From: a virus
Virus record (IMG/VR): IMGVR_UViG_3300025018_000143
Span: 9,576-73,575 of that record
Length of the DNA: 64,000 bases
Direction: 5' to 3' (one strand)
Shown: positions 1 to 64,000 of the stretch, one piece after another
Numbering within the stretch: the first letter of the stretch is position 1
How the letters are laid out: every line of letters begins with the position of its first letter
The notes under the pieces: generated by a model
Database searches by the model: none
The model's input: the letters and a program-made list of their open reading frames with translations, nothing else
What the model was told of the DNA's origin: nothing
Made by a program: the position numbers and the translations under genes

Positions 1-2
1 TC

Positions 3-254
3 ACGCCTCATGAGGATCCCCAGTCTAGTTTTGATGATAAAGAAAATAATGGCAGAGGTTATGCCTATGGACGAGGAAACGGACATGGCCATGGTGGTAA
101 TGACCATAATGATTGCTGTAAACCTTGTGACCCTCCTAACCCACCAAACAATCCTGTACCTGAGCCAGCTACCATGCTGTTGTTTGGTGCTGGGTTGGTT
201 GGATTATCTGCTGCAAGAAAGTTGAAAAAACCTGTTGACAAGCCCAAGGAATAA
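3..254 (+). CDS. PEP-CTERM sorting-domain protein, 5'-truncated by the window edge (absent from ORF track)
   Basis: Frame 3 is open from the edge: TPHEDPQSSFDD...CCKPCDPPNPPNNP-VPEPATMLLFGAGLVGLSAARKLKKPVDKPKE*. This is VPEP, a transmembrane helix and a basic tail. Confidence 0.9.
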   Translation, partial: TPHEDPQSSFDDKENNGRGYAYGRGNGHGHGGNDHNDCCKPCDPPNPPNNPVPEPATMLLFGAGLVGLSAARKLKKPVDKPKE

Positions 255-263
255 TGTTATACT
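235..263 (+). promoter_or_regulatory. sigma70-type early promoter (member of a repeated family)
   Basis: TTGACA-N17-TATACT with extended -10 TG; followed by the conserved leader CTTTATATAAGATTGATTGAGA. Confidence 0.85.
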
Positions 264-311
264 CTTTATATAAGATTGATTGAGAAACAAAATACATTCT
301 GGGGTGACATA

Positions 312-536
312 ATGCAATACGGACTGACATTAGAAAATGAAGCACTTATCATTGAAAAAGCGAAATCAAAAAAAGATGGTGTATATACTTTTCGAGGTGT
401 CTATTACAGAGTCAATAACCATTATGTCACCCATTACGCATGGAAATACGAAATTCTTGAAAAATACGGTTACTTCAATGTGGTTTGTGGTACTTATGAT
501 GTTGATCCTGCTAAAATACTAAAACAAATAAAATGA
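312..536 (+). CDS. hypothetical early protein
   Basis: ATG at 312 after GGGGTG RBS, downstream of an early promoter. Confidence 0.7.
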   Translation: MQYGLTLENEALIIEKAKSKKDGVYTFRGVYYRVNNHYVTHYAWKYEILEKYGYFNVVCGTYDVDPAKILKQIK

Positions 537-769
537 TAATGCTTGATGTTGCACAAATTGGTATAAGTGTGTTTGGCTGTACTTCTTTTCTTCTTGTTCT
601 AAGCGAAAACAGGAAGAGACAAAAGATAGGAGCCATGTTGGGCTTATTCTCAGGATTATTTTGGTATACAATGATGGTATGTACAGGAACGTATCTTATG
701 TTGCCTGTTCATCTAATGTATACATTCGGGTGGGCTAAAAAATTATTTGAATTGAGGCGAATCAAATGA
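533..769 (+). CDS. small membrane protein
   Basis: About 3 hydrophobic segments; ATGA overlap with the previous gene. Confidence 0.65.
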   Translation: MIMLDVAQIGISVFGCTSFLLVLSENRKRQKIGAMLGLFSGLFWYTMMVCTGTYLMLPVHLMYTFGWAKKLFELRRIK

Positions 770-960
770 AAGATTTTCTAGGTAATGAATTACATGTTGG
801 TGATGAAGTTGTATACAAGAGCATCCTCATTGGTAATCTAAACAGAGGTATAATTACCAAAATCAAAGGTAAAGTAATAACTATCAAAAAAGGAATGTTT
901 AGTTCTCACCAATTTGCAGATCAAATAGTCAAAATACCTGTTGACAAATTAGCTGATTGA
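766..960 (+). CDS. hypothetical protein (SH3/KOW-like)
   Basis: MKDFLGNELHVGDEVVY, a common small phage protein pattern; coupled start. Confidence 0.65.
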   Translation: MKDFLGNELHVGDEVVYKSILIGNLNRGIITKIKGKVITIKKGMFSSHQFADQIVKIPVDKLAD

Positions 961-969
961 TGTTATACT
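941..969 (+). promoter_or_regulatory. sigma70-type promoter for RNase H
   Basis: TTGACA-N17-TATACT. Confidence 0.8.
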
Positions 970-1005
970 CTGTAAGTTGTTAAATATATCCTTAAGGAGG
1001 AGTGA

Positions 1006-1914
1006 ATGATTTGTACGGATTTTTCAGGTGTAGCTTATTCAGCTATTATCAATTCAGCAATGAGAGAAAAGGTTACTCTTGATGAACAGATTGTCAAGCA
1101 CATTGCCATTTCTACATTCAGGAATATACATGTAGCTTTGGCTAAGGAGTATGGTAATCATCTATTGATTTGTGATCATAGATCATGGAGGAAGGATGTA
1201 TTTCCTTTCTATAAAGCGAATCGCAAAAGAGATGATTCAGAGGAAAGTGCCATCGATTGGGAAATGTTATTCAGGGTTATGGATGAATTGAAAGAGGCAT
1301 TTGACAAGCATTTCCCTTTTCATGTTATAACAGTTCCTAATACTGAAGCTGATGATGTTATCGCTGCCTTTGCTGTTAAGGCAAAAGAACCTGTTGTTAT
1401 TGTATCAAAGGATCATGATTTTCATCAATTGCACAGTGCAAAAGTCAAGCAGTATAATCCATCAAAAAAGAAATTCATCGATATTCCTGATCCTAAAGAA
1501 GCAAGATTGATGCACATCATTGGAGGGTGCGCTGGTGACGGTGTGCCTAATGTTCTTTCCGATGATGATGCTTTTGTTAATTCTTCTAAAAGGCAGAAAG
1601 CTCTTAGGCAGAATAAAATAGCAATGTGCTTGGAGTATGCCAAAGATGATTTCAATTCCGCTCCTGCTGAATTGAAAAAGAATTGGGACAGGAATAAATT
1701 GCTTGTTGATTTGACTTCTCCTGTTGATTTTGCTCTTGCGGCGGTTGATAAATATTACGCACAAGGACCCAAAGAAGTATCACAAAATGATACAGCCAAT
1801 TGGCTTGCTAGTCAACGTATGGTAATGTTATTAGGAAAAATAACAGACTTCTATAAAGGAATTAGAAACCAAAGTACGGAAGAGCCGAAAGGGCCTCTTT
1901 CTAATTTTATGTAA
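1006..1914 (+). CDS. rnh: T4-like RNase H / 5'-3' flap exonuclease
   Basis: SWRKDVFPFYKANR, EADDVI, IVSKDHDFHQL and GDGVPNVLSDDD motifs; AGGAGG RBS. Confidence 0.92.
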   Translation: MICTDFSGVAYSAIINSAMREKVTLDEQIVKHIAISTFRNIHVALAKEYGNHLLICDHRSWRKDVFPFYKANRKRDDSEESAIDWEMLFRVMDELKEAFDKHFPFHVITVPNTEADDVIAAFAVKAKEPVVIVSKDHDFHQLHSAKVKQYNPSKKKFIDIPDPKEARLMHIIGGCAGDGVPNVLSDDDAFVNSSKRQKALRQNKIAMCLEYAKDDFNSAPAELKKNWDRNKLLVDLTSPVDFALAAVDKYYAQGPKEVSQNDTANWLASQRMVMLLGKITDFYKGIRNQSTEEPKGPLSNFM

Positions 1915-1931
1915 ACCAGAGGATTTAATTT

Positions 1932-2657
1932 ATGGATCAATATGATAGACATGCAGCTGACACACAAAGAATTATTAACGAAAAATTCAAACAAGGGAAT
2001 GTAAAGAATCTATACATTCCTGAAATCTTGGAAGGGATTGATGAAATAGAATCATTTGATGATAGAGTTAAAGCTCTGCGAGCTAATTCTGACCGATCAT
2101 TGAATACAATACTTCAAGTTACTTTCAAAGAAGAAAGACCAAGATTGACTGCTCAGGACATCGAGGCGATTAAATACAAGCCTGCATACTCAGGAGATGA
2201 TTTTTCGATCTCTCCGAGCACTCTGTACGATGTTTCTAGGCGAGTGTATATCTTTTATCGTACAGACATAACTGTTGCTCAAATGTCAAAAATAGCAATG
2301 GAAATACTCTCTAATCTTCATCCTATTGAAGCAGAAGTATTCAAAGGTATCTTTAAAGGTAAAATGCCTTATAAGAACATTACCAAGGAATTAGTAAGAG
2401 CTGCATTTCCTGATTTGTTTGCTGGTGAATTGACAGAAGAAGAAAAGAAGGAGAAGGAAGAAAAACACGCCGAGGCTCTTCGGCAGGCTAAAATCTTGGT
2501 TGATGCGGAAGAGCTAGCCAAAGCAAAGAAACTTCTTCAAACTGAAGAGGCTAAAGTAAAGACAGAGCCAGAAAAAGATACTGAAGAGAAGAGTAAACCA
2601 GAACCAAAATCAACACAGAAGCCTGCTCCAAAGAAAGCAGTAAAAGGAGATAAGTGA
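1932..2657 (+). CDS. conserved T4-like hypothetical protein with K/E/P-rich tail
   Basis: LHPIEAEV and YKNITKELVRAAFPDL pattern seen in the gene after rnh in T4-like phages. Confidence 0.65.
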   Translation: MDQYDRHAADTQRIINEKFKQGNVKNLYIPEILEGIDEIESFDDRVKALRANSDRSLNTILQVTFKEERPRLTAQDIEAIKYKPAYSGDDFSISPSTLYDVSRRVYIFYRTDITVAQMSKIAMEILSNLHPIEAEVFKGIFKGKMPYKNITKELVRAAFPDLFAGELTEEEKKEKEEKHAEALRQAKILVDAEELAKAKKLLQTEEAKVKTEPEKDTEEKSKPEPKSTQKPAPKKAVKGDK

Positions 2658-2923
2658 TGCCACTCTATAGCTATTTTTGCTACGAACACAAAGGCGGATG
2701 TGGACATAAATTCGAGGAGCAGCTTTCAGTAGATGAAAGGATGAAGCCCATGAATGAACCTTGTCCTAAATGTAAGAAAGAAAATACCATCTGTAGAGAA
2801 TATAAATCTAATCTTGCTCCTTCAATGATTGTTAATCCAAAAAGCAAGATGGATGATTCATTCATAGAAACCATGACGCGGATTAAAAAAGAAAACCCGG
2901 ATATGCAAAGTACATGGTTTTGA
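2657..2923 (+). CDS. FmdB-like zinc-ribbon protein
   Basis: MPLYSYFC...CGHKFE...CPKC. Confidence 0.75.
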   Translation: MPLYSYFCYEHKGGCGHKFEEQLSVDERMKPMNEPCPKCKKENTICREYKSNLAPSMIVNPKSKMDDSFIETMTRIKKENPDMQSTWF

Positions 2924-3065
2924 TTCTCATATGATACATTAGGTTCATAACGTACATTATACTATACAAAAAGCATCATAATGTAAATTATGATGTACAT
3001 TATGATACTATATCTAAAATGATCTATTATAAAGCATATTTTAGTGGATAAATGGAGATCAAAAA

Positions 3066-3365
3066 ATGGAAAAGCCTCAAATAACAGAATGCCTTAGGAA
3101 TCCTAATTTCAATGAGTACATTTGCAAAATGGATACTGATGTTGAACTTATAATCAGGAAGATCAATAAAGATAAAGATACATATGGACAAAAATCCTAT
3201 GTCAAATTGAAATTGCCTTCTGATTATGACTTATTTGCAGAGTATACAACCTCTGAATACAGTGTTAAGATGATTGCAGCTTCATTGAGGACTTTGGCTG
3301 ATAATATTGAAGCTGTTCAAAAAGAAGTAGAAAAGATTAATGATGTCCTTGGGTTCATGGATTAA
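3066..3365 (+). CDS. hypothetical protein
   Basis: ORF with GGAG RBS. Confidence 0.65.
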   Translation: MEKPQITECLRNPNFNEYICKMDTDVELIIRKINKDKDTYGQKSYVKLKLPSDYDLFAEYTTSEYSVKMIAASLRTLADNIEAVQKEVEKINDVLGFMD

Positions 3366-3377
3366 GGAGAAGAATTT

Positions 3378-3581
3378 ATGCCGTATTATTCATATGAATG
3401 CACTGCATGCAGTAAGCCGTATGAGGATTTTGTTCGCCTCAGGTTTGAGGATGGGAAGGATCTTACTGTGCATCCTTTCTGTCCATTCTGCCATGCTGAA
3501 GGGAAAAAGGTAATCACTGCTGCAAATTTCAAGATTAATGGCTACTCAGAAAAGAATGGGTATTCTAAAAATAAGTCTTGA
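3378..3581 (+). CDS. FmdB-like zinc-ribbon protein
   Basis: MPYYSYECTAC...CPFC...F.ING; AAGGAG RBS. Confidence 0.8.
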   Translation: MPYYSYECTACSKPYEDFVRLRFEDGKDLTVHPFCPFCHAEGKKVITAANFKINGYSEKNGYSKNKS

Positions 3582-3606
3582 CAGTTCCTCAGAATAATGT
3601 TATACT
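3578..3606 (+). promoter_or_regulatory. sigma70-type early promoter
   Basis: TTGACA-N17-TATACT with the same leader as the promoter at 235. Confidence 0.85.
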
Positions 3607-3658
3607 CTTTATATAGGATTGATTGAGAGAAAAAAATAAATTCTGTGAGGAGAGTAAA

Positions 3659-3961
3659 ATGAAAAAGATTAATGGACGTTGGATCGATGAAAACAACAAT
3701 GCATGGAATGGCGCCTTAAGTGAAGAAGAGGCTAATCTCCTGAGTGCTTCAATGATAAATTGCCATGATTGTAATGATTGCAGCGATTGCTTTGATTGTG
3801 AGTATTGTAATGCTTGCGTATATTGTAGACATTGTGAATGTTGCATCAATTGTATTAGTTGTGATTATTGTGATTATTGTCAGGACTGTACGGATTGTTT
3901 GTATTGTACCCATCAAGATGGCTGCCATAATGGCAACAATTTATGTGAGAATAAAAGATAA
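3659..3961 (+). CDS. cysteine-rich (Cxx)n repeat protein
   Basis: Long run of Cys at every third residue; ATG 3659 after GAGGAG. Confidence 0.75.
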   Translation: MKKINGRWIDENNNAWNGALSEEEANLLSASMINCHDCNDCSDCFDCEYCNACVYCRHCECCINCISCDYCDYCQDCTDCLYCTHQDGCHNGNNLCENKR

Positions 3962-4058
3962 CCTAAATAATATGGTTCTAATAACAATCAAACTTATAAT
4001 AACAATCGCTGTTATTATAAGATTATGTAAATCCCTAAAATAAAAAGAAGGCATATAC

Positions 4059-4256
4059 ATGACTCTAAAAATGTTAAAACCTGGTTATAGGAATGATTTC
4101 ATTTATCACGGTATTTGTGGAAATTGCGGAGCTGAATACGAAGCTAGTCCTGAGGACATCAAGACAGCTCGCAAGGATCAAAATTGTCCGTTCTGTCAAG
4201 GAGTAAGGACAATACGATTTGAGCCCGTCAATAAAGCACAATATATAAACGGATGA
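4059..4256 (+). CDS. small zinc-ribbon protein
   Basis: CGNC...CPFC. Confidence 0.7.
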   Translation: MTLKMLKPGYRNDFIYHGICGNCGAEYEASPEDIKTARKDQNCPFCQGVRTIRFEPVNKAQYING

Positions 4257-4894
4257 TTGAAATTCAGGAATGTGATACGACCTATGATAATATAGGTCGT
4301 ATTTATAAAACACCGTTGGGTTCATATTATAGCGTTACCACAATGTTGAGCAATTCCAGTGAGAAGGAATTTCTCCAAGATTGGAAAGAAAGAATAGGTG
4401 AAGAAGAGGCGGCAAAACAAACCAGAGTAGCAAGTCACTTAGGCACTAATTTTCATGAGTTAGGCGAAGCATATCTCCTAAAACAACCGATGCCTAAAGT
4501 ACAATGGAAAGCAAAGTATCTTTTCGACAGAGCAATCCCAATTCTCAAAGAACATGTTACTAAGGTTCATGCCGTTGAAATTCCTCTTTGGAGTGAGATT
4601 CTTCAATTAGCAGGAAGGACTGATGCTGTTCTTGATTGGGATAATGAATTGTGCGTATTTGATTTTAAATGTATAGGTCATCATAATGAAAAGTGGCTTA
4701 CGGATTACTGGATTCAAACAGAAGCGTATGGTGTTTGCCTTAAGGAAATGTATGGTGTTGATATAAAGAAACTTGTTCTTCTTTGCGCAAATAAAAAAAC
4801 ATTAAAGGTGAAGGCCTTTACTATCAAACCGAAAAAACATTATATTGATTTAAGAGACAGAATAATAAAATTTAGAAAATTTTTAAGGACGTAA
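4253..4894 (+). CDS. PD-(D/E)XK / Cas4-like exonuclease
   Basis: YYSVTT, GTNFH, AGRTD, FDFK and Q...Y motifs typical of the T4-like phage exonuclease. Confidence 0.85.
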   Translation: MIEIQECDTTYDNIGRIYKTPLGSYYSVTTMLSNSSEKEFLQDWKERIGEEEAAKQTRVASHLGTNFHELGEAYLLKQPMPKVQWKAKYLFDRAIPILKEHVTKVHAVEIPLWSEILQLAGRTDAVLDWDNELCVFDFKCIGHHNEKWLTDYWIQTEAYGVCLKEMYGVDIKKLVLLCANKKTLKVKAFTIKPKKHYIDLRDRIIKFRKFLRT

Positions 4895-4948
4895 TTTACA
4901 ATTATCAAAATGCCAACAGTGCATTGCAGGTATGGCGCCTTCTTTCAT
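4883..4948 (-). pseudogene. vestige of a homing endonuclease C-terminus
   Basis: Reads MKEGAIPAMHCWHFDNCKLRP*, matching KEG....MKRWHFDNCK in the endonucleases at 9291 and 62542. Confidence 0.8.
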
Positions 4949-4949
4949 A

Positions 4950-5097
4950 CTTAGGGAAATGTATGGAATGAATGCAAAGAAGCTAATTCTGGTTTATGTG
5001 AATAAAAGACTCTGAAAGTGAAATATTTTTCCTGCCATGGCGTATAAATATGCTCAAGAAGTATCAAAAAGAATTATAGCTTTTAGAAATAAAATGA
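4950..5097 (+). pseudogene. stranded older 3' end of the exonuclease gene
   Basis: LREMYGMNAKKLILVYVNK../TLKVKYF../KRIIAFRNK parallels LKEMYGVDIKKLVLLCANKKTLKVKAF..DRIIKFRK, with frameshifts. 16/17-nt repeat 4739-4755 vs 4950-4966. Confidence 0.8.
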
Positions 5098-5126
5098 TTG
5101 ACATTCATCCAAATTAATGTTATAAT
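5098..5126 (+). promoter_or_regulatory. sigma70-type early promoter
   Basis: TTGACA-N17-TATAAT. Confidence 0.8.
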
Positions 5127-5249
5127 ATCTTATACAGAATGAGAATAAAACATTATGTAGGTGAAGCATGAGCTTATTGAGTGTGCTTCCTCTGAACCTA
5201 TGTACATTTACATTGCCAAAGAAAAAATATTTATGATAGAGGATATGCA

Positions 5250-5606
5250 ATGAGTGGTTACCCAAAAATAAAATATTATGGATGGGATTTTACTGAGCTT
5301 CATAAAGCATTCCAGATTCCTTACTGGGATGATATGGAGTTGGAAATGACAAATGAATGGGATGCTATAATGCTGAAAAATTATCTCAGTGGAGTTATAG
5401 GAGCCTCGAAATATCATTACGGTGGTAAGGATTTTGTTCTAATCTATACAGCAAAAGAAATTAGGCGATACCTTGCAGCGCTAATTAAAGCAGGCAGAAA
5501 TTGTCATCCTGATGATTGCCTTCTTTGGGAAGCAATGCTTAATTACAAAGATGACATGAATTTGGTTCGGATTTTTATGCACAATTGCGAAGAGGCTTGG
5601 GCATGA
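5250..5606 (+). CDS. hypothetical protein
   Basis: ORF with GAGG RBS. Confidence 0.65.
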   Translation: MSGYPKIKYYGWDFTELHKAFQIPYWDDMELEMTNEWDAIMLKNYLSGVIGASKYHYGGKDFVLIYTAKEIRRYLAALIKAGRNCHPDDCLLWEAMLNYKDDMNLVRIFMHNCEEAWA

Positions 5607-5764
5607 TAAAGAAATTTTGTGATGCTTGTGGTAAGGACATTACTGATACAAGAAGCAGAAAATTTTCATATGGCTGCCATCTAGGAATGCCAAATCTTGG
5701 CAGCCATTCTAATGCTGAAAGTAATTCTGTTTCAAGACGGGATTACTGCCGTAAACAAATTTAA
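5603..5764 (+). CDS. small CxxC protein (absent from ORF track)
   Basis: MIKKFCDACGKDI..., 53 aa, ATGA-coupled to the previous gene. Confidence 0.55.
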   Translation: MIKKFCDACGKDITDTRSRKFSYGCHLGMPNLGSHSNAESNSVSRRDYCRKQI

Positions 5765-5802
5765 ATAACTCAAAAAAGATAATGGAATAGAATGAAACAT
5801 GT

Positions 5803-5876
5803 TGGGATATAGTTCAATGGTAGAGCGGATGACTTTGAATCATCAAGTTCCAGTTCGAACCTGGATATCCCTTCCA
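5803..5876 (+). tRNA. tRNA-Gln (anticodon UUG), CCA encoded
   Basis: Acceptor TGGGATA/TATCCCT; D arm GTTC/GAGC; anticodon arm GATGA-CTTTGAA-TCATC; T arm TCCAG-TTCGAAC-CTGGA; ends TCCA. Confidence 0.92.
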
Positions 5877-5892
5877 ACATACGAGGGCATCA

Positions 5893-6912
5893 ATGAATAA
5901 ATTACTAAAGCCATATGACATAGTTGAGATTTATAAAAATGCAACTAAGGATGTAATCAAATACGTCCATAATAATGGCTCTGAAACAACGATCAAAACA
6001 GTCAATACTTGTATTGGTCCTGCAGGTATTGTGGATAAAAGCAAAGCAGTAATGTTTATATCTGTGTCCTCTGGCTGCTCACAAAAATGTAAATTTTGCT
6101 ATCTGACGAGCAAGAAATTTCCTTTTTGTCAATTAGATACAAATACCATAATTAAATCATGCCTAGAAGTTCTAAAGAAATCAACAGAGCAATTAGAAGG
6201 GAAATATCTTAAAATTTCATTCATGGGTATGGGAGATGCTTTTGCTTCCAAGACAGATATGAATGAAATTGTCAAAAAGGTATTTCTGTTCGCATACTGT
6301 AAAGGAATGATTGCTGGCATTGATGGTGTTGATATCGGGACTTCATATCCTAATGTGGATAATTCAGGGATTTATAATTCAATTAATATGCTGAAAGAAA
6401 CTATCTTTCACCTCAATATACCTTTTAATCCTTTCTATAATTACAATAAAATTGCTATGGAGTATCCTGATTCAAGGACTCCTGTTAGATTGTTTATATC
6501 ATTGCATAGTATTAATGATACTGTTAGGTCATATTTGATGCCCAATTCTTCATCAATACAAAGAATATTGGATGATATTAAAAATATTGACATTGATGTT
6601 ATATTCCATTATATCATGTTTGATGGCATTAATGATTCACAAGATGATATAGAAAAAATTCTTGCCTTCTTTGATCGTGATACCATGAGGAAGTATGAAT
6701 TAAGGATCCTCAGATATAATATGGATATGAACACAGCAGGGCTTGCTGAATCTCCAGTTGTCAATGAAGCAATCAATACATTGAAACAATCAAAGTTAAA
6801 ATTCAAGTACCAGATTTCTGCAGGGTCTGAAATTTCAGCATCCTGTGGACAATTTCTTTGCAGAAGATTTACAGATAGAAAAGAAAACTCCTCTGTTAGC
6901 TCAATGGTTTAG
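5893..6912 (+). CDS. RlmN/Cfr-like radical SAM protein
   Basis: GCSQKCKFC (CxxxCxxC), FMGMGD, ISLHS, GINDS and ISASCGQ match RlmN motifs. Confidence 0.85.
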   Translation: MNKLLKPYDIVEIYKNATKDVIKYVHNNGSETTIKTVNTCIGPAGIVDKSKAVMFISVSSGCSQKCKFCYLTSKKFPFCQLDTNTIIKSCLEVLKKSTEQLEGKYLKISFMGMGDAFASKTDMNEIVKKVFLFAYCKGMIAGIDGVDIGTSYPNVDNSGIYNSINMLKETIFHLNIPFNPFYNYNKIAMEYPDSRTPVRLFISLHSINDTVRSYLMPNSSSIQRILDDIKNIDIDVIFHYIMFDGINDSQDDIEKILAFFDRDTMRKYELRILRYNMDMNTAGLAESPVVNEAINTLKQSKLKFKYQISAGSEISASCGQFLCRRFTDRKENSSVSSMV

Positions 6913-6916
6913 ATCG
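6890..6916 (+). pseudogene. possible tRNA 5'-half remnant
   Basis: CCTCTGT-TA-GCTC-AATGGTTTA-GATC resembles an acceptor strand plus D arm; no anticodon or T arm follows. Confidence 0.4.
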
Positions 6917-6946
6917 GAGAATCAAAATAAAATATGCAAGGAGGCA

Positions 6947-7177
6947 ATGATGGAAGAGATACAGGTAGTTGAACCACAACAAGCAGTAGAAAAAAGAAAT
7001 GGATCATATGAGGACAAGGTAATAAAAGCTTTGCTCCCCGAATCAGGAAAGATTACTGATTACGAATTTGGACCGCCGCAAAGATTGAAAGCTGAGCCAA
7101 GAGAGTTCTATGTCATTAGACGTAAACTTGAAAAGCAAATTCTCAAGATGAGAATGAGGCAAGGCATTTCAAAGTGA
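6947..7177 (+). CDS. hypothetical protein
   Basis: ATG 6947 after AGGAGG. Confidence 0.6.
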   Translation: MMEEIQVVEPQQAVEKRNGSYEDKVIKALLPESGKITDYEFGPPQRLKAEPREFYVIRRKLEKQILKMRMRQGISK

Positions 7178-7265
7178 GTTGTACAGCAAACATCATTCTA
7201 ATAAAATAAGAAAAGGGCTTATATTAAATTTTATAATGCCCCTTTTCCTTTATAAAGGAGAGAAA

Positions 7266-7562
7266 ATGCAATCAAACAGAGAAATAAAAATAAAAACGAC
7301 GTATGAGATTGATATCGACGACCAGCTTATTGTAATTGACATTGATGAAGTAAAGGAATTGTATGACCTTTTAAGTAAAATACTCAAACCAGAGAAAACC
7401 ACGCTGGAGGAAACTCTCCAGCCTGACATTTATAAGAATCCAGGTTGGGAGTTTCCTCAGTATTTGGCTGATCCTTGTTTTGGTACTTGTGATGGTACTA
7501 CTATGGTTGGAAAGGGAAACAATCCGCCGCTTCCTACCAATGATGATTTTTCAGCTAAATAA
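7266..7562 (+). CDS. hypothetical protein
   Basis: ATG 7266 after AAGGAG. Confidence 0.6.
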   Translation: MQSNREIKIKTTYEIDIDDQLIVIDIDEVKELYDLLSKILKPEKTTLEETLQPDIYKNPGWEFPQYLADPCFGTCDGTTMVGKGNNPPLPTNDDFSAK

Positions 7563-7596
7563 TCATACTCATTGTCATAAACCACATATTACATTG

Positions 7597-7604
7597 TATA
7601 AATA
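7597..7604 (+). promoter_or_regulatory. T4-type late promoter for the lysis cassette
   Basis: TATAAATA upstream of the holin. Confidence 0.7.
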
Positions 7605-7667
7605 ATATTGTAATTCTTTTACTTAATCTTTTTCTTAATCTGGTTAACGGATGCAATATAATATTCA

Positions 7668-8075
7668 ATGTTTAACAATAATGAACAACTACAATTTATA
7701 ATATCTGCTGTGATGATGTCTATAGTTGGAGGCATCGCCAACTGGCTCATGGCAGATAAGCACAGTGTATTCCAATTCATTGTTGCAGTATTTCTAGCTG
7801 GGTTCGCAGGATTCCTGGTAGGGCAACTATGCCTCGAGGCCAAAATCTCTGAGGCAGTTTCTTTCTTCCTTTGCGGCTCAGCTGGATTATGTGCTGAAAT
7901 GATCCTCAAAATTTCCAAGAAGGCAATGCTTTCTAAATTTAGCTTAATGACTGACCAGAAGCTGGATGAAGAATTGGACATGATTGAAAAAGAATATGCC
8001 AAAAGAAAATCCCTACATGTATCAACAGAAGATGAAAAAGAGTCAAATAATCTAAAAAATTTCCTTAACAAATAA
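7668..8075 (+). CDS. putative holin (LydA-like, 3 TM helices)
   Basis: Three TM helices, GG.A / AGFAG / CGSAG pattern, charged C-tail; lies upstream of a cell-wall hydrolase. Confidence 0.75.
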   Translation: MFNNNEQLQFIISAVMMSIVGGIANWLMADKHSVFQFIVAVFLAGFAGFLVGQLCLEAKISEAVSFFLCGSAGLCAEMILKISKKAMLSKFSLMTDQKLDEELDMIEKEYAKRKSLHVSTEDEKESNNLKNFLNK

Positions 8076-8080
8076 CTCCC

Positions 8081-8935
8081 ATGCAATATATTCATGATCT
8101 TATTTTCACCCGAACTATAAATATCCACCATGCGTATTCTATAGTTGCTCTTATAATTTCTTTATTTGGCCTTGGTATAGCATTCTTTATAAGAAGGGCG
8201 GCTGTGTTTAGATTAAAATTAGCCTGTGTTTACATTTTATTATTCGTAGCAGGGTTAGGTGGCTTCTTATTTGAGCATGAGAAATTTGGTATGGTTGAGC
8301 AGACTCTATACACATCATTCTTTATTCTTATGACTGTTTTATATTGGAGGGAAGTCTCTTCATATATGACCACAGAAGGATATCACCGCAAATCTCTTGG
8401 AATTTATATAGATGATGTTCCAGATTTGATATGGGTAAAGGATCTTGAGCACAGGTATACCTATGTAAATAAAGCTGTATCAAGTCTTTTGGGATTACCA
8501 ATTAATCTTATACTTGGCAAAACTGAAAATGATATCCGTGAAGTTTTTGAACGAACAGGAATGACTTATACTATTGGGTCAGAAGCCATTAAAGTAGATA
8601 ATAATCACACAGGCGATTTCATGATAGAGCCAAGAATTTTTCTTGATTCTGGTATTATCAATCGAAGGTTTATTGCACTTCAGGTATATAAAGGCCCTCT
8701 ATATAATAGCGATGATGTAATCACAAGAAAGCATGTGGGATATTTTGGTATCGGAAGAGACCTGACATACGACGTCGAAGACCATAACAGAATAACTGAA
8801 CATATAGAAAAAAATGAAATGGACGAGGCAATGATAATGTTCCAGATTCATAAAAATAGATATCAAAAAGTAAATATTTCTTCTATTAGTTTAAGAAGAA
8901 AAGAAGAGGATCAGGATGATAAAAGTAACATGTAG
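8081..8935 (+). CDS. membrane protein with PAS domain
   Basis: Three N-terminal TM helices, then IDDVPDLIWVKDLEHRYTYVNKA...LGK...GIGRDLT (PAS_4/PAC signature); no output domain. Confidence 0.85.
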   Translation: MQYIHDLIFTRTINIHHAYSIVALIISLFGLGIAFFIRRAAVFRLKLACVYILLFVAGLGGFLFEHEKFGMVEQTLYTSFFILMTVLYWREVSSYMTTEGYHRKSLGIYIDDVPDLIWVKDLEHRYTYVNKAVSSLLGLPINLILGKTENDIREVFERTGMTYTIGSEAIKVDNNHTGDFMIEPRIFLDSGIINRRFIALQVYKGPLYNSDDVITRKHVGYFGIGRDLTYDVEDHNRITEHIEKNEMDEAMIMFQIHKNRYQKVNISSISLRRKEEDQDDKSNM

Positions 8936-9341
8936 CTCAGAAGATTTGGAATGGCTTGCGAGAAATATATATTTCGAAGCCAGGAGTGAAAATATTCTTG
9001 GCAGGATGGCGGTTGCTTTTGTTACAATGAATAGAGCAACCCATCCAAGAGCAAGATGGGGAAAATCAATAACAAGTGTTGTCACCCAGCGGCTTCAATT
9101 TTCATGGTACAACAACAGAGTAGTTCCTGAGATAAAGAATCAAAATCTGTATAAAGAAATCAAATCACTTGCAAAGCAATGTGTTGAGATATACAACAAT
9201 ATGTCTGATGCAGGATATGAATTGGATGGTATCGTCCAAGGAGCAGACCATTACTACGCTACTTGGATTGCACCTCCTAATTGGATTGCTTCAATGAAAT
9301 TCGTGTGCCAAATTGGGGTACATAAATTTTACAAGGCTTGA
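8916..9341 (+). CDS. SleB/Hydrolase_2-family cell-wall hydrolase (endolysin)
   Basis: LARNIYFEARSE, AVAFVTMNR, QFSW, GADHYYA, IGVHKFY. Confidence 0.9.
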   Translation: MIKVTCSSEDLEWLARNIYFEARSENILGRMAVAFVTMNRATHPRARWGKSITSVVTQRLQFSWYNNRVVPEIKNQNLYKEIKSLAKQCVEIYNNMSDAGYELDGIVQGADHYYATWIAPPNWIASMKFVCQIGVHKFYKA

Positions 9342-10066
9342 TTTATTTTTGCAATTGTCGAAGTGCCATCTTTTCATAGGAGCAATTTTGCCTTCTTTTC
9401 CGCAATAAACACATACAACATTGGATTTTGATAATGATGTTTCTCTCATTTTTTGTTTAGTTGATGAGGAATGAATTCTATTCTTTCCTGCAATAGAAAG
9501 ATTTTTTTTATGTTCTGGTGATATTATTCTTCCTTTATGGGCTGCACTGATTTTTCTTTTGGTTGCTTCGGTTCTAGTTTTACCTTTCAAAGCTTTGCTT
9601 ATTTGTTTCTTTTGCCATTCGGATATTATCATGCCTTTATTAGCTTTGCTTATTTTGTCTCTAGTTTCTTGAGAAATTATTCTACTTTTATTAGCGACAG
9701 CAATTAATTTTTTAATTTTTTCATAGCTTCTACTGTTAATTTTATAATCACGGTACTGATTTTTAGATTTTCTATGTATCATACACCAAAATGCATAATT
9801 AATTTTATGATTACTATGCATTTTGGACAATAACCAATGGCATATAAAATGTTCTCTGGCTTCCAATTCCACTATATTATATTTTGAATTATTCCCTCCC
9901 AAACAACTAGGTATTATGTGATGTCTTTCTTTATAAATATTTTGAAGTAAACATCGATTATTTGCCTTATTTATGATGGATTGATATATTTTAGAATAAT
10001 TCATAATAGTTCCTATAGGATATTAATAAATGATGTTTATTTTATTTATAAGACCATTACTACGCT
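9245..10066. mobile_element. endonuclease cassette bounded by 16-bp direct repeats
   Basis: AGACCATTACTACGCT at 9245-9260 and 10051-10066; minus-strand late promoter TATAAATA at 10043-10050 abuts the right repeat. Confidence 0.8.
9291..10004 (-). CDS. HNH homing endonuclease with NUMOD3-like repeats (free-standing)
   Basis: ERHHIIP.CLGG.N...N...L.AREHF.CH.LL; SQETRDKIS-type repeats; C-terminal CxxC and MKRWHFDNCK. Confidence 0.9.
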   Translation of the reverse strand: MNYSKIYQSIINKANNRCLLQNIYKERHHIIPSCLGGNNSKYNIVELEAREHFICHWLLSKMHSNHKINYAFWCMIHRKSKNQYRDYKINSRSYEKIKKLIAVANKSRIISQETRDKISKANKGMIISEWQKKQISKALKGKTRTEATKRKISAAHKGRIISPEHKKNLSIAGKNRIHSSSTKQKMRETSLSKSNVVCVYCGKEGKIAPMKRWHFDNCKNKSSLVKFMYPNLAHEFH

Positions 10067-10150
10067 GATTATATCAAGAAGCCTGTATGGGCAAAGTATA
10101 TGAAGCCTACTGTTAAGATAGGTGTTCATGAATTCTATCATGATGTATAA
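10052..10150 (+). pseudogene. alternative (stranded) 3' end of the endolysin
   Basis: DHYYADYIKKPVWAKYMKPTVKIGVHEFYHDV* vs DHYYATWIAPPNWIASMKFVCQIGVHKFYKA*. Confidence 0.85.
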
Positions 10151-10195
10151 TAACTAACCCAGCGCCGGGCAATCGCTACCACTGTGCGGGGAAGG

Positions 10196-10227
10196 ACCTC
10201 TCTTTCGAAAGATTGAGAGGTTTTTTT
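10196..10227 (+). terminator. rho-independent terminator
   Basis: ACCTCTC-TTTCGAAAGATT-GAGAGGT followed by a T-tract. Confidence 0.75.
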
Positions 10228-10238
10228 ATGGTTAATGC

Positions 10239-10348
10239 TTGACAACGCCTTTCCTTTGTGTTATAATCTTTATATAAAGAATGAGAGAAGAAAACAAAAA
10301 GAGATGAAAAAAATAATTATTGACAGAACAAATTAAAAATGTTATAAT
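10239..10348 (+). promoter_or_regulatory. two tandem sigma70-type early promoters
   Basis: TTGACA-N17-TATAAT at 10239-10267 and 10320-10348. Confidence 0.85.
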
Positions 10349-10449
10349 CTTTATATAAGATGAAAAACATCTTAAATGCTCTGTGATTGAATTTTCAAAG
10401 CAAGACATACTAACAGACACAAATCAATTTTAAATGCGAGGATCAAGCA

Positions 10450-10620
10450 ATGGATGACGGAATGATGAATTTTATTGACATGAATTGGGATGAGATTATT
10501 TCTGTGATCAAAGCAGAAGGAATACCAACAAGAAGTCTGGATTATGATGATATTGAGGACCTGATTATGAATATGGAATCTCTGTATCTGTGGGCTAGTG
10601 AAAATGGCGTAATTGATTGA
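10450..10620 (+). CDS. small highly acidic early protein (absent from ORF track)
   Basis: MDDGMMNFIDMNWDEIISVIKAEGIPTRSLDYDDIEDLIMNMESLYLWASENGVID*; GAGG RBS. Confidence 0.6.
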   Translation: MDDGMMNFIDMNWDEIISVIKAEGIPTRSLDYDDIEDLIMNMESLYLWASENGVID

Positions 10621-10629
10621 AAATAGTTC

Positions 10630-10658
10630 TTGCAATTTGCCTTTTAGTATGTTATAAT
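10630..10658 (+). promoter_or_regulatory. sigma70-type early promoter
   Basis: TTGCAA-N17-TATAAT; leader AAAGAATGAGAGAAGAAAACAAAAA repeats that of the 10239 promoter. Confidence 0.8.
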
Positions 10659-10707
10659 ACTTTATAAAGAATGAGAGAAGAAAACAAAAATCAAAAGGAG
10701 ATACAAC

Positions 10708-10923
10708 ATGGCTATGAAAGATTTTAATACTGTTTCTGTTAAAGTTGATGGTCGTCAGGAATTCTTTGGTAATGTTTATGCTACCAAAGAGGAAGCAAAG
10801 GCGGGTGCAGATACTGGTTATACTCCTGTTCTTGTTGCTTCACTTAATGGTGCAGAGGTCAACGGTTGGATGAATCATTCAAAATTCGGCTATCAAGAAG
10901 ATTGGGCTTGCAATGCGAAGTGA
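10708..10923 (+). CDS. hypothetical early protein
   Basis: Strong AAGGAG RBS after the promoter. Confidence 0.75.
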   Translation: MAMKDFNTVSVKVDGRQEFFGNVYATKEEAKAGADTGYTPVLVASLNGAEVNGWMNHSKFGYQEDWACNAK

Positions 10924-11125
10924 TACTTTCAGGATGTATGTTCTTGTTATGTCAAGTCTTCAGAGGATTCTTGACATGGCATGAACATTTCCCAAAGGGT
11001 CATTTATCAAAAATGGATGAAGGACCCTGAGCATTACAGGCGAACTGAAACAAGTGATGTTTTATATCTTAAGGAGAAAACAGCATATGGCTCCAAGAAA
11101 TAATACAAATTGAAAAAGGCTATAA

Positions 11126-11350
11126 ATGATACTCAAAAAAGATGAATTTTCACAGTGGGTAGAAAATACCCACTCATTCACAAAAGAGAGCTACATGGAT
11201 ACTGTTCTGCAGGGTTGTGATAGATTTAATGTAGAAATTGAATTTATACAGCCCCTGCTGAGTGAGCAAATAATCCAAAAGATTAAAGCTGAGGCGATAA
11301 ATCTTAGATATTTCAAAACGTCCTCAAGATCACTCAAAGCATTTCTATAA
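11126..11350 (+). CDS. gp33: late-transcription coactivator gp33
   Basis: SYMDTVL..C, IEFIQPLLS...KIKAEA..L; 33-59-32 synteny. Confidence 0.8.
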   Translation: MILKKDEFSQWVENTHSFTKESYMDTVLQGCDRFNVEIEFIQPLLSEQIIQKIKAEAINLRYFKTSSRSLKAFL

Positions 11351-11943
11351 TGGGTCCTGTTCGGCTATATGAAGTTTTCAATACAATGAAACTTCATTGG
11401 AATACCAATTATGATTTTGTCAGGTATAAAGGAAGGTCAAAGAATTTCAATGCTGAAAACTTGGACAAATCGAATAATAAGCATGTATACTATCAGGTAG
11501 CTAAGAGATACAAGATAGAAAAGGATTTTGTGCTCACAATATTGCCTATATTCCTTGAAAATAACAATACTCAAATATCCGATTTATTGAGCAAAGAAAG
11601 ATGTGAAAAAATATCGATGGAGTGGTACAGAAAAATCCAGACTATGCAAAAGTGGTTTTACGAGGATTGTGAGGTTATCTGCAAATACATCAAAGATAAT
11701 GGCATGAGCTTTCAGCAATTCTTTCTAGGGAATCCAATATTGGATTTTCTTCTTTATGACCACATAAATATAGAGACATTTATTATATTAGACAGGTTCA
11801 TTTTTTTCTTGACAAAGAACAAAAAGAAGAGTATAATATATACTCAAGTATATGAACAGAAAGTGCAAAATTATTCTTCTTTCATACAAGTTGAAACTGA
11901 TAAATATGATAAATTGTTTAAGAAGGCTATGACGAGGAGGTAG
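11350..11943 (+). CDS. gp59: helicase loader gp59
   Basis: MKLHW...YDFVRYKG, INIETFIILD; synteny. Confidence 0.85.
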   Translation: MGPVRLYEVFNTMKLHWNTNYDFVRYKGRSKNFNAENLDKSNNKHVYYQVAKRYKIEKDFVLTILPIFLENNNTQISDLLSKERCEKISMEWYRKIQTMQKWFYEDCEVICKYIKDNGMSFQQFFLGNPILDFLLYDHINIETFIILDRFIFFLTKNKKKSIIYTQVYEQKVQNYSSFIQVETDKYDKLFKKAMTRR

Positions 11944-12050
11944 AGAGATGTAGACCTGATACGATTTACAGTAAACTTAAAGTATCTGTATACAGAAAGG
12001 AGGAAGATTATGTAGCCTTGGCAAGCTATACACGATAATATCACAGCAAT

Positions 12051-12090
12051 AATACACGGTAAGACACGAAAATACACGGTAAGACACGAA
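12051..12090 (+). repeat. exact 2x20-bp tandem repeat in the gene 32 leader
   Basis: AATACACGGTAAGACACGAA twice. Confidence 0.9.
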
Positions 12091-12114
12091 AATTAATATA
12101 AAGGAATAACAAAT

Positions 12115-13044
12115 ATGGATTTTAAGAATATCAATGCAAGCAACAAAGGCGCCTCAGCTCTCCTGAATGAACTAAAAAAACGAACCAGCGTTATTAAAAG
12201 TGATTATTCAAGAGATGATGAATGGTCAATATCCAAAGATAAAGAAGGTAATGGTGCTGCTGTTATTCGGTTTATCCCTTCTAAAGATGGTGAATTGTTT
12301 CAAGAAGTGCGTAGTCATGGATATAAAAATCCAATGACTAATCGTTGGTATATTGAGAATTGTCCTAAAACATTGGACTGGGATAATCCTTGCCCTGCTT
12401 GTGAACATGCTCAGGCTCTTCTTGCTGGTCGTGATTACAAAAGCCTTACAGAGAATGAGAAGAAAGAAATCAAACCTTTCTTTGCTAATACCTCTTATTG
12501 GTCAGTAATCAATGTTGAAAAGGATGATGCAGTGCCTGATAATGAAGGTAAATCATTCAAATATCGTTATGGTAAGAAAATTCTTGAGAAGATTGGCGCA
12601 AGAGCAGCTGATGATCCTCTTGATGATTCTGTAAAAGGTATCAATGTCTTTGATGTTAAGGACGGTGCTAGTTTCAAGCTGGTTGTAAAGAAAGTTGCTG
12701 GATATCCTAATTATGATTCTTCATCTTTCAAGAATCCAGAGCCTCTTCTTGGTGGTGATAAGAAGAAAGTAGAAGCTCTTCTTAGTTCTGGACCAGAAAT
12801 CGGTTATATGTCCACTGAAAAGAATTTCAAGGAGTACGGTGATCTTAAAAAGAAATTCTACAATATTTTAGGAGTGAATGAGAATATTCCTACTTCAGCC
12901 GAGAAATTGGATGACACAACAGAAGAAACTAAGTATTCTGCTCCAGATATGTCAGGGACGCCAGAGGTTAATACTTCATTTGATTCTGGTGATGATGATG
13001 AAGATTTGGATTACTTCAAGAATCTTTCTACTGAATCAGTGTAG
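12115..13044 (+). CDS. gp32: single-stranded DNA-binding protein gp32
   Basis: GNGAAVIRF.P, WYIENCP.T, CP.C, YRYGKKI, GY.NYD.S.F, acidic tail. Confidence 0.95.
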   Translation: MDFKNINASNKGASALLNELKKRTSVIKSDYSRDDEWSISKDKEGNGAAVIRFIPSKDGELFQEVRSHGYKNPMTNRWYIENCPKTLDWDNPCPACEHAQALLAGRDYKSLTENEKKEIKPFFANTSYWSVINVEKDDAVPDNEGKSFKYRYGKKILEKIGARAADDPLDDSVKGINVFDVKDGASFKLVVKKVAGYPNYDSSSFKNPEPLLGGDKKKVEALLSSGPEIGYMSTEKNFKEYGDLKKKFYNILGVNENIPTSAEKLDDTTEETKYSAPDMSGTPEVNTSFDSGDDDEDLDYFKNLSTESV

Positions 13045-13069
13045 GTACATTAGAAGTACCTAGATAGTC

Positions 13070-13105
13070 AAAATGGAACAATATTTTATTATTGTTCCAT
13101 TTTTT
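13070..13105. terminator. bidirectional terminator between convergent gp32 and tape measure genes
   Basis: AAAATGGAACAATA...TATTGTTCCATTTT inverted repeat. Confidence 0.8.
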
Positions 13106-13110
13106 ATGGT

Positions 13111-15564
13111 TTAATATCCTAGTTGTGATTGAAAGGAAGCCCATGTAGCATCGGTTTCATAAGGAGATGCACCAGTTTGGTATGTGTTGTTGTTCGATGA
13201 GTTAACAACTTTAGTGCTTGAAGGAGCATTCACAATATTTGCTGATGCTGAGGATGCTTTTTCTTTATCAACTGCATCCTTTTGAACTGTTGTTACTGCT
13301 TGAGCATTAAGATTTGCTCTAGGTTGTACCTCAGCTATCTTATCTTCATCCGTTGCGCTCATTGACATCTTATCTGCTAGGTTAGCTCTTCTTGCAGCTT
13401 CGCCTTCCTTATCAGCAGGTCTTTCATAAAATTTAGAAAATGCTCTTGCTGCTGATCTTGGAGATTCTGCATTTTCTAATTTTTGCCCTGCTTTTTTTTC
13501 AGTATTTTGTAATTCCCAGTCTATAAATCTTGCTTGATCCTCAACAGATGATCCTTTCATACTCTTGCCAAAAGCCTTTTCAAATTTTGCTTGTCTATCA
13601 GGATGCCATTGAGCAATACCATAAGCAGCACCACTATCACCAACAGCCTTTGGATCAAATTTACTTTCTCTTTGAAGATTAGCAAGTATACCAGTAATCT
13701 GGTCATCCGTATAATTACCAGTCTCTTTGAGAGTCTTTCTCACTCTTTCCATATTCTCTTTGGCATCTTTTGTGGGAGGAGCTGAATCTTTACTACCCAT
13801 GTACCTAGGGCTAGTAATAGCATCTTTCACGTCTATGGCTTTATTTTTTATTTTAGTCAAAAGGCCTTCTTTTGCTGGCTCAGTGGCGGTTGCTTCTTTG
13901 CCAACTATCTTTTCCTTTCCCCAAGAGAAAATGCCTCTAGCTTTATTAACAAGTGAATCAATAAGCTCCTGGAAAATATCAGTCATTTTTTTCATGCCTT
14001 CTGTCAACATTTTTTCAACAGAAGGAATTTCAGGCAATTCAAAATTAAATAAAGCTTCAACCCATAATTTCATAGCCCGAAGAGGAACAAGAATTACTTC
14101 CTTGAGAGAAAATCCATCTGGGAAAAACACATCACCTAGCTTAGTGAAGAAATCGATTACCTTTGTAGCTAAGCCATTGAATTTCTCATTACCGAAATCA
14201 ATCAGTAATTGAAGTTTTTCTTCCACCCATGCATCAAAGTTATTTTTGATGCTACTGAAGAAATCCTTAACTGTATTGAATAATGATTCAATGTTACTCC
14301 ATAATCCTTTGAAGAAATCAAATACACCAGCAAGAGATTTGGTCATGAACATATCAACCACAGGACCTATTTGCGTCTCTATACCAAAGAACCCAAGTAT
14401 ACTGTCAAAAAGACTAAATGTCCCGCCTATGAACCCACCTGCTGCTGAAGCGACCTTATCGGAAAGAGTTGCTTGTTCTTTTCCTAGTTTCTCTGCTGCT
14501 TTTCCCCAGCCTTCAAAAGCTCCCATGAAACCTTTATATGCTGTGTATGCCAACGCAAGAGTTCCTATTACTGGTAATGCAAATGCTGTAATACCACTAA
14601 TAACGCCAGTGATCAAAGGTATAGCCCCAAGTAACATTATTCTTATATTGGCTGCTGATTCAAGAAAACCTGTTAATGAAGCTGCTGTTTTCTTTTCTTC
14701 TGCAGGAGCAATATCAGCACCTAATGTACCAGCTTCGCCTTGTTCTTTTACTGCATCAATAAGAGCTTCTTCACGGCGAATCCTTTCACGTTCTCTCTCA
14801 ATATCAGCAAATTTACTGGATTGAGTATCACCAACAATTACATCTAGCAAGGAGCCTATATAATCTAATTTACCTGAATGCGAAGCCAGAATGTCAGCTG
14901 TTTTATTTGCTGAATCCTGCTTCCCTTCAATCGCTGTACTTTTTTTCGATGCCTTCTCTGGCTTGCTTTCTTTCTCTGCTGCTGCTGCTTCTTGGCCTTC
15001 TAATTCAGTCCTAATAATTTCAGCTTGATGTTCATTAGCTAGGTCTTGCTCTTTTTCAGCAATTGCTCGCCTCTGGTTAATGGTATCCTGTACCATATTA
15101 CCAAGAAACATGAATGCAGGGTTGTTAAGACCAAGCGCGCCTAGAACACCAGCAATGGAAGGCAGGTTAGATTTAAATGATGTTGAAAGGGTTTTTGCCA
15201 TGCTGTGCTGATTTTTTACCAGAGTTTTACTAACACCTGCTAATTCATCATGCATTGATTGTAAGCTGGCTAGTTCATCATATGTTAATTCATTTGATTT
15301 ACTAATATTAAGGTATAATCTTTCAAGTTGTTTATTAGCTTGAATGGCTTCTTTTCTTGAAGTTACATTGGTAATATTTTTACTTACTGATTCAAAATTC
15401 TTTGAAAAGGCCTTATATGCGTTTGTTTGATCTTTGATATTATCCTTCTGGTCCATGGACATTTTATCAAATATCATACGAACGCCGTCAAGGAAGATTT
15501 CACCATTAACTTTGAATAATTTTTCTAACGGCTTTGAAATTTCTAATGGTTTCTTCTTCTCCAT
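13111..15564 (-). CDS. tail tape measure / baseplate hub protein with C-terminal phage tail lysozyme domain
   Basis: Long helical A/G/F-rich region with TM-like segments; GILANLQRES...GIAQW...R lysozyme-2 signature. Confidence 0.8.
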   Translation of the reverse strand: MEKKKPLEISKPLEKLFKVNGEIFLDGVRMIFDKMSMDQKDNIKDQTNAYKAFSKNFESVSKNITNVTSRKEAIQANKQLERLYLNISKSNELTYDELASLQSMHDELAGVSKTLVKNQHSMAKTLSTSFKSNLPSIAGVLGALGLNNPAFMFLGNMVQDTINQRRAIAEKEQDLANEHQAEIIRTELEGQEAAAAEKESKPEKASKKSTAIEGKQDSANKTADILASHSGKLDYIGSLLDVIVGDTQSSKFADIERERERIRREEALIDAVKEQGEAGTLGADIAPAEEKKTAASLTGFLESAANIRIMLLGAIPLITGVISGITAFALPVIGTLALAYTAYKGFMGAFEGWGKAAEKLGKEQATLSDKVASAAGGFIGGTFSLFDSILGFFGIETQIGPVVDMFMTKSLAGVFDFFKGLWSNIESLFNTVKDFFSSIKNNFDAWVEEKLQLLIDFGNEKFNGLATKVIDFFTKLGDVFFPDGFSLKEVILVPLRAMKLWVEALFNFELPEIPSVEKMLTEGMKKMTDIFQELIDSLVNKARGIFSWGKEKIVGKEATATEPAKEGLLTKIKNKAIDVKDAITSPRYMGSKDSAPPTKDAKENMERVRKTLKETGNYTDDQITGILANLQRESKFDPKAVGDSGAAYGIAQWHPDRQAKFEKAFGKSMKGSSVEDQARFIDWELQNTEKKAGQKLENAESPRSAARAFSKFYERPADKEGEAARRANLADKMSMSATDEDKIAEVQPRANLNAQAVTTVQKDAVDKEKASSASANIVNAPSSTKVVNSSNNNTYQTGASPYETDATWASFQSQLGY

Positions 15565-15583
15565 AAACTATCCTCTATATAAA

Positions 15584-15751
15584 TTACTTTTTTGTTTCTT
15601 TTATATGCTGTATTAAAAGGGAAACATACACATCCCTTTCCCAAGGAGACAATGAGTTCAACTCAAATAGACTGAACCCATGGAATTTAACAAGATTGAA
15701 ATTCATCTTTATCCTAGTCGCCAAATCTTCATGGGAAAGGGCTAGATGAAA
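15584..15751 (-). CDS. gp51: gp51-like baseplate hub assembly protein (absent from ORF track; probably made by -1 frameshift from the upstream gene)
   Basis: FHLALSHEDLATRIKMNFNLVKFHGFSLFELNSLSPWERDVYVSLLIQHIKETKK*; in-frame ATG only at 15706. Confidence 0.75.
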   Translation of the reverse strand, partial: FHLALSHEDLATRIKMNFNLVKFHGFSLFELNSLSPWERDVYVSLLIQHIKETKK

Positions 15752-16470
15752 AAATTTCGTATTCCTTTAAACTTGTAATGATTATCAGCGCCACAATGAG
15801 TGCATTTCAAATCGAATTCATGCTGAATAGAAGGCACCGCATTAATGAAATCTGTGATTTTCTGAATGGACTTCGAGGCCATTGATTTGACAAAAAACAC
15901 AACTTCCTCAGGATTCAATTCAGACACCTCGATAATATTATCACCATTCACTATCTGTTTTATCAATGATGCTATCATCCCGAATATATCATTATCGCCT
16001 TTTAGCTCTAATGATTCAAGTATATCAAATCCAGGATATTTCATTATTAGAGATACTTTATCGCTCAATTCTATTATATGTGAATTTTTAATAACTACTG
16101 GTTTCTTGATATCAAAGATGTTTATAACAGCTGGATTTGGTTTTTCGCACTCTTTACATTTCATAGTGATTTCAATCTCTTCACCAACAGACCTAGCTCT
16201 CAAAATTATCAAGAGATATTCTATATCAAATGATGATAATGTTTCCACATCCAATTCACCAAAGGTACAACTTTTTATACATTCTTTTGTGCCTTCAATA
16301 ATCAAATTGACATCATTAGAGGCTTTTGTTACAAGAAGAGCTTGCTCTTCTCCTGCGGAATATCCTCTGTATTTGAATTTTTTATTATTACTAGGTAATG
16401 TATCAGAGTAAATTGGCATTGTCAACAAGCCATCCAATACGCCTTTTTTTGTTGTTTTATTCTCAATCAT
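15742..16470 (-). CDS. gp26: gp26-like baseplate hub subunit / assembly chaperone
   Basis: YR.Y...EE..LL, FDIEYLLI.LRARSVGE, MKYP, two CxxC, ends G..NFF. Confidence 0.8.
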   Translation of the reverse strand: MIENKTTKKGVLDGLLTMPIYSDTLPSNNKKFKYRGYSAGEEQALLVTKASNDVNLIIEGTKECIKSCTFGELDVETLSSFDIEYLLIILRARSVGEEIEITMKCKECEKPNPAVINIFDIKKPVVIKNSHIIELSDKVSLIMKYPGFDILESLELKGDNDIFGMIASLIKQIVNGDNIIEVSELNPEEVVFFVKSMASKSIQKITDFINAVPSIQHEFDLKCTHCGADNHYKFKGIRNFFI

Positions 16471-16488
16471 TATTCTCTCCTTAATAGA

Positions 16489-16989
16489 TTAACGTTTTTC
16501 AAAATGGTGATATGCCCATGTTACTGTAAATTCAGTTATCCTACCTCCTAGGTTATAGCCAAATTCAATCGGGCTTATTGATATAGGATACGCTTCAAAA
16601 AGTTCATATGATGCTTTTAAATTATCTTGCTTATCTTCAACTTCTATTATAACTGAGCCGATAAAATCATGATAATATGCCATGTAGTAATCAGCCCCTG
16701 CTATAAGTTCTTGCCATGCATTGAAATATTCATGTAAATTCATATCCGCAGTCATATAAAATGTTGTTGACACATCATCGTATAATTCTGCATAAGGAAC
16801 TTTCCTTATAGGGCCATGATTATATTTATCTACAGTGCTGAAGCCGCGACCCGGTAGTTGAACAGCACTACAAAGAACTGAGAAATCCTGCTTTAATGTT
16901 CCCGCAGGACCTGTTATCAGCACCTTGTATCTTGATGCATCCAATATTGGATTTTTTGCTATAACTGACTTGAATCCGCTTATATTCAT
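16489..16989 (-). CDS. gp54: gp54-like baseplate-tail tube initiator (tube-protein fold)
   Basis: C..VQLPGR, F..WQ, L.EAYP..I..I.F, FTVT.AY. Confidence 0.7.
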   Translation of the reverse strand: MNISGFKSVIAKNPILDASRYKVLITGPAGTLKQDFSVLCSAVQLPGRGFSTVDKYNHGPIRKVPYAELYDDVSTTFYMTADMNLHEYFNAWQELIAGADYYMAYYHDFIGSVIIEVEDKQDNLKASYELFEAYPISISPIEFGYNLGGRITEFTVTWAYHHFEKR

Positions 16990-17001
16990 CTTGGCCTCTG
17001 C

Positions 17002-17583
17002 TTACTTCTGATATTTTATTTTAGAATCATTCCAGACTTGAATTAATGATGCACCTTTGAAATTAGCAACAGGTAAATTAATAGCCACTGGCCATTGTTC
17101 TGGTCTTATAATCATTATTTTTGATCTTATTTGATTCTTAAGATACAATTTAATACAAGGTTTGAAGTATCTAAATTTAGTCGCTTCTTGTAATATTTGA
17201 TATGTAGCTTTAAACTTTGTTGATTTATTCATATGATCATTATTCACTGTATCCATTAAAGCCTTCATAAATACTATTCTCAATTTAGGAGGCAGATAAT
17301 GTAAATTCAGTCCTTGTATATATTTATTGGTTTCACCTATCACAATTACAAGAGGGAATTTATCCCAGTATGGCAATTTACCATCATATTTTGCTTTATA
17401 TGCATAATAAATCATCCTGCCCTCTAATGGCAAATTACCACGATATCTAATATCACTCATATTGATACTTAAATCACTAGCACTCAAATTATTAATTTTA
17501 TCTCTAAACCACATCTTTGCATTTTTAACTTCTTCTTTGCGGAAGATTGCAGTAGCGAAAGGATTACTTTTTGGGGCCATCAA
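17002..17583 (-). CDS. gp2: DNA end protector gp2
   Basis: Y.AKY...LPYWDKFPL, GLNLHYLPP..R, CIKLYL. Confidence 0.9.
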   Translation of the reverse strand: MMAPKSNPFATAIFRKEEVKNAKMWFRDKINNLSASDLSINMSDIRYRGNLPLEGRMIYYAYKAKYDGKLPYWDKFPLVIVIGETNKYIQGLNLHYLPPKLRIVFMKALMDTVNNDHMNKSTKFKATYQILQEATKFRYFKPCIKLYLKNQIRSKIMIIRPEQWPVAINLPVANFKGASLIQVWNDSKIKYQK

Positions 17584-18130
17584 ATTTTCCTATTGTTTTT
17601 TTATATTTCGGAGCTTTCATTGCTGGGATTTTACTTATTTTCTTTTTAGACTGAATCATCTTGAATGGTTTTGATGTTACTGTTGGTATTCCCATTGCAT
17701 TCAATTCTTTTTCAGTCCATATCAAGAATTTCGCATTTATTTTGTCAGCGTATCTTGTTGCTGCTTCCCATTTACTTGTATTTGTCGTATATGTAATGAC
17801 TTCATTAAGTAGCCGTTTTTTTGATTTCTTAGGACCTTGCTCTGGTGCTTGTGTTTGAATCCAAGGTTTAACCTCAATCAAATATTCTTTTTTATCAGAA
17901 GTCTTAATATAGAAGTCAATGTAATATCTATGTTGTTTCCCGTCAACTTTATTTATATAAGGTACTATTACTTCCTCAGAGCCCCATGCAATAACTTTTG
18001 CTGAATTATCACACCATATCATTACTCCTCTTTCCCAGCTACTTCTTGATATTATATTATCCAGTCTATTTTTATTGATATATTTTTGTGGATTTTTTAC
18101 TCTGTATATTGATTTGAAAGCTCTTGACAT
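17564..18130 (-). CDS. gp4: head completion nuclease gp4
   Basis: True start MSRAFKS at 18130 (AAGGA RBS); NPQKY, RSSWE, WGSEE..VPY, HRYY.DF, IEVKP, KWEAA. Confidence 0.9.
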   Translation of the reverse strand: MSRAFKSIYRVKNPQKYINKNRLDNIISRSSWERGVMIWCDNSAKVIAWGSEEVIVPYINKVDGKQHRYYIDFYIKTSDKKEYLIEVKPWIQTQAPEQGPKKSKKRLLNEVITYTTNTSKWEAATRYADKINAKFLIWTEKELNAMGIPTVTSKPFKMIQSKKKISKIPAMKAPKYKKTIGKFDGPKK

Positions 18131-18147
18131 AATATTCCTTAAGGTTA

Positions 18148-18179
18148 TATAAATAGAAACAAACATACATATATTTATA
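18148..18179. promoter_or_regulatory. overlapping divergent late promoters
   Basis: TATAAATA on + (18148-18155) and on - (18172-18179) between gp4 and gp48. Confidence 0.8.
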
Positions 18180-18191
18180 TAAGAGGATACT

Positions 18192-18950
18192 ATGTCAAGA
18201 ATTGATCTTTTATTAACACAAAGCCCAAATAGAGTACCTAAACGTCTGGGTGATATAGGTGCACTAGCACCATACGTGCATTTTCTCTGTGCTGAAGAGA
18301 GTGCCATATTACCAATGCCCACAAATGTCACATCAGGAAATCAAATATTATGGGAACAAAAAGACTTTACTCCTGATTCCATAGGTGGAGCTGCTGCTAT
18401 TTCTGCTTATAAAAAATCTGGTGAAACAGGAGCACTAGAGGCACTAGGTTCTGGAGGAGCTGGAGTTATAGCAGGGAGAGCAAAAGATGCTGCATCCAGC
18501 GTTGGTTCTAGCGTATTAGGAGCTTCGGATCTTGGTGATTATGTTCTGCACAAACAAAATAAGGCAGTAAATCCTAATAAAGAAATGACATTCAATGGTA
18601 TTGGATATAGATCATTTCAATTTGAATTTGAACTAATACCTCTGAATCAAAAAGAGGCAGCTGCAATTAAACAATTCATTGAATTCTTCCAGACACAAGC
18701 AATGCCAGATTTCGCGGGTGAAGGAAGCACTTACTTTGCCTACCCTTCAGCATGGGATATAAAATTCGGAAATGCTGAATGGCTACCGAAAATTCTTCCT
18801 GCTTATTTAACTGATTATAGTGTGAATTACGGAGGAGTAGGAAAGATGGTTGCTCATAAAGACAGCGCAGTTCAAACCAATATACAATTGACCTTTACTG
18901 AATCACAACTCCATACAAAAGCAAAAGTAAAAGAAGGCTATGTAGGATAG
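18192..18950 (+). CDS. gp48: baseplate tail-tube cap gp48
   Basis: NPN.E..F.G...RSF.F.F.L.P....EA..I..I, YP..W.I, V.Y, L.F.E. Confidence 0.85.
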   Translation: MSRIDLLLTQSPNRVPKRLGDIGALAPYVHFLCAEESAILPMPTNVTSGNQILWEQKDFTPDSIGGAAAISAYKKSGETGALEALGSGGAGVIAGRAKDAASSVGSSVLGASDLGDYVLHKQNKAVNPNKEMTFNGIGYRSFQFEFELIPLNQKEAAAIKQFIEFFQTQAMPDFAGEGSTYFAYPSAWDIKFGNAEWLPKILPAYLTDYSVNYGGVGKMVAHKDSAVQTNIQLTFTESQLHTKAKVKEGYVG

Positions 18951-18952
18951 AT

Positions 18953-19516
18953 ATGGCAACTATATTTGAAAAAAGAAATTTCTATTTCAGAGGATTTAAT
19001 AAGATACCATACACTCTTGACAATGAAACCCTAGCGGTATTGGACTTTATCCATCGTTGGAAGATTGTTGATGAAGTTAAAAAGAATGCCTCTGTATATT
19101 CTCTCTGGAATATTAGAGATGTTGATACCTTATTAAATATATCCAAAAAATTATATAAATCAGAGCATTATTATTGGGTAATTATGATGATGAATGACAT
19201 GATGGATCCATTCTTTGATTGGCCATTAAATGAAGGTGATTTGCGCAAATATATTATATCTGTGTATGGTGTTGAAAATATTTACAGCATTCATCATTAT
19301 GAATCAGAATATGATGCCAATATATACGCATTGCCTGCAGGTCATGAAGTTTCAGATGATTATGCTTACAATAAATTAGCCATCAGTAATTACGATTATG
19401 AATCGGATTTAAATGAAGCTAAACGCTCAATTAGATTATTACAACCAGAATATCTTGATATGGTTAAGAAAGAACGTGAAGCTATATTATCTTCTAATTT
19501 TTCAAGAGGTATATAA
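18953..19516 (+). CDS. gp53: baseplate wedge gp53
   Basis: YF..F..I.Y, LY....YYWVI...N...DP..DWPL, YE...NE.KR.I.LL. Confidence 0.88.
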   Translation: MATIFEKRNFYFRGFNKIPYTLDNETLAVLDFIHRWKIVDEVKKNASVYSLWNIRDVDTLLNISKKLYKSEHYYWVIMMMNDMMDPFFDWPLNEGDLRKYIISVYGVENIYSIHHYESEYDANIYALPAGHEVSDDYAYNKLAISNYDYESDLNEAKRSIRLLQPEYLDMVKKEREAILSSNFSRGI

Positions 19517-20970
19517 TGGCGTATAGAAAAAATGACATTACTATAGCACCATTTGGGTATGATATAAAATCATTACTTCTTATTTCAGAAGATGCTGAAA
19601 TAGATTTGACTTATCTAATGATAGAGCTTAATATCAATGAAAGCATGTTTTCAACTTGTATTGTTGGCAGCATAGTAATTGTTGATTCTCTTAACTTAGT
19701 AACAAATCTACCTATAATGGAAGGTGATCTTATTAAAGGTCATTTTGTCCGTAATGAAAATGATCCTTATGTTCAAGAATATGACCCTGAAGATTTAAAA
19801 TTCACATTTGAAATCATAAAAATCCTAAGACAAGAAAAAACAAAACAGGATCAACAAACAGTTGCGTTATCATTTGTCTCAAGTACATGGACTGACCATT
19901 TATCTTCCCGTGTATCAAAAAGTTATAATCAAATGCCATATTCATCTATGGTTAAGGATATATACGATAATTGGTTATCAAAGGGTGGATTAAGAGGTGA
20001 ATTGCCAGTTAAACCAATTGAAGTAGGCGTTTCAGACAGATTATGGAATATTGTTATACCTAATCTAAAGCCATATAATGCGATAAATTTTCTTTCAAGA
20101 AGAGCTTTTTCAGGTGATTCTGTGAATTTCTTATTTTGGGAAGATAAGGACAAATTTAATTTCAAATCATTCTCTGAAATAATGGCTGCTGATCCAGTAG
20201 CTGAATATGTTACTGCTATAGGCGAAGAGGTAGCAGATACAATGGGCGAGCCAAAACCAGAATTCTTGAAATCACAGTATCTAAATGTTATGTCCATGAA
20301 GAGAGTAGGATATCATGATTTATCCGCAGCTGCTATGTCTGGCATGATGTCAAACAGATTAATACGCCATGACATATTTCATAAAAGAGTAATTGATTAT
20401 CATCCTACTGGAGATAGTGCAGGGAATTATTCTCTTGATAAACAATATGATTATTATTCTGATTTTGGTAAATTACCTCACACAGACAATCAATCAAAAT
20501 TAGTAAGAGAATACACAAATAAGAAGATGGCTACTGATGGGGGAAATACAATTATCAGTATATGCCCTGAACATTCATGGCAATATGATAATCAAGAATC
20601 ATTTGAAGTAAATAATTGGGTTAGACAACGTAAAGGTCAATTAGCTCAATTAAATTTTGTGAAAATGCAGATGACAATTCCAGGAAGCATGACAAGAAAA
20701 ATAGGCGACAAGATAAAAATAAAAATGTGGTCACCAGAATGGAAACTAAAAACTCCTTCTGATGAATCACCATCGAAAGATTCAAGATTCGCAGGGCATT
20801 ATATTATAACTGCAATTAGAAGAAAATTCTCTGGTGATCATTTTTCTTGTATATTGGAAGTAATTAGAGATGATTATGCTAAATTAGAATCGAATCCATT
20901 ATGGGAAGAGGCTGGTGCTCCCGGGAGCGGAAGCAGAGAAAGTGTACCTGGTGGAAGAGGAGGCGTGTAA
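19516..20970 (+). CDS. baseplate hub protein (gp27-like)
   Basis: I.ES.F....G.I...DS.N....LPI, FLFWE, G.Y.ITAI; lies between gp53 and gp5. Confidence 0.7.
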   Translation: MAYRKNDITIAPFGYDIKSLLLISEDAEIDLTYLMIELNINESMFSTCIVGSIVIVDSLNLVTNLPIMEGDLIKGHFVRNENDPYVQEYDPEDLKFTFEIIKILRQEKTKQDQQTVALSFVSSTWTDHLSSRVSKSYNQMPYSSMVKDIYDNWLSKGGLRGELPVKPIEVGVSDRLWNIVIPNLKPYNAINFLSRRAFSGDSVNFLFWEDKDKFNFKSFSEIMAADPVAEYVTAIGEEVADTMGEPKPEFLKSQYLNVMSMKRVGYHDLSAAAMSGMMSNRLIRHDIFHKRVIDYHPTGDSAGNYSLDKQYDYYSDFGKLPHTDNQSKLVREYTNKKMATDGGNTIISICPEHSWQYDNQESFEVNNWVRQRKGQLAQLNFVKMQMTIPGSMTRKIGDKIKIKMWSPEWKLKTPSDESPSKDSRFAGHYIITAIRRKFSGDHFSCILEVIRDDYAKLESNPLWEEAGAPGSGSRESVPGGRGGV

Positions 20971-22334
20971 TGGATTCATCAAATTCAGTAAAAAATGTAA
21001 TGGGCATGGATGGCTTTTATTGGTTCATGGGTGTTGTAGAATCCACTGCTGATCCTGAGAAGCTAGGCAGAGTTCAGGTACGAGTGCTCGGCGATCATAC
21101 ACAAACAAAATCGGATATCCCTACTGCTGATTTACCATGGGCAATGCCCATGATGCCAGTTACTACTGCATCAATGAATGGTATTGGAGAAGCGCCAATT
21201 GGTCTTCTTAATGGATCGTGGGTGATGGGATTTTATCGTGATGGTATAGATAAACAGCAACCAATTATAATGGGTTCAATAGGAGGAATTCCTATTGATG
21301 TGAGTACTCCAGGAGTTGGGTTCAATGATCCTGATGGGTGTTTTCCTCAGGATTCTAAATTAAATGAGCCTGACACAAATAGACATGCAAGAGGTATTTC
21401 AGGTAAACATGTTAAAGAGCCTGTGCCAGTAACAATAAGAAAGGCAAATGTGCTTAAAAATGTTGCTACTGCTTATAGTCAATGGTCTGAACCTGAAACG
21501 CCATATGCTCCTATATATCCATACAATTATTCATGGGAAGGTGTATATAATCCTTCATGCGATGGTTGCGAATGGGGACATATTGAAGAATGGGACAGCA
21601 CACCTGGTTCAGAAAGATATTTTAGACAGCACAAATCCTCTCAAAATTTTTTAGAAATACACCCAGACGGTAAAGAAATTAGAAAGATATATGGTGATGG
21701 GTTTGAAATTGATTTAGCTAATAAGCATCTATATGTTGAAGGTGATTACCGTGTAACTGTCAATGGAAACAAAGATGAACATATTAAAGGTAATTATTGG
21801 CAGCATGTGGAAGGAAATATGATTAGAGTTGTTGATGGCGACAAATCAACAATAACCAGAGGCAATGATGCTATGACCTCTTATTCTAATACCGTTCGTA
21901 GGTCATCAGGAAGCATCATAGACGCAACACAAAATAATCATGTACGATTGGCTAATAACACCATAAATGATTCAGCAGGGTCTAAAATAACAGCATTGGC
22001 GGGGTCAGAAACAACATACGGTGTAGGATCCTATTCTCCTGTATCAATAAGCACAGTAACAGCCAGCTCAGTATCTTCAGATGGATATAACAGTGTTGTA
22101 TTATCATGCTTCGAAGCCAATGGGGGAAAGGGGAGTGTATCTGGTACTATTATTTCTAGTGTCCCAGGGTTCGGCTCTTCAGCTAATAGCACAGCCAACA
22201 CACAAATCAAAATAGTACCCTCAAGAATATACATCGATGGTATTGCTATCTGTAAAAAATTAGTTACTACGAGCTTTAAAGCTCCTCGAGGAAATATTAC
22301 TTCATCAGTGTCAATATCTACTGAAACACCATAA
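20970..22334 (+). CDS. gp5: baseplate central spike gp5 (OB fold and beta-helix, no lysozyme domain)
   Basis: WFMGVVE...DP..LGRVQVRV.G.H, LPWA, YPYN, GH..E.D.TPG.ER, V.GN repeats; ATG at 20970. Confidence 0.9.
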   Translation: MDSSNSVKNVMGMDGFYWFMGVVESTADPEKLGRVQVRVLGDHTQTKSDIPTADLPWAMPMMPVTTASMNGIGEAPIGLLNGSWVMGFYRDGIDKQQPIIMGSIGGIPIDVSTPGVGFNDPDGCFPQDSKLNEPDTNRHARGISGKHVKEPVPVTIRKANVLKNVATAYSQWSEPETPYAPIYPYNYSWEGVYNPSCDGCEWGHIEEWDSTPGSERYFRQHKSSQNFLEIHPDGKEIRKIYGDGFEIDLANKHLYVEGDYRVTVNGNKDEHIKGNYWQHVEGNMIRVVDGDKSTITRGNDAMTSYSNTVRRSSGSIIDATQNNHVRLANNTINDSAGSKITALAGSETTYGVGSYSPVSISTVTASSVSSDGYNSVVLSCFEANGGKGSVSGTIISSVPGFGSSANSTANTQIKIVPSRIYIDGIAICKKLVTTSFKAPRGNITSSVSISTETP

Positions 22335-22346
22335 TAAAGGAATACA

Positions 22347-22766
22347 ATGACTTTAAAATATAATTACACTGAACCAAATCCATCAAGAATATACAGTGAT
22401 GTTAATATATCACTGACTCCACATCCTATATCATTGGATTTCTCAAGGAAAACTGGAGATAATGCTATCAAGCAGGCATTAAGAAATCTTATATTGCTTA
22501 ATAGAGGTGAAAAGCCTTTTCATCCTGAAATAGGCGGTGGTATATATGATATGTTATTTGAGAATTATGATCTCCCTGGAGGAACTGATACCTTAAGATA
22601 CACAATAGCTAGTTTAATTCATAAATACGAGCCTAGAGTTGAATTAACCAGGATTGATATAGATGCTAATCCTAATAGCAATTCATTATCTATAAATATA
22701 TATTATATAATTCTTAATACATTAATTCCAAGTAATGTAGAGATATTCCTCAAGACAATTAGATAG
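22347..22766 (+). CDS. gp25: baseplate wedge gp25
   Basis: AIKQALRNLI....GEKPF.P..G, YEPRV. Confidence 0.92.
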   Translation: MTLKYNYTEPNPSRIYSDVNISLTPHPISLDFSRKTGDNAIKQALRNLILLNRGEKPFHPEIGGGIYDMLFENYDLPGGTDTLRYTIASLIHKYEPRVELTRIDIDANPNSNSLSINIYYIILNTLIPSNVEIFLKTIR

Positions 22767-22774
22767 GTTACCAT

Positions 22775-24583
22775 ATGGCATCAAATAAATCCGAAATAAA
22801 TGTAGCTGAGTTAGATTTTGATTTAATAAAGCAAGAATTAATAGATTATTTCAAATCGGATCCTACATTCCAGGATTATGAATTTGAAGGATCTGCGATT
22901 AATATTCTTATGGATATATTAGCGTATAATACCCATATGAATGCAGTTATTGCAAACATGTCCGCTAATGAAATGTTTATTGATTCAGCACAACTTCGGT
23001 CTTCTGTTGTGTCGATTGCTAAATCCATTGGGTATACTCCAAGGAGCAAAAGAACAGCAAGAGCGGATATTGACTTATATTTTCCTGCAGTAACTGGCAG
23101 TCCATTGTTCCTTACAATGCCAGCTGGTACAAGATTTATAACCGCAGAAAATATAATTTTTTCAACAAAAGAGCAACATCTAATATATCCTAAACCAGAT
23201 GGATTAGTAAGTGAATATTTAATAGAGGATGTTGATATATATGAAGGAGTGTATAATACCTTCTCATATACTTTTGACGTTAATGCAGAGCAAAGATTTA
23301 TAATCCCTTCAAATGATGCTGATATATCCTCCCTTACTGTTTCTGTAACATCAAATAATGAGGTTACAGAATACGCTAGGAATGAAAATATTTCTACAGT
23401 TACGCCTGATTCTTTGACATACTTTTTACATGAAAGAGCTGACGGAAGATATGAAGTAAAATTCGGTGATAACATAATAGGGAAGCAACCAATAAATAAT
23501 AGTACAATAAATCTTTCTTATATTATTTCATTGAAAGGTGAAGAGGCAAATAATTCCAAGATATTCAAAAAGCAACAATTGATTGACAATAATAATAATT
23601 ACACGATAACAACAAAAACTGTTGCATATGGTGCAGCTGATAGAGAATCAATAGAATCGATCAAGCAAAAAGCCCCAAATATGTACACTTCTCAATCAAG
23701 AGCAGTAACAACAACTGATTATGAAAATTTTCTGTTAAAAGAATATCCATGGATTGATTCAATGAGAGTGTGGGGTGGTGAATACAATTCACCACCGATA
23801 TATGGAAAAGTCTTTATAGCTCTAAAACCAAAACATACTGATTTTCTTTCAGAGACCCTTAAGGATTCCATTAAAAATGATTTGATTAAAAAATATAATG
23901 TAGTTACTGTAATGCCAGAAATTATGAGTCCTGATTATTTGTATGCAGTTGTAGTTTCTAATGTAACATACGATGTGAGCAAAACTAGTCTTAAAGCTAA
24001 TGAGCTTGTCGTTCTGGTAAATCAAAGCATAGCAACATATTTCAATGAGAATACCAGATTATTCAGCAAGCCATTATATTACTCAAAATTATCAACTGCA
24101 ATAGATAATACATCAGTTGCAATAGTGAATTCCAATACCAGTTTTCAATTGATGAAGAAAACATTCCCAGTGCTTGGTTTGTACGAAACAAAGGAAATTA
24201 AATTTTCCAATGCGATAGTACCTGGATCTTTATTTTCATCTTATTATAACATAACTGGTACTGAAGGCGCAAGAGTAAAACAAGTAATATTGGATAATTC
24301 AGAAGGTGTGCTATTCACAAGAAGTGTATTGACTAATGAAATCATTCATAGCAATATAGGCTCAATTGATTATACAACAGGCGATGTCTATTACTCAATG
24401 ACAGTTTATGATTTGCCACAAGACACATTGGATTTGAGGTTTTATTGTACTGCTGTTAATAATGATATTATTCCTGGATATAACCAAATTATTCTTCTTG
24501 ATGAAACGCCATTGGCAATCAATTATAGAAGACTTCAGGGCGTTACTGTCAATATGTATGCTCAAAATAAGGATATAAAATAA
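22775..24583 (+). CDS. gp6: baseplate wedge gp6
   Basis: LDFD.IK, DYEFEGS, LAYNTH, DSAQLRSSVVS.AK..GY.P, RAVT..DY. Confidence 0.93.
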   Translation: MASNKSEINVAELDFDLIKQELIDYFKSDPTFQDYEFEGSAINILMDILAYNTHMNAVIANMSANEMFIDSAQLRSSVVSIAKSIGYTPRSKRTARADIDLYFPAVTGSPLFLTMPAGTRFITAENIIFSTKEQHLIYPKPDGLVSEYLIEDVDIYEGVYNTFSYTFDVNAEQRFIIPSNDADISSLTVSVTSNNEVTEYARNENISTVTPDSLTYFLHERADGRYEVKFGDNIIGKQPINNSTINLSYIISLKGEEANNSKIFKKQQLIDNNNNYTITTKTVAYGAADRESIESIKQKAPNMYTSQSRAVTTTDYENFLLKEYPWIDSMRVWGGEYNSPPIYGKVFIALKPKHTDFLSETLKDSIKNDLIKKYNVVTVMPEIMSPDYLYAVVVSNVTYDVSKTSLKANELVVLVNQSIATYFNENTRLFSKPLYYSKLSTAIDNTSVAIVNSNTSFQLMKKTFPVLGLYETKEIKFSNAIVPGSLFSSYYNITGTEGARVKQVILDNSEGVLFTRSVLTNEIIHSNIGSIDYTTGDVYYSMTVYDLPQDTLDLRFYCTAVNNDIIPGYNQIILLDETPLAINYRRLQGVTVNMYAQNKDIK

Positions 24584-24585
24584 TC

Positions 24586-26541
24586 ATGTCCAATAAATTC
24601 AGATCAACTTTAATAGAAAATAATATACCTTCGTTTATTAGACAGGATTATCCCAATTTTGTCGAATTTATTAAAGTTTATTATTCCCAACAAGATAATG
24701 AGGGAGAAGCATATGAATTTATTGGGAATATATTAAAATATTCTGACATAGACCTCACATCATTAGAATTTCTTGATAATTTTGCAAGGAATTTTATATA
24801 TACTCTTAAGGATAATATTGATATTTCCATAGACAAAAGAAATTTGATATCAAATATCAAACAATTCTATGGATCGGGAGGTTCTGAAAAGTCCATTCAA
24901 TTTATCTTCAGGGTATTGTTTAATGAAGAAGTAAATTTATATTATCCTTCAAATGATGTCCTGCGAGTTTCTGATGGTAAGTGGTCTAAAAATAATATTA
25001 TAAAAATATCAAATAACAGAGATAACGGATTAATTGTAGGCCTTGAAGGGACAGAAATATTAGGAGCACTGAGTGGTGCAATTGCTCTTGTTGAATCAGT
25101 AACATTATATACAGCATCGAATGGTTTCCATGTAGCTGAATGTGCTGTGTCCACTATAAATCCTGTCAATAGCCCATCATCATTCATCGTTGGGGAAACA
25201 ATTACTGGTACAACTATCGACGGCATCACCAGTATCTCTGAAAAAATTTATAGTATTATAACTGACATTTCACTAGATGTTAATGCATTATACAACAAAA
25301 AAAGTGATGTAATCACTGTGACGAGCAATGTTGGTGTTGATTCGTATATAACAATAGATGAAATTGAAAGCGGTTCTATTGATGATTTAGAGATAATACA
25401 AGCAGGCACTGGCTATTCAGTAAATGATATAATCCTATTCCCTAGCACCTCAGGCAGAAATGCAAAGGCTATTGTTGAAAGTGTTGATGGAATAGATGGA
25501 AGTATAACAGGTATCAAAATGATTTCTGAAGGATATGGATATCAAGAAATGCCTTTAATTGATATCAGATCCACTGGCACTGGAGCAATCTTATATCCTG
25601 TTTCAACAAGCATAGGAAAAATTAAAAGAATAGGTATTATTGACCATGGTGTCAATTATCTCGGTTCTGAATTTGCTGGATTCCCTTATACATTCCCTAT
25701 CAATTTTATATTTGTTGAGGCAAAAACCTCATTCAATACAAATGCCTTTATATATGATTTTGCATGGAATGAAATAGAGTACCTAATCAATGAAACAGTA
25801 GAAGGATCCATATCTGGTGCACAAGGTATAATCAAGCATTATAACCGAAGCACAAATTCAATATCATTCAAAATAACCAATGATATTGAATTTATTGAAG
25901 GTGATAATCTAATAGGTATTTCTTCAGGTGCTTCTGGGTTTTATATTCACAAGATATTTCAGACAGCAGGAAATATAGTACCAGGAGCATTAGGAACATT
26001 ACAAGGCATATATAGAAATACTGATGGTTATGTCTCTGGTAATAAATACATTCAAGATTCATATTATTACCAAGATTTCTCTTATGTAATAACCACTCTG
26101 AAAAATAAGAGTGAATGGATATCCTCTATCAATGATCTTGTTCATCCTTCAGGGACTATAGTATTTGGTTTTGGTCTTGAGGAAGGAGATGTTTCTAGTT
26201 TCTCATATGGTGGCTTTATAAGTCCTACATTAAATAATGTGGAATTTTATAAATATAATTGGCAAGAGCATTTATCAGATACATTAACGTGGACTGATTT
26301 TGGCGATACACAAATATCAGCCTTTGCAGATATTGTTATATACAAAGCTAGCTATATTGATGTGGATTCATATGAATCAGGCGAAGAATTATATGGGATT
26401 GATGACATAAATACAATTAGAAAAACAAATATATGCTTTGGTTCAAAAATAGCATATGAATTCGCTGATATAGGTCAGAGTGTATTTATAGATGAATTGA
26501 ACCAATTATTAATTGACACTGAAAATATTTTACTCTTATAG
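24586..26541 (+). CDS. gp7: baseplate wedge initiator gp7-like
   Basis: P.F....YP.FV.F...YY, FY...GS..S..F.FR.LF, IQDSYYYQDFSY, HPSG. Confidence 0.8.
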   Translation: MSNKFRSTLIENNIPSFIRQDYPNFVEFIKVYYSQQDNEGEAYEFIGNILKYSDIDLTSLEFLDNFARNFIYTLKDNIDISIDKRNLISNIKQFYGSGGSEKSIQFIFRVLFNEEVNLYYPSNDVLRVSDGKWSKNNIIKISNNRDNGLIVGLEGTEILGALSGAIALVESVTLYTASNGFHVAECAVSTINPVNSPSSFIVGETITGTTIDGITSISEKIYSIITDISLDVNALYNKKSDVITVTSNVGVDSYITIDEIESGSIDDLEIIQAGTGYSVNDIILFPSTSGRNAKAIVESVDGIDGSITGIKMISEGYGYQEMPLIDIRSTGTGAILYPVSTSIGKIKRIGIIDHGVNYLGSEFAGFPYTFPINFIFVEAKTSFNTNAFIYDFAWNEIEYLINETVEGSISGAQGIIKHYNRSTNSISFKITNDIEFIEGDNLIGISSGASGFYIHKIFQTAGNIVPGALGTLQGIYRNTDGYVSGNKYIQDSYYYQDFSYVITTLKNKSEWISSINDLVHPSGTIVFGFGLEEGDVSSFSYGGFISPTLNNVEFYKYNWQEHLSDTLTWTDFGDTQISAFADIVIYKASYIDVDSYESGEELYGIDDINTIRKTNICFGSKIAYEFADIGQSVFIDELNQLLIDTENILLL

Positions 26542-26547
26542 GAAGAT

Positions 26548-28335
26548 ATGGCAAATTACGATAGCAATAAGCAAGCACATGAGCTTGTTATAGTAACTGA
26601 AACAATCACAGAGGATTCTTTATTCCTTTGTCAGGATGCTATAGGAAATCCTCTAGGAGTGGCAACTCCTGCATCAATTATCAAGACAGGATCAATTGAT
26701 GATATACAGGATGGTACTGAATACAAAAAAATATCATTGATAACCAAAACAGGATATGATGAGCATTTAGTTGATGTAACAAATCCGCATTATGTAACAA
26801 AGGATCAAATTGGTCTTTCTAATGTGGATAATACTGCTGATTTGGATAAGCCAATAAGCACTGATGTTGGTAGTGCCTTGAATATTCTTACCATTCAGAC
26901 AAACAGAATTACTCCTATAGAAAATGAGCTTGATTCTCATATAGGAAATATATCGAATCCACATACAGTATCAAAAGACCAAGTTGGACTTTCTAATGTG
27001 GATAATACTTCTGATTTGAATAAGCCAATAAGCACAGCTACACAAAGTGCTCTCGACACCAAAGCTAATGGTACAGGTACTGCATATGGATCCAATACCG
27101 GCGACCAAATAATTCCAACAACGTTGCCTGCTTCTGATGTATATGCCTGGGCTAAGCTCCCAGAGCCGCCAGATGCCACTATTCAATTTTATGATTATGA
27201 TAATAGAAATGATGCTCGGGCATTTGAACCTCTATCCGAAAATGTAATAATATCAATAGAGAGTTTAGGAGTTTTTTCTTGGAATGAAGGGAGTACAGAA
27301 TTAGATGATGATGAAAGCTGTTTTCTCACTGCTAATGGCGCATGGTTATTACAAGCAGCACATTGGGATTTAATTGATGCATGGCATGCAGATGAATTTG
27401 ATATTAATGCAAAAGAAGTAATTCGCCTTGAATCTGAAATTAACAGTCTTGAAAGTGAATTAAGCACTTCAAATAGTTATATTGGCAATTTAATTAAATT
27501 AGTTGATAATGAAAATAATATACTCAAAGCATCATTCACAAATACAGTTACTAGTGTTGCTGCGGATTCCTTAATCACTCTTAATGTCACAGTTACTGGC
27601 GCTGTTGTTGGCGATACTGTTATTATAACACCATCTGGGACAAGCCCATTTGGTAGTGATATTGGTGATGTATATGGTTTTGTTTCAGTAATTGATAACG
27701 TTGCAGTTACATTTATAGGGTCAGATACAAATATTAGCTATTTCCCAGCTGGGACGTGGCAAATATATGTGATAAAGGATATTTTGGATATTAACCCTAA
27801 TCACATCAAAACAACATTTTCAAATACTGTAGGAGCAGTTAGTCCCTTACAGAGATGGACAGTGAAAGTATCAGTGCCCGGTGCAAGTGTAAATGACACA
27901 GTTACACTTACAAGGAGTGGCCTCGGAGGAGGCAACCGCGATGGCGATGTATATGGTTTTGTTTCAGCAACTGATGAAGTAACCGTTGTATATACTGGTC
28001 GGGTCATCGACCAGGGCTCTTTTTCAACTGGTTCTTGGCCAATATGTATTATACAAAATAAATTTAAAGAATTAAATAATATAGAGATATTATTTAGGAG
28101 TACTATAACTGTAGTTAGTTCAAACCTTTGGGTAAAAGAGAAAGTATCAGTGCCCGGTGCAAGTGTAAATGACACAGTTATAATTACAAGAAATGGGCTG
28201 CCAGTATCAATGATAGAAGGGGACGTATATGGTTTTGTTTCAGCAACCGATGAAGTAACCGTTGTATATACTGGTCGAGACAACCAGGCCAGTTACTTCG
28301 CTGCTGGAATATGGACAATATGTGTTATAAAATAA
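26548..28335 (+). CDS. tail fibre / receptor-binding protein with internal repeats
   Basis: Two NPH.V.K.Q.GLSNVDNT.D..KPIST repeats; three C-terminal ~92-aa beta-rich repeats. Confidence 0.7.
   Translation: MANYDSNKQAHELVIVTETITEDSLFLCQDAIGNPLGVATPASIIKTGSIDDIQDGTEYKKISLITKTGYDEHLVDVTNPHYVTKDQIGLSNVDNTADLDKPISTDVGSALNILTIQTNRITPIENELDSHIGNISNPHTVSKDQVGLSNVDNTSDLNKPISTATQSALDTKANGTGTAYGSNTGDQIIPTTLPASDVYAWAKLPEPPDATIQFYDYDNRNDARAFEPLSENVIISIESLGVFSWNEGSTELDDDESCFLTANGAWLLQAAHWDLIDAWHADEFDINAKEVIRLESEINSLESELSTSNSYIGNLIKLVDNENNILKASFTNTVTSVAADSLITLNVTVTGAVVGDTVIITPSGTSPFGSDIGDVYGFVSVIDNVAVTFIGSDTNISYFPAGTWQIYVIKDILDINPNHIKTTFSNTVGAVSPLQRWTVKVSVPGASVNDTVTLTRSGLGGGNRDGDVYGFVSATDEVTVVYTGRVIDQGSFSTGSWPICIIQNKFKELNNIEILFRSTITVVSSNLWVKEKVSVPGASVNDTVIITRNGLPVSMIEGDVYGFVSATDEVTVVYTGRDNQASYFAAGIWTICVIK
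27864..28277 (+). repeat. 276-nt-period intragenic duplication
   Basis: 41-nt identical block (27864-27904 vs 28140-28180) and 53-nt block with one mismatch (27949-28001 vs 28225-28277). Confidence 0.9.
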
Positions 28336-28353
28336 TATAAAAAGGAAATAAAA

Positions 28354-29268
28354 ATGCCATCAGTACATACAATGAGGCTATTACGCAGCCTAGAAAAAAG
28401 CCAATTGACAAGCGGCGAATTAGAAACATATCTAAATTCAAGCATAGGTAATCTTTCTGAATTTAATATATTATTGTCATTACAAGCGCAAGCACAAAGA
28501 ATTGCAGCTGCGGAATCAACTCTCACTACAATTCTTGGTTCCGCTACTGCATCCAAATTGTTATTGAATAACCCAGTGTCATATGAAAAATTATTAACAG
28601 GATTCTCAGCATTTGGTGAGGCTACTGCATCAACGGATTTTGTAACATATATTCTAGCCAATCGAGGCGATTTTGACATAAATACTCTTTTTGAGGATAT
28701 ATGTCAAACAAATGACAAATCCTTAATTGCTCCTTTTCTTGCATCTTCTGAGTTTGTTACAACAGGGACTTCATTAAATCCAATTGGATTCTTTTATACT
28801 ATATGGTCAGATGATAATTGCATTACATCATTAGGTACCAGCGAAGCGTCTAAAGATGTATTAATAAATTATGCCACTGCCCAATTAGCTGCTGATACAA
28901 CTACTACATATACAACTATGAATAAATATTTGGAGCCTGCAAGCAATACATTTGTCGCCCAAGGCACAGAAGACAAATTTTTGGTATGCGCGATGGGATC
29001 TGAACAATATAATAACGCCACGTATACATTTACTGTTAATTCAGCAAGTAAAAGAGAAGGCTCAAATATTGAAATGTCTTATATCACTAGCACATTAGCT
29101 CAAACAGCTAATGTGCTAGTGATATTAAACACAATGAAATCGAGATATCTAGCTGATGCCAGCTGTAAGAATATACTACCTTTACAATATCCAGTATCAG
29201 GTATACACACGCCGGGCGTTTTAGCATGGGAACAATTATTATACATACCAATAACAGAACCTATTTAA
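28354..29268 (+). CDS. hypothetical tail-associated protein
   Basis: ORF with AAGGA RBS inside the fibre cassette. Confidence 0.6.
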   Translation: MPSVHTMRLLRSLEKSQLTSGELETYLNSSIGNLSEFNILLSLQAQAQRIAAAESTLTTILGSATASKLLLNNPVSYEKLLTGFSAFGEATASTDFVTYILANRGDFDINTLFEDICQTNDKSLIAPFLASSEFVTTGTSLNPIGFFYTIWSDDNCITSLGTSEASKDVLINYATAQLAADTTTTYTTMNKYLEPASNTFVAQGTEDKFLVCAMGSEQYNNATYTFTVNSASKREGSNIEMSYITSTLAQTANVLVILNTMKSRYLADASCKNILPLQYPVSGIHTPGVLAWEQLLYIPITEPI

Positions 29269-29289
29269 CATTTATAATAAAGGAATAAT

Positions 29290-29673
29290 ATGAAATTATT
29301 AATTAGAGAAAATAAAATTATCGGCAGCGCTACTGATGCATACACTGGTCCCGAAGAATTCATTACAGCGCCAGAAGGAATGGATGTTTCTAAATTGAGT
29401 GAATACGTCCTTAAGGATGGCGCAGTTGAGAGAGTGTATACAGTAACAATGCGACAGGCAAGGCTAGCTCTCCTACAATCTGGATTGCTGCCTACTATTG
29501 AAACAGCAATTGATTCAATGACAGATGAGGCACAAAAAGCCGCGATAAAAATAGAATGGGAATATGCAATGGATGTCAAGAGTGATTGGCCATGGGTTGT
29601 TACAATTACTGAAGGCCTTGGAATGACCAAAACAGATGTTGCCAATCTTTTTGAATTAGCTTCATCCTTATAA
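29290..29673 (+). CDS. putative tail fibre assembly-like protein
   Basis: VTMRQARLAL...GLL, IEWEYA, D.LF..A pattern common next to fibre genes. Confidence 0.6.
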   Translation: MKLLIRENKIIGSATDAYTGPEEFITAPEGMDVSKLSEYVLKDGAVERVYTVTMRQARLALLQSGLLPTIETAIDSMTDEAQKAAIKIEWEYAMDVKSDWPWVVTITEGLGMTKTDVANLFELASSL

Positions 29674-29682
29674 AGGAATAAA

Positions 29683-30996
29683 ATGTCTGCAACCATAACA
29701 ACCAGTTCAAGAGTTAATGCTGCTATTGTAGCACTGCAGGATTTCGCTGACTCGGATGTATACTTTTTTGCTGGGAGAAATGAAGTCTGGGATGATGAAG
29801 GTGTCCCTGATGTTGCTTTAAATTCTCCTAGTGAAATACGAAAAGTAAAACGATCCAATGTATTCATCAAAAATATATCCGATGAGAGAGCTGCCACTGG
29901 GCTGAAAAGATATGACTGGGAAGAAAATGTGATTTATACGCCATGGGATGATTCATTTGATATAAATGACTTCAATGAATGGCTAAGTCCTACCCAACCA
30001 TTCTATGTCTTTGTCATTGATTCTACTCCTTCTGGTCCACAATATAATGTTTATATGTGCATTGATAATAATTTTGGTTCTGCTTCTGTAAATAAACCTG
30101 TGGGGCAGGATCTTAATATTGTATCATACCAGGATGGTTATAAATGGAAATTCATGTATAATATACCATCCGATTATATTACATTTATAAGTGAATCATT
30201 TATTCCGTGTCCATATAAAACTGAGGACAAATCCGATCAACATATAGCAGTGGAAGCAAATGCGATACCCGGGACGATTGAAAGATTTGTTATAGAAAAT
30301 CCTGGGAGTGGGTACACAACCGCCACAATAACAATATATGGTGATGGTACTGGTGCTTTTGCATCTCCAGTAATTGATGCAGAAGGATTGGTTACAAGTT
30401 TTATTTTATCCTCATCTGGCACAAATTATTCATATGCAGATGTTGTTATATCAGGCGATGGTGCTGATGCTGTTTTCCGTGCTGTTGTGTCTCCATTGGA
30501 AGGACATGGTAGTAATGTAAATGTTCAATTAGGCGCTAATTTTGCATTATTCAAAGGTAGCTTAATAACAGATGAAGCAGGAGTATTTCCTAGTACTGTC
30601 AATTATAGACGCATTGGATTAATAAAAAACATGCAGAATAAATCCAATGTTCTATTAACTGGAGATCGGTATGATTTGACTGATCAAATTGAAGTATCCA
30701 ATATAATAGGGTCTTTCTTATATTCTGAAAGAGTTGTAGGTAATGTTTCTGGAGCTACTGCTGTTTTATATAATATTTCAAGCAGCGTTTTTTATGTGTC
30801 AGACCGTAGAGGAACTTTTTTAGTAGGAGAAGCAATTCATACAGCCTCAGATCCTAGTGTTATCGCCACAGTAACAGGAATTACTCTCAATAATATAAAT
30901 CTTAATAAAGGTGATATTCTGTATTATGAAAATTTTCAGCCAATGACAAGAAGGGCTGGTCAATCCGAATCATTCATTTTTAGTATAGAATTCTAA
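29683..30996 (+). CDS. gp8: baseplate wedge gp8
   Basis: RYDW....IY..WD, VY.C.DNN....S..KP, DGYKWKFMY, GHG, YRRIGLI. Confidence 0.88.
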   Translation: MSATITTSSRVNAAIVALQDFADSDVYFFAGRNEVWDDEGVPDVALNSPSEIRKVKRSNVFIKNISDERAATGLKRYDWEENVIYTPWDDSFDINDFNEWLSPTQPFYVFVIDSTPSGPQYNVYMCIDNNFGSASVNKPVGQDLNIVSYQDGYKWKFMYNIPSDYITFISESFIPCPYKTEDKSDQHIAVEANAIPGTIERFVIENPGSGYTTATITIYGDGTGAFASPVIDAEGLVTSFILSSSGTNYSYADVVISGDGADAVFRAVVSPLEGHGSNVNVQLGANFALFKGSLITDEAGVFPSTVNYRRIGLIKNMQNKSNVLLTGDRYDLTDQIEVSNIIGSFLYSERVVGNVSGATAVLYNISSSVFYVSDRRGTFLVGEAIHTASDPSVIATVTGITLNNINLNKGDILYYENFQPMTRRAGQSESFIFSIEF

Positions 30997-31006
30997 AGGA
31001 AAACAT

Positions 31007-31708
31007 ATGTCTGGGTTTGCATCATACATTTATAGCAGCAAAGATTATGGTTGGATTGATGATGGTGATATTTCTGATGATGATGATATAGGACTTCTTG
31101 ATTTTGAAGATGAAGAAGCCCCTATAGGCTTAATTTTATCAGCTTCTAAAAATAATGTCGCTCCAGTCACTATAGGACTTTGTATAAGATCAAGTGAAGA
31201 ATGTACCATAGAGAATAGAATCTATACTGGTTTATTGATATCAAAAAATTCCATAATGCCTTGTGAAACATTGAATGGTCCTGTTGATGATAATGAATAT
31301 ATTAGACTTGAAGGTGGAGATACTTCAAACAATAAATCAGGCGGCATACGATTTGGTCTAGGATATTTTGCATATGGTATTTCAACTTCAGAAAGTAATT
31401 TTCATAGTGATTGTGCTATACTATTAGGGGAAAGCCAGAAAATAGTCGTAGGATCAGGGCCAGAAGATGATACATACATAAGATTTTCAAGAGCCAGTGA
31501 ATATTTAAATATACAAGGTATTAATTCAATAAGGATTAATGGTTTGCAGGTACTTCATGAAAGAATATCTGGATGGACCGCGCCTGCAGGAACTATATCA
31601 AGAGGTGGATTCAATATTGATGATCCTTTATTAACTGCTGCTGATGTTGGTAGTGCTGTGGGAGCATTAATAGCTGATCTAACCTCTCATGGATTAATAG
31701 GGGCATAA
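31007..31708 (+). CDS. virion structural protein (fibre-like C-terminus)
   Basis: C-terminal RI.GWTAP.GT..R...ALIADL..HGLIG. Confidence 0.6.
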   Translation: MSGFASYIYSSKDYGWIDDGDISDDDDIGLLDFEDEEAPIGLILSASKNNVAPVTIGLCIRSSEECTIENRIYTGLLISKNSIMPCETLNGPVDDNEYIRLEGGDTSNNKSGGIRFGLGYFAYGISTSESNFHSDCAILLGESQKIVVGSGPEDDTYIRFSRASEYLNIQGINSIRINGLQVLHERISGWTAPAGTISRGGFNIDDPLLTAADVGSAVGALIADLTSHGLIGA

Positions 31709-31709
31709 T

Positions 31710-31883
31710 ATGAAAATAGAATTAAATGAAAAGCAATTGAAGGTATTGAATGATGCTTTAATAGAGCTTCCTTTTAAAATAGCTGCGCCAATAATTAATC
31801 ATATAAACAATGAAATAAATAAGAATATTGAATTATCAAATACAATTAAAAAAAGTAATGATGAACCATTGATAAATACATGA
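31710..31883 (+). CDS. small hypothetical protein (absent from ORF track)
   Basis: MKIELNEKQLKVLNDALIELPFKIAAPIINHI..., 57 aa. Confidence 0.6.
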   Translation: MKIELNEKQLKVLNDALIELPFKIAAPIINHINNEINKNIELSNTIKKSNDEPLINT

Positions 31884-31932
31884 GGAAGTACTAAATTGAA
31901 TTTACCCATTATCAAAGTAACAAAGGAATAAT

Positions 31933-34900
31933 ATGATATCTTTCAACCGCAGCCCATACTATGATGATTTCGAAGGATCAAAGAAATTTCATAGAATCCT
32001 ATATAGGCCTTCCTATGCTGTACAAGCAAGAGAGCTTACCCAACAGCAAACAATTTTACAAGCACAAATTTCACGATTCGGGGAGCATATATTCAAAAAC
32101 GGGTCCATGGTAATTCCTGGACATATTATGTTTGATACAGAAGTCTTCTATGTGAAAATTAATGCTGCTTATAATGGATTTGAAGTTGATGAAACAGCTT
32201 TTATTGGTTCTATTATAGAAGGGGTTACCTCTGGCGCAAAAGCTGAAGTAATGCTTTCTTCTGGTGTTGAAGGAACTGATCCTAAGACTTTGTATATCAA
32301 GTATACTGACTCTGGGCCTCTTAATGCTCTTTCATTCCTGGATGGTGAAGTTCTTCAAATAGTAGCTAATACAAATGTCAAATGTGAAGTCCGAGGGACT
32401 TTTGATGGCACTTCAACATTGAATATTGGTGATAGCTGTATAGCATCTATTCAAGAAGGTATTTACTTCATTAATGGATATTTCGTTATAGTTGACACCC
32501 AATCGATTGTTGCTAGTAAGTACACAAACAACCCCTCATTGAAGATTGGACTCCAGCTATACGAGTACATTGTTACAGCCGAAGATGATGCGTCATTGAG
32601 AGATAATGCACAAGGATCGTATAATTACGCTGCTCCCGGTGCTGATAGATATAAACTTGATCTTAAACTTGAAACTGCAGGCATTGATGATATACTGAAT
32701 GATGATTTTATTGAAATACAAAGAATAGATGCTGGGTACATTGTTAATGAAGTACGTGACCCAGAATACAATGAACTGGAAAAAACATTAGCAAGACGGA
32801 CATATGATGAGTCAGGTGATTATACCGTTAGAAAATATAATCTTAATATCAAAGAGCATCTCCTAGATCCTCTTATCCCTAGATTGAAAAATGGTAGATA
32901 TCTTGCGATAGAAGGCGGCGATGAATCAAAAATTGCTATTGGTGTTGAACCAGGGAAATCATATGTACGTGGGTTTGAGCGATCAAATATTGCTACTACA
33001 TGGGTTCCTTCTAATAAAGCGAGAACTACCTCAGCAAATAACAATAGTGTAACAAATTGCAATATTGGTCAATTTATTTATATTCAACAGCTTCATAAAT
33101 TCCCAGATATTGCTAAATATGCAACCATTAAATTATATGATGTTGCTGGGAGCGATGGTGTATTATCAAGTGTAAATAATTTAATAGGTACTGCAAGGGT
33201 TCGTGGGATTCAACTAGTTGAATCCGATGCTACTCCTTCGCTTTCTGTATATAAATTATTCTTATTCGATATTGCTATTAATACAGGAAGAGCTTGGTCT
33301 GAAGTTCTTTGGATTGAATCACAAGATACTGATCTTATTTTCACAGCAAGCACTGACATTGATATATCCAGCGCATATTATGATTATGCATTCTCGATTC
33401 AACAACCAGCAAATAAAACCTCAGTATTTCATTTACCTCATCAATACATAAAAACATTGAAAATTGATGGTGTGTCTGATACCACATATACTGTACAGAG
33501 AACATATACTAATAAAAGTTCCAATGCTGGTGTTATTGCTATTTCAGCAGGATCCAATCAATTATTTGATACATACAATGGATCAAATTATGTTGTAATG
33601 AATATTAACGGAACTACTGCTAATAATTCATTTGTTCCTATATCAAGTGTCACATTAGTTGCTGGTGGAGCTTCTGTTGAAATTAATCTTGGAGCGTATC
33701 CTGATAGTGATTTCAGGGTGATATTGCCTGTAATTAAAACTGTTGCTGTAGAAAAAACAAAAACAAAACAAACAGCTGTTTTTGATATTGTAGGCGCAGA
33801 TATAAATTTAATACCAAGTGGATATAATGTTCTGAATAAAGCTGATGGTTATAGATTAGTTTCTGTAATGCTGAATTCAGTTACTGATATTACCAATCGG
33901 TATGAATTTGATTCTGGACAGAGAGAAGCTTTTTATGATCTAGCAAGAATTCGTTTACGTAATGATGCAGCTCCTGTAAAAAGTACAGATACATTAACCG
34001 TAACATATGAGTATTTTTCACATGGTGCTGGTGATTATAGTTCTGTAGATTCTTATTCAACTTTGGATTATAGTGAAATTCCTTTCTTCTTTTCAGAATC
34101 TGGAGTTTTTGCATTATCGGATTGTGTTGATTTTAGACCTGTTGCTAATTCTTCTGGTGGGTGGGATACAAGTAATGAATTACCGATACCGCTATCAAAT
34201 TTTAGATCGGATTATGAATATTATCTTGGAAGAATAGATAAACTAGTTATTGATTATACTGGCATATTTAATGTTATTGAAGGTCAACCTTCATCTTCTC
34301 CAAAGCCGCCGAAATCTCCTGATAATGCTATGCTATTATTTGAGATTACAATGAATCCATATGGTGTTTCTGTTGCTGATATAAAACCGAAGTTTATTGA
34401 AAATAAACGATATACAATGAGGGATATTGGTAGCCTTGAGAAAAGAATAGGAAATCTTGAATATTATACAGCTCTTTCTCTTCTTGAGAGAGAAACTGCT
34501 GAATTTCAAATAAAAGATGAAAATGGTTTGGATAGATTTAAGAATGGTTTTATTGTAGAACCATTCAATAGTCATGCTCTAGGTGATTCAACAAGTATTG
34601 ATTATAAATGTTCAATTGATCAAACTGAAGAAAAAATGAGACCTACTTTTTCTTCTGACTCTATAGATTTGGAATTTGATCCTGATCTTTCAGTTAATGT
34701 TGTTCGTAATGGGAATCTTGTTACATTGCCATTTACTAGCGTTGCGCTTATTTCACAAACGTTAAATTCTACCTCAGAGAACATAAACCCATTTGCAGTA
34801 AGATCATTTCGGGGTGTAATGGATTTCAATCCTGATTCTGATAACTGGTATGATACATCTAAAAATGGTACTATCATTGTTAATGATGATGAAAATATGG

Positions 34901-37836
34901 CTGCTTTACAACAAATAGCAGACCAAGCAAACCTTAATGGTATAACATGGAATGATTGGGAAACCACATGGACTGGTGTAGAATACTCACATCGATATGG
35001 ATGGAATAGATATCTTGGCTTAGATGGTGCCGGCGGACCTAGTTGGTACGGCAATGTCAGATACCCTTATAATAATAACCTTAATGGCTGGTATAATGGC
35101 GATTATTACGGCGGTGTCGACGGCTGGTACAGCGACAATTATTATGATCGTGGGTTTAATAATTATAATGATATAACATGGAATAATTATTGGTATCAGA
35201 CACACGGATGGTCCAGGAACTGGCTTGCTACCACTGTTTCAAGCCAAGAAAGAACTGGTCTCCAGACTACAAGCACTGTAAATATTTCAGAGCGTGATAT
35301 CGGTGATCGTGTTGTTAGTATGAACTATATCCCTTATATGAGAAGTATAGCAATACTAATCAAAGTAGAAAATATGAAACCTAATACGATCATATACCCT
35401 TTCTTTGATGATATCGATGTTGCTCCATATTGTATTCAAGCTTCTAGGGTGGCTATATCATCTAAAGTAGGTGATTTTCTCACAAACAATAAATCTGAGG
35501 AATATGTAACATCATCTGGTGGTGGGAATGCTAAAATTGTATTCCAGAGTCCTTCTGAATTGGCTTTTGTGGAATGGGATGGTATAGGATTTGCTTCAGG
35601 ACAAACTGTTATTGGAAGCACTTCTGGAAGCACTGCAGTGTTGGCTGCTAATCTTGTGTTGAATTCTGCAAGCGGTCCATTTACTACTGATGCATTAGGT
35701 AGAGTTGCTATGATGTTTCGTATACCTAGTAATGATACTTTAAAATTCAGAACAGGCGACAGAACATTTTTACTTACTGATCAAATAAATAATACCCAAT
35801 ACAACCAAACAGTAAGCCAAGGTATTTTCAAGAGTGAAGGTGTAATGAATATTACTGAAGGTACTATTCTTTCTACTGCTACTCTTCAAACAACAACAAA
35901 TACTGTTGAAGAAGAAAGAATTGTTAGAAACACTAATCTATTTGGTTGGGGTTGGAATAAACATGATAAAAGGGCAAGAAGATATAGTGCATCTGGCTGG
36001 CCATACAGTTATTGTTATGATGATCCTCTTGCTCAAACATTTCTCATTGAAGATGAAGGTGGTTGTTTTGTTACAAAATGTGATATTTACTTTAAGGATA
36101 AAGATTCTGAAAATAGACCTGTTATTTTCCAGATTCGTGAAGTTGAGAATGGATATCCTTCTCAGGCAGTAGCACCATATTCTGAAGTCATAAAATATCC
36201 ACATGAAATAACCACATCAACTGATGGTTCTGTTGCTACAACCTTTGTTCTTAATTCACCTGTATATTTACAACAAGGCACTGAATATTGCTTTGTGTTG
36301 CTTACAGATTCATTTGATTATAATGTATGGATAGGTGAAGTAGGACAAACTGATATTATATCCAATAATTTGATTTCCAAGCAGCCTGCTACTGGTGTTT
36401 TATTCAAATCACAGAATGCAAGTACATGGACTGCTAATCAATTACAGGATATGAAATTCATTTTATATAAGGCTAGATTTGCTATTGAAACTGCTGAGGG
36501 TTCAGGCGTACCTAATTATGGTGAAACAGTATTACATAACAAATCACTTTCTCCTGCATATATTGGATCAAATCCATTAGAGACATTTGAAGGCTCTAAT
36601 CTTGTAAGAGTTAGACATTATTCTCATGGATTCTCAAATGGAAGCACAGTAACATTATCAGGATTTGATGATTCTGAAGGATTGTTTAATAACATCCCTG
36701 CAAGTGAAATTAATGGTTCTCATATTGTATACAGAGTTGAAATTGACTCCTATGTGATTCAAGTTTCAACTCTTGCGAATGATTCTGGTTTGGTGGGTGG
36801 TAATACTGGTTTGGCAACAAGAAATGTACAATTGGATGTTTTTAGACCTAATATAACAGAAGTGATTGTTACTGGTGCTGGATCTTCTTGGTTTGTAAGA
36901 AGTACATCAGGTCAATCTGTTAATGGAAATCAAACACCTTATGTAAAGGAATCATCTTATTCATTAATAAATGTTACTGAAAATAATTTTTTTAATACAG
37001 CAAAAGTTATTGCTAGTGATGATAATGAAAATATTTCAATGGCAGGTGAGAAGTCATTGGATGTGAAAAATGTAATTTTTAGTAATAACAGAAATATTTC
37101 ACCTGTGCTTGATCTAGGCAGAGCTTCTTGTATTGCAGTAGGTAATAGAATTGATTATCCTTCTTATGATACTGCTAATAAAACTATAACAGTTACAGCA
37201 GGTAGTTATGAAGTTGTTGTGTCTCATGTTGATCATGGAATTTCAACAGGGACATTTGTTGAAATATCAGCATCCACAACAATTGGTTCATTAACAGCAA
37301 GTGAGCTTTCTGGATTCTTTGGTATTACAAGAATTGATGATGATTCATATAAATTTAAAGTGATTTCTAATACTACTCCAACAAATGGATCTGGTCTTGT
37401 CAGTGTAACATGGAGTACCTCACATTATAAGAATATTCCAGAAAATGTTCCTGCAGGAAGCTCTGGTATAGCTAGGTATATAACAAGAAGAATAACATTG
37501 GAAGAGCCTGCTGTTGCAGTAAAGATTATTATATCTGCTGTTGCAATGGATGAAGCTGAATTTGAGATTTGGTATAAAAAACAAAGTCCTTCAGATAATA
37601 ATTTATTTGAAAATCTACCTTGGACTAAATTAACTACTGATTCTTTTGTTGCATTGTCAAGTAATATTACTGATTATAGGGATTATGAGTACACAAAAGA
37701 ATTCTTTATTGATGAACCAACAAATAGTATCCCAGATGAGTATACATCTATTGCTTTTAAATTAGTAATGAAATCAACTAATTCAAATAGAGTTCCTATA
37801 TTTGATAACCTCAGAGTAATTTGTTTAGGCACTTAA
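31933..37836 (+). CDS. large virion structural protein (DUF4815/VrlC-like)
   Basis: PYYDDF, LYRP..AVQARELTQ.Q, APGADR, LARRTYDESG.Y, RYTMRDIG, RFKNGF, DPLAQTF, LFKSQNASTW. Confidence 0.85.
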   Translation: MISFNRSPYYDDFEGSKKFHRILYRPSYAVQARELTQQQTILQAQISRFGEHIFKNGSMVIPGHIMFDTEVFYVKINAAYNGFEVDETAFIGSIIEGVTSGAKAEVMLSSGVEGTDPKTLYIKYTDSGPLNALSFLDGEVLQIVANTNVKCEVRGTFDGTSTLNIGDSCIASIQEGIYFINGYFVIVDTQSIVASKYTNNPSLKIGLQLYEYIVTAEDDASLRDNAQGSYNYAAPGADRYKLDLKLETAGIDDILNDDFIEIQRIDAGYIVNEVRDPEYNELEKTLARRTYDESGDYTVRKYNLNIKEHLLDPLIPRLKNGRYLAIEGGDESKIAIGVEPGKSYVRGFERSNIATTWVPSNKARTTSANNNSVTNCNIGQFIYIQQLHKFPDIAKYATIKLYDVAGSDGVLSSVNNLIGTARVRGIQLVESDATPSLSVYKLFLFDIAINTGRAWSEVLWIESQDTDLIFTASTDIDISSAYYDYAFSIQQPANKTSVFHLPHQYIKTLKIDGVSDTTYTVQRTYTNKSSNAGVIAISAGSNQLFDTYNGSNYVVMNINGTTANNSFVPISSVTLVAGGASVEINLGAYPDSDFRVILPVIKTVAVEKTKTKQTAVFDIVGADINLIPSGYNVLNKADGYRLVSVMLNSVTDITNRYEFDSGQREAFYDLARIRLRNDAAPVKSTDTLTVTYEYFSHGAGDYSSVDSYSTLDYSEIPFFFSESGVFALSDCVDFRPVANSSGGWDTSNELPIPLSNFRSDYEYYLGRIDKLVIDYTGIFNVIEGQPSSSPKPPKSPDNAMLLFEITMNPYGVSVADIKPKFIENKRYTMRDIGSLEKRIGNLEYYTALSLLERETAEFQIKDENGLDRFKNGFIVEPFNSHALGDSTSIDYKCSIDQTEEKMRPTFSSDSIDLEFDPDLSVNVVRNGNLVTLPFTSVALISQTLNSTSENINPFAVRSFRGVMDFNPDSDNWYDTSKNGTIIVNDDENMAALQQIADQANLNGITWNDWETTWTGVEYSHRYGWNRYLGLDGAGGPSWYGNVRYPYNNNLNGWYNGDYYGGVDGWYSDNYYDRGFNNYNDITWNNYWYQTHGWSRNWLATTVSSQERTGLQTTSTVNISERDIGDRVVSMNYIPYMRSIAILIKVENMKPNTIIYPFFDDIDVAPYCIQASRVAISSKVGDFLTNNKSEEYVTSSGGGNAKIVFQSPSELAFVEWDGIGFASGQTVIGSTSGSTAVLAANLVLNSASGPFTTDALGRVAMMFRIPSNDTLKFRTGDRTFLLTDQINNTQYNQTVSQGIFKSEGVMNITEGTILSTATLQTTTNTVEEERIVRNTNLFGWGWNKHDKRARRYSASGWPYSYCYDDPLAQTFLIEDEGGCFVTKCDIYFKDKDSENRPVIFQIREVENGYPSQAVAPYSEVIKYPHEITTSTDGSVATTFVLNSPVYLQQGTEYCFVLLTDSFDYNVWIGEVGQTDIISNNLISKQPATGVLFKSQNASTWTANQLQDMKFILYKARFAIETAEGSGVPNYGETVLHNKSLSPAYIGSNPLETFEGSNLVRVRHYSHGFSNGSTVTLSGFDDSEGLFNNIPASEINGSHIVYRVEIDSYVIQVSTLANDSGLVGGNTGLATRNVQLDVFRPNITEVIVTGAGSSWFVRSTSGQSVNGNQTPYVKESSYSLINVTENNFFNTAKVIASDDNENISMAGEKSLDVKNVIFSNNRNISPVLDLGRASCIAVGNRIDYPSYDTANKTITVTAGSYEVVVSHVDHGISTGTFVEISASTTIGSLTASELSGFFGITRIDDDSYKFKVISNTTPTNGSGLVSVTWSTSHYKNIPENVPAGSSGIARYITRRITLEEPAVAVKIIISAVAMDEAEFEIWYKKQSPSDNNLFENLPWTKLTTDSFVALSSNITDYRDYEYTKEFFIDEPTNSIPDEYTSIAFKLVMKSTNSNRVPIFDNLRVICLGT

Positions 37837-37851
37837 TAATTAGGAGATACA

Positions 37852-38037
37852 ATGAAATCAAGCTTTAAAAAAACAAATCATGGCGTTGTTATAAATACTA
37901 ATACTACTAGTCTAGTAGAGGCTAGAAAAAGAAAAAGAATACAGATGCAAAAGGAAAATCGTATAATTGAACTTGAGAAAAGAGTTCAATTTATCGAAGA
38001 GACCTTATCAAAAATACTTTCAAAGTTATCGGTATAA
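37852..38037 (+). CDS. small coiled-coil protein
   Basis: AGGAG RBS; typical position after the DUF4815-type gene. Confidence 0.65.
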   Translation: MKSSFKKTNHGVVINTNTTSLVEARKRKRIQMQKENRIIELEKRVQFIEETLSKILSKLSV

Positions 38038-38040
38038 TTT

Positions 38041-38718
38041 ATGGCAATAATTAATGTAACACTTAAAGATACATTTGATCAATGGCGGGTCAAATGTAAT
38101 GAGATTGCTGCTGGAGGAGGGGATTTATCCCTCCTCCAGACAACCATAAAAACCTCTTCTGTGGATGCCATAAATGAATTAAAATTAAGAACTGATGAAC
38201 AAGGTTCTTTAGTGGACCTTGATACCGATTATAAAATTGATATTGTTGGTTCTATTAATGAAGTCCACAGTGATACAAATCTTTTATTATCAAATGTAGG
38301 AGATTTAGTAGACCTTGATACCGATTATAAAATTGATCTTGTTGGTGCTATTAATGAAGTCCATGGAGACTTCAATCTTTTATCTCAAGATATAAACACA
38401 AGAGTTCCATATGCTCATGATTCATTGCAGGATCTAGGAAATGCTGGTACAAGCATTATTATTAATACAATTGATTATGACCAATGCATGTTTACAAGAG
38501 ATGCTAACACATTAGTTTTAGATGCTTCTGGATTGCCTGTCGGTAGGACATTTGAATTGATAATGACTAATGCTGTTGTAGGAACTATTACATGGCCTGT
38601 AGGTACCAGATGGCCAGGAACAATCCCAGAATTTGGATCAACAGGAACTGACAGAATTAGATTACAAAGAGTAAGTTCCTCTGTTATTCATGCTACTCTT
38701 ATCGGGTCAGATTATTAA
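38041..38718 (+). CDS. virion structural protein (fibritin/collar-like N-terminus)
   Basis: V...DTFDQWR.K.N; G.L..L.T..K...V.AINE repeats; 27-nt direct repeat GACCTTGATACCGATTATAAAATTGAT. Confidence 0.65.
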   Translation: MAIINVTLKDTFDQWRVKCNEIAAGGGDLSLLQTTIKTSSVDAINELKLRTDEQGSLVDLDTDYKIDIVGSINEVHSDTNLLLSNVGDLVDLDTDYKIDLVGAINEVHGDFNLLSQDINTRVPYAHDSLQDLGNAGTSIIINTIDYDQCMFTRDANTLVLDASGLPVGRTFELIMTNAVVGTITWPVGTRWPGTIPEFGSTGTDRIRLQRVSSSVIHATLIGSDY

Positions 38719-38730
38719 TAAGGAACATAT

Positions 38731-41574
38731 ATGGCTTTAATAGACATACCAACAAAAAATGTTGATGGCAATCTTACAGCTTTTGAATTCAATCAATTGA
38801 TTGAAGCCCTCAAAACTGCTATACGAGGAATTAATACATTAGATGTGCAAGCTAGCACTGGCACTTTTTCTGGTGAAGTTAATTTTTTAGGTAATGTCAG
38901 TATAGATGGTGAATCTGGTCCATTTTCTAAATTTTGGGAAGGTCAGAATATAATCTTTATTGGGAAGAATGGTGGAGCATATGACGGAGTTACTTACAAT
39001 GGCAAATCGCCTGATAAAGCATTAAACAGCTTCCAGAATGCTATTGACAATGTAGCAGCTATTATCGGAGAGCTGCCATCAAGCACAAAGCCAGTGGGCT
39101 TGTTTTGTATTGATGCAGGAATATATAATGAAAGCATAACAACAATGGATTATCTTTCTATTTTTGCGCCTATGGCTACATTAAAATTAGGCGGGGTGAG
39201 TAATTTACAGCTGGTTATTAAAAATTGTTATGTTTCTTTTGGTGAAATAACGAGAGAGACCGGCAATAATGATATGATTAATATGTCTGCAACCTCTGGT
39301 TGTTCACATATAGCTGTTGGCGATATCAATGATTATGGTTCTGGTACTGCTATTGCACAGACAAGTACAGAAGTGGCATATATTGATGCGAAAAGATTAG
39401 CGGTATTCGGTAGTGGTGTTGGTATATCGGATGATAGTGCATTGACTAGTCATATGCATATATGGTTGCATTCATTAGTTCTTGCCTCTAATAATGCTAT
39501 AGGTATTAAAAAAACAAGACCTGGTGCTTTATATGGATATGTTGATGGATTTTCATATAACGGATATATAGTTACTGGGACTACTGGTATTTTACAGACT
39601 GACGGCACAATAAGCATGAGTCTTATTGAATTAAAAGCAAATACAGCTATTGATGTGTCGAGTCCAGGTGTTTTGAATATATACGCAAATAGAATAACAG
39701 GAACACAGACTGGTACAGGAACAATTGATATAGTTACTCCTAGTATTATTTCAGATGCTATAGATGCTATAGCGAATAAAGAAGATTTTCTTGAATATCC
39801 TGCATCAAGCGGGCAAGTTTTATCGAGCCTCATTGATGGGACAAGGTCATGGATTACTGCTGGTAATATGTTAAAATCAGTATATGATCCAACCAATTTA
39901 CAATCGGATGCATTCAATCATGAAAATCATCATGGTGATTTTATTGATATTGATATTGATACGCCAACACCTTCATACACTGAAGGTAGATTATCATGGA
40001 ATGATGAAGATAACACATTAAATATTGCCACAGGTTTAAACGGTTCAGTATTACAAGTTGGACAGGAATCAGTAAGAAAAATATATAATAATACAGGTGG
40101 TGTTTTAGATAATGGTAGAGTAGTTCATTATCTGTCAGAGCAAACAAACGGACACCCTCATGCTGAATATGCTATTGCTAACACATACGAAACACTTCTA
40201 GGTTCTCTTTCTGTAGTAACAGGCGATATCTCACCAGGTGAGTATGGATTTTCAACATTTTTTGGTAAGGTTAGAGGTCTAAACACTTCTGGATTAAGCA
40301 CCGGGGTAGTTTATCTTTCAGACACAACACCAGGCGCTTTGACAAACACTCCTCCTGATTTTCCTTCTTACAGAATGTATATGGGAGCAGTAATAATTTC
40401 AGACAGTGTTAATGGTGAAATTGTTGTCTCGCCACAAAGCCATGTGAATGATTCTTTTGTTAATAGCTGGAATGGCAGTATAAGGGAATCAATTGACTTT
40501 AGGGTAACCAGCAACGGAACAGTAATTACTGGTTCTATGGAAAGATCAGGAGGTGGTGATGTTACATTAATGTTTAGTACTGGATTATATCTTCTTGATA
40601 CTACTCCAGCACTGACAATTACTCTTACTCCTGGTACCGTTTCAATACCAGTAAAGAATTATGTGTATATTCCTGAATCAACAAAAGTACTCACTTCTTC
40701 AACAGTCGATTGGCCTGCAGGCGAGCATATTAGAGTTGCTGAATGTGTACTACAAAGTGCATCATACACAAATCTTTATGGAGCCTTTTCAAACAGAAAC
40801 TGGAATGATCATATTCAAAGCACTGATGGCATAGGCGATCTAATTCATATTTCACAATGGATACGAAATCAATCAGCAACTTGGCTTTCTGGTGTACAAG
40901 GCATTGTTACTGTGGTAAATCCAACATCATTATATTTCTCTTGCACATCAGGTAAGGTATACCAAAAACACCCACAAACCTTTAATGCTGCTAATCAACA
41001 AACAGGGAAGCCTCTTTTTACTGTCAATGATTCTGTAACACCATATAGTATTTGCACTAATTTAACACAAAAATTAACTGATGCCAATGGCGTTTCAATG
41101 GCTACAAGATTTTACAATCTTGTAATTTGGGGAGTAAATAATAAATCAGGTGAACAAAATCAGATTATGATGAATCTGCCGAATGGTTCATATGGCACAT
41201 TAGCTGATGCAATCAATGATGTTTCAAATTATGATGTATACACAATACCCACAATGTTCAAAGGGACTGGATTCTTAATTGCTAGATTTACTCTTAAACA
41301 TGCAAATCCATCAACATGGACTCTTGAGAATACTACTGATCTCCGTGGGATACAAAGTAATGCTGCAGGAGGTGGTGTTGGCTCTGGAGGTGCCACATTA
41401 TTCACTAGCTTAACAGACACACCAGCATCATATGTTGGTAAAGCTGGTGATGTACCAGTTGTAAATGGAACAGAAACTGGTCTTGAATTTCTTGCAGGAG
41501 TTAATGGATCTTTCACTACTGCTGATGCAAAAACTGTCACAGTAACAAATGGCATTATAACAAGCATAGTGTAA
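38731..41574 (+). CDS. tail fibre / tailspike-like structural protein
   Basis: G/T/S-rich beta content; FTSLTDTPASY.GK motif; C-terminal KTVTVTNGIITSI. Confidence 0.65.
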   Translation: MALIDIPTKNVDGNLTAFEFNQLIEALKTAIRGINTLDVQASTGTFSGEVNFLGNVSIDGESGPFSKFWEGQNIIFIGKNGGAYDGVTYNGKSPDKALNSFQNAIDNVAAIIGELPSSTKPVGLFCIDAGIYNESITTMDYLSIFAPMATLKLGGVSNLQLVIKNCYVSFGEITRETGNNDMINMSATSGCSHIAVGDINDYGSGTAIAQTSTEVAYIDAKRLAVFGSGVGISDDSALTSHMHIWLHSLVLASNNAIGIKKTRPGALYGYVDGFSYNGYIVTGTTGILQTDGTISMSLIELKANTAIDVSSPGVLNIYANRITGTQTGTGTIDIVTPSIISDAIDAIANKEDFLEYPASSGQVLSSLIDGTRSWITAGNMLKSVYDPTNLQSDAFNHENHHGDFIDIDIDTPTPSYTEGRLSWNDEDNTLNIATGLNGSVLQVGQESVRKIYNNTGGVLDNGRVVHYLSEQTNGHPHAEYAIANTYETLLGSLSVVTGDISPGEYGFSTFFGKVRGLNTSGLSTGVVYLSDTTPGALTNTPPDFPSYRMYMGAVIISDSVNGEIVVSPQSHVNDSFVNSWNGSIRESIDFRVTSNGTVITGSMERSGGGDVTLMFSTGLYLLDTTPALTITLTPGTVSIPVKNYVYIPESTKVLTSSTVDWPAGEHIRVAECVLQSASYTNLYGAFSNRNWNDHIQSTDGIGDLIHISQWIRNQSATWLSGVQGIVTVVNPTSLYFSCTSGKVYQKHPQTFNAANQQTGKPLFTVNDSVTPYSICTNLTQKLTDANGVSMATRFYNLVIWGVNNKSGEQNQIMMNLPNGSYGTLADAINDVSNYDVYTIPTMFKGTGFLIARFTLKHANPSTWTLENTTDLRGIQSNAAGGGVGSGGATLFTSLTDTPASYVGKAGDVPVVNGTETGLEFLAGVNGSFTTADAKTVTVTNGIITSIV

Positions 41575-41578
41575 TGAT

Positions 41579-42121
41579 ATGAATAAACCATCAAAAGATA
41601 ATATTAAGGAACCTATACTTTCTCCTATTAAACAAAAATATGATGATAAAAGTATAATCAAAAAAATTATAGCCTGGAGAACCCATAATAGACATTTTCA
41701 ATTTATAGAAGATTATATTGTATGGGTTGAGTCTATTCAATTATGGGTTAAAATTCCTGCAGGTTTTTTGTTTGATGGCGCCTCCATACCTAAATTATTA
41801 CAATCAGTGACCAGTGCAATTGATTCTCTTTTTTATGGCAGTATTCTTCATGATTTCATTTACAGAACAGGTCAATTAATAGTATGCAATGATGCAAATT
41901 ATGGTTGTTGGCATTTAAAAGATTTTAAAAAAGATGAAGCTGATAGTATAATGGCTGCCTTTTCCGATCAAATGGAAGGGGTTACTACTCCTAGTATAAT
42001 TGTAAAGAATATGTTAGGTGTTTTCGGGTGGGTAGCCTGGGGGAATGCAAGAAAAAGAAATATGCGTATCACCACTCCGTATCCTCCTTTTAATGATAAA
42101 ACATTAAACTACTATAATTAA
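41579..42121 (+). CDS. DUF1353-like protein
   Basis: IPAGF.FDGASIP, ILHDF.Y, EAD.I, FGW.AW. Confidence 0.8.
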   Translation: MNKPSKDNIKEPILSPIKQKYDDKSIIKKIIAWRTHNRHFQFIEDYIVWVESIQLWVKIPAGFLFDGASIPKLLQSVTSAIDSLFYGSILHDFIYRTGQLIVCNDANYGCWHLKDFKKDEADSIMAAFSDQMEGVTTPSIIVKNMLGVFGWVAWGNARKRNMRITTPYPPFNDKTLNYYN

Positions 42122-42127
42122 AAAGAT

Positions 42128-42886
42128 ATGAATCCTACATCCAAAGCCACTTTTATTACATATTGTTTACAATCTCTAGGCTCACCAGTCATTGATATCA
42201 ATGTTGCTACTGAACAAATCGATGACCGTGTTGATGAAGCCCTACAGTTATTTCAATTATTCCATATGAGTTCAGTAGATAGAATGATACTAACTCATAC
42301 AATAACACAAACAGATATTGATAACGGGTATCTCACAATTCCTGAGCCTGTAATGTCAATAACAAAAGTATTCTGGGATGGTAACGGTACGATCATAGGC
42401 GACTTTGCTTCTGGTTTGTGGCAATATCAAGCAGATGTTTTTGGTAAGTTAGGATTTACTTCTTCAGGAGGTTCATCCAATACATTAACTGATTATGTTA
42501 TTTCTATGCAAAATTTGTCAAATATAAATTATGTTCTTGGGAATAATCCAACAATAGAATACTCACAGCACTCGAACCGTCTTTTTATTCATGATGATTT
42601 GACCCTTCTTAAAATTGATCAAGTGCTCGCTTACGAGGCTTTTGTTATAATTGATCCAGTAGTATACACAGACATTTGGAATGATGTATGGCTCAAGGAT
42701 TATGCAACGGCGTTGATTGGAAGACAGTGGGGTGAAAATCTCAGTAAATTTCAACAAGTAGAATTGCCAGGTGGAATGATACTGAATGGAGATTCAATAT
42801 ATGATAGGTATAATGAGCGTGTAAAGGACCTTAAGGACGATCTTGATAATCGTTACTCATTCCCTGCAGATTTTATGATAGGATAA
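42128..42886 (+). CDS. gp13: neck protein gp13
   Basis: YCL..LG.PVI.INV..EQ..D...EAL, WLKDYATAL...QWG.NL.KF...LPGG..LNG. Confidence 0.93.
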   Translation: MNPTSKATFITYCLQSLGSPVIDINVATEQIDDRVDEALQLFQLFHMSSVDRMILTHTITQTDIDNGYLTIPEPVMSITKVFWDGNGTIIGDFASGLWQYQADVFGKLGFTSSGGSSNTLTDYVISMQNLSNINYVLGNNPTIEYSQHSNRLFIHDDLTLLKIDQVLAYEAFVIIDPVVYTDIWNDVWLKDYATALIGRQWGENLSKFQQVELPGGMILNGDSIYDRYNERVKDLKDDLDNRYSFPADFMIG

Positions 42887-42890
42887 TAAA

Positions 42891-43511
42891 ATGACTATAA
42901 GTCAATATTTTCGACATATAACAGCTTCTAATGAACAGAAACTAGTTAATGATCTTACCATCGAATGCATACAGATGAAAGGTCTTAATATGAAATATGT
43001 TCCTAGAGATTCAACAAATTTAGACAATCTATTTGGAGAAGATAATCAAAGCACATTTACTGCTGCTGTTGAATTAGAAATGTATTTCAATGAGATGACT
43101 GGATTTGGTGGAGAGTCCGATATATTCTCTAGGTTTGGTCTAAACATTAATGATGAAGGAACATTCATCATTTCTTACTCAAGGTTTAAGGATGTTGTTA
43201 CTGCCGCCTATCCTTTAATCAATAGACCAAGAGAAGGTGATTTGATCTACTTTGATTTACCGACCTCTGTATTTGAGATTGCATGGGTAGAAGATGAAAA
43301 ACCATTTTATCAAAATGGTATATTAACTATCTGGACATGCCATTGTAAGAAATTTGAATACAATCATGATATCATGGAATCAGGTGTTGATAATGTGGAT
43401 GATATTGTTCTTGATCCTGTAAGAACAGCTGATAATGATGATATTCAAACAGAAAGTGATACTTTTGTTAATTTTGATGAAAATGATCCATTCAGCGATA
43501 ACTCTTATTAA
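42891..43511 (+). CDS. gp14: neck protein gp14
   Basis: EQ.L..DL..E.I...G....Y.PR, FGE, RPREGDLIY, FEI..VE...PFYQ. Confidence 0.93.
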   Translation: MTISQYFRHITASNEQKLVNDLTIECIQMKGLNMKYVPRDSTNLDNLFGEDNQSTFTAAVELEMYFNEMTGFGGESDIFSRFGLNINDEGTFIISYSRFKDVVTAAYPLINRPREGDLIYFDLPTSVFEIAWVEDEKPFYQNGILTIWTCHCKKFEYNHDIMESGVDNVDDIVLDPVRTADNDDIQTESDTFVNFDENDPFSDNSY

Positions 43512-43519
43512 GGAACAAT

Positions 43520-44299
43520 ATGGCAATTACAGATTTTTATTCTCATGGGACAATAAGGCGATGTGTAACAGCATTCGCCACATTGTTTAATGGGTATAAA
43601 GTAAGAAAAACAGACGGAACTTTGGTTATGGTTCCGTTGAGATGGTCATCAAAGCAAAAATGGCATACAAAATATCAAGAGGATAATACCGGAGCTCCAA
43701 ATACTTTTGTGTCGATTACATGGCCTAGAATGGGATTCACTATAGCCAATATATCATATAATTTTGAGAGAAAGGTTTCTAGTTTAAATAAAATTTCTGC
43801 TGCAAATACTTTAGATGCAGGGAGTATGCTTAGAACTTATTCAGCGGCTCCATATACAATCGATTTTGATTTGTTTATTGGTACAAGGACTATTGATGAA
43901 GGGTTACAATTGATTGAGCAGATCATTCCTTTCTTTACACCATCGTTTAATATTACGATTTCAGAGCTTGATACTCTAGGATTGGAACGTGATGTGCCTA
44001 TACGATTAAACAGTGTACAACCTAATCTTGATATAGAAGGTATGTTTGATGGTGATGATGTAAAATTATGGGATTTGAGCTTCTCAATGGAAGTCAACCT
44101 ATATAAGAATATTAAGAGTGAAAAAATAATCAAGAAGATAATAGTTGATACTTATCCTTCCACTGATGTGACAGAAGAAACTATTAAATTTAGAACAAAA
44201 TATACTGTTGATCCAGAGACAGCATTTATAACTGATGAGTATTCCATATTAGAAGAAATTGGATATGTGTCATATGATACACCAAAATTACCAGCTTAG
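43520..44299 (+). CDS. gp15: tail sheath stabiliser / terminator gp15
   Basis: IRR.V.AF.TLFN, VPL, PRM.F, Q.IEQI.P.F.P.F, DVPI.L. Confidence 0.92.
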   Translation: MAITDFYSHGTIRRCVTAFATLFNGYKVRKTDGTLVMVPLRWSSKQKWHTKYQEDNTGAPNTFVSITWPRMGFTIANISYNFERKVSSLNKISAANTLDAGSMLRTYSAAPYTIDFDLFIGTRTIDEGLQLIEQIIPFFTPSFNITISELDTLGLERDVPIRLNSVQPNLDIEGMFDGDDVKLWDLSFSMEVNLYKNIKSEKIIKKIIVDTYPSTDVTEETIKFRTKYTVDPETAFITDEYSILEEIGYVSYDTPKLPA

Positions 44300-44312
44300 A
44301 ATGTGATAATAT

Positions 44313-44352
44313 AAAAAGGAAAGAGGAGACAAAAAATCTCCTCTTTCCTTTT
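44313..44352. terminator. bidirectional rho-independent terminator
   Basis: AAAAGGAAAGAGGAGA-loop-TCTCCTCTTTCCTTTT. Confidence 0.85.
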
Positions 44353-44376
44353 GGTTTTATGAGAAGGATCTAATGC

Positions 44377-44672
44377 GAGGACTCTGAAGGAGTCCTCCAG
44401 GTTCGGAGAACCTGCACTCTCAGCCTTCTAAATGTATTAAGAACAAAGCCATAAGGAAATCCTCTTCATGTTTCTATACATGAAGAGGATAATTATGCCT
44501 AAGTACTTTTAATCTGACCATGTACTTAATGTATTATAATAACATAAAAATCATATTTAATTTATTTTTATGCTGTTATAATACATTAAATTCTTAATGT
44601 GTATTAAGATGTCTTAATGCTTCATTCACTCCGTGAATGATGTTCATGATTATGCTCCGCATAATCATTCAC
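44377..44672. repeat. dense array of inverted repeats
   Basis: Stems at 44377-97, 44398-414, 44459-90, 44528-87, 44601-20, 44622-40 and 44646-68. Confidence 0.85.
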
Positions 44673-44699
44673 GCATTTAATTTTTTATTCTTTATATTA

Positions 44700-45421
44700 A
44701 ATTCTTCATTATTATTTACTCAGCCATGGTTTACCCTTTAGCTTGATTTAATTGTTTATAGTAGAGATGAAATCTAAAAAAAGAGGTTATTTTCAGCTAT
44801 ATTTTTTTAGCAAAACACAGCGAGAATCCCTTTGTAGTGTTTAAGTGACACAATACTTTATATTCTCTTCTTTTTTTATTGCCCGTCAGACTGGTCAATT
44901 AGTTTCCTAATTGCATCAAGCGTTCCATTTCCGGAACAAACCAGCTCGATCGGTGGCATCGGAGGTTGAAGCGACCTGTTTCAATGTGTTACAATTTCAG
45001 AACACATATCAGCTGTACCACCATCTCTACATCAACTTAGGCTTTCTACATTCATGGAACTGTACTTTTTGTATTTCTACGTTTTTCTAATCCAGATGAA
45101 TGGAGCGGTTAGAATCTACAGCAAGAGGACTAGCATCTGGGAAGTCAGTATCCACCCATCTGGGCTTAGTTATCTCCAAATCCTCGGAACATATTTGATG
45201 CTAGTCATTATCTGTATAAAGCAGTCTTATTCAAAATATAATTCTAAATCACTCCGCAAGTCACTAAAGTTTTCGTCTGGTCATTACTTGTTAAGATAAA
45301 TATTACCATATGCTTTTTTCAGATATTTATCCAAGCACCAGAGAGAATAACAATTTCAGGCATTCTGTTACCAAATGCTTCCCCTTACTTTTGTTATCCT
45401 GACTACATCTTTTCAATCTAC
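44700..45421 (-). ncRNA. candidate large structured non-coding RNA (boundaries approximate)
   Basis: Late promoter TATAAATA on - at 45427-45434; long-range helices; three GNRA-capped hairpins on the minus strand; no credible ORF. Confidence 0.55.
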
Positions 45422-45445
45422 ATATCTATTTATACAACTCAAAAA

Positions 45446-45682
45446 TTACTTCTTTGTTCTGCTTGCCCTGATATTTGGATTTTCCAAATATTTGTTTAAA
45501 CAAGGGTCACATATTTCAACATGAGTAATATTAAATCTTTTTGTTCCTTCAAGACCAAGAAAAAATACTCTGGCGTACATGCCTTCATACATTTTCCCAC
45601 ATTCACAGCATTTTTTATACCCTAACTTTCTTAATGCTTTTTGTGCTTTGCTTTGTTTTCCAGCATTTCTCGATTGGTTCAT
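45446..45682 (-). CDS. small zinc-finger protein
   Basis: CCEC...CDPC; early island. Confidence 0.65.
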   Translation of the reverse strand: MNQSRNAGKQSKAQKALRKLGYKKCCECGKMYEGMYARVFFLGLEGTKRFNITHVEICDPCLNKYLENPNIRASRTKK

Positions 45683-45699
45683 ATTACCTTCAATATTAA

Positions 45700-45952
45700 T
45701 TATTTTCTGCCTGTAAATTTACACATTTGATTTTCTTCTGTCCATTTAGGACTGATTTCGATAATTTCATCAGGCTTTGACCAATCAATAATTGAATCCA
45801 ATTGGTTTTTGATTGAAGCTGATAAATTCTGAGCTTCAATTTTACCTAATTCAGCATAAGGTCCATATTTCTTATCAAAAGGAGCCTCACCTTTCAATTG
45901 AAATTGAACACTAGGCCTCTTCCAAATCTTTACTTCCCTTGATATAATCATA
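45700..45952 (-). CDS. hypothetical protein
   Basis: Probable start MIISREV after GAGA; early island; start uncertain. Confidence 0.55.
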
Positions 45953-45961
45953 TTTATCTCA

Positions 45962-46195
45962 TTAATTTTTGCATTCCTGAAAAGTCCAATCATAGAAATC
46001 ATCAATTGAACACACTTTCCTTACTGGAATTCTCTCAAATCTGTAAACAGAACAAAGAACTTTATCCAAGCCTAACTCTCTGACTGCTTTCTCTACTCGA
46101 CTTAAGTCATTCATTTCTGGCACATGCATACCACAACAGAAACCAATGATCTTCCAATTTCTGTTTTCATCTTCATAAATGTCAACTGATATCAT
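45962..46195 (-). CDS. hypothetical early protein
   Basis: GAGGAG RBS after two early promoters. Confidence 0.7.
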   Translation of the reverse strand: MISVDIYEDENRNWKIIGFCCGMHVPEMNDLSRVEKAVRELGLDKVLCSVYRFERIPVRKVCSIDDFYDWTFQECKN

Positions 46196-46242
46196 AATTT
46201 TCTCCTCAAGATTTAATTTGTACTCTCATTTTCTTATAGTAT

Positions 46243-46347
46243 ATTATAACATCTAATATATCCTTTGTCAAGTATTTTTTAATTTATTTTTTCTTTTTTC
46301 TTCATTCTTTATATAGAGATTATAACATTAAAAATTCCTGGTGTCAA
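46243..46347 (-). promoter_or_regulatory. two tandem sigma70-type early promoters
   Basis: TTGACA-N17-TATAAT on - at 46271-46243 and 46347-46319. Confidence 0.85.
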
Positions 46348-46375
46348 GTATTTTTCTTGTGTTTTTTTTCATTTT

Positions 46376-46383
46376 TATAAATA
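46376..46383 (+). promoter_or_regulatory. late promoter for the terminase operon
   Basis: TATAAATA. Confidence 0.75.
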
Positions 46384-46414
46384 TATAGAGAATATTTATA
46401 TACAGGAGGATATT

Positions 46415-46801
46415 ATGGAAAACCAAGAATTGTTAATACCTGAATCAATAGGGATGGATGTTGCTAAATATAATGACATCGATCAAGATGCCTTTGATGA
46501 TATTGAAGAGGTACGACAAAATTACAAAACACTTTTAGAAAAGGGTAATGATGCCCTGGACACAGCAGCTTCAATTATTGAATCATCCGAGCATCCACGT
46601 GCTATTGAAGTTTTTTCTGGTTTGATATCAAATCTTGCTAATGTGAACAAGCAATTAATCGAACTTCACAAATCCAAAAAAGAGCTTCGTGAAGCCAGAA
46701 AAATGAATGATGACCAAAGCAACGGGAATAACATTCAAAACAACATGTTCATTGGGTCTCCAAAAGATTTGCTTGATATGCTAATGGCTAATAATGGATA
46801 A
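46415..46801 (+). CDS. gp16: terminase small subunit gp16
   Basis: R.N...L...G..AL, SEHPRA.EV, NN.FIGS..DL. Confidence 0.92.
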   Translation: MENQELLIPESIGMDVAKYNDIDQDAFDDIEEVRQNYKTLLEKGNDALDTAASIIESSEHPRAIEVFSGLISNLANVNKQLIELHKSKKELREARKMNDDQSNGNNIQNNMFIGSPKDLLDMLMANNG

Positions 46802-48488
46802 TGAAGAAAAACAAGCCCATGATAATCAGCAAGAATTATCGGAGATAGGCTACAGAGGGAATAAGAATTTAAGAAAATCCGGGCTTACCCAGAAGTGGAC
46901 AAAGAGACAATTAATTGAATGGAAAAAATGTCATGATGATCCAATATATTTTATTAAAAAATACGTAAAAATTGTTCATATTGATCATGGTATTGTGCCT
47001 TTTGAGTTATGGGATTTTCAAGAAAAATTAATAAATGATCTACATAATAATAGATTTGTTGTGGGATGTTGGAGCCGCCAATCTGGGAAGTCTTCAACCA
47101 TTGCAGCTTATATGCTTCATTATGTATTGTTCAATTCTAATAAAACCTGTGCTATACTTGCGAATAAAGCAGCAGGTGCCAGAGAGATACTTGGAAGAAT
47201 TCAGATGGCTTACGAATTATTGCCATTCTGGATGAAAATGGGCGTAGAAGATTGGAACAAAGGTAATTTCAATCTTGAAAATGGATCAAGTATTATTGCT
47301 TCAGCTACGTCCAGTTCAGCTATACGTGGTTTGTCAATATCATTTCTTCTACTGGATGAGTTTGCTTTCGTACCAAAAAACATAGCTGAGGATTTCTTTA
47401 GGTCAGTATATCCTACAATTTCATCTGGTAAAGAATCTAAAATAGCTGTTATTAGTACACCATATGGCATGAATCATTTTTACAAATTATGGAATGAAGC
47501 ATTAACAGGCGTTAATGGGTATGTATCTAACAGAGCATATTGGCATCAGGTTCCTGGTAGAGATGATGTATGGAAAGCAGAGACAATTAGAAATATTGGG
47601 TTAGAGGCATTTGATCAGGAATTTGCAATTGAATTCCTAGGATCCTCAGGGACTCTTATTTCTTCTGCTAAACTATCAGCAATGTCCTATAGGACACCTA
47701 TATTACAAAATGATGATGGATTCAAGATGTATTATGCTCCTAAACCAGACCATGCTTATATCATGACTGTTGATACTGCTGAAGGCTTAGGATTAGATAG
47801 CCATGCTATTAGTGTGTTTGATGTTACTGAAAAGCCATACCAACAAGTAGCAGTGTATAAGAATGCTTTTCTCGAACCATTATTACTTCCTGATATTTGT
47901 TTGAGTATTGCAATAAAATATAATGAGGCTTTTATAATGGTTGAATTGAATCACTTAGGCCCTCAAGTAGCGAATACATTATATCAGGATCTTGAGTATG
48001 AAAATATGATGTTTACAACTATAGGAGGCAGAAGTGGCCAAGTACTTGGTGGTGGCTTCGCCGGCAAAGCTCAAATTGGTGTTAAATCAACTACTCAATC
48101 AAAGAGAGTATCCTGCTCATTAACAAAAACATTAATTGAAAACGATCAATTAATAATAAATGACTTTGACACATATTCCGAATTTACTACATTTGCTAGA
48201 AATAAAAATTCATATGAGGCAGAGGAAGGAGCTAATGATGACCTTGTAACCACTGTTAGATTGTTTGCATGGATAACAGGTCAGAAATATTTTAAGGAGG
48301 ATTTAGAGCGAGATTTGAGGGATAATCTAAACCGACAATCAATTAATAGAATGGAAGAATTATTAGTTCCATTCGGCATAATTGATAATGGTATAGAAGC
48401 TGATGACATTCACACAAGAGCAGAACAGCATAAATATCAGGTTGATTATACAACCAGATATAGTGATATGTCTAATTTCAATGAATGA
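46794..48488 (+). CDS. gp17: terminase large subunit gp17
   Basis: RQSGKS Walker A, LLDEFAF Walker B, STPYG.NHFY, VD.AEG.G.D, DDLV. Confidence 0.97.
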   Translation: MDNEEKQAHDNQQELSEIGYRGNKNLRKSGLTQKWTKRQLIEWKKCHDDPIYFIKKYVKIVHIDHGIVPFELWDFQEKLINDLHNNRFVVGCWSRQSGKSSTIAAYMLHYVLFNSNKTCAILANKAAGAREILGRIQMAYELLPFWMKMGVEDWNKGNFNLENGSSIIASATSSSAIRGLSISFLLLDEFAFVPKNIAEDFFRSVYPTISSGKESKIAVISTPYGMNHFYKLWNEALTGVNGYVSNRAYWHQVPGRDDVWKAETIRNIGLEAFDQEFAIEFLGSSGTLISSAKLSAMSYRTPILQNDDGFKMYYAPKPDHAYIMTVDTAEGLGLDSHAISVFDVTEKPYQQVAVYKNAFLEPLLLPDICLSIAIKYNEAFIMVELNHLGPQVANTLYQDLEYENMMFTTIGGRSGQVLGGGFAGKAQIGVKSTTQSKRVSCSLTKTLIENDQLIINDFDTYSEFTTFARNKNSYEAEEGANDDLVTTVRLFAWITGQKYFKEDLERDLRDNLNRQSINRMEELLVPFGIIDNGIEADDIHTRAEQHKYQVDYTTRYSDMSNFNE

Positions 48489-48569
48489 TAAATAGTAATA
48501 AGATAAATAATAGTATCTAATTACAAAGAACACAATTACAAATAAATAATAAACCCAAAGGAGTATAAC

Positions 48570-50492
48570 ATGGGAATGTCTTTCCAGCTTAGTCCAGGTG
48601 TAGTAACCAGAGAATTTGATCTTACAACTATGGTGCCTCAGGTAGCAACATCTTCTGCTGCATACGTAGGTTCTTTTCAGTGGGGACCATTAGATCAAAT
48701 CAAGACTATTTCATCTGAAGAAATTCTTAACAATGTATTTGGTACACCTAATGATGATACCTTTTTGCATTATTTTTCAGTAAAGAATTTTTTAGATTAT
48801 TCAAATAATATTAAAGTTATTCGTGTAGCTGAAGCTACTGCATTAAATTCAACTGTTGATGGCACAGGAATTGTTGTCAAAAATGATGCTGATTGGGTGG
48901 ATAATCATTCTGCTGGCGTTAATGGTATTGGTGAGTTTGCTGGAAGATATCCAGGTATTATCGGTAATAATATAAAAATAGAAATGGCTGATGCTCATTC
49001 ATATAGCTCTGTTGTTTCTATTACAATTACTGACCCTGGTTCTGGATATACCACTGTTGCTGATGATGGGGTTGCTGTTATAATTGCTGACCCTGTATCA
49101 GGAACAACAGCTACCGGCACAATGATTGTTGCTGGCGATGTTCTTACTGGCGTATTACTAACAGAGACAGGAACAGGCTATAAATCAGCACCTGCAATAA
49201 CATTCCCAGTACCAGTTGGTGGTGGCGTTGCTGCAACAGGTACAACCAGTCTTTGGGCATATCGTGGTCAATTTCTTTCTCCTCCTGGTACCTCTGAATT
49301 TGTGGCTAATAAAGGCGGTACAAATGATGAGCTTCATATTATAGTAATTGATGCCACTGGCGCAATTACTGGCGATGTAGGTACTATTCTTGAGAGATAT
49401 CCTTTCTTGTCTAAAGCTAAGGATGCAAAAAATGATGATGGTACTAATGCTTACTATGTTGATACTATCAGGGATTCTTCCAATTATATTCACTGGATGG
49501 ATCATCCTATAATTGGCACTAATTGGGGTGAAAATTCAGCTGGTACTAATTTTGCATTAACCGAAGAAATTTATTCTGTAACTCTTTCTGGCGGTGTTGA
49601 TGGCAATGTTGTATCTAATGATGAATTGATATTAGGCTGGGCTATGTTCTTGAATGCTGAAGAAGTTGATGTAAGCATTCTCATTGCTGGCCCTGCTGAT
49701 GCGACTCTTGCTCAATATTTAATCCAGAATATAGCAGAAACAAGAATGGATTGTGTTGCAGTTATTTCTCCTCTATTTGTTGCTGCTGTAAGAAATGCTG
49801 GTAGTGAAATGGATGATATCATTAATATGAGAGATACAATGACTTCTAGTTCATATGGTATCTTTGATTGTAACTGGAAATATCAATTTGATTCTTATAA
49901 TAATACTTTTAGATGGCTCCCTTGTAATCCAGATGTTGCTGGTTTAATGGCAAGGACTGACCATACTAATGATCCTTGGTGGAGCCCTGCAGGATTTAAT
50001 CGAGGTCAAATTAAGAATGTTGTCAAATTAGCATGGAATCCTTCTAAAACTGAAAGGGATGAGTTGTATCAAAAAGGAATCAATCCTATTGTAGTAATTT
50101 CTGGCGAAGGCACTATTCTTTATGGCGATAAGACAATGCTCGCCAAGCCTTCTGCTTTTGATAGAATCAATGTAAGACGATTGTTTATTGTTCTTGAAAA
50201 GGCGATTGCTAAAGCGGCTAAGTATTCCTTATTCGAGTTTAATGATGCATTCACAAGAGCAAGATTTGTACAGATGGTTGAACCTTATCTTCGTGATGTA
50301 CAAGGACGAAGAGGTATTACTGATTTCAAAGTTGTGTGTGATACGACAAATAATACTGGTTATGTTATTGATTCTAATGCATTTGTTGGGGATATATACA
50401 TCCAACCAGCAAGAAGTATCAATTTCATTACATTGAATTTCATTGCCACTCCCACTGGAGTGGACTTTGAAGAGGTTATTGGAACTTTCTAA
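48570..50492 (+). CDS. gp18: tail sheath gp18
   Basis: SPGV..RE.DLT, F.WGP, PW.SPAG.NRG, FDRINVRRLF, P.RSINFI.LNF.A. Confidence 0.97.
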   Translation: MGMSFQLSPGVVTREFDLTTMVPQVATSSAAYVGSFQWGPLDQIKTISSEEILNNVFGTPNDDTFLHYFSVKNFLDYSNNIKVIRVAEATALNSTVDGTGIVVKNDADWVDNHSAGVNGIGEFAGRYPGIIGNNIKIEMADAHSYSSVVSITITDPGSGYTTVADDGVAVIIADPVSGTTATGTMIVAGDVLTGVLLTETGTGYKSAPAITFPVPVGGGVAATGTTSLWAYRGQFLSPPGTSEFVANKGGTNDELHIIVIDATGAITGDVGTILERYPFLSKAKDAKNDDGTNAYYVDTIRDSSNYIHWMDHPIIGTNWGENSAGTNFALTEEIYSVTLSGGVDGNVVSNDELILGWAMFLNAEEVDVSILIAGPADATLAQYLIQNIAETRMDCVAVISPLFVAAVRNAGSEMDDIINMRDTMTSSSYGIFDCNWKYQFDSYNNTFRWLPCNPDVAGLMARTDHTNDPWWSPAGFNRGQIKNVVKLAWNPSKTERDELYQKGINPIVVISGEGTILYGDKTMLAKPSAFDRINVRRLFIVLEKAIAKAAKYSLFEFNDAFTRARFVQMVEPYLRDVQGRRGITDFKVVCDTTNNTGYVIDSNAFVGDIYIQPARSINFITLNFIATPTGVDFEEVIGTF

Positions 50493-50500
50493 AATAATCC

Positions 50501-50640
50501 TTGCAAATCTTGAGGATTGATGTTATAATGATTTAATAGTATAAGAAGAGGATAGGGTCTGCAGCCTGAAAGCAAGAAAACCTATCTTGTTTCCTCTTCT
50601 GTTTTTAATTAATAGGTGATTCTTAAAGGTAAAGATAATG
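50501..50640 (+). promoter_or_regulatory. sigma70-type promoter plus structured 5' leader of an endonuclease gene
   Basis: TTGCAA-N17-TATAAT (50501-50529); AGAAGAGGA/TCCTCTTCT stem 50544-50600. Confidence 0.65.
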
Positions 50641-52272
50641 ACTAGAGAAGAAGCTAGAATTTGGATATTGAATAATTGTTTCACAAAAAAAGGAGATAAA
50701 TTGTCTCCTTGTTATTGTAGGGTGGAATATTTAGCAGCAAAAAATAAAGATGTATATGAAATTTTATTAAAAAAAACGAATCCAATATATTGTGATTCAA
50801 TATCCAAAATGATACAATTATTTTTGGATGACAAATACCAATGTGAATGTATTTCCTGTGGTAAAATACTTAAAAAATTAAATCTTTTTTGTGATGCAAA
50901 ATGTCAAAATAAATCTGGTTTATATGAAAATTTTAAGAATTCTCACAGCCCAGAAGCTAATAGGAAACGAAAGAAAACTAATATAGAAAAATTTGGTAAT
51001 GAATATGCTGTAGCTTCAGAAACAGTAAAGAAAAAAATTAAAACTGTTTGTAGAGAAAAATACAATGCTGATAGTTATTTTGGGTCTGATGAAGGTCAAC
51101 AAAAAATAAATGAAACACAAATTAAATTATATGGCGCTGTTGGATTAAAATCAAAATTCATACTAAACAAGACACAAGAAAAACAGAAAGTTTTATATGG
51201 TGGAGTTGGCTTAAAATCAAACTCTATATTATTAAAGGCTCATAAAGAAAAAAATAAATTAAATCCTTTTGGTGTGATTGATAAAAATTCTTTACGTGAA
51301 TCTGTAAAGGAAAATGGTGTTTATCGATTATCATTGATTAACAATTGTGATGATAGCACAATTTATAAAGCTATTCATCGTTGTGGATTAAATAAAGAAT
51401 TATTAAGGAAGCAATCATCCATCTTCGAGGATGAAGTTTATAATTTTGTCCTTAAAAATTCAGCTTATAAAGTAATTAAAAATGATAGGAATGTGATTAA
51501 ACCTTATGAGATGGATATCTTAATTCCTGAATATAATATTGGATTTGAATGTAATGGTCTTTTTTGGCATTCAGAAAAATATAAAGATAATAATTATCAT
51601 TATATCAAATCCGAACAATCTAGGGCTAATGGAATTAAATTAATTCATATATGGGAAGATGATTGGAATTATTCTAAAGATATTATCAAACATAAAATTT
51701 TACATCATTTGAATAAAAATGATAAAGTATACGCTAGAAAAACTATTCCAGGGTTTGTTGGCAAAATAGAAGCTAAGGATTTTTTAATTAAATACCATAT
51801 ACAAGGCAATGGTAATTCATCAATAGCAACTGGTTTGTATTATGATGATGTATTAATTTCATTGATGACCTTTAAGAGGCATAAAAATAATGAATACACA
51901 TTGGATAGGTTTTGTTCTAGTTGTGATGTAATTGGTGGGTTCTCTAAACTCCTCAAATACACTATTAATGAATACAAGATTGGTGTAATACATACCTTCC
52001 ATGATATATCATACAATGGAATGGGCAATAATGTTTATAATAAATCTGGGTTTGAATTTGATTATCTCATTAAACCAGATTATAAATACTTGTATAATAA
52101 TAAAAGAATACACAAATTTAATTTTAGACATAAAAATTTAAAGAGAATTCTTAATAATTATAATGAAAATGAATCCGAACATACTAATTGTTATAATCAC
52201 AAAATATATAAGGTGTATGATGCTGGTAAACAAAAATATAAAATGATTATAAAGGAAAATCTAAATGCCTAA
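50638..52272 (+). CDS. Hef-like free-standing homing endonuclease
   Basis: KYG/LYG repeats; DILIP..NIGFECNG.FWHS, LIHIWEDDW, YARK, RFC...VIGGFSKL, YDAGK. Confidence 0.8.
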   Translation: MTREEARIWILNNCFTKKGDKLSPCYCRVEYLAAKNKDVYEILLKKTNPIYCDSISKMIQLFLDDKYQCECISCGKILKKLNLFCDAKCQNKSGLYENFKNSHSPEANRKRKKTNIEKFGNEYAVASETVKKKIKTVCREKYNADSYFGSDEGQQKINETQIKLYGAVGLKSKFILNKTQEKQKVLYGGVGLKSNSILLKAHKEKNKLNPFGVIDKNSLRESVKENGVYRLSLINNCDDSTIYKAIHRCGLNKELLRKQSSIFEDEVYNFVLKNSAYKVIKNDRNVIKPYEMDILIPEYNIGFECNGLFWHSEKYKDNNYHYIKSEQSRANGIKLIHIWEDDWNYSKDIIKHKILHHLNKNDKVYARKTIPGFVGKIEAKDFLIKYHIQGNGNSSIATGLYYDDVLISLMTFKRHKNNEYTLDRFCSSCDVIGGFSKLLKYTINEYKIGVIHTFHDISYNGMGNNVYNKSGFEFDYLIKPDYKYLYNNKRIHKFNFRHKNLKRILNNYNENESEHTNCYNHKIYKVYDAGKQKYKMIIKENLNA

Positions 52273-52984
52273 TGCTATAATAAAATCATTTGCTAAAAAG
52301 GCTGGTAAGTCAACTAGGGAAGTTGAAAAGCTTTGGGATAAAGCTAAATCTGCTGCTTATTCTGCTGGGAAGAAACCTGATGATCCTTCATTTTTTGCTT
52401 ATGTTACTGGTACATTAAAAAATATGTTAGACATAAAGGAAAATAAATTGATTAGATTCAAGGATTATATAATTGAGGAAGATGATAGAGAAGAGTATGG
52501 TATACTGCTTGTTAGATTAGACCAATTGGTCAAGGATAAAATACTTGAATTTGCTTTAAGAATACCTCAGGAAGAATTATATGTTGCTGAGGATGAAGGT
52601 TATGGTATTGAGTATGATACTCATATTACATTACGATACGGGACTAAAATAACAGATCCTTCTAAATTGGATGATATATCAACTTTCTTACCTATTACAG
52701 GGAAATTAAGCACTACTTCTTTTTTTAGCTTACCTGAATATGATGTTCTTAAGATTGGTGTGTCAAGCAAATCTTTAGAAATAGCAAACAAAGCTGCAGG
52801 AGAAATGATATCTTTCCCGGGAGAAACCTTTCCTGAGTATAAACCTCATTGTACAATGGCATATCTAAAAAAGGGATTCATTGGTAAATATATCAATGAT
52901 TCTATATTTGAGGATGTTAAATTTGATATTAATGAAATATATTTTATCGATCATATGGATAACGAATATGTAATTTCATACTAG
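52265..52984 (+). CDS. 2H phosphoesterase (gp57B/Acb1-like) with an extra N-terminal domain
   Basis: Two HxT motifs: THITLRYG and YKPHCTMAY. Confidence 0.75.
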   Translation: MPNAIIKSFAKKAGKSTREVEKLWDKAKSAAYSAGKKPDDPSFFAYVTGTLKNMLDIKENKLIRFKDYIIEEDDREEYGILLVRLDQLVKDKILEFALRIPQEELYVAEDEGYGIEYDTHITLRYGTKITDPSKLDDISTFLPITGKLSTTSFFSLPEYDVLKIGVSSKSLEIANKAAGEMISFPGETFPEYKPHCTMAYLKKGFIGKYINDSIFEDVKFDINEIYFIDHMDNEYVISY

Positions 52985-53053
52985 ATAAATAAACAAGTAA
53001 GCAAAAGAAGTATACAAGTAAATAATAATTAAACATTTTAATAGGAGTATAAC

Positions 53054-53566
53054 ATGGCCGAATTATCGATTTCAGCTTTTAAGGGGCAATTTGCCTCAGG
53101 CGCAAGACCTAATCTATATACTGTTACAATAGCTGAATTAGGCTCAGGCGTGGAATTTCTTTGTAAGGCAACATCTTTGCCTTCAAGCACAATGGGACAA
53201 ATTGATGTTCCTTATAAAGGCCGTCAATTAAAAGTCGCTGGTAATAGAACATATGCAGATTGGGTTGTTACTATTCTCAACGACACAAATTTTAATATCA
53301 GGCGAGCAGCTGAATTTTGGCAGCAGCAAATTAATGGCGCAGCCTCTAATATTGGAGCAACTAGTGTTTCTGATTACATGAGAGATGCTGTTGTCCAACA
53401 ATTAGATCAAGCTGGTTCTGTTCTGTATACATACATGTTTAAGGATATTTGGCCTACAGAGATTGGCGAAATTGAGCTGGCGTATGATACGAATGATACT
53501 ATTGAAGAATTTACTATTACATTTGCTATTGGTTCTTATTTTCAGTCTGATGGCGCCTCTCTTTAA
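53054..53566 (+). CDS. gp19: tail tube gp19
   Basis: GARPNL, FLCKA..LP.S, GR.LK.AG.RT..DW..T..ND..F.IR, D..EEF..TF. Confidence 0.96.
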   Translation: MAELSISAFKGQFASGARPNLYTVTIAELGSGVEFLCKATSLPSSTMGQIDVPYKGRQLKVAGNRTYADWVVTILNDTNFNIRRAAEFWQQQINGAASNIGATSVSDYMRDAVVQQLDQAGSVLYTYMFKDIWPTEIGEIELAYDTNDTIEEFTITFAIGSYFQSDGASL

Positions 53567-53578
53567 TATTGAACAAAT

Positions 53579-53603
53579 CAAAGATGGCTTAATGCCATCT
53601 TTG
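53579..53603. terminator. hairpin after gp19
   Basis: CAAAGATGGC-TTAAT-GCCATCTTTG. Confidence 0.55.
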
Positions 53604-53621
53604 AACTAATGGAAGGGATTA

Positions 53622-55223
53622 ATGGCTATTAATATATTTGGCATCACCATAGGGAAAGAAGAAAAACAATCACCAACAATTGTTTATGATAAAACTCCTG
53701 ACGGCGCCACAGAAATTGTTGATTATGGTGGAATTTATTTTGATGGATATGATGACATTGTACGTAATATTAAAGATGAAAAGGAATTAATAACATTATA
53801 CCGTGCTCTTGCTAATGTTCCGGAGGTGGATCAAGCAATAGTTGAGATTATAAATGATGGTATTGTATATCCAAAAGCTGATATATATCCTGTCAAATTA
53901 AATCTTGATGAAATGGATATTTCTGATGGCATAAAAAATAAGATGATTGAATGTTTTGATGAGGTTTTACAAAAGCTCAAATTTGAACAAAGAGCTGATG
54001 ACCTTTTCAGAAACTGGTATATTGATGGAAGATTACCAGTGTATATTCATCTTGACAAAAATAAAATGAATAAAGGTATTGATAAATTAATATATGTTGA
54101 TCCTTTACAAGTGAGAAAGATTAGAGAAGTAAAAAAGGCGATGGATGACAATGTTGAGAAAATTGTCGAAATTCAGGAATATTACATTTATATGCCTGAT
54201 ACAAATACGCCTATAGAATTTTCCAACATGTCTGTTGATCAATACAACGTTGGCGGAGCAGCAACAAAAGGGATAAAATTTTCTAAGGATTCTTTTGTAT
54301 ATGCTACCAGTGGGCAAATGGATGCCCAAAGAAAATTTGTAGTATCACATCTACACAAGGCAATAAAACCATCTAATCAATTGGAGCAGATTGAGGACTC
54401 AATTGTAATTTACCGTCTATCAAGAGCACCTGAAAGAAGAGTATTTTATGTTGATGTTGGTAGTTTACCTAAACAAAAAGCAGAGCAATATTTGGCTAGC
54501 TTGATGAATAAATTTAGGAACAAACTGTCATACAATTCTAATACTGGTAAAGTTGCTAATCAAACACATCAAAAAAGTATCCTTGAAGATTTCTGGCTGC
54601 CAAGAAGAGAAGGTGGCAAAGGCACTGAAATATCTACATTAGGTGGTGGAGACGGATTTACTGGCGTAATTGATGAGACAAAATATTTTAAGGATAAATT
54701 ATATAAAGCATTGAATGTGCCTGTAGGTCGTATTGATACAGAAAGCACTTTTGTTTTTGGAAATCAAGGTGAAATTACAAGAGATGAAGTTAAATTCTCA
54801 AAATTCATAAATACTCTTAGAAATACTTTTGCTCATGGTTTGTTTGATCAATTACTAAAGACTCAATTAATTCTTAAAAGAGTTATGAAGTCTGAAGAAT
54901 TTACTTCTATAGCTGACAGTCTTTTCTATTCATGGGAAGATGACTCACATTTTGCTGAAATGAAAGCTCTTGAAGTGACTCAGAAAAGAATGGAAGTCCT
55001 AGCATTACAAAATGATTATACTGATATTTATTTTTCAAGAGATTGGACTAGAAAACATATTTTATTCCAGACTGATGAAGAAATTGAAGAGCTGAAAAAA
55101 CAAAGAGAATTAGAAAAAGATACGGAGCCTCCAATGCCTGATTCTGATGGCAGTATGCCTTTTGGACAATCTGATGGTGAACCAGAATCAAAGCTAGACG
55201 CGAAGCCAAAAGAGAAGGAATAG
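53622..55223 (+). CDS. gp20: portal protein gp20
   Basis: WYIDGR, SHLHKAIK..NQL..IED..VIYRL.RAPERRVFYVDVG.LPK.KAEQY, EDFWLPRREGGKGTEI.TL. Confidence 0.98.
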   Translation: MAINIFGITIGKEEKQSPTIVYDKTPDGATEIVDYGGIYFDGYDDIVRNIKDEKELITLYRALANVPEVDQAIVEIINDGIVYPKADIYPVKLNLDEMDISDGIKNKMIECFDEVLQKLKFEQRADDLFRNWYIDGRLPVYIHLDKNKMNKGIDKLIYVDPLQVRKIREVKKAMDDNVEKIVEIQEYYIYMPDTNTPIEFSNMSVDQYNVGGAATKGIKFSKDSFVYATSGQMDAQRKFVVSHLHKAIKPSNQLEQIEDSIVIYRLSRAPERRVFYVDVGSLPKQKAEQYLASLMNKFRNKLSYNSNTGKVANQTHQKSILEDFWLPRREGGKGTEISTLGGGDGFTGVIDETKYFKDKLYKALNVPVGRIDTESTFVFGNQGEITRDEVKFSKFINTLRNTFAHGLFDQLLKTQLILKRVMKSEEFTSIADSLFYSWEDDSHFAEMKALEVTQKRMEVLALQNDYTDIYFSRDWTRKHILFQTDEEIEELKKQRELEKDTEPPMPDSDGSMPFGQSDGEPESKLDAKPKEKE

Positions 55224-55267
55224 CCTAAAGAAGAGCCAAAAACATCAATTAAGACAACGGAGAAATA

Positions 55268-55426
55268 ATGAACCCATTAGCAATTCTACATCAAGCAATG
55301 AACAAACAATCAGCTGGCGTATCATCTGCGTTTAAACTCGCTATCAAACCTTCTATCAATAAAGTAATTGAAATCAAAAGAGCAGAGATGGGCTCTAATT
55401 TATTTAAGACAAAAAAATCCGCATGA
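55268..55426 (+). CDS. gp67-like prohead core protein (absent from ORF track)
   Basis: 52-aa ORF MNPLAILHQAMNK...; GGAG RBS; directly after the portal gene. Confidence 0.6.
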   Translation: MNPLAILHQAMNKQSAGVSSAFKLAIKPSINKVIEIKRAEMGSNLFKTKKSA

Positions 55427-55695
55427 GGACAAAAGTAGTAAATCTTAAAACTGGTGATAGGGTAATGTTATATTACAATGAGGATACTTCTTCATGGACA
55501 CAGTTTAAGAATGAAGCGCAGGATGTGTTTCATAAAAGGATTTTAAAGGGATCTGATAAAAAAGCCCACGTGATTAGAAGATATTATTCAAAGTCTACTG
55601 TAGAGCACACCAGACAAAAGATTCGGGAAATGGTCAATGAGAGTGATGAAAAAATGAATCTCCTTTATCAGACAATATTAACAATTAGAGGATAG
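55423..55695 (+). CDS. putative prohead core protein (gp68 position)
   Basis: Synteny only. Confidence 0.5.
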   Translation: MRTKVVNLKTGDRVMLYYNEDTSSWTQFKNEAQDVFHKRILKGSDKKAHVIRRYYSKSTVEHTRQKIREMVNESDEKMNLLYQTILTIRG

Positions 55696-55696
55696 A

Positions 55697-56389
55697 ATGT
55701 TAAATCTAATTTCAGAAGCCGCAGACTTTAATAATGTTTCTTTTATTGTAGAAGAAAAAGAAGGCAAAAAAGACCTTTTTATTGAAGGGATTTTTATGCA
55801 GGCTGAAAAGAAAAATCGCAATGGTAGAATTTACCCAAAAGCTATTCTTGAGAGAGAAGCTAATAAATTCCGAGATAATCATATCTTGGCGAGAACAGCA
55901 TTAGGCGAGTTGAATCATCCTGCAAGTCCTTCTATCAATCCTGAGAGAGCAAGTCATCTTATTGTTGATATGCATCTTGAAGGAAATGATTACGTAGGAA
56001 AAGCAAAAATTCTTAATACACCAATTGGTCAAATAGTTCGTGGTTTAATAGAAGATAATGTCCAATTAGGAGTATCATCCAGAGGTCTAGGGTCACTTAA
56101 AGAAGGAGTAGGTGATTATAGAGGAGCAAAAGTAATTCAACCTGATTATCGGTTAGTGACAGTTGATGTGGTTTCTGACCCATCAGCTCATGATGCATGG
56201 GTCAATGGAGTTTTCGAGTCTGTTAGTTATATAATTGAAAACGGTACTATTAAAGAATGTAATGTTAAAAAAGCATTGTCTGTTAGAGATAAAACCTTTA
56301 AGACTATGAATGAAAAATCAATATCTGAACTAGAGCAGAGCTATAGAATTAGAAACATGGTTGAATTTATAAGCAATCTAGGTAAATAA
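55697..56389 (+). CDS. gp21: prohead protease gp21
   Basis: IEGIFMQAE.KNRNGRIYP, ALGELNHP, GVSSRG.GSL, D.V.DPSA. Confidence 0.97.
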   Translation: MLNLISEAADFNNVSFIVEEKEGKKDLFIEGIFMQAEKKNRNGRIYPKAILEREANKFRDNHILARTALGELNHPASPSINPERASHLIVDMHLEGNDYVGKAKILNTPIGQIVRGLIEDNVQLGVSSRGLGSLKEGVGDYRGAKVIQPDYRLVTVDVVSDPSAHDAWVNGVFESVSYIIENGTIKECNVKKALSVRDKTFKTMNEKSISELEQSYRIRNMVEFISNLGK

Positions 56390-56410
56390 TCTGTAGTAAT
56401 TTTTCAATTG

Positions 56411-56418
56411 TATAAATA
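56411..56418 (+). promoter_or_regulatory. late promoter
   Basis: TATAAATA. Confidence 0.75.
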
Positions 56419-56457
56419 ATAGTAAATAAAAATTTAATGTTTAAAGGAGTATATAAA

Positions 56458-57357
56458 ATGTCATTGATTGATAAAATCAGAAAAGTTTTAGATGAAAAAA
56501 TTGAGGAACAAGAAAAAGATCTTACTGCGCCGATAGTTGAAGACCTGGATGAGAAAAAAGCTGATGGTGATGAGGAAGATGATGATATGAAGGATGATGA
56601 AAAAGAAGACGACATGGATGATGATGAAAAAGAAGATGACAAAGACAGCAAGAAAAAGAAACCTGCTGTTGATGTAAAGGAATCTCTTTCTAAAATTTTC
56701 GCCAAAGCAAAAATTGAAGAATCTATCGCTACTGAATTGGAAACTTTGTTTCAGGTTGCTGTTGATGAGAAAGTTTCTGAATTGTCCGAAAAATACGAGG
56801 CTTATGTTGCTCAAGAGCTTCAGGAGTCCATTAATGAGATGGAACAACGCATTGACAAATATCTTTCCTATACTGCTGCTGAGTGGATTAAAGAGAATGA
56901 GCTTGAAGTTGAATCTGGAATCAAAGTAGAAATCGCTGAAAATTTGATTTCTAATATGAAGACCATTTTCGAGGATAGTTATGTTGAAATCCCAGAATCC
57001 AAGATTGATCTTGTTAAAGAAGCTGAGGATACCATTGATAGCTTGTTAAGTACAATTGATGAGAGCAAAACACAAATTGACACTCTTCAAGAACAACTTA
57101 ATGACATCAAATCAAAGAAAATCGTAGATGAGCTGGCTTGTGAAATGACAGACACTCAAAAAGAAAAATTGAGTACTCTGATTGATAGTATTGAATACAA
57201 AAACGATTCTGATTATAAAGAAAAAGTTGGTGTTGTGATTGAAAGTTATTTCAATACCAAACAAGAAGATGACAAAAAAATTGATGAGGATGTTAAAAAA
57301 CCTGTACAGGATGATAGAATGTCAATGTACATTAAACACCTCAAGAAAAAAGATTAA
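56458..57357 (+). CDS. gp22: prohead scaffold gp22
   Basis: ATG 56458 after AAGGAG; YL.Y.A.EW..EN, F...Y.E.PE; acidic. Confidence 0.92.
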   Translation: MSLIDKIRKVLDEKIEEQEKDLTAPIVEDLDEKKADGDEEDDDMKDDEKEDDMDDDEKEDDKDSKKKKPAVDVKESLSKIFAKAKIEESIATELETLFQVAVDEKVSELSEKYEAYVAQELQESINEMEQRIDKYLSYTAAEWIKENELEVESGIKVEIAENLISNMKTIFEDSYVEIPESKIDLVKEAEDTIDSLLSTIDESKTQIDTLQEQLNDIKSKKIVDELACEMTDTQKEKLSTLIDSIEYKNDSDYKEKVGVVIESYFNTKQEDDKKIDEDVKKPVQDDRMSMYIKHLKKKD

Positions 57358-57397
57358 TCTTAGTAAATAATTATAAATGTAATTTAGGAGAAATAAA

Positions 57398-58675
57398 ATG
57401 ATCGTATCCAATGCAACTATCCAAGAATTGACAGAAAAATGGGATGGTATTATAAATGAAGAATCTCTTCCGCCGATTCAAGATGATTGGAAGAGAAAAG
57501 TTACTATGCGTATGCTTGAGAATCAAGAGCAGGCAATGCTTGTTGAAGATCCTACAAACGTAGCAGGCGGAATTGCTACTTGGGATCCCGTTCTTATCAG
57601 CATGATCCGTAGAAATGCACCTAAGATGATTGCTTTTGATATCTTTGGTGTTCAACCAATGACTCAGCCTACTGGTTTGATTTTTGCTCTTCGTTCACGT
57701 TATGTGGATGCTGATCTTGATCAAGCAGGCCCTGAAGCATTCTTTGACGAGTCTAACACAGGTTTCTCTGGCGCTCGTGGTGATATGACCACTATTGGTT
57801 CTACTCCTACTTGGGCAGGTAAAGGAACTCCTGATGGTACTGTTACTGATCCTACTGATTCAAATCTGGGTTACGGTACTGGTATGTCTACTGCTGATGC
57901 TGAAAAGCTCGGTAAGACCAATGTCTGGAATGAGATGGCATTCTCCATCGAGAAATCTTCTGTTGAAGCTCTTTCTCGTGGTTTGCGTGCTACCTGGTCG
58001 ACAGAATTGACTCAGGACTTGAAAGCAGTACATGGTCTTGATGCAGAAACTGAAATGACCAACATTCTTTCAACTGAGATTCTTTCAGAGATGAACCGCG
58101 AAATGGTACGTAGAGCATATGTTCTTGCTAAACCAGGTGCTCTTAATGCCACTGTTGCTGGTTCTTACGACCTTGATGTTGATTCTAACGGTCGTTGGTC
58201 TGTTGAGCGTTTCAAAGGTCTTATGTTCCAGATCGAGAAAGAAGCTAATCTTATTGCTATTCAAACAAGACGTGGTAAAGGTAACTTCCTTATCGTATCC
58301 TCTGATGTAGCTTCAGCTCTTGCTATGACTGGTATGCTTGATCAGGGCCGTTCTGCTGATTATCTGTCTCCAAATCTTGTTGATCCTACTGGAATGACTT
58401 ATGTTGGTATGTTGAATGGTCGGACTAAGGTATTCGTTGATCCTTATACTACTGTGAATAGTATTCTTATCGGCTTTAAAGGTGCTAATCAGTACGATGC
58501 TGGTGCCTTCTACTGTCCATACGTACCTCTCAGTTTGTATAAAGCTACTACTTCTGATGGCTTCCAACCTCGCATAGGATTCAAACAACGATACGGGTTC
58601 AAAGAGAATCCTTTCGGTGGTACCACTTCAGCAAATCCTTATTTCCGCATATTTAAAGTTTTAAATCTTGCGTGA
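57398..58675 (+). CDS. gp23: major capsid protein gp23
   Basis: GVQPM..PTGLIFA.R, ELTQDLKAVHGLDAE.E..NILS.EI, FYCPYVPL, FQP.IGFK.RYG. Confidence 0.98.
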   Translation: MIVSNATIQELTEKWDGIINEESLPPIQDDWKRKVTMRMLENQEQAMLVEDPTNVAGGIATWDPVLISMIRRNAPKMIAFDIFGVQPMTQPTGLIFALRSRYVDADLDQAGPEAFFDESNTGFSGARGDMTTIGSTPTWAGKGTPDGTVTDPTDSNLGYGTGMSTADAEKLGKTNVWNEMAFSIEKSSVEALSRGLRATWSTELTQDLKAVHGLDAETEMTNILSTEILSEMNREMVRRAYVLAKPGALNATVAGSYDLDVDSNGRWSVERFKGLMFQIEKEANLIAIQTRRGKGNFLIVSSDVASALAMTGMLDQGRSADYLSPNLVDPTGMTYVGMLNGRTKVFVDPYTTVNSILIGFKGANQYDAGAFYCPYVPLSLYKATTSDGFQPRIGFKQRYGFKENPFGGTTSANPYFRIFKVLNLA

Positions 58676-58700
58676 TTTCAAGTAGTTAAAAAGTAGTACA

Positions 58701-58739
58701 AAGCCTCACTGGGAATGAAGCGCCCAGTGAGGCTTTTTT
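58701..58739 (+). terminator. rho-independent terminator
   Basis: AAGCCTCACTGGG-loop-CCCAGTGAGGCTT followed by a T-tract. Confidence 0.9.
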
Positions 58740-58753
58740 ATGGCAAAAATTCC

Positions 58754-58782
58754 TTGACAATATAATCCTTATGTGTTATAAT
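58754..58782 (+). promoter_or_regulatory. sigma70-type promoter
   Basis: TTGACA-N17-TATAAT. Confidence 0.8.
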
Positions 58783-58813
58783 TACATATTATATAATACA
58801 TAAAAGGAGAATA

Positions 58814-60109
58814 ATGAAAGATTTGATGAAAAAATGTAAATGTGGGTGTGGTGAATTTGTTCGTCCTGATAGAACATATATTAATGGACACAATAGCAGA
58901 GGAATTTCTGTATCTCATAATGAAAAGACCAAAAAAATTATTTCTATTAAAGCCAAGGAAAGGTTTAAAAATGGACAAATAGTGAATTGTAAAATATATG
59001 ATATCCCTTCCAAAGAGGATTTGGAATATATGTATAATGAAAAATTTTTATCCATGAATCAATTATCAAAGATGATGGACACATCAATACCTACATTGAA
59101 GAAATGGATGTTAAGTTATGAGATGAAAATAAGAAATCTAAAGAAAGCTAACCAGAATGCCTTGAAGACAGGTTCCAGAATATCATCTTATAATGATCCT
59201 GTTGTACAAAGAAAATGTTTTGATAATAGAAAAGTAATACGTCAATCAAAACAGGAATTAGAAGTGTATGAATACATAAAAACTTTTTACGATAAAGAAA
59301 TATATCAAAGCTATAAATTAGAAGGCGCAGAAATAGATATATTCATCCCTGATAAAAATATAGGTATTGAATATAATGGATTAGCTTTCCATTCCGAAAT
59401 GTTGCATTATGTTTTTAAAACTAAATCCTTAAAACAAGTAAAAACATTACATCAATATAAAACTAATATAGCAAGAAAAAATAATATCCATCTTATTCAT
59501 ATATGGGAAGATGATTGGAATAATAAGCAGGATATTATAAAGAGAAAAATATCATATCTTCTTAATGGCCCTGAGAAAAGAATTTACGCTAGAAAATGCA
59601 GTATTACAAAATTGTCGGGAGGAGAAGCTGAAATCCTTTATAGCAAATATCATATACAAGGAGGAGTTAATGCCACTGTCCATTATGGCTTGATGTATGG
59701 TAATGAATTGGTATCCTGTATGTCATTTACTCATAAAAAAGATGATTGGGAATTGGTTAGGTTTGCTTGTTCCTGCTCAGTTGTAGGTGGGTTTTCCAAA
59801 TTAGTAAAGCATTTTATAAAATACAACCAAATCAAAGGTGAGCTGTATTCATTTGCTGATTTGACAATTGTTAATCCTCATAACAATGTTTACTTAAATA
59901 ATGGGTGGCTGGAAGCAGGGTATTTGCAGCCTGACTATAAATATATTGTCGATGGTGAGAGAAAGCATAAATTTGGTTTCAGACATTCTTGTTTAAAGAA
60001 TAAATTAGAAAATTATGATCCATCTTTAACTGAGCATGAAAATTGTCTTAATAATAAAATTTACTGTATATGGGATGCAGGAAAAATAAAATACACTTAC
60101 TGTAAATAA
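58814..60109 (+). CDS. second Hef-like homing endonuclease
   Basis: CKCGCG..GHN N-terminus; EIDIFIP..IGIEYNG..FHS, LIHIWEDDW, YARKC, VVGGFSKL, WDAGK. Confidence 0.8.
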   Translation: MKDLMKKCKCGCGEFVRPDRTYINGHNSRGISVSHNEKTKKIISIKAKERFKNGQIVNCKIYDIPSKEDLEYMYNEKFLSMNQLSKMMDTSIPTLKKWMLSYEMKIRNLKKANQNALKTGSRISSYNDPVVQRKCFDNRKVIRQSKQELEVYEYIKTFYDKEIYQSYKLEGAEIDIFIPDKNIGIEYNGLAFHSEMLHYVFKTKSLKQVKTLHQYKTNIARKNNIHLIHIWEDDWNNKQDIIKRKISYLLNGPEKRIYARKCSITKLSGGEAEILYSKYHIQGGVNATVHYGLMYGNELVSCMSFTHKKDDWELVRFACSCSVVGGFSKLVKHFIKYNQIKGELYSFADLTIVNPHNNVYLNNGWLEAGYLQPDYKYIVDGERKHKFGFRHSCLKNKLENYDPSLTEHENCLNNKIYCIWDAGKIKYTYCK

Positions 60110-60113
60110 ATTG

Positions 60114-60142
60114 TTGACACATCCCTCATCCTATGTTATACT
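60114..60142 (+). promoter_or_regulatory. sigma70-type early promoter
   Basis: TTGACA-N17-TATACT plus conserved leader. Confidence 0.85.
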
Positions 60143-60203
60143 CTTTATATAGGATGCTGAAAGAGAGTAATTGAATAATAAATTTAACGGTAGGGGTTTG
60201 TAT

Positions 60204-60485
60204 ATGAATCACACAAAAGGTCCTTGGAAAGTAAAAGCACCACAAGGTGATTTTGGTTATGAGGTTGTTGGTGATAACAATGAACTTGTATGTATGGCTG
60301 GTCGACATCCATACAGTCAAAAAATAGCTAAAGCAAATGTTGAAATTATAGCTATGGCATTAGAAATGAAATCAATCCTAGAAGAGGCAGTTGCAGCATA
60401 CGATGATTTCCCTCAAGAAGTCATTGTCGAGATAGCTCCTGATTGGTTCTTTGAGGCAGTGGAATTATTATCAAGAAATAAATAA
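60204..60485 (+). CDS. hypothetical early protein
   Basis: MNHTKGPW...AN..I..A.EM, a common phage small-protein pattern. Confidence 0.7.
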   Translation: MNHTKGPWKVKAPQGDFGYEVVGDNNELVCMAGRHPYSQKIAKANVEIIAMALEMKSILEEAVAAYDDFPQEVIVEIAPDWFFEAVELLSRNK

Positions 60486-60490
60486 AAAAA

Positions 60491-60519
60491 TTGACAAGAC
60501 CCGAGGATAATGTTATACT
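60491..60519 (+). promoter_or_regulatory. sigma70-type early promoter
   Basis: TTGACA-N17-TATACT; leader nearly identical to that of the 60114 promoter. Confidence 0.85.
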
Positions 60520-60895
60520 CTTTATATAAGATGCTGAAAGAGAGAAATTAAGAACAAAATTCTAAATAGCAAATAAAATGATTGAGTACACACTAGATTG
60601 GGTCAATGAATATATCACTGTGCTTTGTGGTAAATTTTGCGTATGGAATGAATCAAAAGATTTGTGTACTAGTGAATTTGATACATATGAAGAGGCAACT
60701 TCTTGTGTTCTGGTAAACATAAAAAGATGAGGCGTAATTTCTTCTTTGGTAAAGAAAGGGCTTGTTGAAGTTTTGGATCAGGAGGGTGAAGGAAAATTAA
60801 ATGATATAACGATTATGACTACAAAAGAAGGTGCTGAAGTTTGTAAAGCATTATGTTTTGATACTGTTTCATAAATAAATTATTAGGAGAATGAA

Positions 60896-61369
60896 ATGAA
60901 AAGCTTTTCAAAATTTGTTGTGGGTGTTGGTGTTGTTGCTAGTCTTATGATGTCCTCTCCTGCTCATTCAGTAGAATTGAAAGGAGATTTAGTAAAGTAT
61001 GAAAAACCAATTGAATTGTGCTTAGAAGTTTATGCCCTTGGACTTGATAATATGATAGCCATGTTTGTTCTCGGAGGCAAAGAATTGCCTTCAGAATCAG
61101 AAATGACTGTACTTGACCAGAAAGCAGTGGATCTTTGTTTATGTAAATATGCCATTTTGAGCGTGACTTATAATGATCCTTCGAAGGAAAAACATTTTAT
61201 TTCTGATATGGCAAAAAGCGAAGAGTTTCTAATGAAGGCAATGAATGATGCTGATTATGGCAAATCAAAGTATCAAGCAAATAAAATAGTTAATAGCTTA
61301 CATTTTGGTTATTTGTCTCTCGCTCAATCGGTTGATGCAATGGATGTATGCGAAAAGTCTCTTCAGTAG
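60896..61369 (+). CDS. secreted/periplasmic hypothetical protein
   Basis: Sec-type signal peptide MKSFSKFVVGVGVVASLMMSSPAHS; 4 Cys. Confidence 0.7.
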   Translation: MKSFSKFVVGVGVVASLMMSSPAHSVELKGDLVKYEKPIELCLEVYALGLDNMIAMFVLGGKELPSESEMTVLDQKAVDLCLCKYAILSVTYNDPSKEKHFISDMAKSEEFLMKAMNDADYGKSKYQANKIVNSLHFGYLSLAQSVDAMDVCEKSLQ

Positions 61370-61430
61370 TATCTTTTTTCTAGAATGATAAATAATAGAG
61401 TACATATATTATGAATTCATTCTCCCTCCT

Positions 61431-61468
61431 AGAAAAGCAACAGACGCCTCCTCTGTTGCTTTTCTTTT
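61431..61468 (+). terminator. rho-independent terminator
   Basis: AGAAAAGCAACAGA-loop-TCTGTTGCTTTTCT. Confidence 0.75.
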
Positions 61469-61560
61469 GGCTTTTTTTCCTAGAGCCAAAATTTCACTTG
61501 ACAAAGCCTCTAAATATGTTATAATGTATTAATACTGATAAAATATTACAAGGAGCATAT

Positions 61561-62085
61561 ATGGCTATTGACCTAGCAAACCCTAAGGAACTTAATTTAC
61601 TATCCGATAATGCCTTTCATTTTAAGATTGAGAGCCTACCAAAATTTTCATTCTTTGCTCAAACATTTGAATTGCCTGGTGTTAGTATGGGGCAGGCATT
61701 ACGAGCAACACCATTAGTTGATTATCCTGTCCCAGGTGATAAAGTAGAATTCAATGATTTACAGGTAACTTTTCTTGTTGATGAGTCATTGGAAAATTAC
61801 AAAGAAGTTTGGAAATGGATAATGCACCTCGGCTATCCTCAGAACACAAGAGAGTATAAAAATCTTGTTACTGGCAATTCACCTTATATCAGGACCTCAG
61901 ATATAAATCTTTTCACATTGTCAAATAAATTTAATGTCATAAATGAAGTCCAATTTATGGATGCTTTCCCTTATGCTCTTAGTGGTATTGTGTTTAATTC
62001 TGCGAACACTCAGGTTGATCATCCAGTAGCTACTGCAAGTTTTCAGTATTCATTATATCGTTTCAAGGGTGATTCTACCTTTTAA
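61561..62085 (+). CDS. gp3: tail tube terminator gp3
   Basis: N.L....F.F....P...FF.Q...LPG, PGD...F..L...FLVDE...NY.E...W, DAFP..L. Confidence 0.9.
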   Translation: MAIDLANPKELNLLSDNAFHFKIESLPKFSFFAQTFELPGVSMGQALRATPLVDYPVPGDKVEFNDLQVTFLVDESLENYKEVWKWIMHLGYPQNTREYKNLVTGNSPYIRTSDINLFTLSNKFNVINEVQFMDAFPYALSGIVFNSANTQVDHPVATASFQYSLYRFKGDSTF

Positions 62086-62102
62086 TTCAAAAGAGGAAAA
62101 AT

Positions 62103-62564
62103 GTGAGTGAAGAAAATAAAAAAGTGTCCAATTCTTTGGACATGCTCAAACAAATGGCTGATGTTGATTTGAAGATTGATAAGAGTCTTCTGGATCAAGA
62201 ATCATTGAGGACTCCTAATCTTCATAATAAATGGTTACGAATGCTTTATGACAGGAAGGAAAAGCTCAAGATGTTTGATTGTAAGAAGAAAATCCTTACA
62301 AGAGACAAATGGCTTTATTATAATGGAAAAGCTTCCGATGATGTTTATAAAGAAAAAGGAGTATTCAATTATAAAGTCATGAAGAGTGATTTACAAATGT
62401 TTATTGATGCTGATGAGGATTTCCATAAATTAGAAGCTCAGGAATTAAGAGTCAAGAATGAAGTTGAATTTATCCAGAACACTCTGGCTGAAATCAATAG
62501 GCGAAGCTTCAACATCGCTAATGCCATTAAGTTCATGATGTTCACAAATGGGTTAAATCCCTAA
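62103..62564 (+). CDS. uvsY: recombination mediator UvsY
   Basis: DLKID...L..ES...P.LH.KW, YYNGKA, R.F.I.NAI. Confidence 0.92.
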   Translation: MSEENKKVSNSLDMLKQMADVDLKIDKSLLDQESLRTPNLHNKWLRMLYDRKEKLKMFDCKKKILTRDKWLYYNGKASDDVYKEKGVFNYKVMKSDLQMFIDADEDFHKLEAQELRVKNEVEFIQNTLAEINRRSFNIANAIKFMMFTNGLNP

Positions 62565-63253
62565 ATTTGCAATTGTCAAAATGCCATCTTTTCATTCCAA
62601 ATAAACTGCCTTCTTTATTACAATGAGGGCAGATTATTTTATCTTTGTATTTTAATGAATTTGTTTCTAAACGTTTTTTTGTTGATTCAGGAGAATTTTT
62701 TCTACCTAAAGCTGATATGCGCATTTTCTTTTTAGTTTCTTCAGAAACTATTTTACCCATGTGAGCTATACTTAATTTTTTTATCTCTTCTGGGTCTTTA
62801 AATCTTTGGTAGTTCGCGTTTGATATTTTGTTTCTTGATTCTAATGAATGTTTTTTATTAGTGTTTATTTTTGATAGATGTATAGCTAATTCTGGTCTTT
62901 GTTGATGAGTTAATTTATTTGATTTTGATATTTTTTCTTTGTTTCTTCATTATGTGACATGCCTAATCTAGTGGAGCCGCCAATACCACCTGTACAGGCA
63001 TTATATGTATCTTTGCGATTAATAAAATCAGAATTAACAATTTCTATTTCTTTTTTGAATGCATCATCCTCATTATCAAAAATAAAAAGAATTTTTCTGG
63101 TAAATAATTGTTTTCCATATTTTGTATTGCTTGGTTTAATACTTTGCCTGATCCAAGATAACCATCAAATTCAATACCTTTTTGTTTATGTTTTCCTACA
63201 TAAATTTTATTGTTGACAGTATTAGTAGTTTCGTATATAATATAATTAAACAT
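62542..63253 (-). pseudogene. GIY-YIG (Seg-like) homing endonuclease broken by two frameshifts
   Basis: YIIY.TTN.VN.KIYVGKH...Y.GSG; continues KYGK...YN...GG.GG after a shift near 63120; NUMOD3-like repeats after a shift near 62938; ends CPHC.KEG....MKRWHFDNCK. Late promoter on - at 63280-63287. Confidence 0.85.
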
Positions 63254-63297
63254 AATTCTCCTTTGTTGTGTTTATTGAATATTTATACTTTTAAAAA

Positions 63298-63351
63298 ATA
63301 GCAGAAATAAATCATTAATATATTAAATTTATGAACGGGGAGAATAGTTAA
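63298..63351 (+). pseudogene. probable stranded older 3' end of uvsY
   Basis: IAEINH*YIKFMNGENS* resembles LAEIN...IKFMMFTNGLNP*. Confidence 0.5.
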
Positions 63352-63352
63352 A

Positions 63353-64000
63353 ATGTCATTTGGTGATATACACGTTGGTAAATTAAATGAAACTTATATG
63401 CAGATTGGGGCGGATAATGCTATCTTGAAAGAGCTGTCTGATTTCTTTTCTTTCGAGGTCCCTAATGCTAAATTTATGCCACAAGTTAAATACGGCATGT
63501 GGGATGGAAAGAAAAGGCTATTCAATTATACCAATCAAACATTGTATGTAGGATTGTATCGGCATTTGCAGGTATTTGCTGCTGACAGAGAATATAAAAT
63601 CATTGAGTATGATTCTGTGCTTCCTATAAAAGATGTCTCATATGTCAATTATGAGAGTTTTATGAACAGTTTGAATATTCATTCCGATGGCTTTAAAATT
63701 ACGCCTCATTATTTTCAGGAGACTGCAATTCTTCACGCTCTTAATAATGAAAGAGCTACCATAGTAAGTCCTACCTCTTCCGGAAAATCTCTCATAATAT
63801 ATGCTTTAGCTGAATGGCATAGACAAAATAATAAAAGAATTATTATTGTTGTGCCTACTGTATCTCTGGTTCTACAGATGTATTCGGATTTTAAAGATTA
63901 CAGCTCTGAAATAGAATGGGATGTTGCAGAACATTGTCATAAAATATATGCAGGAGAAGAGAAGGACAGTATAAAGCCTATCATAATAACAACATGGCAG
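63353..64000 (+). CDS. uvsW: UvsW DNA helicase, 3'-truncated by the window edge (absent from ORF track)
   Basis: FSFEVPNAKFMPQ...GMWDGK.RLF, SPTSSGKSLIIY, IVVPT.SLV.QMY.DF..Y, IITTWQ. Confidence 0.95.
   Translation, partial: MSFGDIHVGKLNETYMQIGADNAILKELSDFFSFEVPNAKFMPQVKYGMWDGKKRLFNYTNQTLYVGLYRHLQVFAADREYKIIEYDSVLPIKDVSYVNYESFMNSLNIHSDGFKITPHYFQETAILHALNNERATIVSPTSSGKSLIIYALAEWHRQNNKRIIIVVPTVSLVLQMYSDFKDYSSEIEWDVAEHCHKIYAGEEKDSIKPIIITTWQ

Follow-up and report, generated by a model that had tools for sequence, protein, structure and literature searches.

Homing-endonuclease genes between paired 3' gene ends at three loci of a phage contig, a likely counterpart of fungal mORFs and yeast WHO elements

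Described systems closest to the phage loci

Replacement of gene ends by homing endonucleases is well known in fungal mitochondria and yeasts; our literature search found no description of it in phages. Mitochondrial mORFs have been reported in atp6 of Allomyces macrogynus (Paquin et al. 1994, via PMC3630166) and in atp6, atp9, cox2 and nad3 of Glomus (PMC3630166). As described there, they resemble the three phage loci analyzed here: an endonuclease gene sits in a host gene's 3' part, the gene is kept whole by a foreign C-terminus, and the native C-terminus lies downstream, stranded. Divergence is much greater in the inserted end than in the native one, and GIY-YIG enzymes are among the carriers. 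In contrast to the phage loci, mORFs are co-directional with the host gene, often in frame and co-transcribed, mostly of the LAGLIDADG type, and reside in an organelle genome (PMC3630166). The phage endonucleases are antisense, have their own late-promoter motif, belong to Mob and Seg families and are carried by a lytic phage.

WHO elements at FBA1 of Torulaspora and Lachancea yeasts are also splicing-free homing elements that replace the host 3' end at each integration and leave 3' fragments behind (PMC7282813). According to that account, the mobile unit comprises an endonuclease gene plus a resistance-conferring 3' region, with the duplicated 3' fragment serving as second homology arm. Independent endonuclease transcription, a zinc finger and a degeneration cycle are further likenesses (PMC7282813). 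WHO elements differ in their intein-derived (HO/VDE-like) proteins, meiotic homing and several stacked fragments (PMC7282813), whereas the phage loci hold exactly two copies per gene end and other nuclease folds, and their spread would proceed by phage co-infection.

The protein families themselves are those of the free-standing Mob (HNH) and Seg (GIY-YIG) enzymes of T4, which include the intronless homing enzymes SegF and SegG and combine a nuclease domain, NUMOD3 repeats and, at the C-terminus, a zinc finger (PMC2988022, PMC2993671). These sources also describe intron-free, free-standing genes with late promoters, neighbor-gene promoters inside endonuclease genes, and common pseudogenes. The T4 genes are, however, presented as intergenic and co-oriented with their neighbors save segD (PMC2988022, PMC2993671), and the word 'duplication' is absent from the T4 review text (PMC2988022). 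A tested repair route comes from T4 td intron homing by one-sided, illegitimate double-strand-break repair, where one-sided homology is completed at microhomologies (Parker et al. 1999, summarized in PMC2988022). That is a laboratory intron system, and the summary mentions neither the replacement of a gene end nor a relic in nature (PMC2988022). Compared with T4 Mob and Seg genes, the cassettes proposed here extend into the coding part of the host gene, supply a substitute for its end and leave a relic behind. In Aeromonas phage Aeh1, the likeness is a Mob-type HNH gene, mobE, placed without an intron within a conserved phage gene, nrdA (genes in pieces); the difference is that the host gene there is divided into two polypeptides and is not known to have a duplicated end. 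We also observed a split host gene resembling Aeh1 mobE/nrdA in one relative (L261). Aeh1 mobE is listed by that name in PMC2988022.

Anatomy of the three loci

The window, meaning the whole 64,000-nucleotide stretch analyzed, belongs to a 73,575-bp contig of an uncultured T4-like phage. In six-frame translation, WHFDNC occurs exactly three times in window and whole contig alike, always on the minus strand and at the three loci (Table 1). Each locus has a four-part layout, with a working 3' part, a tail-to-tail minus-strand endonuclease and a stranded copy of the 3' end; the homology of all parts is evident, and the host stop lies 0–6 nt from the tail's last conserved codon (3/3 loci). ORFs, family profiles and six-frame motif searches agreed with the layout proposed in the first-pass annotation, and also bore out its three states of decay: an intact HNH gene at the endolysin, a twice-frameshifted GIY-YIG gene at uvsY and a 21-codon stub at the exonuclease. 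The late promoter motif claimed for the right junctions of the endolysin and uvsY loci, TATAAATA, is present at both of these intact junctions, with only nine minus-strand copies in 64 kb. Perfect sigma-70 consensus promoters number nine in the window versus 0.21 expected. Intron models gave no match within the window.

Table 1. Positions of features at the three loci (window coordinates)
Feature	Position	Strand	Evidence
PD-(D/E)XK exonuclease gene, current hybrid form, 213 aa	4253..4894	+	Pfam PDDEXK_1 22.9 bits, cut-off 22; PHROG 298 exonuclease E 5.9e-53
Current ('new') exonuclease 3' end, 16/17 repeat through stop	4739..4894	+	repeat; best family-profile score in contig, 60.5
Endonuclease stub, 21 codons + stop; zinc-finger tail (KEG...WHFDNCK) alone remains	4883..4948	-	six-frame motif match
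Stranded older exonuclease 3' end	4950..5117	+	three-frame translation; profile; decay simulation
Perfect sigma-70 consensus promoter; -35 box within last codons of stranded exonuclease end	5098..5126	+	consensus match
Endolysin, SleB/CwlJ-type cell-wall hydrolase, current hybrid form, 141 aa	8916..9341	+	Pfam Hydrolase_2 E 1.2e-15; PHROG 938 endolysin
Exact 16-bp direct repeat copy 1, codons for DHYYA, opens current endolysin end	9245..9260	+	repeat comparison
Intact Mob-type HNH homing endonuclease gene, 237 aa; HNH + NUMOD3 repeats + CCHC tail	9291..10004	-	PHROG 655 homing endonuclease E 7.4e-53
TATAAATA, T4-type late promoter motif, 39 nt upstream of HNH start; adjoins first base of stranded endolysin end	10043..10050	-	
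16-bp repeat copy 2 (10051-10066), then stranded older endolysin 3' end	10051..10150	+	repeat, profile, decay simulation
uvsY gene, current form, 153 aa	62103..62564	+	Pfam UvsY E 3.8e-27
GIY-YIG (Seg-like) homing endonuclease pseudogene, same zinc-finger tail as other two loci	62542..63253	-	tblastn with L054; PHROG 314, both pieces
Perfect sigma-70 consensus promoter, antisense within first GIY-YIG pseudogene codons, directed at uvsW	63213..63241	+	consensus match
TATAAATA, 27 nt upstream of GIY-YIG start codon	63280..63287	-	
Degenerate stranded uvsY 3' end, IAEINH*YIKFMNGENS*	63298..63351	+	translation; 10-column profile

The HNH protein of the endolysin locus shares 40–44% identity with annotated phage homing endonucleases. 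Alignment with annotated Mob-like enzymes showed C198, C201, H214 and C218 to be invariant, and NUMOD3 scored 31.1 bits (Pfam cut-off 20.4). Gene and endolysin end overlap by 51 nt, placing the last 17 HNH codons antisense within the endolysin. The score of the 16-bp repeat was reached in 0/500 shuffles. A hairpin followed by a T-run was spotted by eye at the stranded end. That end (10052-10150) still reads open through 32 codons to a stop, in frame after the second repeat copy, as a maintained switch would have it: recombination between the repeats would drop an 806-bp cassette and yield an alternative C-terminus, giving two endolysin forms. We find such a switch barely credible. Direct-repeat deletion is one-way, and the joint of 9260 to 10066 is absent from the examined contigs, though contigs lose rare variants. 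As the stranded ends are broken at the other two loci, the intact one better fits a young insertion.

At uvsY, the pseudogene matched an intact 209-aa relative (L054) over its full length by tblastn in frames -1, -3 and -2, and therefore carries two frameshifts; Pfam SegE_GIY-YIG reached 15.7 bits only, below cut-off. It overlaps the uvsY end by 23 nt. The stranded end is short (about 10–17 codons), stops 1 nt ahead of the uvsW start and contains GGGGAG, which we read as a putative uvsW ribosome-binding site. YIKFMNGENS plus stop (63319-63351) ranked first of 127,942 six-frame positions with a 10-column profile of relatives' uvsY C-termini. Stranded and current ends had no significant DNA similarity (score reached in 259/500 shuffles). 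In an endonuclease-free relative (L085), the stop of uvsY and the start of uvsW overlap, at the same place as the stranded relic.

At the exonuclease, the stub overlaps the host stop and its C-terminus reads ...KEGAIPAMHCWHFDNCKLRP. The 16/17 repeat (4739-4755 and 4950-4966) extends to 42/58 identity, with 0/500 shuffles as high. The stranded end has two frame changes, placed by eye within an A run and a T run. It had earlier been terminated at 5097; its frame actually extends to 5117.

Assembly integrity and ancestry of the two ends

The endolysin and exonuclease loci are properly assembled. A 9,357-bp Logan contig (run X1, depth 15.9) extends across 4000-10400 and shows 0 differences and no relevant joint. 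Misassembly had been named in the first-pass annotation as a threat to its reading, and the identity of both loci in this separately assembled contig speaks against it, with the caveat that X1 may be the window's source run and its contig hence not independent. Short contigs from other samples are identical across the left junctions of the exonuclease (X3, 4628-4895) and endolysin (X4, 9243-9407). With 79% of the contig taken up by plus-strand ORFs of at least 100 aa, frame errors are not widespread. Identical endolysin, uvsY and exonuclease proteins are recorded on a 144,072-bp contig. It is therefore very improbable that each gene end is a tandem join of two strain variants around a misplaced endonuclease gene, even though this is a metagenome contig and the three runs besides X1 reach about 3x depth and give short contigs only.

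Current and stranded ends at the endolysin and exonuclease have separate ancestries. Family profiles for gene ends were built without the window's proteins and scored across the 73.5-kb contig. The endolysin profile gave 51.0 for the current end, 50.0 for the stranded end and 20.9 for the next match. For the exonuclease, the current end scored 60.5, the first segment of the stranded end 49.2 and the next match 15.5; the last stranded segment (23.3) was the best in the contig for its own profile. The endolysin copies differ at 37/66 nt immediately after the perfect 16-mer, and the exonuclease copies at 19/60. When neutral decay with the same number of changes was simulated, 0/20,000 outcomes kept the stranded copy's profile score at either locus. 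It follows that the two ends evolved in separate lineages, each as a working gene end, and that one was imported, in line with the earlier claim that ends had been swapped and not duplicated in place.

These results bear on a local origin, in which untidy endonuclease insertion duplicated the target's own 3' end and the copies diverged in place without import. The boundary repeats (16/16 and 16/17) are as staggered insertion would leave them, and the closest exonuclease relatives fit the current end slightly better, as if the stranded copy had merely decayed. Against this stand the simulated decays, the stranded endolysin frame, still open and scoring on a par with the current one despite so many differences, and the uvsY relic, which is closer to relatives than the current end (23.9 vs 17.8). 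We judge local duplication to be quite unlikely.

That relatives lacking the insertions should match the stranded end held for uvsY, whereas the other two loci were split. Among the 11 closest endolysin relatives, six favored the stranded end and four the current one, with one tie. Exonuclease relatives divided 8 to 13 in favor of the current end (n=21), the two closest among the latter, so they do not single out the native end. Endonuclease-free syntenic relatives do exist: one IMG/VR contig carries both a cassette-free exonuclease and a cassette-free endolysin (L165, L001). No relative above 71% protein identity was found, be it cassette-bearing or cassette-free at any of the three loci, and hence no direct presence/absence polymorphism and no donor.

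Tail-bearing endonucleases elsewhere and a proposed route of insertion

The CxxC...WHFDNCK tail is the zinc finger with which T4 Mob-type and Seg-like endonucleases ordinarily end. Tails of this type occur hundreds of times in viral contigs. The earlier observation of one tail on two catalytic domains (HNH and GIY-YIG) is real, and fusion to both was seen in many viral contigs. The idea of one family of antisense homing endonucleases was not supported, with a general zinc finger as tail and most carriers co-directional and free of duplication. Among tail-bearing ORFs from IMG/VR (n=53), 34 had a co-directional downstream ORF and only 7 adjoined a convergent gene. In a search of tail carriers for flanking duplications of gene ends, as had been proposed, convincing ones were found at 3/49 other tail-bearing endonuclease genes (L045, L057, L040), and all three are co-directional. 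A clear stranded end was seen in 0/8 convergent IMG/VR carriers, and a convincing duplication in 0/46 usable metagenome carriers.

The prevalence of carriers standing between genes without duplication, together with the intergenic description of T4 free-standing endonucleases (PMC2988022), would suit ordinary intergenic genes that are convergent by chance, with the stranded ends as rearrangement debris or hitch-hiking donor DNA of no role in mobility. Yet all three tail-bearing genes of the contig share the four-part layout and the close placement of the host stop, and every stranded fragment corresponds to the matching portion of the gene next to it, with strand and order as in that gene. We consider chance convergence unlikely.

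We instead think it probable that the three insertions are free-standing cassettes of homing endonucleases, T4 Mob (HNH) and Seg-like (GIY-YIG) in type, and that they invaded the three phage genes in their 3' parts by mORF/WHO logic. On the endonuclease strand, such a cassette would comprise the minimal late promoter TATAAATA, the endonuclease gene and, directly behind the zinc-finger tail, an antisense replacement host 3' end. In the scheme that we infer, which extends to cleavage, target site, immunity, mobility, direction of transfer and identity of the imported end, the enzyme would cut the gene's 3' part in an allele that is uninterrupted. Repair would then copy the cassette from a co-infecting donor, using the upstream gene body as one homology arm. 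The other side may be closed in either of two ways, with the 3' end native to the gene acting as second arm or through untidy joining; the first cassette with a stranded end could have arisen by one-sided repair as in td homing.

The host gene would remain complete but end in foreign sequence, its recognition site would be divided between two half-copies, and the native end would be left stranded beyond the promoter. The selfish gene would then decay, as the series from endolysin through uvsY to exonuclease suggests. Stranded ends may persist where they bear signals of the next gene, namely the uvsW ribosome-binding site, the -35 box of an early promoter at the exonuclease, and the hairpin and T-run at the endolysin. 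On our best reading, these cassettes would be to phages what mORFs are to fungal mitochondria and WHO elements to yeasts.

Three gene ends facing antisense endonuclease genes

In a six-frame search, the sequence WHFDNC occurred three times in the window and three times in the whole contig, always on the minus strand and always at one of three loci: an endolysin gene with an intact HNH endonuclease gene, uvsY with a probable GIY-YIG pseudogene, and an exonuclease gene with an endonuclease stub. The plus-strand stop codon of each host gene lies 0-6 nt from the K of WHFDNCK, the last conserved codon of the endonuclease tail (KEG...WHFDNCK), so that host and endonuclease frames overlap tail to tail. 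At 3/3 loci the endonuclease gene lies directly beside the host 3' end (the current end), and that end occurs a second time, stranded, on the far side of the endonuclease gene. The layout described in the first-pass annotation was borne out in all three of its parts, by the six-frame search, the repeats and family profiles. The proposed stages of decay also held, the endonuclease gene being intact at the endolysin, frameshifted across three frames at uvsY and reduced to a stub at the exonuclease. The last 30 nt of the tail at the endolysin (9348-9377) and uvsY (62566-62595) loci are identical at 28/30 positions, counted by hand, despite only 46% overall identity between the two endonuclease proteins.

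Coordinates of the features discussed (window positions, except for the three related loci L040, L045 and L057)
Feature	Position	Strand	Remark
Exonuclease	4253-4894	+	
Endonuclease tail stub	4883-4948	-	only 21 codons left
Stranded second copy of the exonuclease's last 51 codons	4950-5117		starts one base beyond the stub
Perfect promoter	5098-5126		-35 box inside last codons of stranded exonuclease end
Endolysin	8916-9341	+	141 aa
Intact HNH endonuclease gene	9291-10004	-	237 aa
Perfect 16-bp repeat	9245-9260 and 10051-10066		frame open 32 codons past second copy
Perfect promoters	10239-10267; 10320-10348; 11809-11837; 58754-58782; 61498-61525		
Perfect promoters	46243-46271; 46319-46347	-	
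uvsY	62103-62564	+	
Perfect promoter	63213-63241		antisense in first codons of GIY-YIG pseudogene, aimed at uvsW
L057	1699-3023		upstream gene's 3' end repeated behind co-directional endonuclease; second copy overlaps next gene's start
L040	2262-3219		as for L057
L045	2407-3361		downstream gene's 5' end repeated before co-directional endonuclease gene

The HNH protein of the endolysin locus matched PHROG 655 'homing endonuclease' (E 7.4e-53, residues 1-229) and was 40-44% identical to annotated Straboviridae homing endonucleases, with the HH...N...H region aligned. These matches place an HNH motif at the N-terminus; Pfam HNH_5 on its own gave a weak match (15.6 bits; cut-off 27.5). NUMOD3 DNA-binding repeats lie mid-protein (Pfam 31.1 bits, cut-off 20.4). 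Residues C198, C201, H214 and C218 were invariant in an alignment of the endolysin- and uvsY-locus enzymes with three annotated phage enzymes, and the tail is a predicted C-terminal zinc finger (CxxC...HxxxC). The genes for the Straboviridae relatives either neighbour a head-completion gene or sit in the nrdA-nrdB interval, the mobE position. No position in the window reached the gathering score of an Rfam intron family, which indicates that the endonuclease genes are free-standing, and the HNH gene comes with a start codon and promoter motif of its own. A C-terminal zinc finger of such kind is named for the T4 Mob class in a phage-nuclease paper (PMC10448857). Judged on HNH motif, NUMOD3 repeats, zinc finger and lack of an intron, the protein classifies as a T4 Mob-type free-standing HNH homing endonuclease. 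Metagenome contigs yielded no close homologue or donor, the best full-length match being 38% and the best partial match 48% identical.

The gene at uvsY, probably a Seg-like GIY-YIG endonuclease gene, aligned over its full length with L054, an intact relative of 209 aa, across frames -1, -3 and -2, and its two frame changes against that relative indicate that it is not intact. By eye, these coincide with stretches of 4 A and 6 A in the coding strand. Programmed frameshifting was considered and dropped, with nothing in its favour. The N-terminal piece scored under the Pfam cut-offs (SegE_GIY-YIG 15.7 bits, GIY-YIG 13.3 bits) and matched PHROG 314 'homing endonuclease' with E 9.9e-11. Its identity to L054 and a second intact relative, L069, was 49-57% over the first 38-42 residues; both relatives likewise score just below the Pfam cut-offs.

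Several further features surround these genes. The endolysin is shorter here than in relatives (164-211 aa), which have an N-terminal hydrophobic leader; in place of the leader, a 284-aa ORF with membrane-like segments (8081-8935) overlaps the endolysin start. Directly after the stranded endolysin end, a G+C-rich stretch with a hairpin and then a T-run was seen by eye (10157-10226). It is a candidate native terminator of the endolysin gene, absent from the plus-strand output of a terminator scan. The exonuclease locus and a 339-aa ORF are separated by a lone tRNA-Gln (anticodon TTG, 5803-5876).

Separate ancestry of current and stranded gene ends

The window spans bases 9576-73575 of a virus contig 73,575 bp long. 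Its T4-type genes include UvsY, the start of UvsW helicase, the SleB-type endolysin and the PD-(D/E)XK exonuclease. Runs containing the window sequence were aquifer metagenomes only, and in a near-identity search none of the three loci had DNA-level similarity to any of 50,697 phage records. Over 4000-10400, spanning the endolysin and exonuclease loci, a Logan contig of sequencing run X1 (9,357 bp, depth 15.9) showed 0 differences; X1 is possibly the source run, so this shows only the agreement of a second assembler. Short identical contigs from other samples crossed the left junction of the exonuclease locus (run X3, 4628-4895) and of the endolysin locus (run X4, 9243-9407). No cassette-less variant appeared among contigs of runs X1-X4 matched to this stretch, of which the X2-X4 contigs cover a minor part, the uncovered part being uninformative on absence. 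The sole joint in the contig comparison, 5155 to 10339 (side 23), was judged spurious. Proteins identical to the endolysin, uvsY and exonuclease products are also encoded on a 144,072-bp contig. With 79% of the contig under study covered by plus-strand ORFs of at least 100 aa, the assembly does not suffer from pervasive frame errors. The GIY-YIG pseudogene and the stranded exonuclease end have two frame changes each; since genes elsewhere are intact, a general sequencing problem is argued against. By eye, all four lie in short homopolymer runs (~63122-63127, 62932-62937, 5003-5006 and 5024-5028).

Profiles of the endolysin and exonuclease C-termini, built with the window's own proteins left out, were scanned across the whole contig in six frames (147,000 positions). 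The endolysin profile scored 51.0 on the current end, 50.0 on the stranded end and 20.9 on the next position. For the first exonuclease segment these values were 60.5, 49.2 and 15.5, and for the last segment the stranded end (23.3) outscored the current one (21.0). Each end is thus present in exactly two copies in the contig, with no stacks. In its first part the stranded exonuclease copy is identical to the current end at 42/58 nt, and it carries two frame changes. A stranded end could also be a decayed local duplicate of the current one. The copies differ at 37/66 nt for the endolysin and 19/60 nt for the exonuclease; when the current end was given as many random substitutions, the profile score of the stranded copy was reached in 0/20,000 simulations at either locus. 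This result, with both copies scoring as family ends, speaks against a local duplicate that merely decayed for these two genes. The simulations indicate that each end was under selection as a functional gene end, the two in different lineages, and that one of them was imported. Replacement of gene ends, as originally proposed, is borne out on this evidence.

The uvsY relic is too short for such a simulation. By DNA comparison the claimed degenerate old end was doubtful, the stranded and current ends having no significant similarity. It was recovered by a 10-column C-terminus profile from 18 relatives, the window's own protein left out, in which YIKFMNGENS (63319-63348) ranked 1/127,942 positions and the current uvsY end third. 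The layout of L085, the closest IMG/VR relative and one without an endonuclease gene, agrees: its uvsY stop overlaps the uvsW start, and the relic ends 1 nt before the uvsW start codon.

Whether uninserted relatives match the stranded end, as had been predicted, differed between loci. The prediction held for uvsY, where the relic fits relatives better than the current end. The endolysin was split: of the 11 closest relatives, 6 favoured the stranded and 4 the current end, with 1 tie; among those with the most similar gene body, 3/4 fit the stranded end. For the exonuclease, 8 of 21 relatives fit the stranded end and 13, including the two closest, the current one. All relatives in this comparison are at most 71% identical, and they do not show which end was imported. 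Syntenic relatives without cassettes (L001/L165 and L085) share only 44-69% protein identity. Single-protein scans of IMG/VR gave one endolysin relative and none for uvsY or the exonuclease; relatives of the latter two came from alignment-based IMG/VR scans.

Signals at the junctions and distribution of the layout

The motif TATAAATA, which we take to be the T4 late-promoter box, lies on the minus strand 39 nt (endolysin locus) and 27 nt (uvsY locus) upstream of the two surviving endonuclease start codons. At the endolysin it abuts the first base of the stranded end. Chance placement of two copies at junctions is unlikely, as the 64 kb hold only 9 on the minus strand. In T4, late promoters drive free-standing endonuclease genes (PMC2988022). 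Perfect TTGACA-N16-18-TATAAT promoters are also in excess in the window (9 against 0.21 expected), most with a TG-extended -10 box, and look like the early promoter set of the phage. One of them has its -35 box in the stranded exonuclease end, another lies within the GIY-YIG pseudogene, and the uvsY relic holds GGGGAG just before the uvsW start. These signals offer a reason for the persistence of the relics and the dead endonuclease gene, and suggest that relics persist by holding the ribosome-binding site or promoter of the next gene. Promoters embedded in a T4 endonuclease gene favour its retention (PMC2988022), a rule matched here by the pseudogene promoter and the stranded-end signals.

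Tail matches were found in more than 594 IMG/VR stretches, 387 of which encode relatives, with the tail joined to HNH as well as GIY-YIG N-termini. Being common to T4 Mob-type enzymes and these stretches, the tail is not the mark of a special family. The dedicated antisense family first proposed was accordingly abandoned, as 34 of 53 IMG/VR tail-bearing ORFs are followed by an ORF in the same direction; in 7, a convergent gene ends no more than 11 nt away. Comparison of flank against flank at the protein level (null mean 30.7, maximum 43) scored 88 for the endolysin and 84 for the exonuclease locus. The uvsY locus scored only 36, inside the null; because the screen misses such short relics, the survey counts are lower bounds. 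Convincing gene-end duplications were found in 3/49 IMG/VR cases, all with co-directional endonuclease genes. A targeted search for stranded ends gave a clear relic at 0/8 convergent IMG/VR loci (L019 29 against a null maximum of 28, L083 25), and 0/46 usable metagenome cases were convincing. The two surveys are not independent, since some metagenome loci apparently repeat IMG/VR loci with the same ORF lengths and layouts (L179 = L030; L180/L181 = L033). Gene-end duplication recurs in tail-bearing endonucleases in either orientation; 3/3 tail-bearing genes of one contig flanked by duplicated gene ends, all antisense, is unusual.

Other scores slightly over the null (L058 51, L079 46, L237 66, L192 49, L215 48, L203 45) were discounted on inspection as low-complexity sequence, stop-riddled frames or 9-residue repeats; genuine short repeats are conceivable in L203 and L079. 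A 544-aa ORF in the window for a putative Hef-like endonuclease (50638-52272) had no flank duplication (score 37); it is co-directional, between a tail-sheath-like gene and the next gene. At a further related locus (L261, relative G003; 1326-2792), a gene resembling, by eye, an HD-domain (RelA/SpoT-like) hydrolase is interrupted by an antisense HNH gene of 288 aa that has repeated zinc-finger modules; the host gene is split into an 85-aa front and an 87-aa back with no obvious duplicated end.

Comparison with known mobile elements and implications

Few selfish genes are as common in large lytic phages as free-standing homing endonucleases. To our knowledge, intron-less entry into coding sequence, and the extent to which it reshapes host proteins, are poorly documented. 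The anatomy seen here is that of fungal mitochondrial mobile endonuclease ORFs, ordered as inserted C-terminus, endonuclease and native C-terminus (PMC3630166). It is also that of yeast WHO homing elements, whose unit is an endonuclease gene plus a resistance-conferring 3' region, with a duplicated 3' fragment as second homology arm (PMC7282813). The present loci differ from both in their lytic T4-like phage host, Mob and Seg enzymes, antisense orientation and a late-promoter motif belonging to the cassette. No description of a gene-end-replacement layout in phages was found in the main texts of the open-access literature searched, and the word 'duplication' is absent from a T4 mobile-DNA review (PMC2988022).

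Cleavage, target destruction and transfer at these loci are presumed. In T4 intron homing, one-sided repair is closed at microhomologies (PMC2988022), and the first cassette possibly arose in this way. We tentatively propose, at somewhat less than even confidence, that a 'home-and-rescue' cassette constitutes a distinct class of homing element in T4-like phages, made up of a minimal late promoter, a Mob or Seg nuclease and a recoded end of the host gene. Far from junk, the native end left stranded would then serve as a portable downstream homology arm that keeps the start signals of the next gene. If so, 9245-9260/10051-10066 and 4739-4755/4950-4966 would mark predicted recognition or cleavage sites.

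Three examples at three ages in one genome provide a natural time series of invasion and decay, with concrete predicted target sites and one intact enzyme. They give direct evidence that the endolysin and exonuclease C-termini are separate in ancestry from their stranded copies; the evidence is weaker for uvsY. For annotation, a short 'orphan' ORF next to an endonuclease gene may represent a stranded gene end, and phage gene ends can differ in history from gene bodies. Were the home-and-rescue proposal correct, such cassettes could enter core genes (uvsY, endolysin, nucleases) at their coding ends in any orientation, and such invasion would be a regular cause of terminus-by-terminus mosaicism in phage proteins.

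Follow-up and report, generated by a model that had tools for sequence, protein, structure and literature searches.

Layout of the lysis locus

The locus lies in an uncultured T4-like phage (IMGVR_UViG_3300025018_000143), and the window, the whole stretch of DNA analyzed here, comprises 64,000 nt (positions 9,576 to 73,575 of that record). Three plus-strand open reading frames occupy positions 7668 to 9341 of the window and encode, in order, a predicted LydA-family holin of 135 aa (7668..8075), a 284-aa protein in which three membrane helices, followed by a PAS fold and a brief helical C terminus, are predicted (8081..8935; 3TM-PAS protein), and a soluble, predicted SleB-type endolysin of 141 aa (8916..9341). 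The holin and PAS genes are separated by 5 nt, the PAS and endolysin genes overlap by 20 nt, and a GAGGA sequence is located 6 nt upstream of the endolysin ATG. This spacing bears out the original prediction of three tightly coupled genes. The phage has a T4-type backbone. The 73.5-kb record covers a fragment that is 42% complete, so that the phage may possess further lysis genes; within the fragment, no match was found to T4-type lysozyme families, nor to the T-type holin family (PF11031), for which control genomes were also unresponsive in the same search.

The late promoter that the original prediction placed upstream of these genes was supported in part. A T4-type late-promoter word, TATAAATA, was present on the plus strand at 7597..7604, within the 105-nt gap upstream of the holin gene and 71 nt 5′ of the holin ATG. 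However, this word was only weakly enriched in the window (21 copies compared with 13.0 ± 3.8 expected, and at least 21 copies in 5 of 100 shuffles) and was missing from the stretch before the holin gene in each of 13 related loci, for which 150 nt were inspected (99 to 108 nt for the shorter contigs). These two results leave TATAAATA as a plausible candidate for the late promoter of the lysis genes. Matches to σ70-type promoters and to terminators between positions 7400 and 10200 were at chance level only.

A predicted LydA-type holin and SleB-type endolysin flank the PAS gene

The product of 7668..8075 matched the LydA holin family of Pfam (PF16083) at 32.1 bits, above the cut-off of 28.4 bits, as well as PHROG holin families 6384 (E 2.6e-9), 785 and 1527. 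Hydropathy analysis placed membrane helices at about residues 10-28, 38-56 and 64-82, followed by a charged, cytoplasmic C-terminal tail containing 11 Lys or Arg and 11 Asp or Glu residues. The score, small size, membrane helices and charged C terminus are all those of a LydA-type holin, and the family match and topology together predict that the protein is one. Residues G21, G22, H32, F46, C55, S61, G70 and G73 were invariant across 10 holin sequences, and the window holin was 67% identical to the holin of a related T4-like phage (L001). A tblastn search with the window holin of 50,697 deposited phage genomes returned zero matches. Lysine or arginine near the holin start is the telltale feature of a lambda-like dual-start antiholin. 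Reading of the sequence revealed neither residue in the start region of the window holin, suggesting that an antiholin of this type is lacking.

The product of 8916..9341 matched PF07486 (Hydrolase_2) at 58.4 bits (cut-off, 27 bits) over positions 2-100 of the 100-position profile, and PHROG endolysin family 938 with an E value of 1.1e-18. It shared approximately 37% identity with proteins annotated as endolysins in enterobacterial and Campylobacter phages and matched 1,053 phage records, 998 of them with at least 80% query coverage. The N terminus was not hydrophobic, in contrast to those of the relatives in L001, L018 and L105. The protein is thus predicted to be a SleB-type hydrolase used as the endolysin. 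Both the holin-like gene with three transmembrane segments and the overlapping SleB-type hydrolase that had been proposed at this locus were therefore recovered by family matches above the respective cut-offs.

The 284-aa protein combines a membrane module with a predicted PAS domain

The first 96 residues of the 3TM-PAS protein (8081..8368, plus strand) form a membrane module, as judged by AlphaFold2 helices, hydropathy and conserved motifs. Strong hydrophobic segments were found at residues 19-37 and 45-63, with a weaker third segment at about 73-89 that was clearly hydrophobic in relatives; AlphaFold2 modeled the corresponding helices at residues 15-36, 41-63 and 66-96 with a pLDDT of 90-97. 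The loop at residues 37-46 contained four Lys or Arg and zero acidic residues, and that at residues 64-75 contained one basic and three acidic residues, charges that predict an N-out, C-in orientation. The predicted three-helix, N-out, C-in topology is identical to that of the holin. Within the family, a basic loop (RRxxVFRxKL) was conserved, an LYWRE motif capped helix 3 at its cytoplasmic end, and R39, K46 and E91 were almost invariant. The membrane module had no similarity to the holin families of Pfam and PHROGs.

Residues of about 113-230 (8417..8770, plus strand) were identified by AlphaFold2, Foldseek and Pfam as a PAS domain, which is predicted to be cytoplasmic. PAS domains are the commonest bacterial sensors of small molecules, redox state and light. 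At the level of sequence the evidence for this domain was marginal: Pfam PAS_8 passed at residues 110-148 with 22.3 bits against a cut-off of 21.8, matches to PAS_4 and PAS fell just under their cut-offs, the Pfam PAS matches together spanned residues 110-151, and profile matches to PAS chains in the PDB were weak. Among 13 relatives, 8 had a precomputed match to PF08448. The structural model contained strands at residues 116-120, 126-129, 185-193, 196-208 and 218-227, interspersed with helices, giving a five-stranded antiparallel sheet in the canonical PAS order of two strands, helices and three strands. Foldseek returned 173 PDB matches at E ≤ 0.001, with a probability of 1.00 and target TM-scores of 0.62-0.74 to solved PAS and LOV domains. 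These matches included the PAS domains of BvgS (probability 1.00, E 3e-6), NifL and DosP, LOV domains, and VqmA. On the basis of this model, the 284-aa protein is predicted to carry a genuine PAS fold.

The segment C-terminal to the PAS domain is only about 50 residues long and was modeled as a helical hairpin (residues 232-262; 8774..8866, plus strand) that follows an RDLTYD motif, belongs to no Pfam family and contains the conserved residues D234, H235, F254, H257 and Y261; the final 22 residues of the protein were modeled with low confidence. No Pfam domain other than PAS was found in the 284-aa protein at E ≤ 1, and the HisKA/HATPase, GGDEF and EAL domains were absent at the same threshold. 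Together with the shortness of the C-terminal segment, this result agrees with the description in the original prediction of a PAS protein with no kinase or cyclase output. Matches to Pfam antiholin families were also absent at E ≤ 1, and the protein had no sequence relation to known antiholins.

Across 51 sequences, conservation was highest in the PAS core (P114, D115, W118, K120, D121, N130, G146, P206 and G220) and in the helix containing the RDLTYD motif and the DH pair. The least conserved and least confidently modeled stretch of the window protein was residues 160-180 (pLDDT 41-65), which correspond to the part of other PAS domains that builds the ligand pocket. No cysteine or histidine was conserved across the family at a LOV-type or heme-type cofactor position, and a Cys-x-x-Ser-Asp motif present in most family members was missing from the clade of the window protein. 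The proposal that the PAS domain responds to a redox or oxygen cue was thus not supported. Since the family lacks a conserved cofactor residue and the pocket is poorly conserved and poorly modeled, the PAS domain might merely dimerize or act as a scaffold.

The holin and 3TM-PAS genes are a conserved pair

Lack of synteny with lysis genes elsewhere had been named as an outcome that would refute the proposed antiholin or lysis-timer role of the PAS protein, and the survey clearly did not give this outcome. In all nine other lineages with DNA available (L001, the L002 group, L006, L009, L020, L022, L023/24, L028 and L108), a LydA-family holin gene was located directly upstream of the 3TM-PAS gene; approximately 40 further family representatives, known from other assemblies, lie outside this count. 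Eight of the nine upstream holins scored above the PF16083 cut-off, and that of L028 scored below it, at 23.3 bits. In these relatives the two genes overlapped by up to 14 nt or were up to 23 nt apart. The surroundings of the pair varied: in L001 and the L002 group it lies in a T4-like backbone between a radical-SAM gene and gp59/gp32, and in L006, L009 and L020 it follows tail-fiber-like genes or lies beside a portal gene. The endolysins of the related loci belonged to three classes, Hydrolase_2, Phage_lysozyme and Amidase_2. Thus, the holin and 3TM-PAS genes constitute a conserved pair that is retained across differing backbones and endolysin classes.

The survey was less uniform for the complete holin-PAS-endolysin triad envisaged in the original prediction. 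An endolysin was recognized in the available flank in four of the nine lineages; in three of the remaining five the contig ended right behind the PAS gene, and in L023/24 and L108 no endolysin was found in the 1.1-1.7 kb downstream. The invariable holin adjacency and the nearby endolysin in four lineages make a putative role of the PAS protein in lysis, tied to the holin, well supported by context.

A reverse search of IMG/VR with the holin returned nine loci on nine contigs. Eight of these carried a 3TM-PAS gene behind the holin. The ninth, a T4-like relative (L105), carried a stand-alone homologue of the membrane module behind its holin (38% identity, E 9e-18). None of the nine loci lacked both forms. 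The L105 protein stops just past the LYWRE motif and is devoid of a PAS domain; this end point shows that the membrane module can exist on its own and is retained beside the holin. A search of 5.8 billion proteins revealed no relative of the L105 protein of 59-191 aa. More distant PAS proteins with the family motifs were found adjoining holin-like, spanin-like and M15 endolysin genes (L012, L013, L014/15, L016 and L033). Some of these had other N termini and some were soluble proteins encoded beside small membrane proteins, and forms in which the PAS domain and the membrane element were split were seen in L013, L014/15, L016 and L033.

Comparison with known regulators of lysis

Phage P1 LydA belongs to the same Pfam family as the window holin and scored similarly against PF16083 (30.1 compared with 32.1 bits), but the two proteins gave no pairwise BLASTP alignment. 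In P1, lydB lies directly behind lydA with a 4-nt overlap, the position that the PAS gene occupies, after a 5-nt gap, in the window. The lydA/lydB pair of P1 is transcribed from a late promoter, within a dar operon that also contains antirestriction genes, and LydB is an antiholin that delays lysis, with early lysis in lydB amber mutants (PMC9025707). LydB is a soluble protein of 147 aa without membrane helices or a PAS domain (PMC9025707), in contrast to the 3TM-PAS protein. Homology between the two proteins was examined and rejected: hhalign of the family alignment against LydB gave a probability of 0.2%, and the window protein had no match to PF16084 at E ≤ 1, a family that P1 LydB itself matched at 348 bits.

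In T4, whose type of backbone the window phage shares, the antiholins RI (periplasmic) and RIII (cytoplasmic) act on the holin T. In this system of lysis inhibition, a dedicated sensor-type protein binds the holin and postpones lysis on a signal, and RI can be active while membrane anchored and is thought to block holin oligomerization (PMC11413866, PMC8385771). Both P1 lydA/lydB/lyz and T4 T/RI have been reconstituted in laboratory E. coli (PMC9025707, PMC11413866). Neither RI nor RIII had a sequence relation to the 3TM-PAS protein, and RI senses in the periplasm and lacks a PAS fold, whereas the sensor-type domain of the window protein is predicted to be cytoplasmic.

A further phage-encoded PAS protein, VqmA from Vibrio phage VP882, responds to an intracellular small molecule and thereby influences when the host lyses. 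Foldseek aligned the window PAS domain with this protein (7dwm; E 1.3e-4) and with host VqmA (6ide; E 1.1e-4), and a profile comparison covered the whole PAS domain with an E value of 0.0026, a likeness at the level of PAS domains in general. VqmA, however, is soluble, carries a DNA-binding domain and acts on gene expression as a transcription factor; the window protein is predicted to be membrane anchored, has no such domain and is encoded in a lysis cassette.

A putative holin-bound regulator of lysis timing

The holin and the 284-aa protein are best explained as a two-gene module that appears to travel between phages. Within this module, we propose that the PAS protein may be a holin-bound regulator of lysis timing, acting on the holin through its membrane module and receiving its input through the cytoplasmic PAS domain; we place the probability of this reading at about one half. 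Both proteins would insert in the inner membrane N-out, C-in, and the membrane module would associate with the holin and alter its oligomerization into holes. The PAS domain would be linked to helix 3 via one continuous helix, and an intracellular cue would change the association with the holin. Since the protein has no enzymatic or DNA-binding output, the only possible recipients of the signal would be the membrane module and a bound partner. Because the P1 gene in the same position, lydB, encodes an antiholin, we judge inhibition of the holin more likely than activation. As expected of an antiholin, whose gene neighbors that of its holin and is expressed together with it, the PAS protein is encoded next to the holin both in the window and in all nine other lineages. 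Prediction of a complex between the holin and the PAS protein, both supplied as alignments, gave a score of 0.00 in a run made without controls, a value that carries no weight on either side of the binding question. A more specific form of the proposal, more tentative still, is that phages of several lineages carry a portable lysis clock in which the PAS domain gates a LydA-type holin in response to a metabolite, to redox or energy state or to some other intracellular cue.

An alternative is that the PAS protein activates the holin or forms a two-component holin with it, the membrane module being part of the hole-forming assembly or needed for it and the PAS domain acting as a gate; without the protein, lysis would be late or would fail. 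The invariable, tightly coupled holin adjacency and the three-helix topology common to both proteins also fit this alternative. Two-component holins of Bacillus phages provide a precedent, and the finding that holins of this clade never occurred without the membrane module (nine of nine loci) is more readily explained by an obligatory partner than by an optional brake. We nonetheless consider this alternative unlikely, because the membrane module is unlike any Pfam or PHROGs holin family, its basic loop and LYWRE motif do not resemble holin features, and cloned P1 LydA acts as a holin with Lyz alone (PMC9025707).

The conservation pattern of the PAS domain bears on a further alternative, that of a constitutive holin partner that does not sense, with the PAS domain serving for dimerization or as a scaffold and timing set by protein levels, as for other antiholins, and not by a cellular cue. 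PAS domains are commonly dimerization modules. The lack of a conserved cofactor-type residue, the loss of Cys-x-x-Ser-Asp in the clade of the window protein, the poorly conserved and poorly modeled pocket region and the complete absence of the PAS domain from the L105 relative are all consistent with such a partner. However, the PAS core and the RDLTYD-DH helix were the best conserved parts of the protein across the 51 sequences, which argues for constraint beyond anchoring, and the PAS-less form was a singleton among the 5.8 billion proteins searched; a partner of this kind therefore seems quite improbable. Least probable of all is a membrane sensor with a non-lysis task, such as superinfection exclusion or another late function, that merely shares the late transcript: function is deduced here from position only, and genes of differing function do share late operons in large phages, as in the P1 dar operon (PMC9025707), but the holin adjacency outlasts transfer between unrelated phage backbones and endolysin change while other neighbors do not, and the split or differently anchored PAS relatives again lie in lysis cassettes.

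If the more specific reading as a cue-sensing lysis clock is correct, the physiological state of the host, and not holin accumulation alone, would set the timing of the burst, and the 3TM-PAS protein would be the first regulator of lysis to sense a ligand through a cytoplasmic domain. Lysis timing sets burst size and phage fitness. To our knowledge, the few regulators that have been studied (λ S107, T4 RI/RIII and P1 LydB) respond to protein ratios or superinfection, and not to conditions inside the cell; a PAS-based holin partner would offer phages a direct route to match lysis to host physiology. A literature search found no description of a PAS protein in a phage lysis cassette. The module is small, at two genes and about 1.3 kb, appears compatible with several endolysin types and might serve as a ligand-controlled lysis switch.

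Distribution of the 3TM-PAS family

The 3TM-PAS family appears from database searches to be confined to uncultured phages. Five tblastn queries (the window protein, P0016, the PAS proteins of L014 and L033, and P0076) returned no match among the 50,697 deposited phage genomes, and no cultured phage is therefore available for the family. A protein identical to that of the window is encoded on a 144-kb contig. A search of 185,579 species genomes returned 72 loci and zero family members; the best open reading frames of these bacterial loci matched the PAS part of the profile only and were mostly long multi-PAS proteins. The locus searches used subgroup alignments A3, A4 and A7, the last of which yielded no new loci. 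In the metagenome scan, 80 of 115 loci were kept, eight of which (L018-L024 and L028) contained family members, and the rest contained generic PAS proteins. The family profile matched 28,252 PAS-bearing proteins. Among the best 150 of these, the long proteins were multi-PAS proteins, two that were scanned proving to be multi-PAS histidine kinases, and all 47 short family matches were of 158-338 aa. Clustering at 50% identity divides the phage-only family into at least 47 clusters. Neither a PHROG family nor any other functional annotation covers it, and the pairing with a holin provides a functional lead. A protein atlas search recovered only generic PAS clusters together with two viral clusters of approximately 233 aa with a similar model.

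A LydA-type holin, a PAS protein and an endolysin form a three-gene lysis cassette

Three ORFs were found head to tail on the + strand of the window, at 7668-8075, 8081-8935 and 8916-9341. The first encodes a LydA-family holin, as detected by PF16083 (32.1 bits; cut-off, 28.4) and by matches to three PHROG holin families, with three hydrophobic stretches ahead of a long charged tail whose motif DxELDMIEKEY is shared with L001, a related locus on another uncultured phage contig. A 5-nt gap separates it from the gene of the 284-aa PAS protein, which is overlapped for 20 nt by the start of the endolysin gene, itself preceded by GAGGA. The endolysin was assigned to the SleB type by PF07486 (58.4 bits) and PHROG endolysin family 938 and shares about 37% identity with annotated endolysins (1,053 phage records). 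These data confirm the original prediction of a holin, a three-helix PAS protein without kinase or cyclase output, and an overlapping SleB-type endolysin, with the exception of the late promoter. The proposed promoter word TATAAATA is present at 7597-7604. However, it occurs 21 times in the window versus 13 expected, a count reached by 5 of 100 shuffles, and it was absent upstream of the holin gene in all 13 related loci checked. Because of this weak enrichment and this absence, it was treated as a candidate only. A second copy at 8116-8123 (+), 35 nt into the PAS gene, is probably due to chance.

The window endolysin consists of a catalytic domain only (141 aa) and its N-terminus is not hydrophobic, so the enzyme would rely on a hole-forming holin. 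Its closest relatives (L001:2249-2884, L018:4344-5048 and L105:4091-4675) are extended at the N-terminus by 70-115 residues, which include a hydrophobic segment resembling a signal sequence or an anchor. Thus, among close relatives the endolysin seems to be exported in some and holin dependent in others, while the holin-PAS pair stays the same. On the opposite strand, the 3' end of a homing-endonuclease gene (9291-10004, -; PHROG 655, E 7e-53; NUMOD3 motifs) covers the final 51 nt of the endolysin gene. Since none was found behind the endolysin in L001 or L018, this gene looks like a recent insertion.

The PAS protein has a three-helix membrane module and no recognized output domain

An AlphaFold2 model of the 284-aa protein contained three long helices (pLDDT 90-97), which a linker helix connects to a five-stranded PAS core; two helices form the tail. 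Foldseek grouped the core with PAS and LOV domains of known structure (173 matches with E<=0.001), with the PAS domain of BvgS as the top match (E 3e-6, probability 1.00). Pfam PAS_8 passed by a small margin; the PAS assignment is safe because the family profile retrieves 28,252 PAS-bearing proteins. No kinase, cyclase or DNA-binding family of Pfam matched at E<=1. The first loop holds four basic and no acidic residues and the second one basic and three acidic; from these charges, an N-out, C-in topology is predicted, with the PAS domain in the cytoplasm. Among the structure and profile matches, the sole PAS sensor from a phage whose structure is solved was VqmA of phage VP882 (7dwm), a transcription factor. 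By titles and abstracts, none of the open-access papers and bioRxiv preprints retrieved by literature searches described a phage lysis cassette that includes a PAS protein.

The family is found in uncultured phages

A word-indexed search returned 13 relatives with 34-55% identity; each was either unnamed or annotated as 'PAS domain-containing protein'. Among the best 150 matches of an exhaustive profile search, 47 were proteins of 158-338 aa, most of them near full profile length; the other 103 (434-3,231 aa) matched the profile mainly in its PAS part, and both of the two that were scanned were multi-PAS histidine kinases. In a 51-sequence alignment D121 was invariant, and P114, D115, W118, K120, N130, G146, P206 and G220 were nearly so. 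The closer set also conserves the basic loop with R39 and K46, E91 in the LYWRE motif at the cytoplasmic end of membrane helix 3, an RDLT motif behind the final strand, and the tail residues D234, H235, H257 and Y261. Most members have a Cys-x-x-Ser-Asp motif in the helical part, which is absent in the window's clade, and in some the N-terminal membrane domain is longer, with four to five helices. Five family queries found no match in deposited phage genomes, and a scan of one genome per bacterial species yielded no family member, its best-scoring matches covering only the PAS part of the profile. So far, the family has been found in uncultured phages only.

The PAS protein is paired with the holin in other lineages

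DNA was obtained for nine further lineages of the three-helix form: L001; the near-identical contigs L002-5/L018/L019/L021; L006; L009 (with fragment L010); L020; L022; L023/24; L028; and L108. As the predicted synteny with lysis genes requires, the gene directly upstream of the PAS gene matched PF16083 in all nine, with 31.5-46.4 bits in eight and 23.3 bits, below the cut-off, in L028, where PHROG holin 785 also matched (E 7e-5). With gene starts placed by family alignment, the holin and PAS genes overlap by up to 14 nt or lie up to 23 nt apart. An IMG/VR search with the holin alignment recovered nine loci, eight of which carried the PAS gene behind the holin. Collectively, these data strongly link the PAS protein to lysis and to the holin, in partial support of the original interpretation, by which the protein may act as an antiholin and may respond to redox state.

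The surroundings of the pair varied. L001 and the L002 group share a T4-like neighbourhood, the pairs of L006 and L020 lie downstream of tail-fibre-like genes, and that of L009 lies four ORFs upstream of a lysozyme gene followed by a large putative portal gene. In L001 and L018 the endolysin was a Hydrolase_2 enzyme whose N-terminus includes a hydrophobic or signal-like segment; L009 has a Phage_lysozyme and L020 an Amidase_2. An endolysin gene was thus recognized near the pair in L001, the L002 group, L009 and L020. No endolysin was seen in the other five lineages: the contigs of L006, L022 and L028 end directly behind the PAS gene, and L023/24 and L108 have none in 1.1-1.7 kb of available downstream sequence. 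The persistent unit is a LydA holin with a three-helix partner; since this pair survives changes of phage backbone and endolysin class, it is the holin, not the endolysin, to which the partner is tied.

Membrane-only and distant forms

In L105, a T4-like relative, a 109-aa protein (L105:2917-3246) aligned to window residues 14-91 (38% identity, E 9e-18) and ended just after LYWRE with a Cys-rich tail; a Hydrolase_2 endolysin lies three genes beyond, with two unrelated small genes between. Therefore, the membrane module (residues 1-96) can stand alone beside a holin. This protein is a singleton, with no relative of similar membrane-only length in 5.8 billion proteins.

More distant PAS proteins with the same motifs were fused to a longer membrane domain (L012) or were soluble and flanked by small membrane proteins (L013, L014/15, L016 and L033). 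An M15-type endolysin was nearby in L012, L013 and L014/15 and a DUF5675 protein in its place in L016; none was seen on the short contig L033. Because per-domain scores overlap with those of bacterial PAS domains without clean separation, these forms were counted as supporting context and not as members. Adjoining the soluble PAS protein, small membrane protein and M15-type endolysin of L014, on the upstream side, is an overlapping gene pair (L014:2664-3222) that looks like an i-spanin and o-spanin: a 124-aa protein with an N-terminal membrane helix and an 82-aa protein with a lipobox-like LVFSGC.

A possible holin-bound timing regulator

To our knowledge, P1 is the only studied phage with a LydA holin. 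There, the gene of the antiholin LydB occupies the position behind lydA and its loss causes premature lysis; an account of this system describes LydB as soluble and its mechanism as unknown (PMC9025707). The PAS protein was rejected as a LydB homologue after comparison with the family; because the families are not homologous, what they have in common is position and possibly role only. In T4, two antiholins, RI in the periplasm and RIII in the cytoplasm, act on holin T, and RI is reported to act even while membrane anchored, probably by blocking holin oligomerisation (PMC11413866, PMC8385771). Both differ from the holin partner described here in not being PAS proteins. The T-holin family was not detected in the 73.5-kb fragment, in a search that was silent in control genomes too.

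Given the position shared with LydB and the persistent holin pairing, we favour a timing regulator. With a probability of about 0.5, the PAS protein would bind the holin and act on it, probably as an inhibitor, with a PAS-dependent input; here binding, direction and ligand are what we infer. Since its non-membrane part is a PAS domain and a short tail only, any PAS signal would have to act either through the membrane module or by contacting the cytoplasmic tail of the holin directly. The pairing would also suit a co-holin or activator, but the parallel with an antiholin points to inhibition, and we regard this alternative as unlikely. Somewhat more doubtful is a constitutive holin partner without sensing, with which the solitary membrane module of L105 is consistent, whereas the strong conservation of the PAS core argues against it. 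An unrelated membrane sensor sharing a transcript with the holin is improbable given the survival of the pair across backbones. The timing regulator, if correct, would be a variant holin regulator, so far seen in uncultured phages only.

The phage backbone

The 73.5-kb viral record, window included, was rated 42% complete. The window, with a G+C content of about 34%, carries T4-type genes for the helicase loader gp59, gp32, baseplate hub and wedge, sheath, portal and major head protein. The last shares no more than 52% identity with its counterparts in Pseudoalteromonas, Pelagibacter and cyanobacterial T4-like phages; judged by such comparison, the phage is far from all deposited phages. Upstream of the lysis genes, a tRNA-Gln (anticodon TTG; 5803-5876, +) is directly followed by a radical-SAM gene (5893-6912, +; PF04055, PHROG 27142), which is also found upstream of the lysis genes in L001 and L105. 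A gp5-like baseplate hub (20901-22334, +) matched 'hub subunit and tail lysozyme' PHROGs; it seems to be without a lysozyme domain, since Phage_lysozyme (PF00959) had no match throughout the 73.5-kb record. Between baseplate and fibre genes lies a 1,967-aa protein (31933-37836, +) matching PHROG 358, of unknown function, with a reported E-value of 0. Two large HNH-type homing endonucleases, at 50638-52272 and 58814-60109, lie among the structural genes.

Follow-up and report, generated by a model that had tools for sequence, protein, structure and literature searches.

A conserved, ORF-free island between gp15 and gp16 of an uncultured T4-like phage is a candidate for a lineage-restricted non-coding RNA

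Why does a T4-like phage carry more than 2 kb of additional DNA between two genes that its distant relatives nearly always keep side by side, and could the part of this DNA that encodes no protein act as an RNA? The locus lies in a stretch of 64,000 nucleotides (nt), here called the window, within an IMG/VR virus record of 73.5 kb whose completeness is put at 42%. Its source is an uncultured T4-like phage whose nearest cultured relatives share only about 50% of the residues of its TerL. Pfam and PHROGs place on the plus strand gp14 (42891-43511), the tail gene gp15 (43520-44299), the small terminase gene gp16 (46415-46801) and the large terminase gene gp17 (46794-48488). Distant relatives that were fetched through gp15 and that show both genes almost always have gp15 next to gp16 (or gp17), and the 2.1-kb insert at 44300-46414 is therefore lineage-specific. 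Read along its minus strand, the insert comprises two promoters, three small ORFs and then 1.15 kb free of ORFs, which divides into two very unlike halves, a hairpin array (array A) and an island of different composition (island B). The original prediction, made from the letters of the window, had seen here a candidate for a late-expressed, structured RNA of about 700 nt.

The minus-strand unit opens with two perfect early-type promoters, both TTGACA-N17-TGTTATAAT on the minus strand in a promoter pattern scan; the one at 46319-46347 has 12/12 matches and a TG, and the other lies at 46243-46271. Perfect TTGACA-N16-18-TATAAT sites number nine in the window against 0.21 expected, which identifies them as the early promoter type of this phage. 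The seven further sites (5098-5126, 10239-10267, 10320-10348, 11809-11837, 58754-58782, 61498-61525 and 63213-63241) mostly contain TGTTATAAT as well, giving a sharply defined early consensus. A motif scan also located the late-type motif TATAAATA as a back-to-back pair on opposite strands at 46376-46400, the plus-strand copy (46376-46383) preceding gp16 and the minus-strand copy (46393-46400) pointing into the insert from upstream of the entire minus-strand unit. A further minus-strand copy at 45427-45434, 12 nt past the stop of the third small ORF and directed into island B, is the late promoter that the original prediction had named; the motif is indeed present there, as a single site that is not above chance. 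In total, TATAAATA occurs 21 times in the window (13.0 expected; 5 of 100 shuffles reach 21). It is probably a working late promoter in this phage, because 6 of its 12 plus-strand copies lie at most 150 nt upstream of an ORF start. The label 'late-expressed' describes the unit only in part, as two perfect early-type promoters would drive it first.

The three ORFs that follow these promoters, all on the minus strand, have no family match above cut-off in Pfam or PHROGs. They encode 77 amino acids (aa) behind a GAGGAG ribosome site (45962-46195), 83 aa when read from an ATG (45700-45951; the ORF list gives 45700-46005 from a TTG) and 78 aa (45446-45682). The 78-aa product, encoded directly upstream of island B, is small and basic with two Cys pairs and is zinc-ribbon-like in sequence; a YhfH-like match reaches 18.1 bits, under the cut-off of 27. 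No relatives of it were found in IMG/VR, the protein collection returns only the protein itself, and the ESM Atlas holds only unnamed small proteins that match it. For the 83-aa ORF the ESM Atlas gave no usable matches.

Island B, read on the minus strand, covers at least 44780-45381 (about 44780-45420), limits that are the ends of a contig from a diverged relative described below and hence those of an assembly rather than functional ends. Its GC content of 0.37 over 44780-45381, with a peak of 0.405, exceeds that of ordinary intergenic gaps (about 0.20-0.31), as had been noticed from the letters alone, and compares with 0.342 for coding DNA. Each of the six frames of 44300-45446 contains 14-36 stops, of all three kinds; the minus-strand frames, with 25-36 stops each in about 380 codons, are near random density. 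None of the 23 stop-to-stop fragments of at least 25 aa from the six frames matches Pfam or PHROGs at E<=0.1, and among 5.8 billion proteins none is related to the longest open stretch, of 109 codons on the plus strand. The stretch 44300-45445 is truly non-coding, in agreement with the earlier statement that it holds no credible ORF. The minus strand of B is purine-rich, as are the coding strands of this phage, and the plus strand is T- and C-rich, a composition that by itself lowers the number of stops. Three other ideas about B were dropped: recoding, as reassigning any single stop opens no frame; a template of a diversity-generating system, as the 73.5-kb record contains B just once; and an antisense or sponge RNA, as the top complementary match of B elsewhere in the window spans 14 nt (E = 0.13).

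The strongest result on island B comes from metagenomes. Nine public sequencing runs, none of them on record as RNA, contain words of the insert, and a contig comparison over 43000-47400 covers four of these, three from an aquifer and one from wastewater (X4). The three aquifer runs contain the same phage, with the listed pieces mostly identical to the window; aquifer contigs without any difference span the border between A and B at 44780, which argues against a chimeric assembly. Run X4, a wastewater metagenome, holds a diverged relative. It differs from the window at 19/270 positions in gp14, 21/182 and 24/214 in two pieces of gp15, 29/190 in the small ORFs, 44/580 from the 77-aa ORF to gp16, and 27/288 and 31/292 in two pieces of gp17. 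In this one relative and on one contig, island B (44780-45381) differs at 11/602 positions with no gap, that is, 1.8% compared with 195/2016 (9.7%) for the seven flanking pieces pooled (Fisher p = 1.6e-12). Among 12 X4 pieces on 4.4 kb, B alone exceeds 95% identity, and the conserved block coincides with the GC-richer, ORF-free part.

The genes themselves provide a scale for this difference. The listed part of gp16 has 24 differences, of which 19 fall at third codon positions (19/69 codons) and the other 5 at first and second positions (5/139). Third positions at 19/69 put near-neutral divergence at about 27%, and B would accordingly change about 15 times slower. The divergence of B is not significantly under that of the gp16 first and second positions (5/139; p = 0.20) or that of the promoter spacer at 46196-46414 (7/219; p = 0.28). 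The share of sampled insert words present in X4 is 0.25, which exceeds what evenly spread differences would leave and gives a rough hint that the 11 changes are clustered. To the left of B, the X4 gp15 contig becomes unlike the window at 44293, and no X4 contig covers 44323-44763 at >=80% likeness; to the right, an X4 contig with a 4-base deletion at 45423 indicates that the region continues. On this one comparison, island B appears to be conserved well above the neutral rate, as expected of a functional non-coding element.

The predicted fold of island B is less distinctive than its conservation. Over 44700-45434, folding z-scores are -1.72 for the minus and -1.28 for the plus strand (20 shuffles each), and over 44778-45421 they are -1.64 and -1.79, respectively (100 shuffles, 5% of which fold as well); 150-nt windows within 44750-45450 range from +1.9 to -2.5. 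The folding energy is therefore borderline relative to shuffles, and both strands of B fold about equally well. Energy no better than that of dinucleotide-shuffled controls had been set beforehand as the outcome that would speak against a structured RNA, and z = -1.64/-1.79 comes close to it, because the observed energy is just borderline better. By contrast with the overall energy, two kinds of element exceed chance modestly. GNRA-capped stems of at least 5 bp occur twice on the minus strand, where 0.30 are expected and 2.7% of 300 shuffles have two or more, and not at all on the plus strand; perfect 9-mer inverted repeats number seven against 1.6 expected (2% of shuffles).

Five local domains are predicted on the minus strand, with z-scores that are biased, because the domains were picked after folding, and that are not to count as tests. 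D1 (45345-45399; z -1.6) is a 9-bp stem (p 0.96) around a GUAA hairpin; D2 (45276-45342; z -2.4) is a long hairpin of 6+5+9 pairs (p 0.93-0.95); the core of D3 (45117-45216; z -3.1) is a 10-bp helix (p 0.98-0.99) that closes a junction with two small hairpins; D4 (44890-44945; z -3.9) is a three-way junction with a 6-bp closing stem and two GAAA-capped hairpins; and D5 (44796-44867; z -3.5) consists of two hairpins. A run of seven U (44778-44784) lies 12 nt beyond D5, which is thus not a canonical terminator, and no canonical terminator was found directly after B.

Several of these elements had been pointed out in the original prediction, with mixed outcome. The 10-bp helix of 45128-45137 with 45197-45206 has perfectly complementary arms and a pairing probability of 0.98. 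The GAAA-capped hairpins at 44896-44913 and 44922-44937 are present, and GNRA stems do occur on the minus strand only; these two 7-bp hairpins share the one predicted three-way junction at 44890-44945. The GUAA hairpin at 45360-45378 needs a bulge and keeps just 4 pairs in the minimum-energy fold. A 9-bp long-range helix (44761-44769 with 45022-45030) likewise has perfectly complementary arms but a pairing probability of 0.13, and it is absent from the minimum-energy fold; one of its arms falls outside the conserved block. A 10-mer that occurs at both 44991-45000 and 45350-45359 is a real repeat but one attributable to chance (one repeat where 0.64 are expected; 33% of 300 shuffles contain one or more). 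Separately, UAUGG (45310-45306) and CCUAAG (45041-45036), both on the minus strand and which we take to be the halves of a tetraloop receptor, were considered as such and dropped, because their flanks are not complementary.

Array A, which adjoins the island, is a different kind of DNA. It packs eight strong hairpins into about 450 nt of AT-rich sequence (44296-44780; GC 0.23-0.30), alike on both strands, and its minimum free energy of -150.2 kcal/mol compares with -87.5 kcal/mol in shuffles (z = -10.7; 0/100 shuffles as good). Terminator-like stems occur at four sites in 44200-46500 against 0.9 expected, three of them within array A, namely a GC-containing stem with a T run on both strands at 44314-44352, just after gp15, and one on the minus strand at 44459-44490. 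The hairpins far exceed the need of a convergent terminator, and their minus-strand loops include two GGA triloops. Array A was not found in the diverged X4 relative. Within it, a palindrome at 44526-44589 has 26-nt arms that are 92% complementary. Each arm has an extended -10-like motif, TGTTATAAT or TGTTATTATAAT, directed outward, on the basis of which the palindrome may serve as an operator or as two promoters placed back to back. In the three aquifer runs, contigs 1-1.8 kb long match 45 nt of this palindrome at 82%.

Searches for homologues of island B outside these metagenomes returned nothing beyond chance. No homologue was found in phage records with near and distant search modes, or in plasmids with the distant mode. 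Of three exact patterns from B run against IMG/VR, the sole match is an 18-mer in one other locus (L162) with no similarity beyond it, which we take as chance; one 20-mer gave 0 matches in JGI metagenome contigs, and one 21-mer run against 185,579 species genomes led to 23/24 bases in a contig labelled as an Alphaproteobacteria MAG, with nothing beyond, again taken as chance. The whole insert, run with blastn and nhmmer, matched none of 160 gp15-anchored loci (80 + 80), in which gp15 identity reaches at most 44%. The original prediction could not assign the RNA to a known family, and the family models agree. Rfam 15 (4227 models) at gathering score finds in the window only a tRNA at 5803-5873, and at E<=10 only chance-level miRNA and snoRNA rows, the best within B being mir-2944 with 16.8 bits against a gathering score of 56. 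In the 73.5-kb record, ROOL (RF03087; threshold 99.1 bits) gave 0 matches at E<=10 with 3 candidates scored, although the control genomes gave no match either; GOLLD (RF02032; threshold 150 bits) gave 0 matches at E<=10 with 11 candidates scored, and the best row of group-II-D1D4-1 (RF01998), at E = 0.44, lies elsewhere in the record. ARAGORN detects 0 tRNA or tmRNA genes in 44200-46500, where the Rfam tRNA model has no row. In the literature searched on large phage ncRNAs and on T4-like non-coding RNAs we found nothing on an element at the gp15-gp16 position.

How does B compare with known RNAs? Phage T4 makes the stable RNAs C and D (species 1 and 2), which are non-coding and of unknown function; they come from an early or middle transcription unit, are about 120-140 nt long and are situated within the tRNA cluster. 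The putative transcript of B would likewise be non-coding and belong to such a unit in a T4-type phage, whereas B is about 600 nt long, away from tRNAs and inside the late structural module. ROOL and GOLLD are closer in size. PMC12286853 describes both as large phage or prophage RNAs, often near tRNA islands, with folds backed by covariation; it gives the function of both as unknown, states that ROOL has no known protein partner, and reports that GOLLD is often >800 nt and that its expression rises during lysis. With ROOL, whose model has 574 positions, B shares its length of 602-644 nt, its phage carrier and the possession of several GNRA-capped hairpins. ROOL, however, is often found near tRNA islands (PMC12286853), whereas B has no tRNA within 44200-46500, and the fold of ROOL is backed by covariation, whereas that of B is a prediction from one sequence. 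With GOLLD, B shares a preceding late-type promoter motif, but it lacks a model match and a tRNA neighbourhood, and it is known here from sequence alone. The likeness of island B to ROOL and GOLLD is confined to size and carrier. Published ncRNA screens look in AT-rich genomes for intergenic regions that are long and GC-rich (PMC8632094 and PMC11109978). By that criterion B has the profile of a candidate, as an unusually long gap with a GC content over that of other spacers in an AT-rich genome; such screens, in contrast, confirm their candidates by covariation among many homologues, whereas B has one known homologue.

The simplest account of island B is a functional non-coding element, because the island is non-coding and GC-richer and has been kept about as closely as constrained positions of core proteins while the ORFs of the operon drift and array A is replaced. 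That this element would be an RNA read from the minus strand is suggested by the minus-strand promoters, the terminators downstream, the purine skew and the GNRA loops. Overall, we put at roughly 0.45 the probability that B is a new, lineage-restricted non-coding RNA of the minus strand. The possibly undescribed large RNA of the original prediction has its lack of coding capacity, a conserved core and minus-strand promoters and GNRA loops in its favour, with borderline folding against it. Non-coding stretches longer than a few hundred bases are rare in tailed phages.

We infer the transcription of B, its strand and ends, its partner and its function along the following lines. The insertion between gp15 and gp16 would be a small early transcription unit with island B as its 3' portion, in which the sigma-70-type promoters at 46347-46319 and 46271-46243 would drive the three small ORFs and then B. 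It might also be transcribed on its own from TATAAATA at 45434-45427. Transcripts would continue into array A and terminate at its stems of 44490-44459 or 44352-44314, and these two stems would also shield the RNA 3' end. The RNA would carry local domains, among them the three-way junction with twin GAAA loops and the 10-bp helix closing a junction. As its overall fold is not unusually stable, it would be expected to act by sequence-specific contacts, whether these are tertiary contacts or those of a scaffold or protein-binding RNA. A possible partner is the basic, zinc-ribbon-like 78-aa protein encoded just upstream. A bolder version, which we consider doubtful, is that B represents a new class of large phage RNA of about 0.65 kb, as tightly conserved as a housekeeping RNA, transcribed early as well as late from within the structural module, acting as a scaffold that is protein-free or bound by a zinc-ribbon protein, and similar in kind to ROOL and GOLLD though unrelated to them in sequence and setting.

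The main rival holds that B has no function and is spacer DNA exchanged recently between lineages, which would have had less time to diverge; a recent exchange gives the same count of differences. T4-like genomes are mosaics, the insert is lineage-specific and the folding of B is not above chance, all of which agree with such an exchange, as does the replacement of the DNA left of B in the relative (unlike from 44293; no X4 contig on 44323-44763), which places breakpoints next to B. The exchanged patch would nevertheless have to match exactly the ORF-free, GC-richer stretch while sparing the small ORFs of the same unit (29/190), no other piece among the 12 from X4 exceeds 95% identity, and 0.6 kb of useless DNA kept without an indel in two lineages would be unusual for a phage. 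We regard this explanation as unlikely, yet as one to be taken seriously. Fainter still is the case for a cis element that acts, and is conserved, as double-stranded DNA, such as an origin of replication, a region bound by protein or a site related to packaging, of which array A would be a part. In its favour are the equal folding of the two strands, the AT-rich and palindromic character of array A next to strong promoters and the nearby terminase genes. At known origins and pac sites, however, it is short motifs that are constrained rather than 600 contiguous bases at 98%; B contains no iterons or repeat families, three ORFs on the opposite strand separate it from gp16, and the more origin-like half, array A, has not been retained in the relative. 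The role in packaging that the original prediction had floated finds no support beyond the position near the terminase genes.

Two further readings would derive B from protein-coding DNA. A remnant of an accessory or homing-endonuclease gene would account for the purine-rich minus strand, which resembles the coding strands of the phage, and for an insert at a site where accessory cassettes come and go. Against this, the 25-36 stops per minus-strand frame of about 380 codons are near random, 0/23 fragments match any family, and a remnant should diverge faster than its neighbours, whereas B diverges about five times more slowly; we think a decayed gene very unlikely. Least credible of all, and hardly worth entertaining, is that the 81-aa plus-strand ORF at 45054-45299, or another small ORF, is real and explains the conservation. 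For this ORF speak its place in the longest open stretch (109 codons between stops) and its hydrophobic translation, but no ribosome site, family or relatives were found for it and it is not called as a protein in the collection. The conserved block extends past this ORF by 274 nt on the upstream side and 82 nt on the downstream side, and whereas the differences in real genes of this locus are mostly at third codon positions, B scarcely changes.

If B is a non-coding RNA, it would found a new family, so far with two lineages, and would widen the class of ROOL and GOLLD by a third large RNA, unrelated to these two and carried by a T4-type phage. Its defined transcription unit and candidate protein partner would make it a tractable system for studying how large phage RNAs function. 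If B is instead an exchanged patch, the locus is ordinary, and a long, ORF-free, GC-richer gap with a few hairpins would be insufficient to call an RNA.

The locus offers some minor observations besides. Two AT-rich stretches at 44681-44718 and 46360-46382 are matched by several unrelated aquifer contigs that then diverge, with loose ends and depth peaks; they may be regulatory motifs common to co-occurring phages, or low-complexity matches. The X4 relative is without 80 bases at 46026-46107, inside the 77-aa ORF, from which it follows that the small ORFs of the insert change fast, unlike island B. An identical 78-aa protein is recorded on two contigs, the longer of which has 144,072 bases, and a more complete genome of this phage is therefore present in public assemblies.
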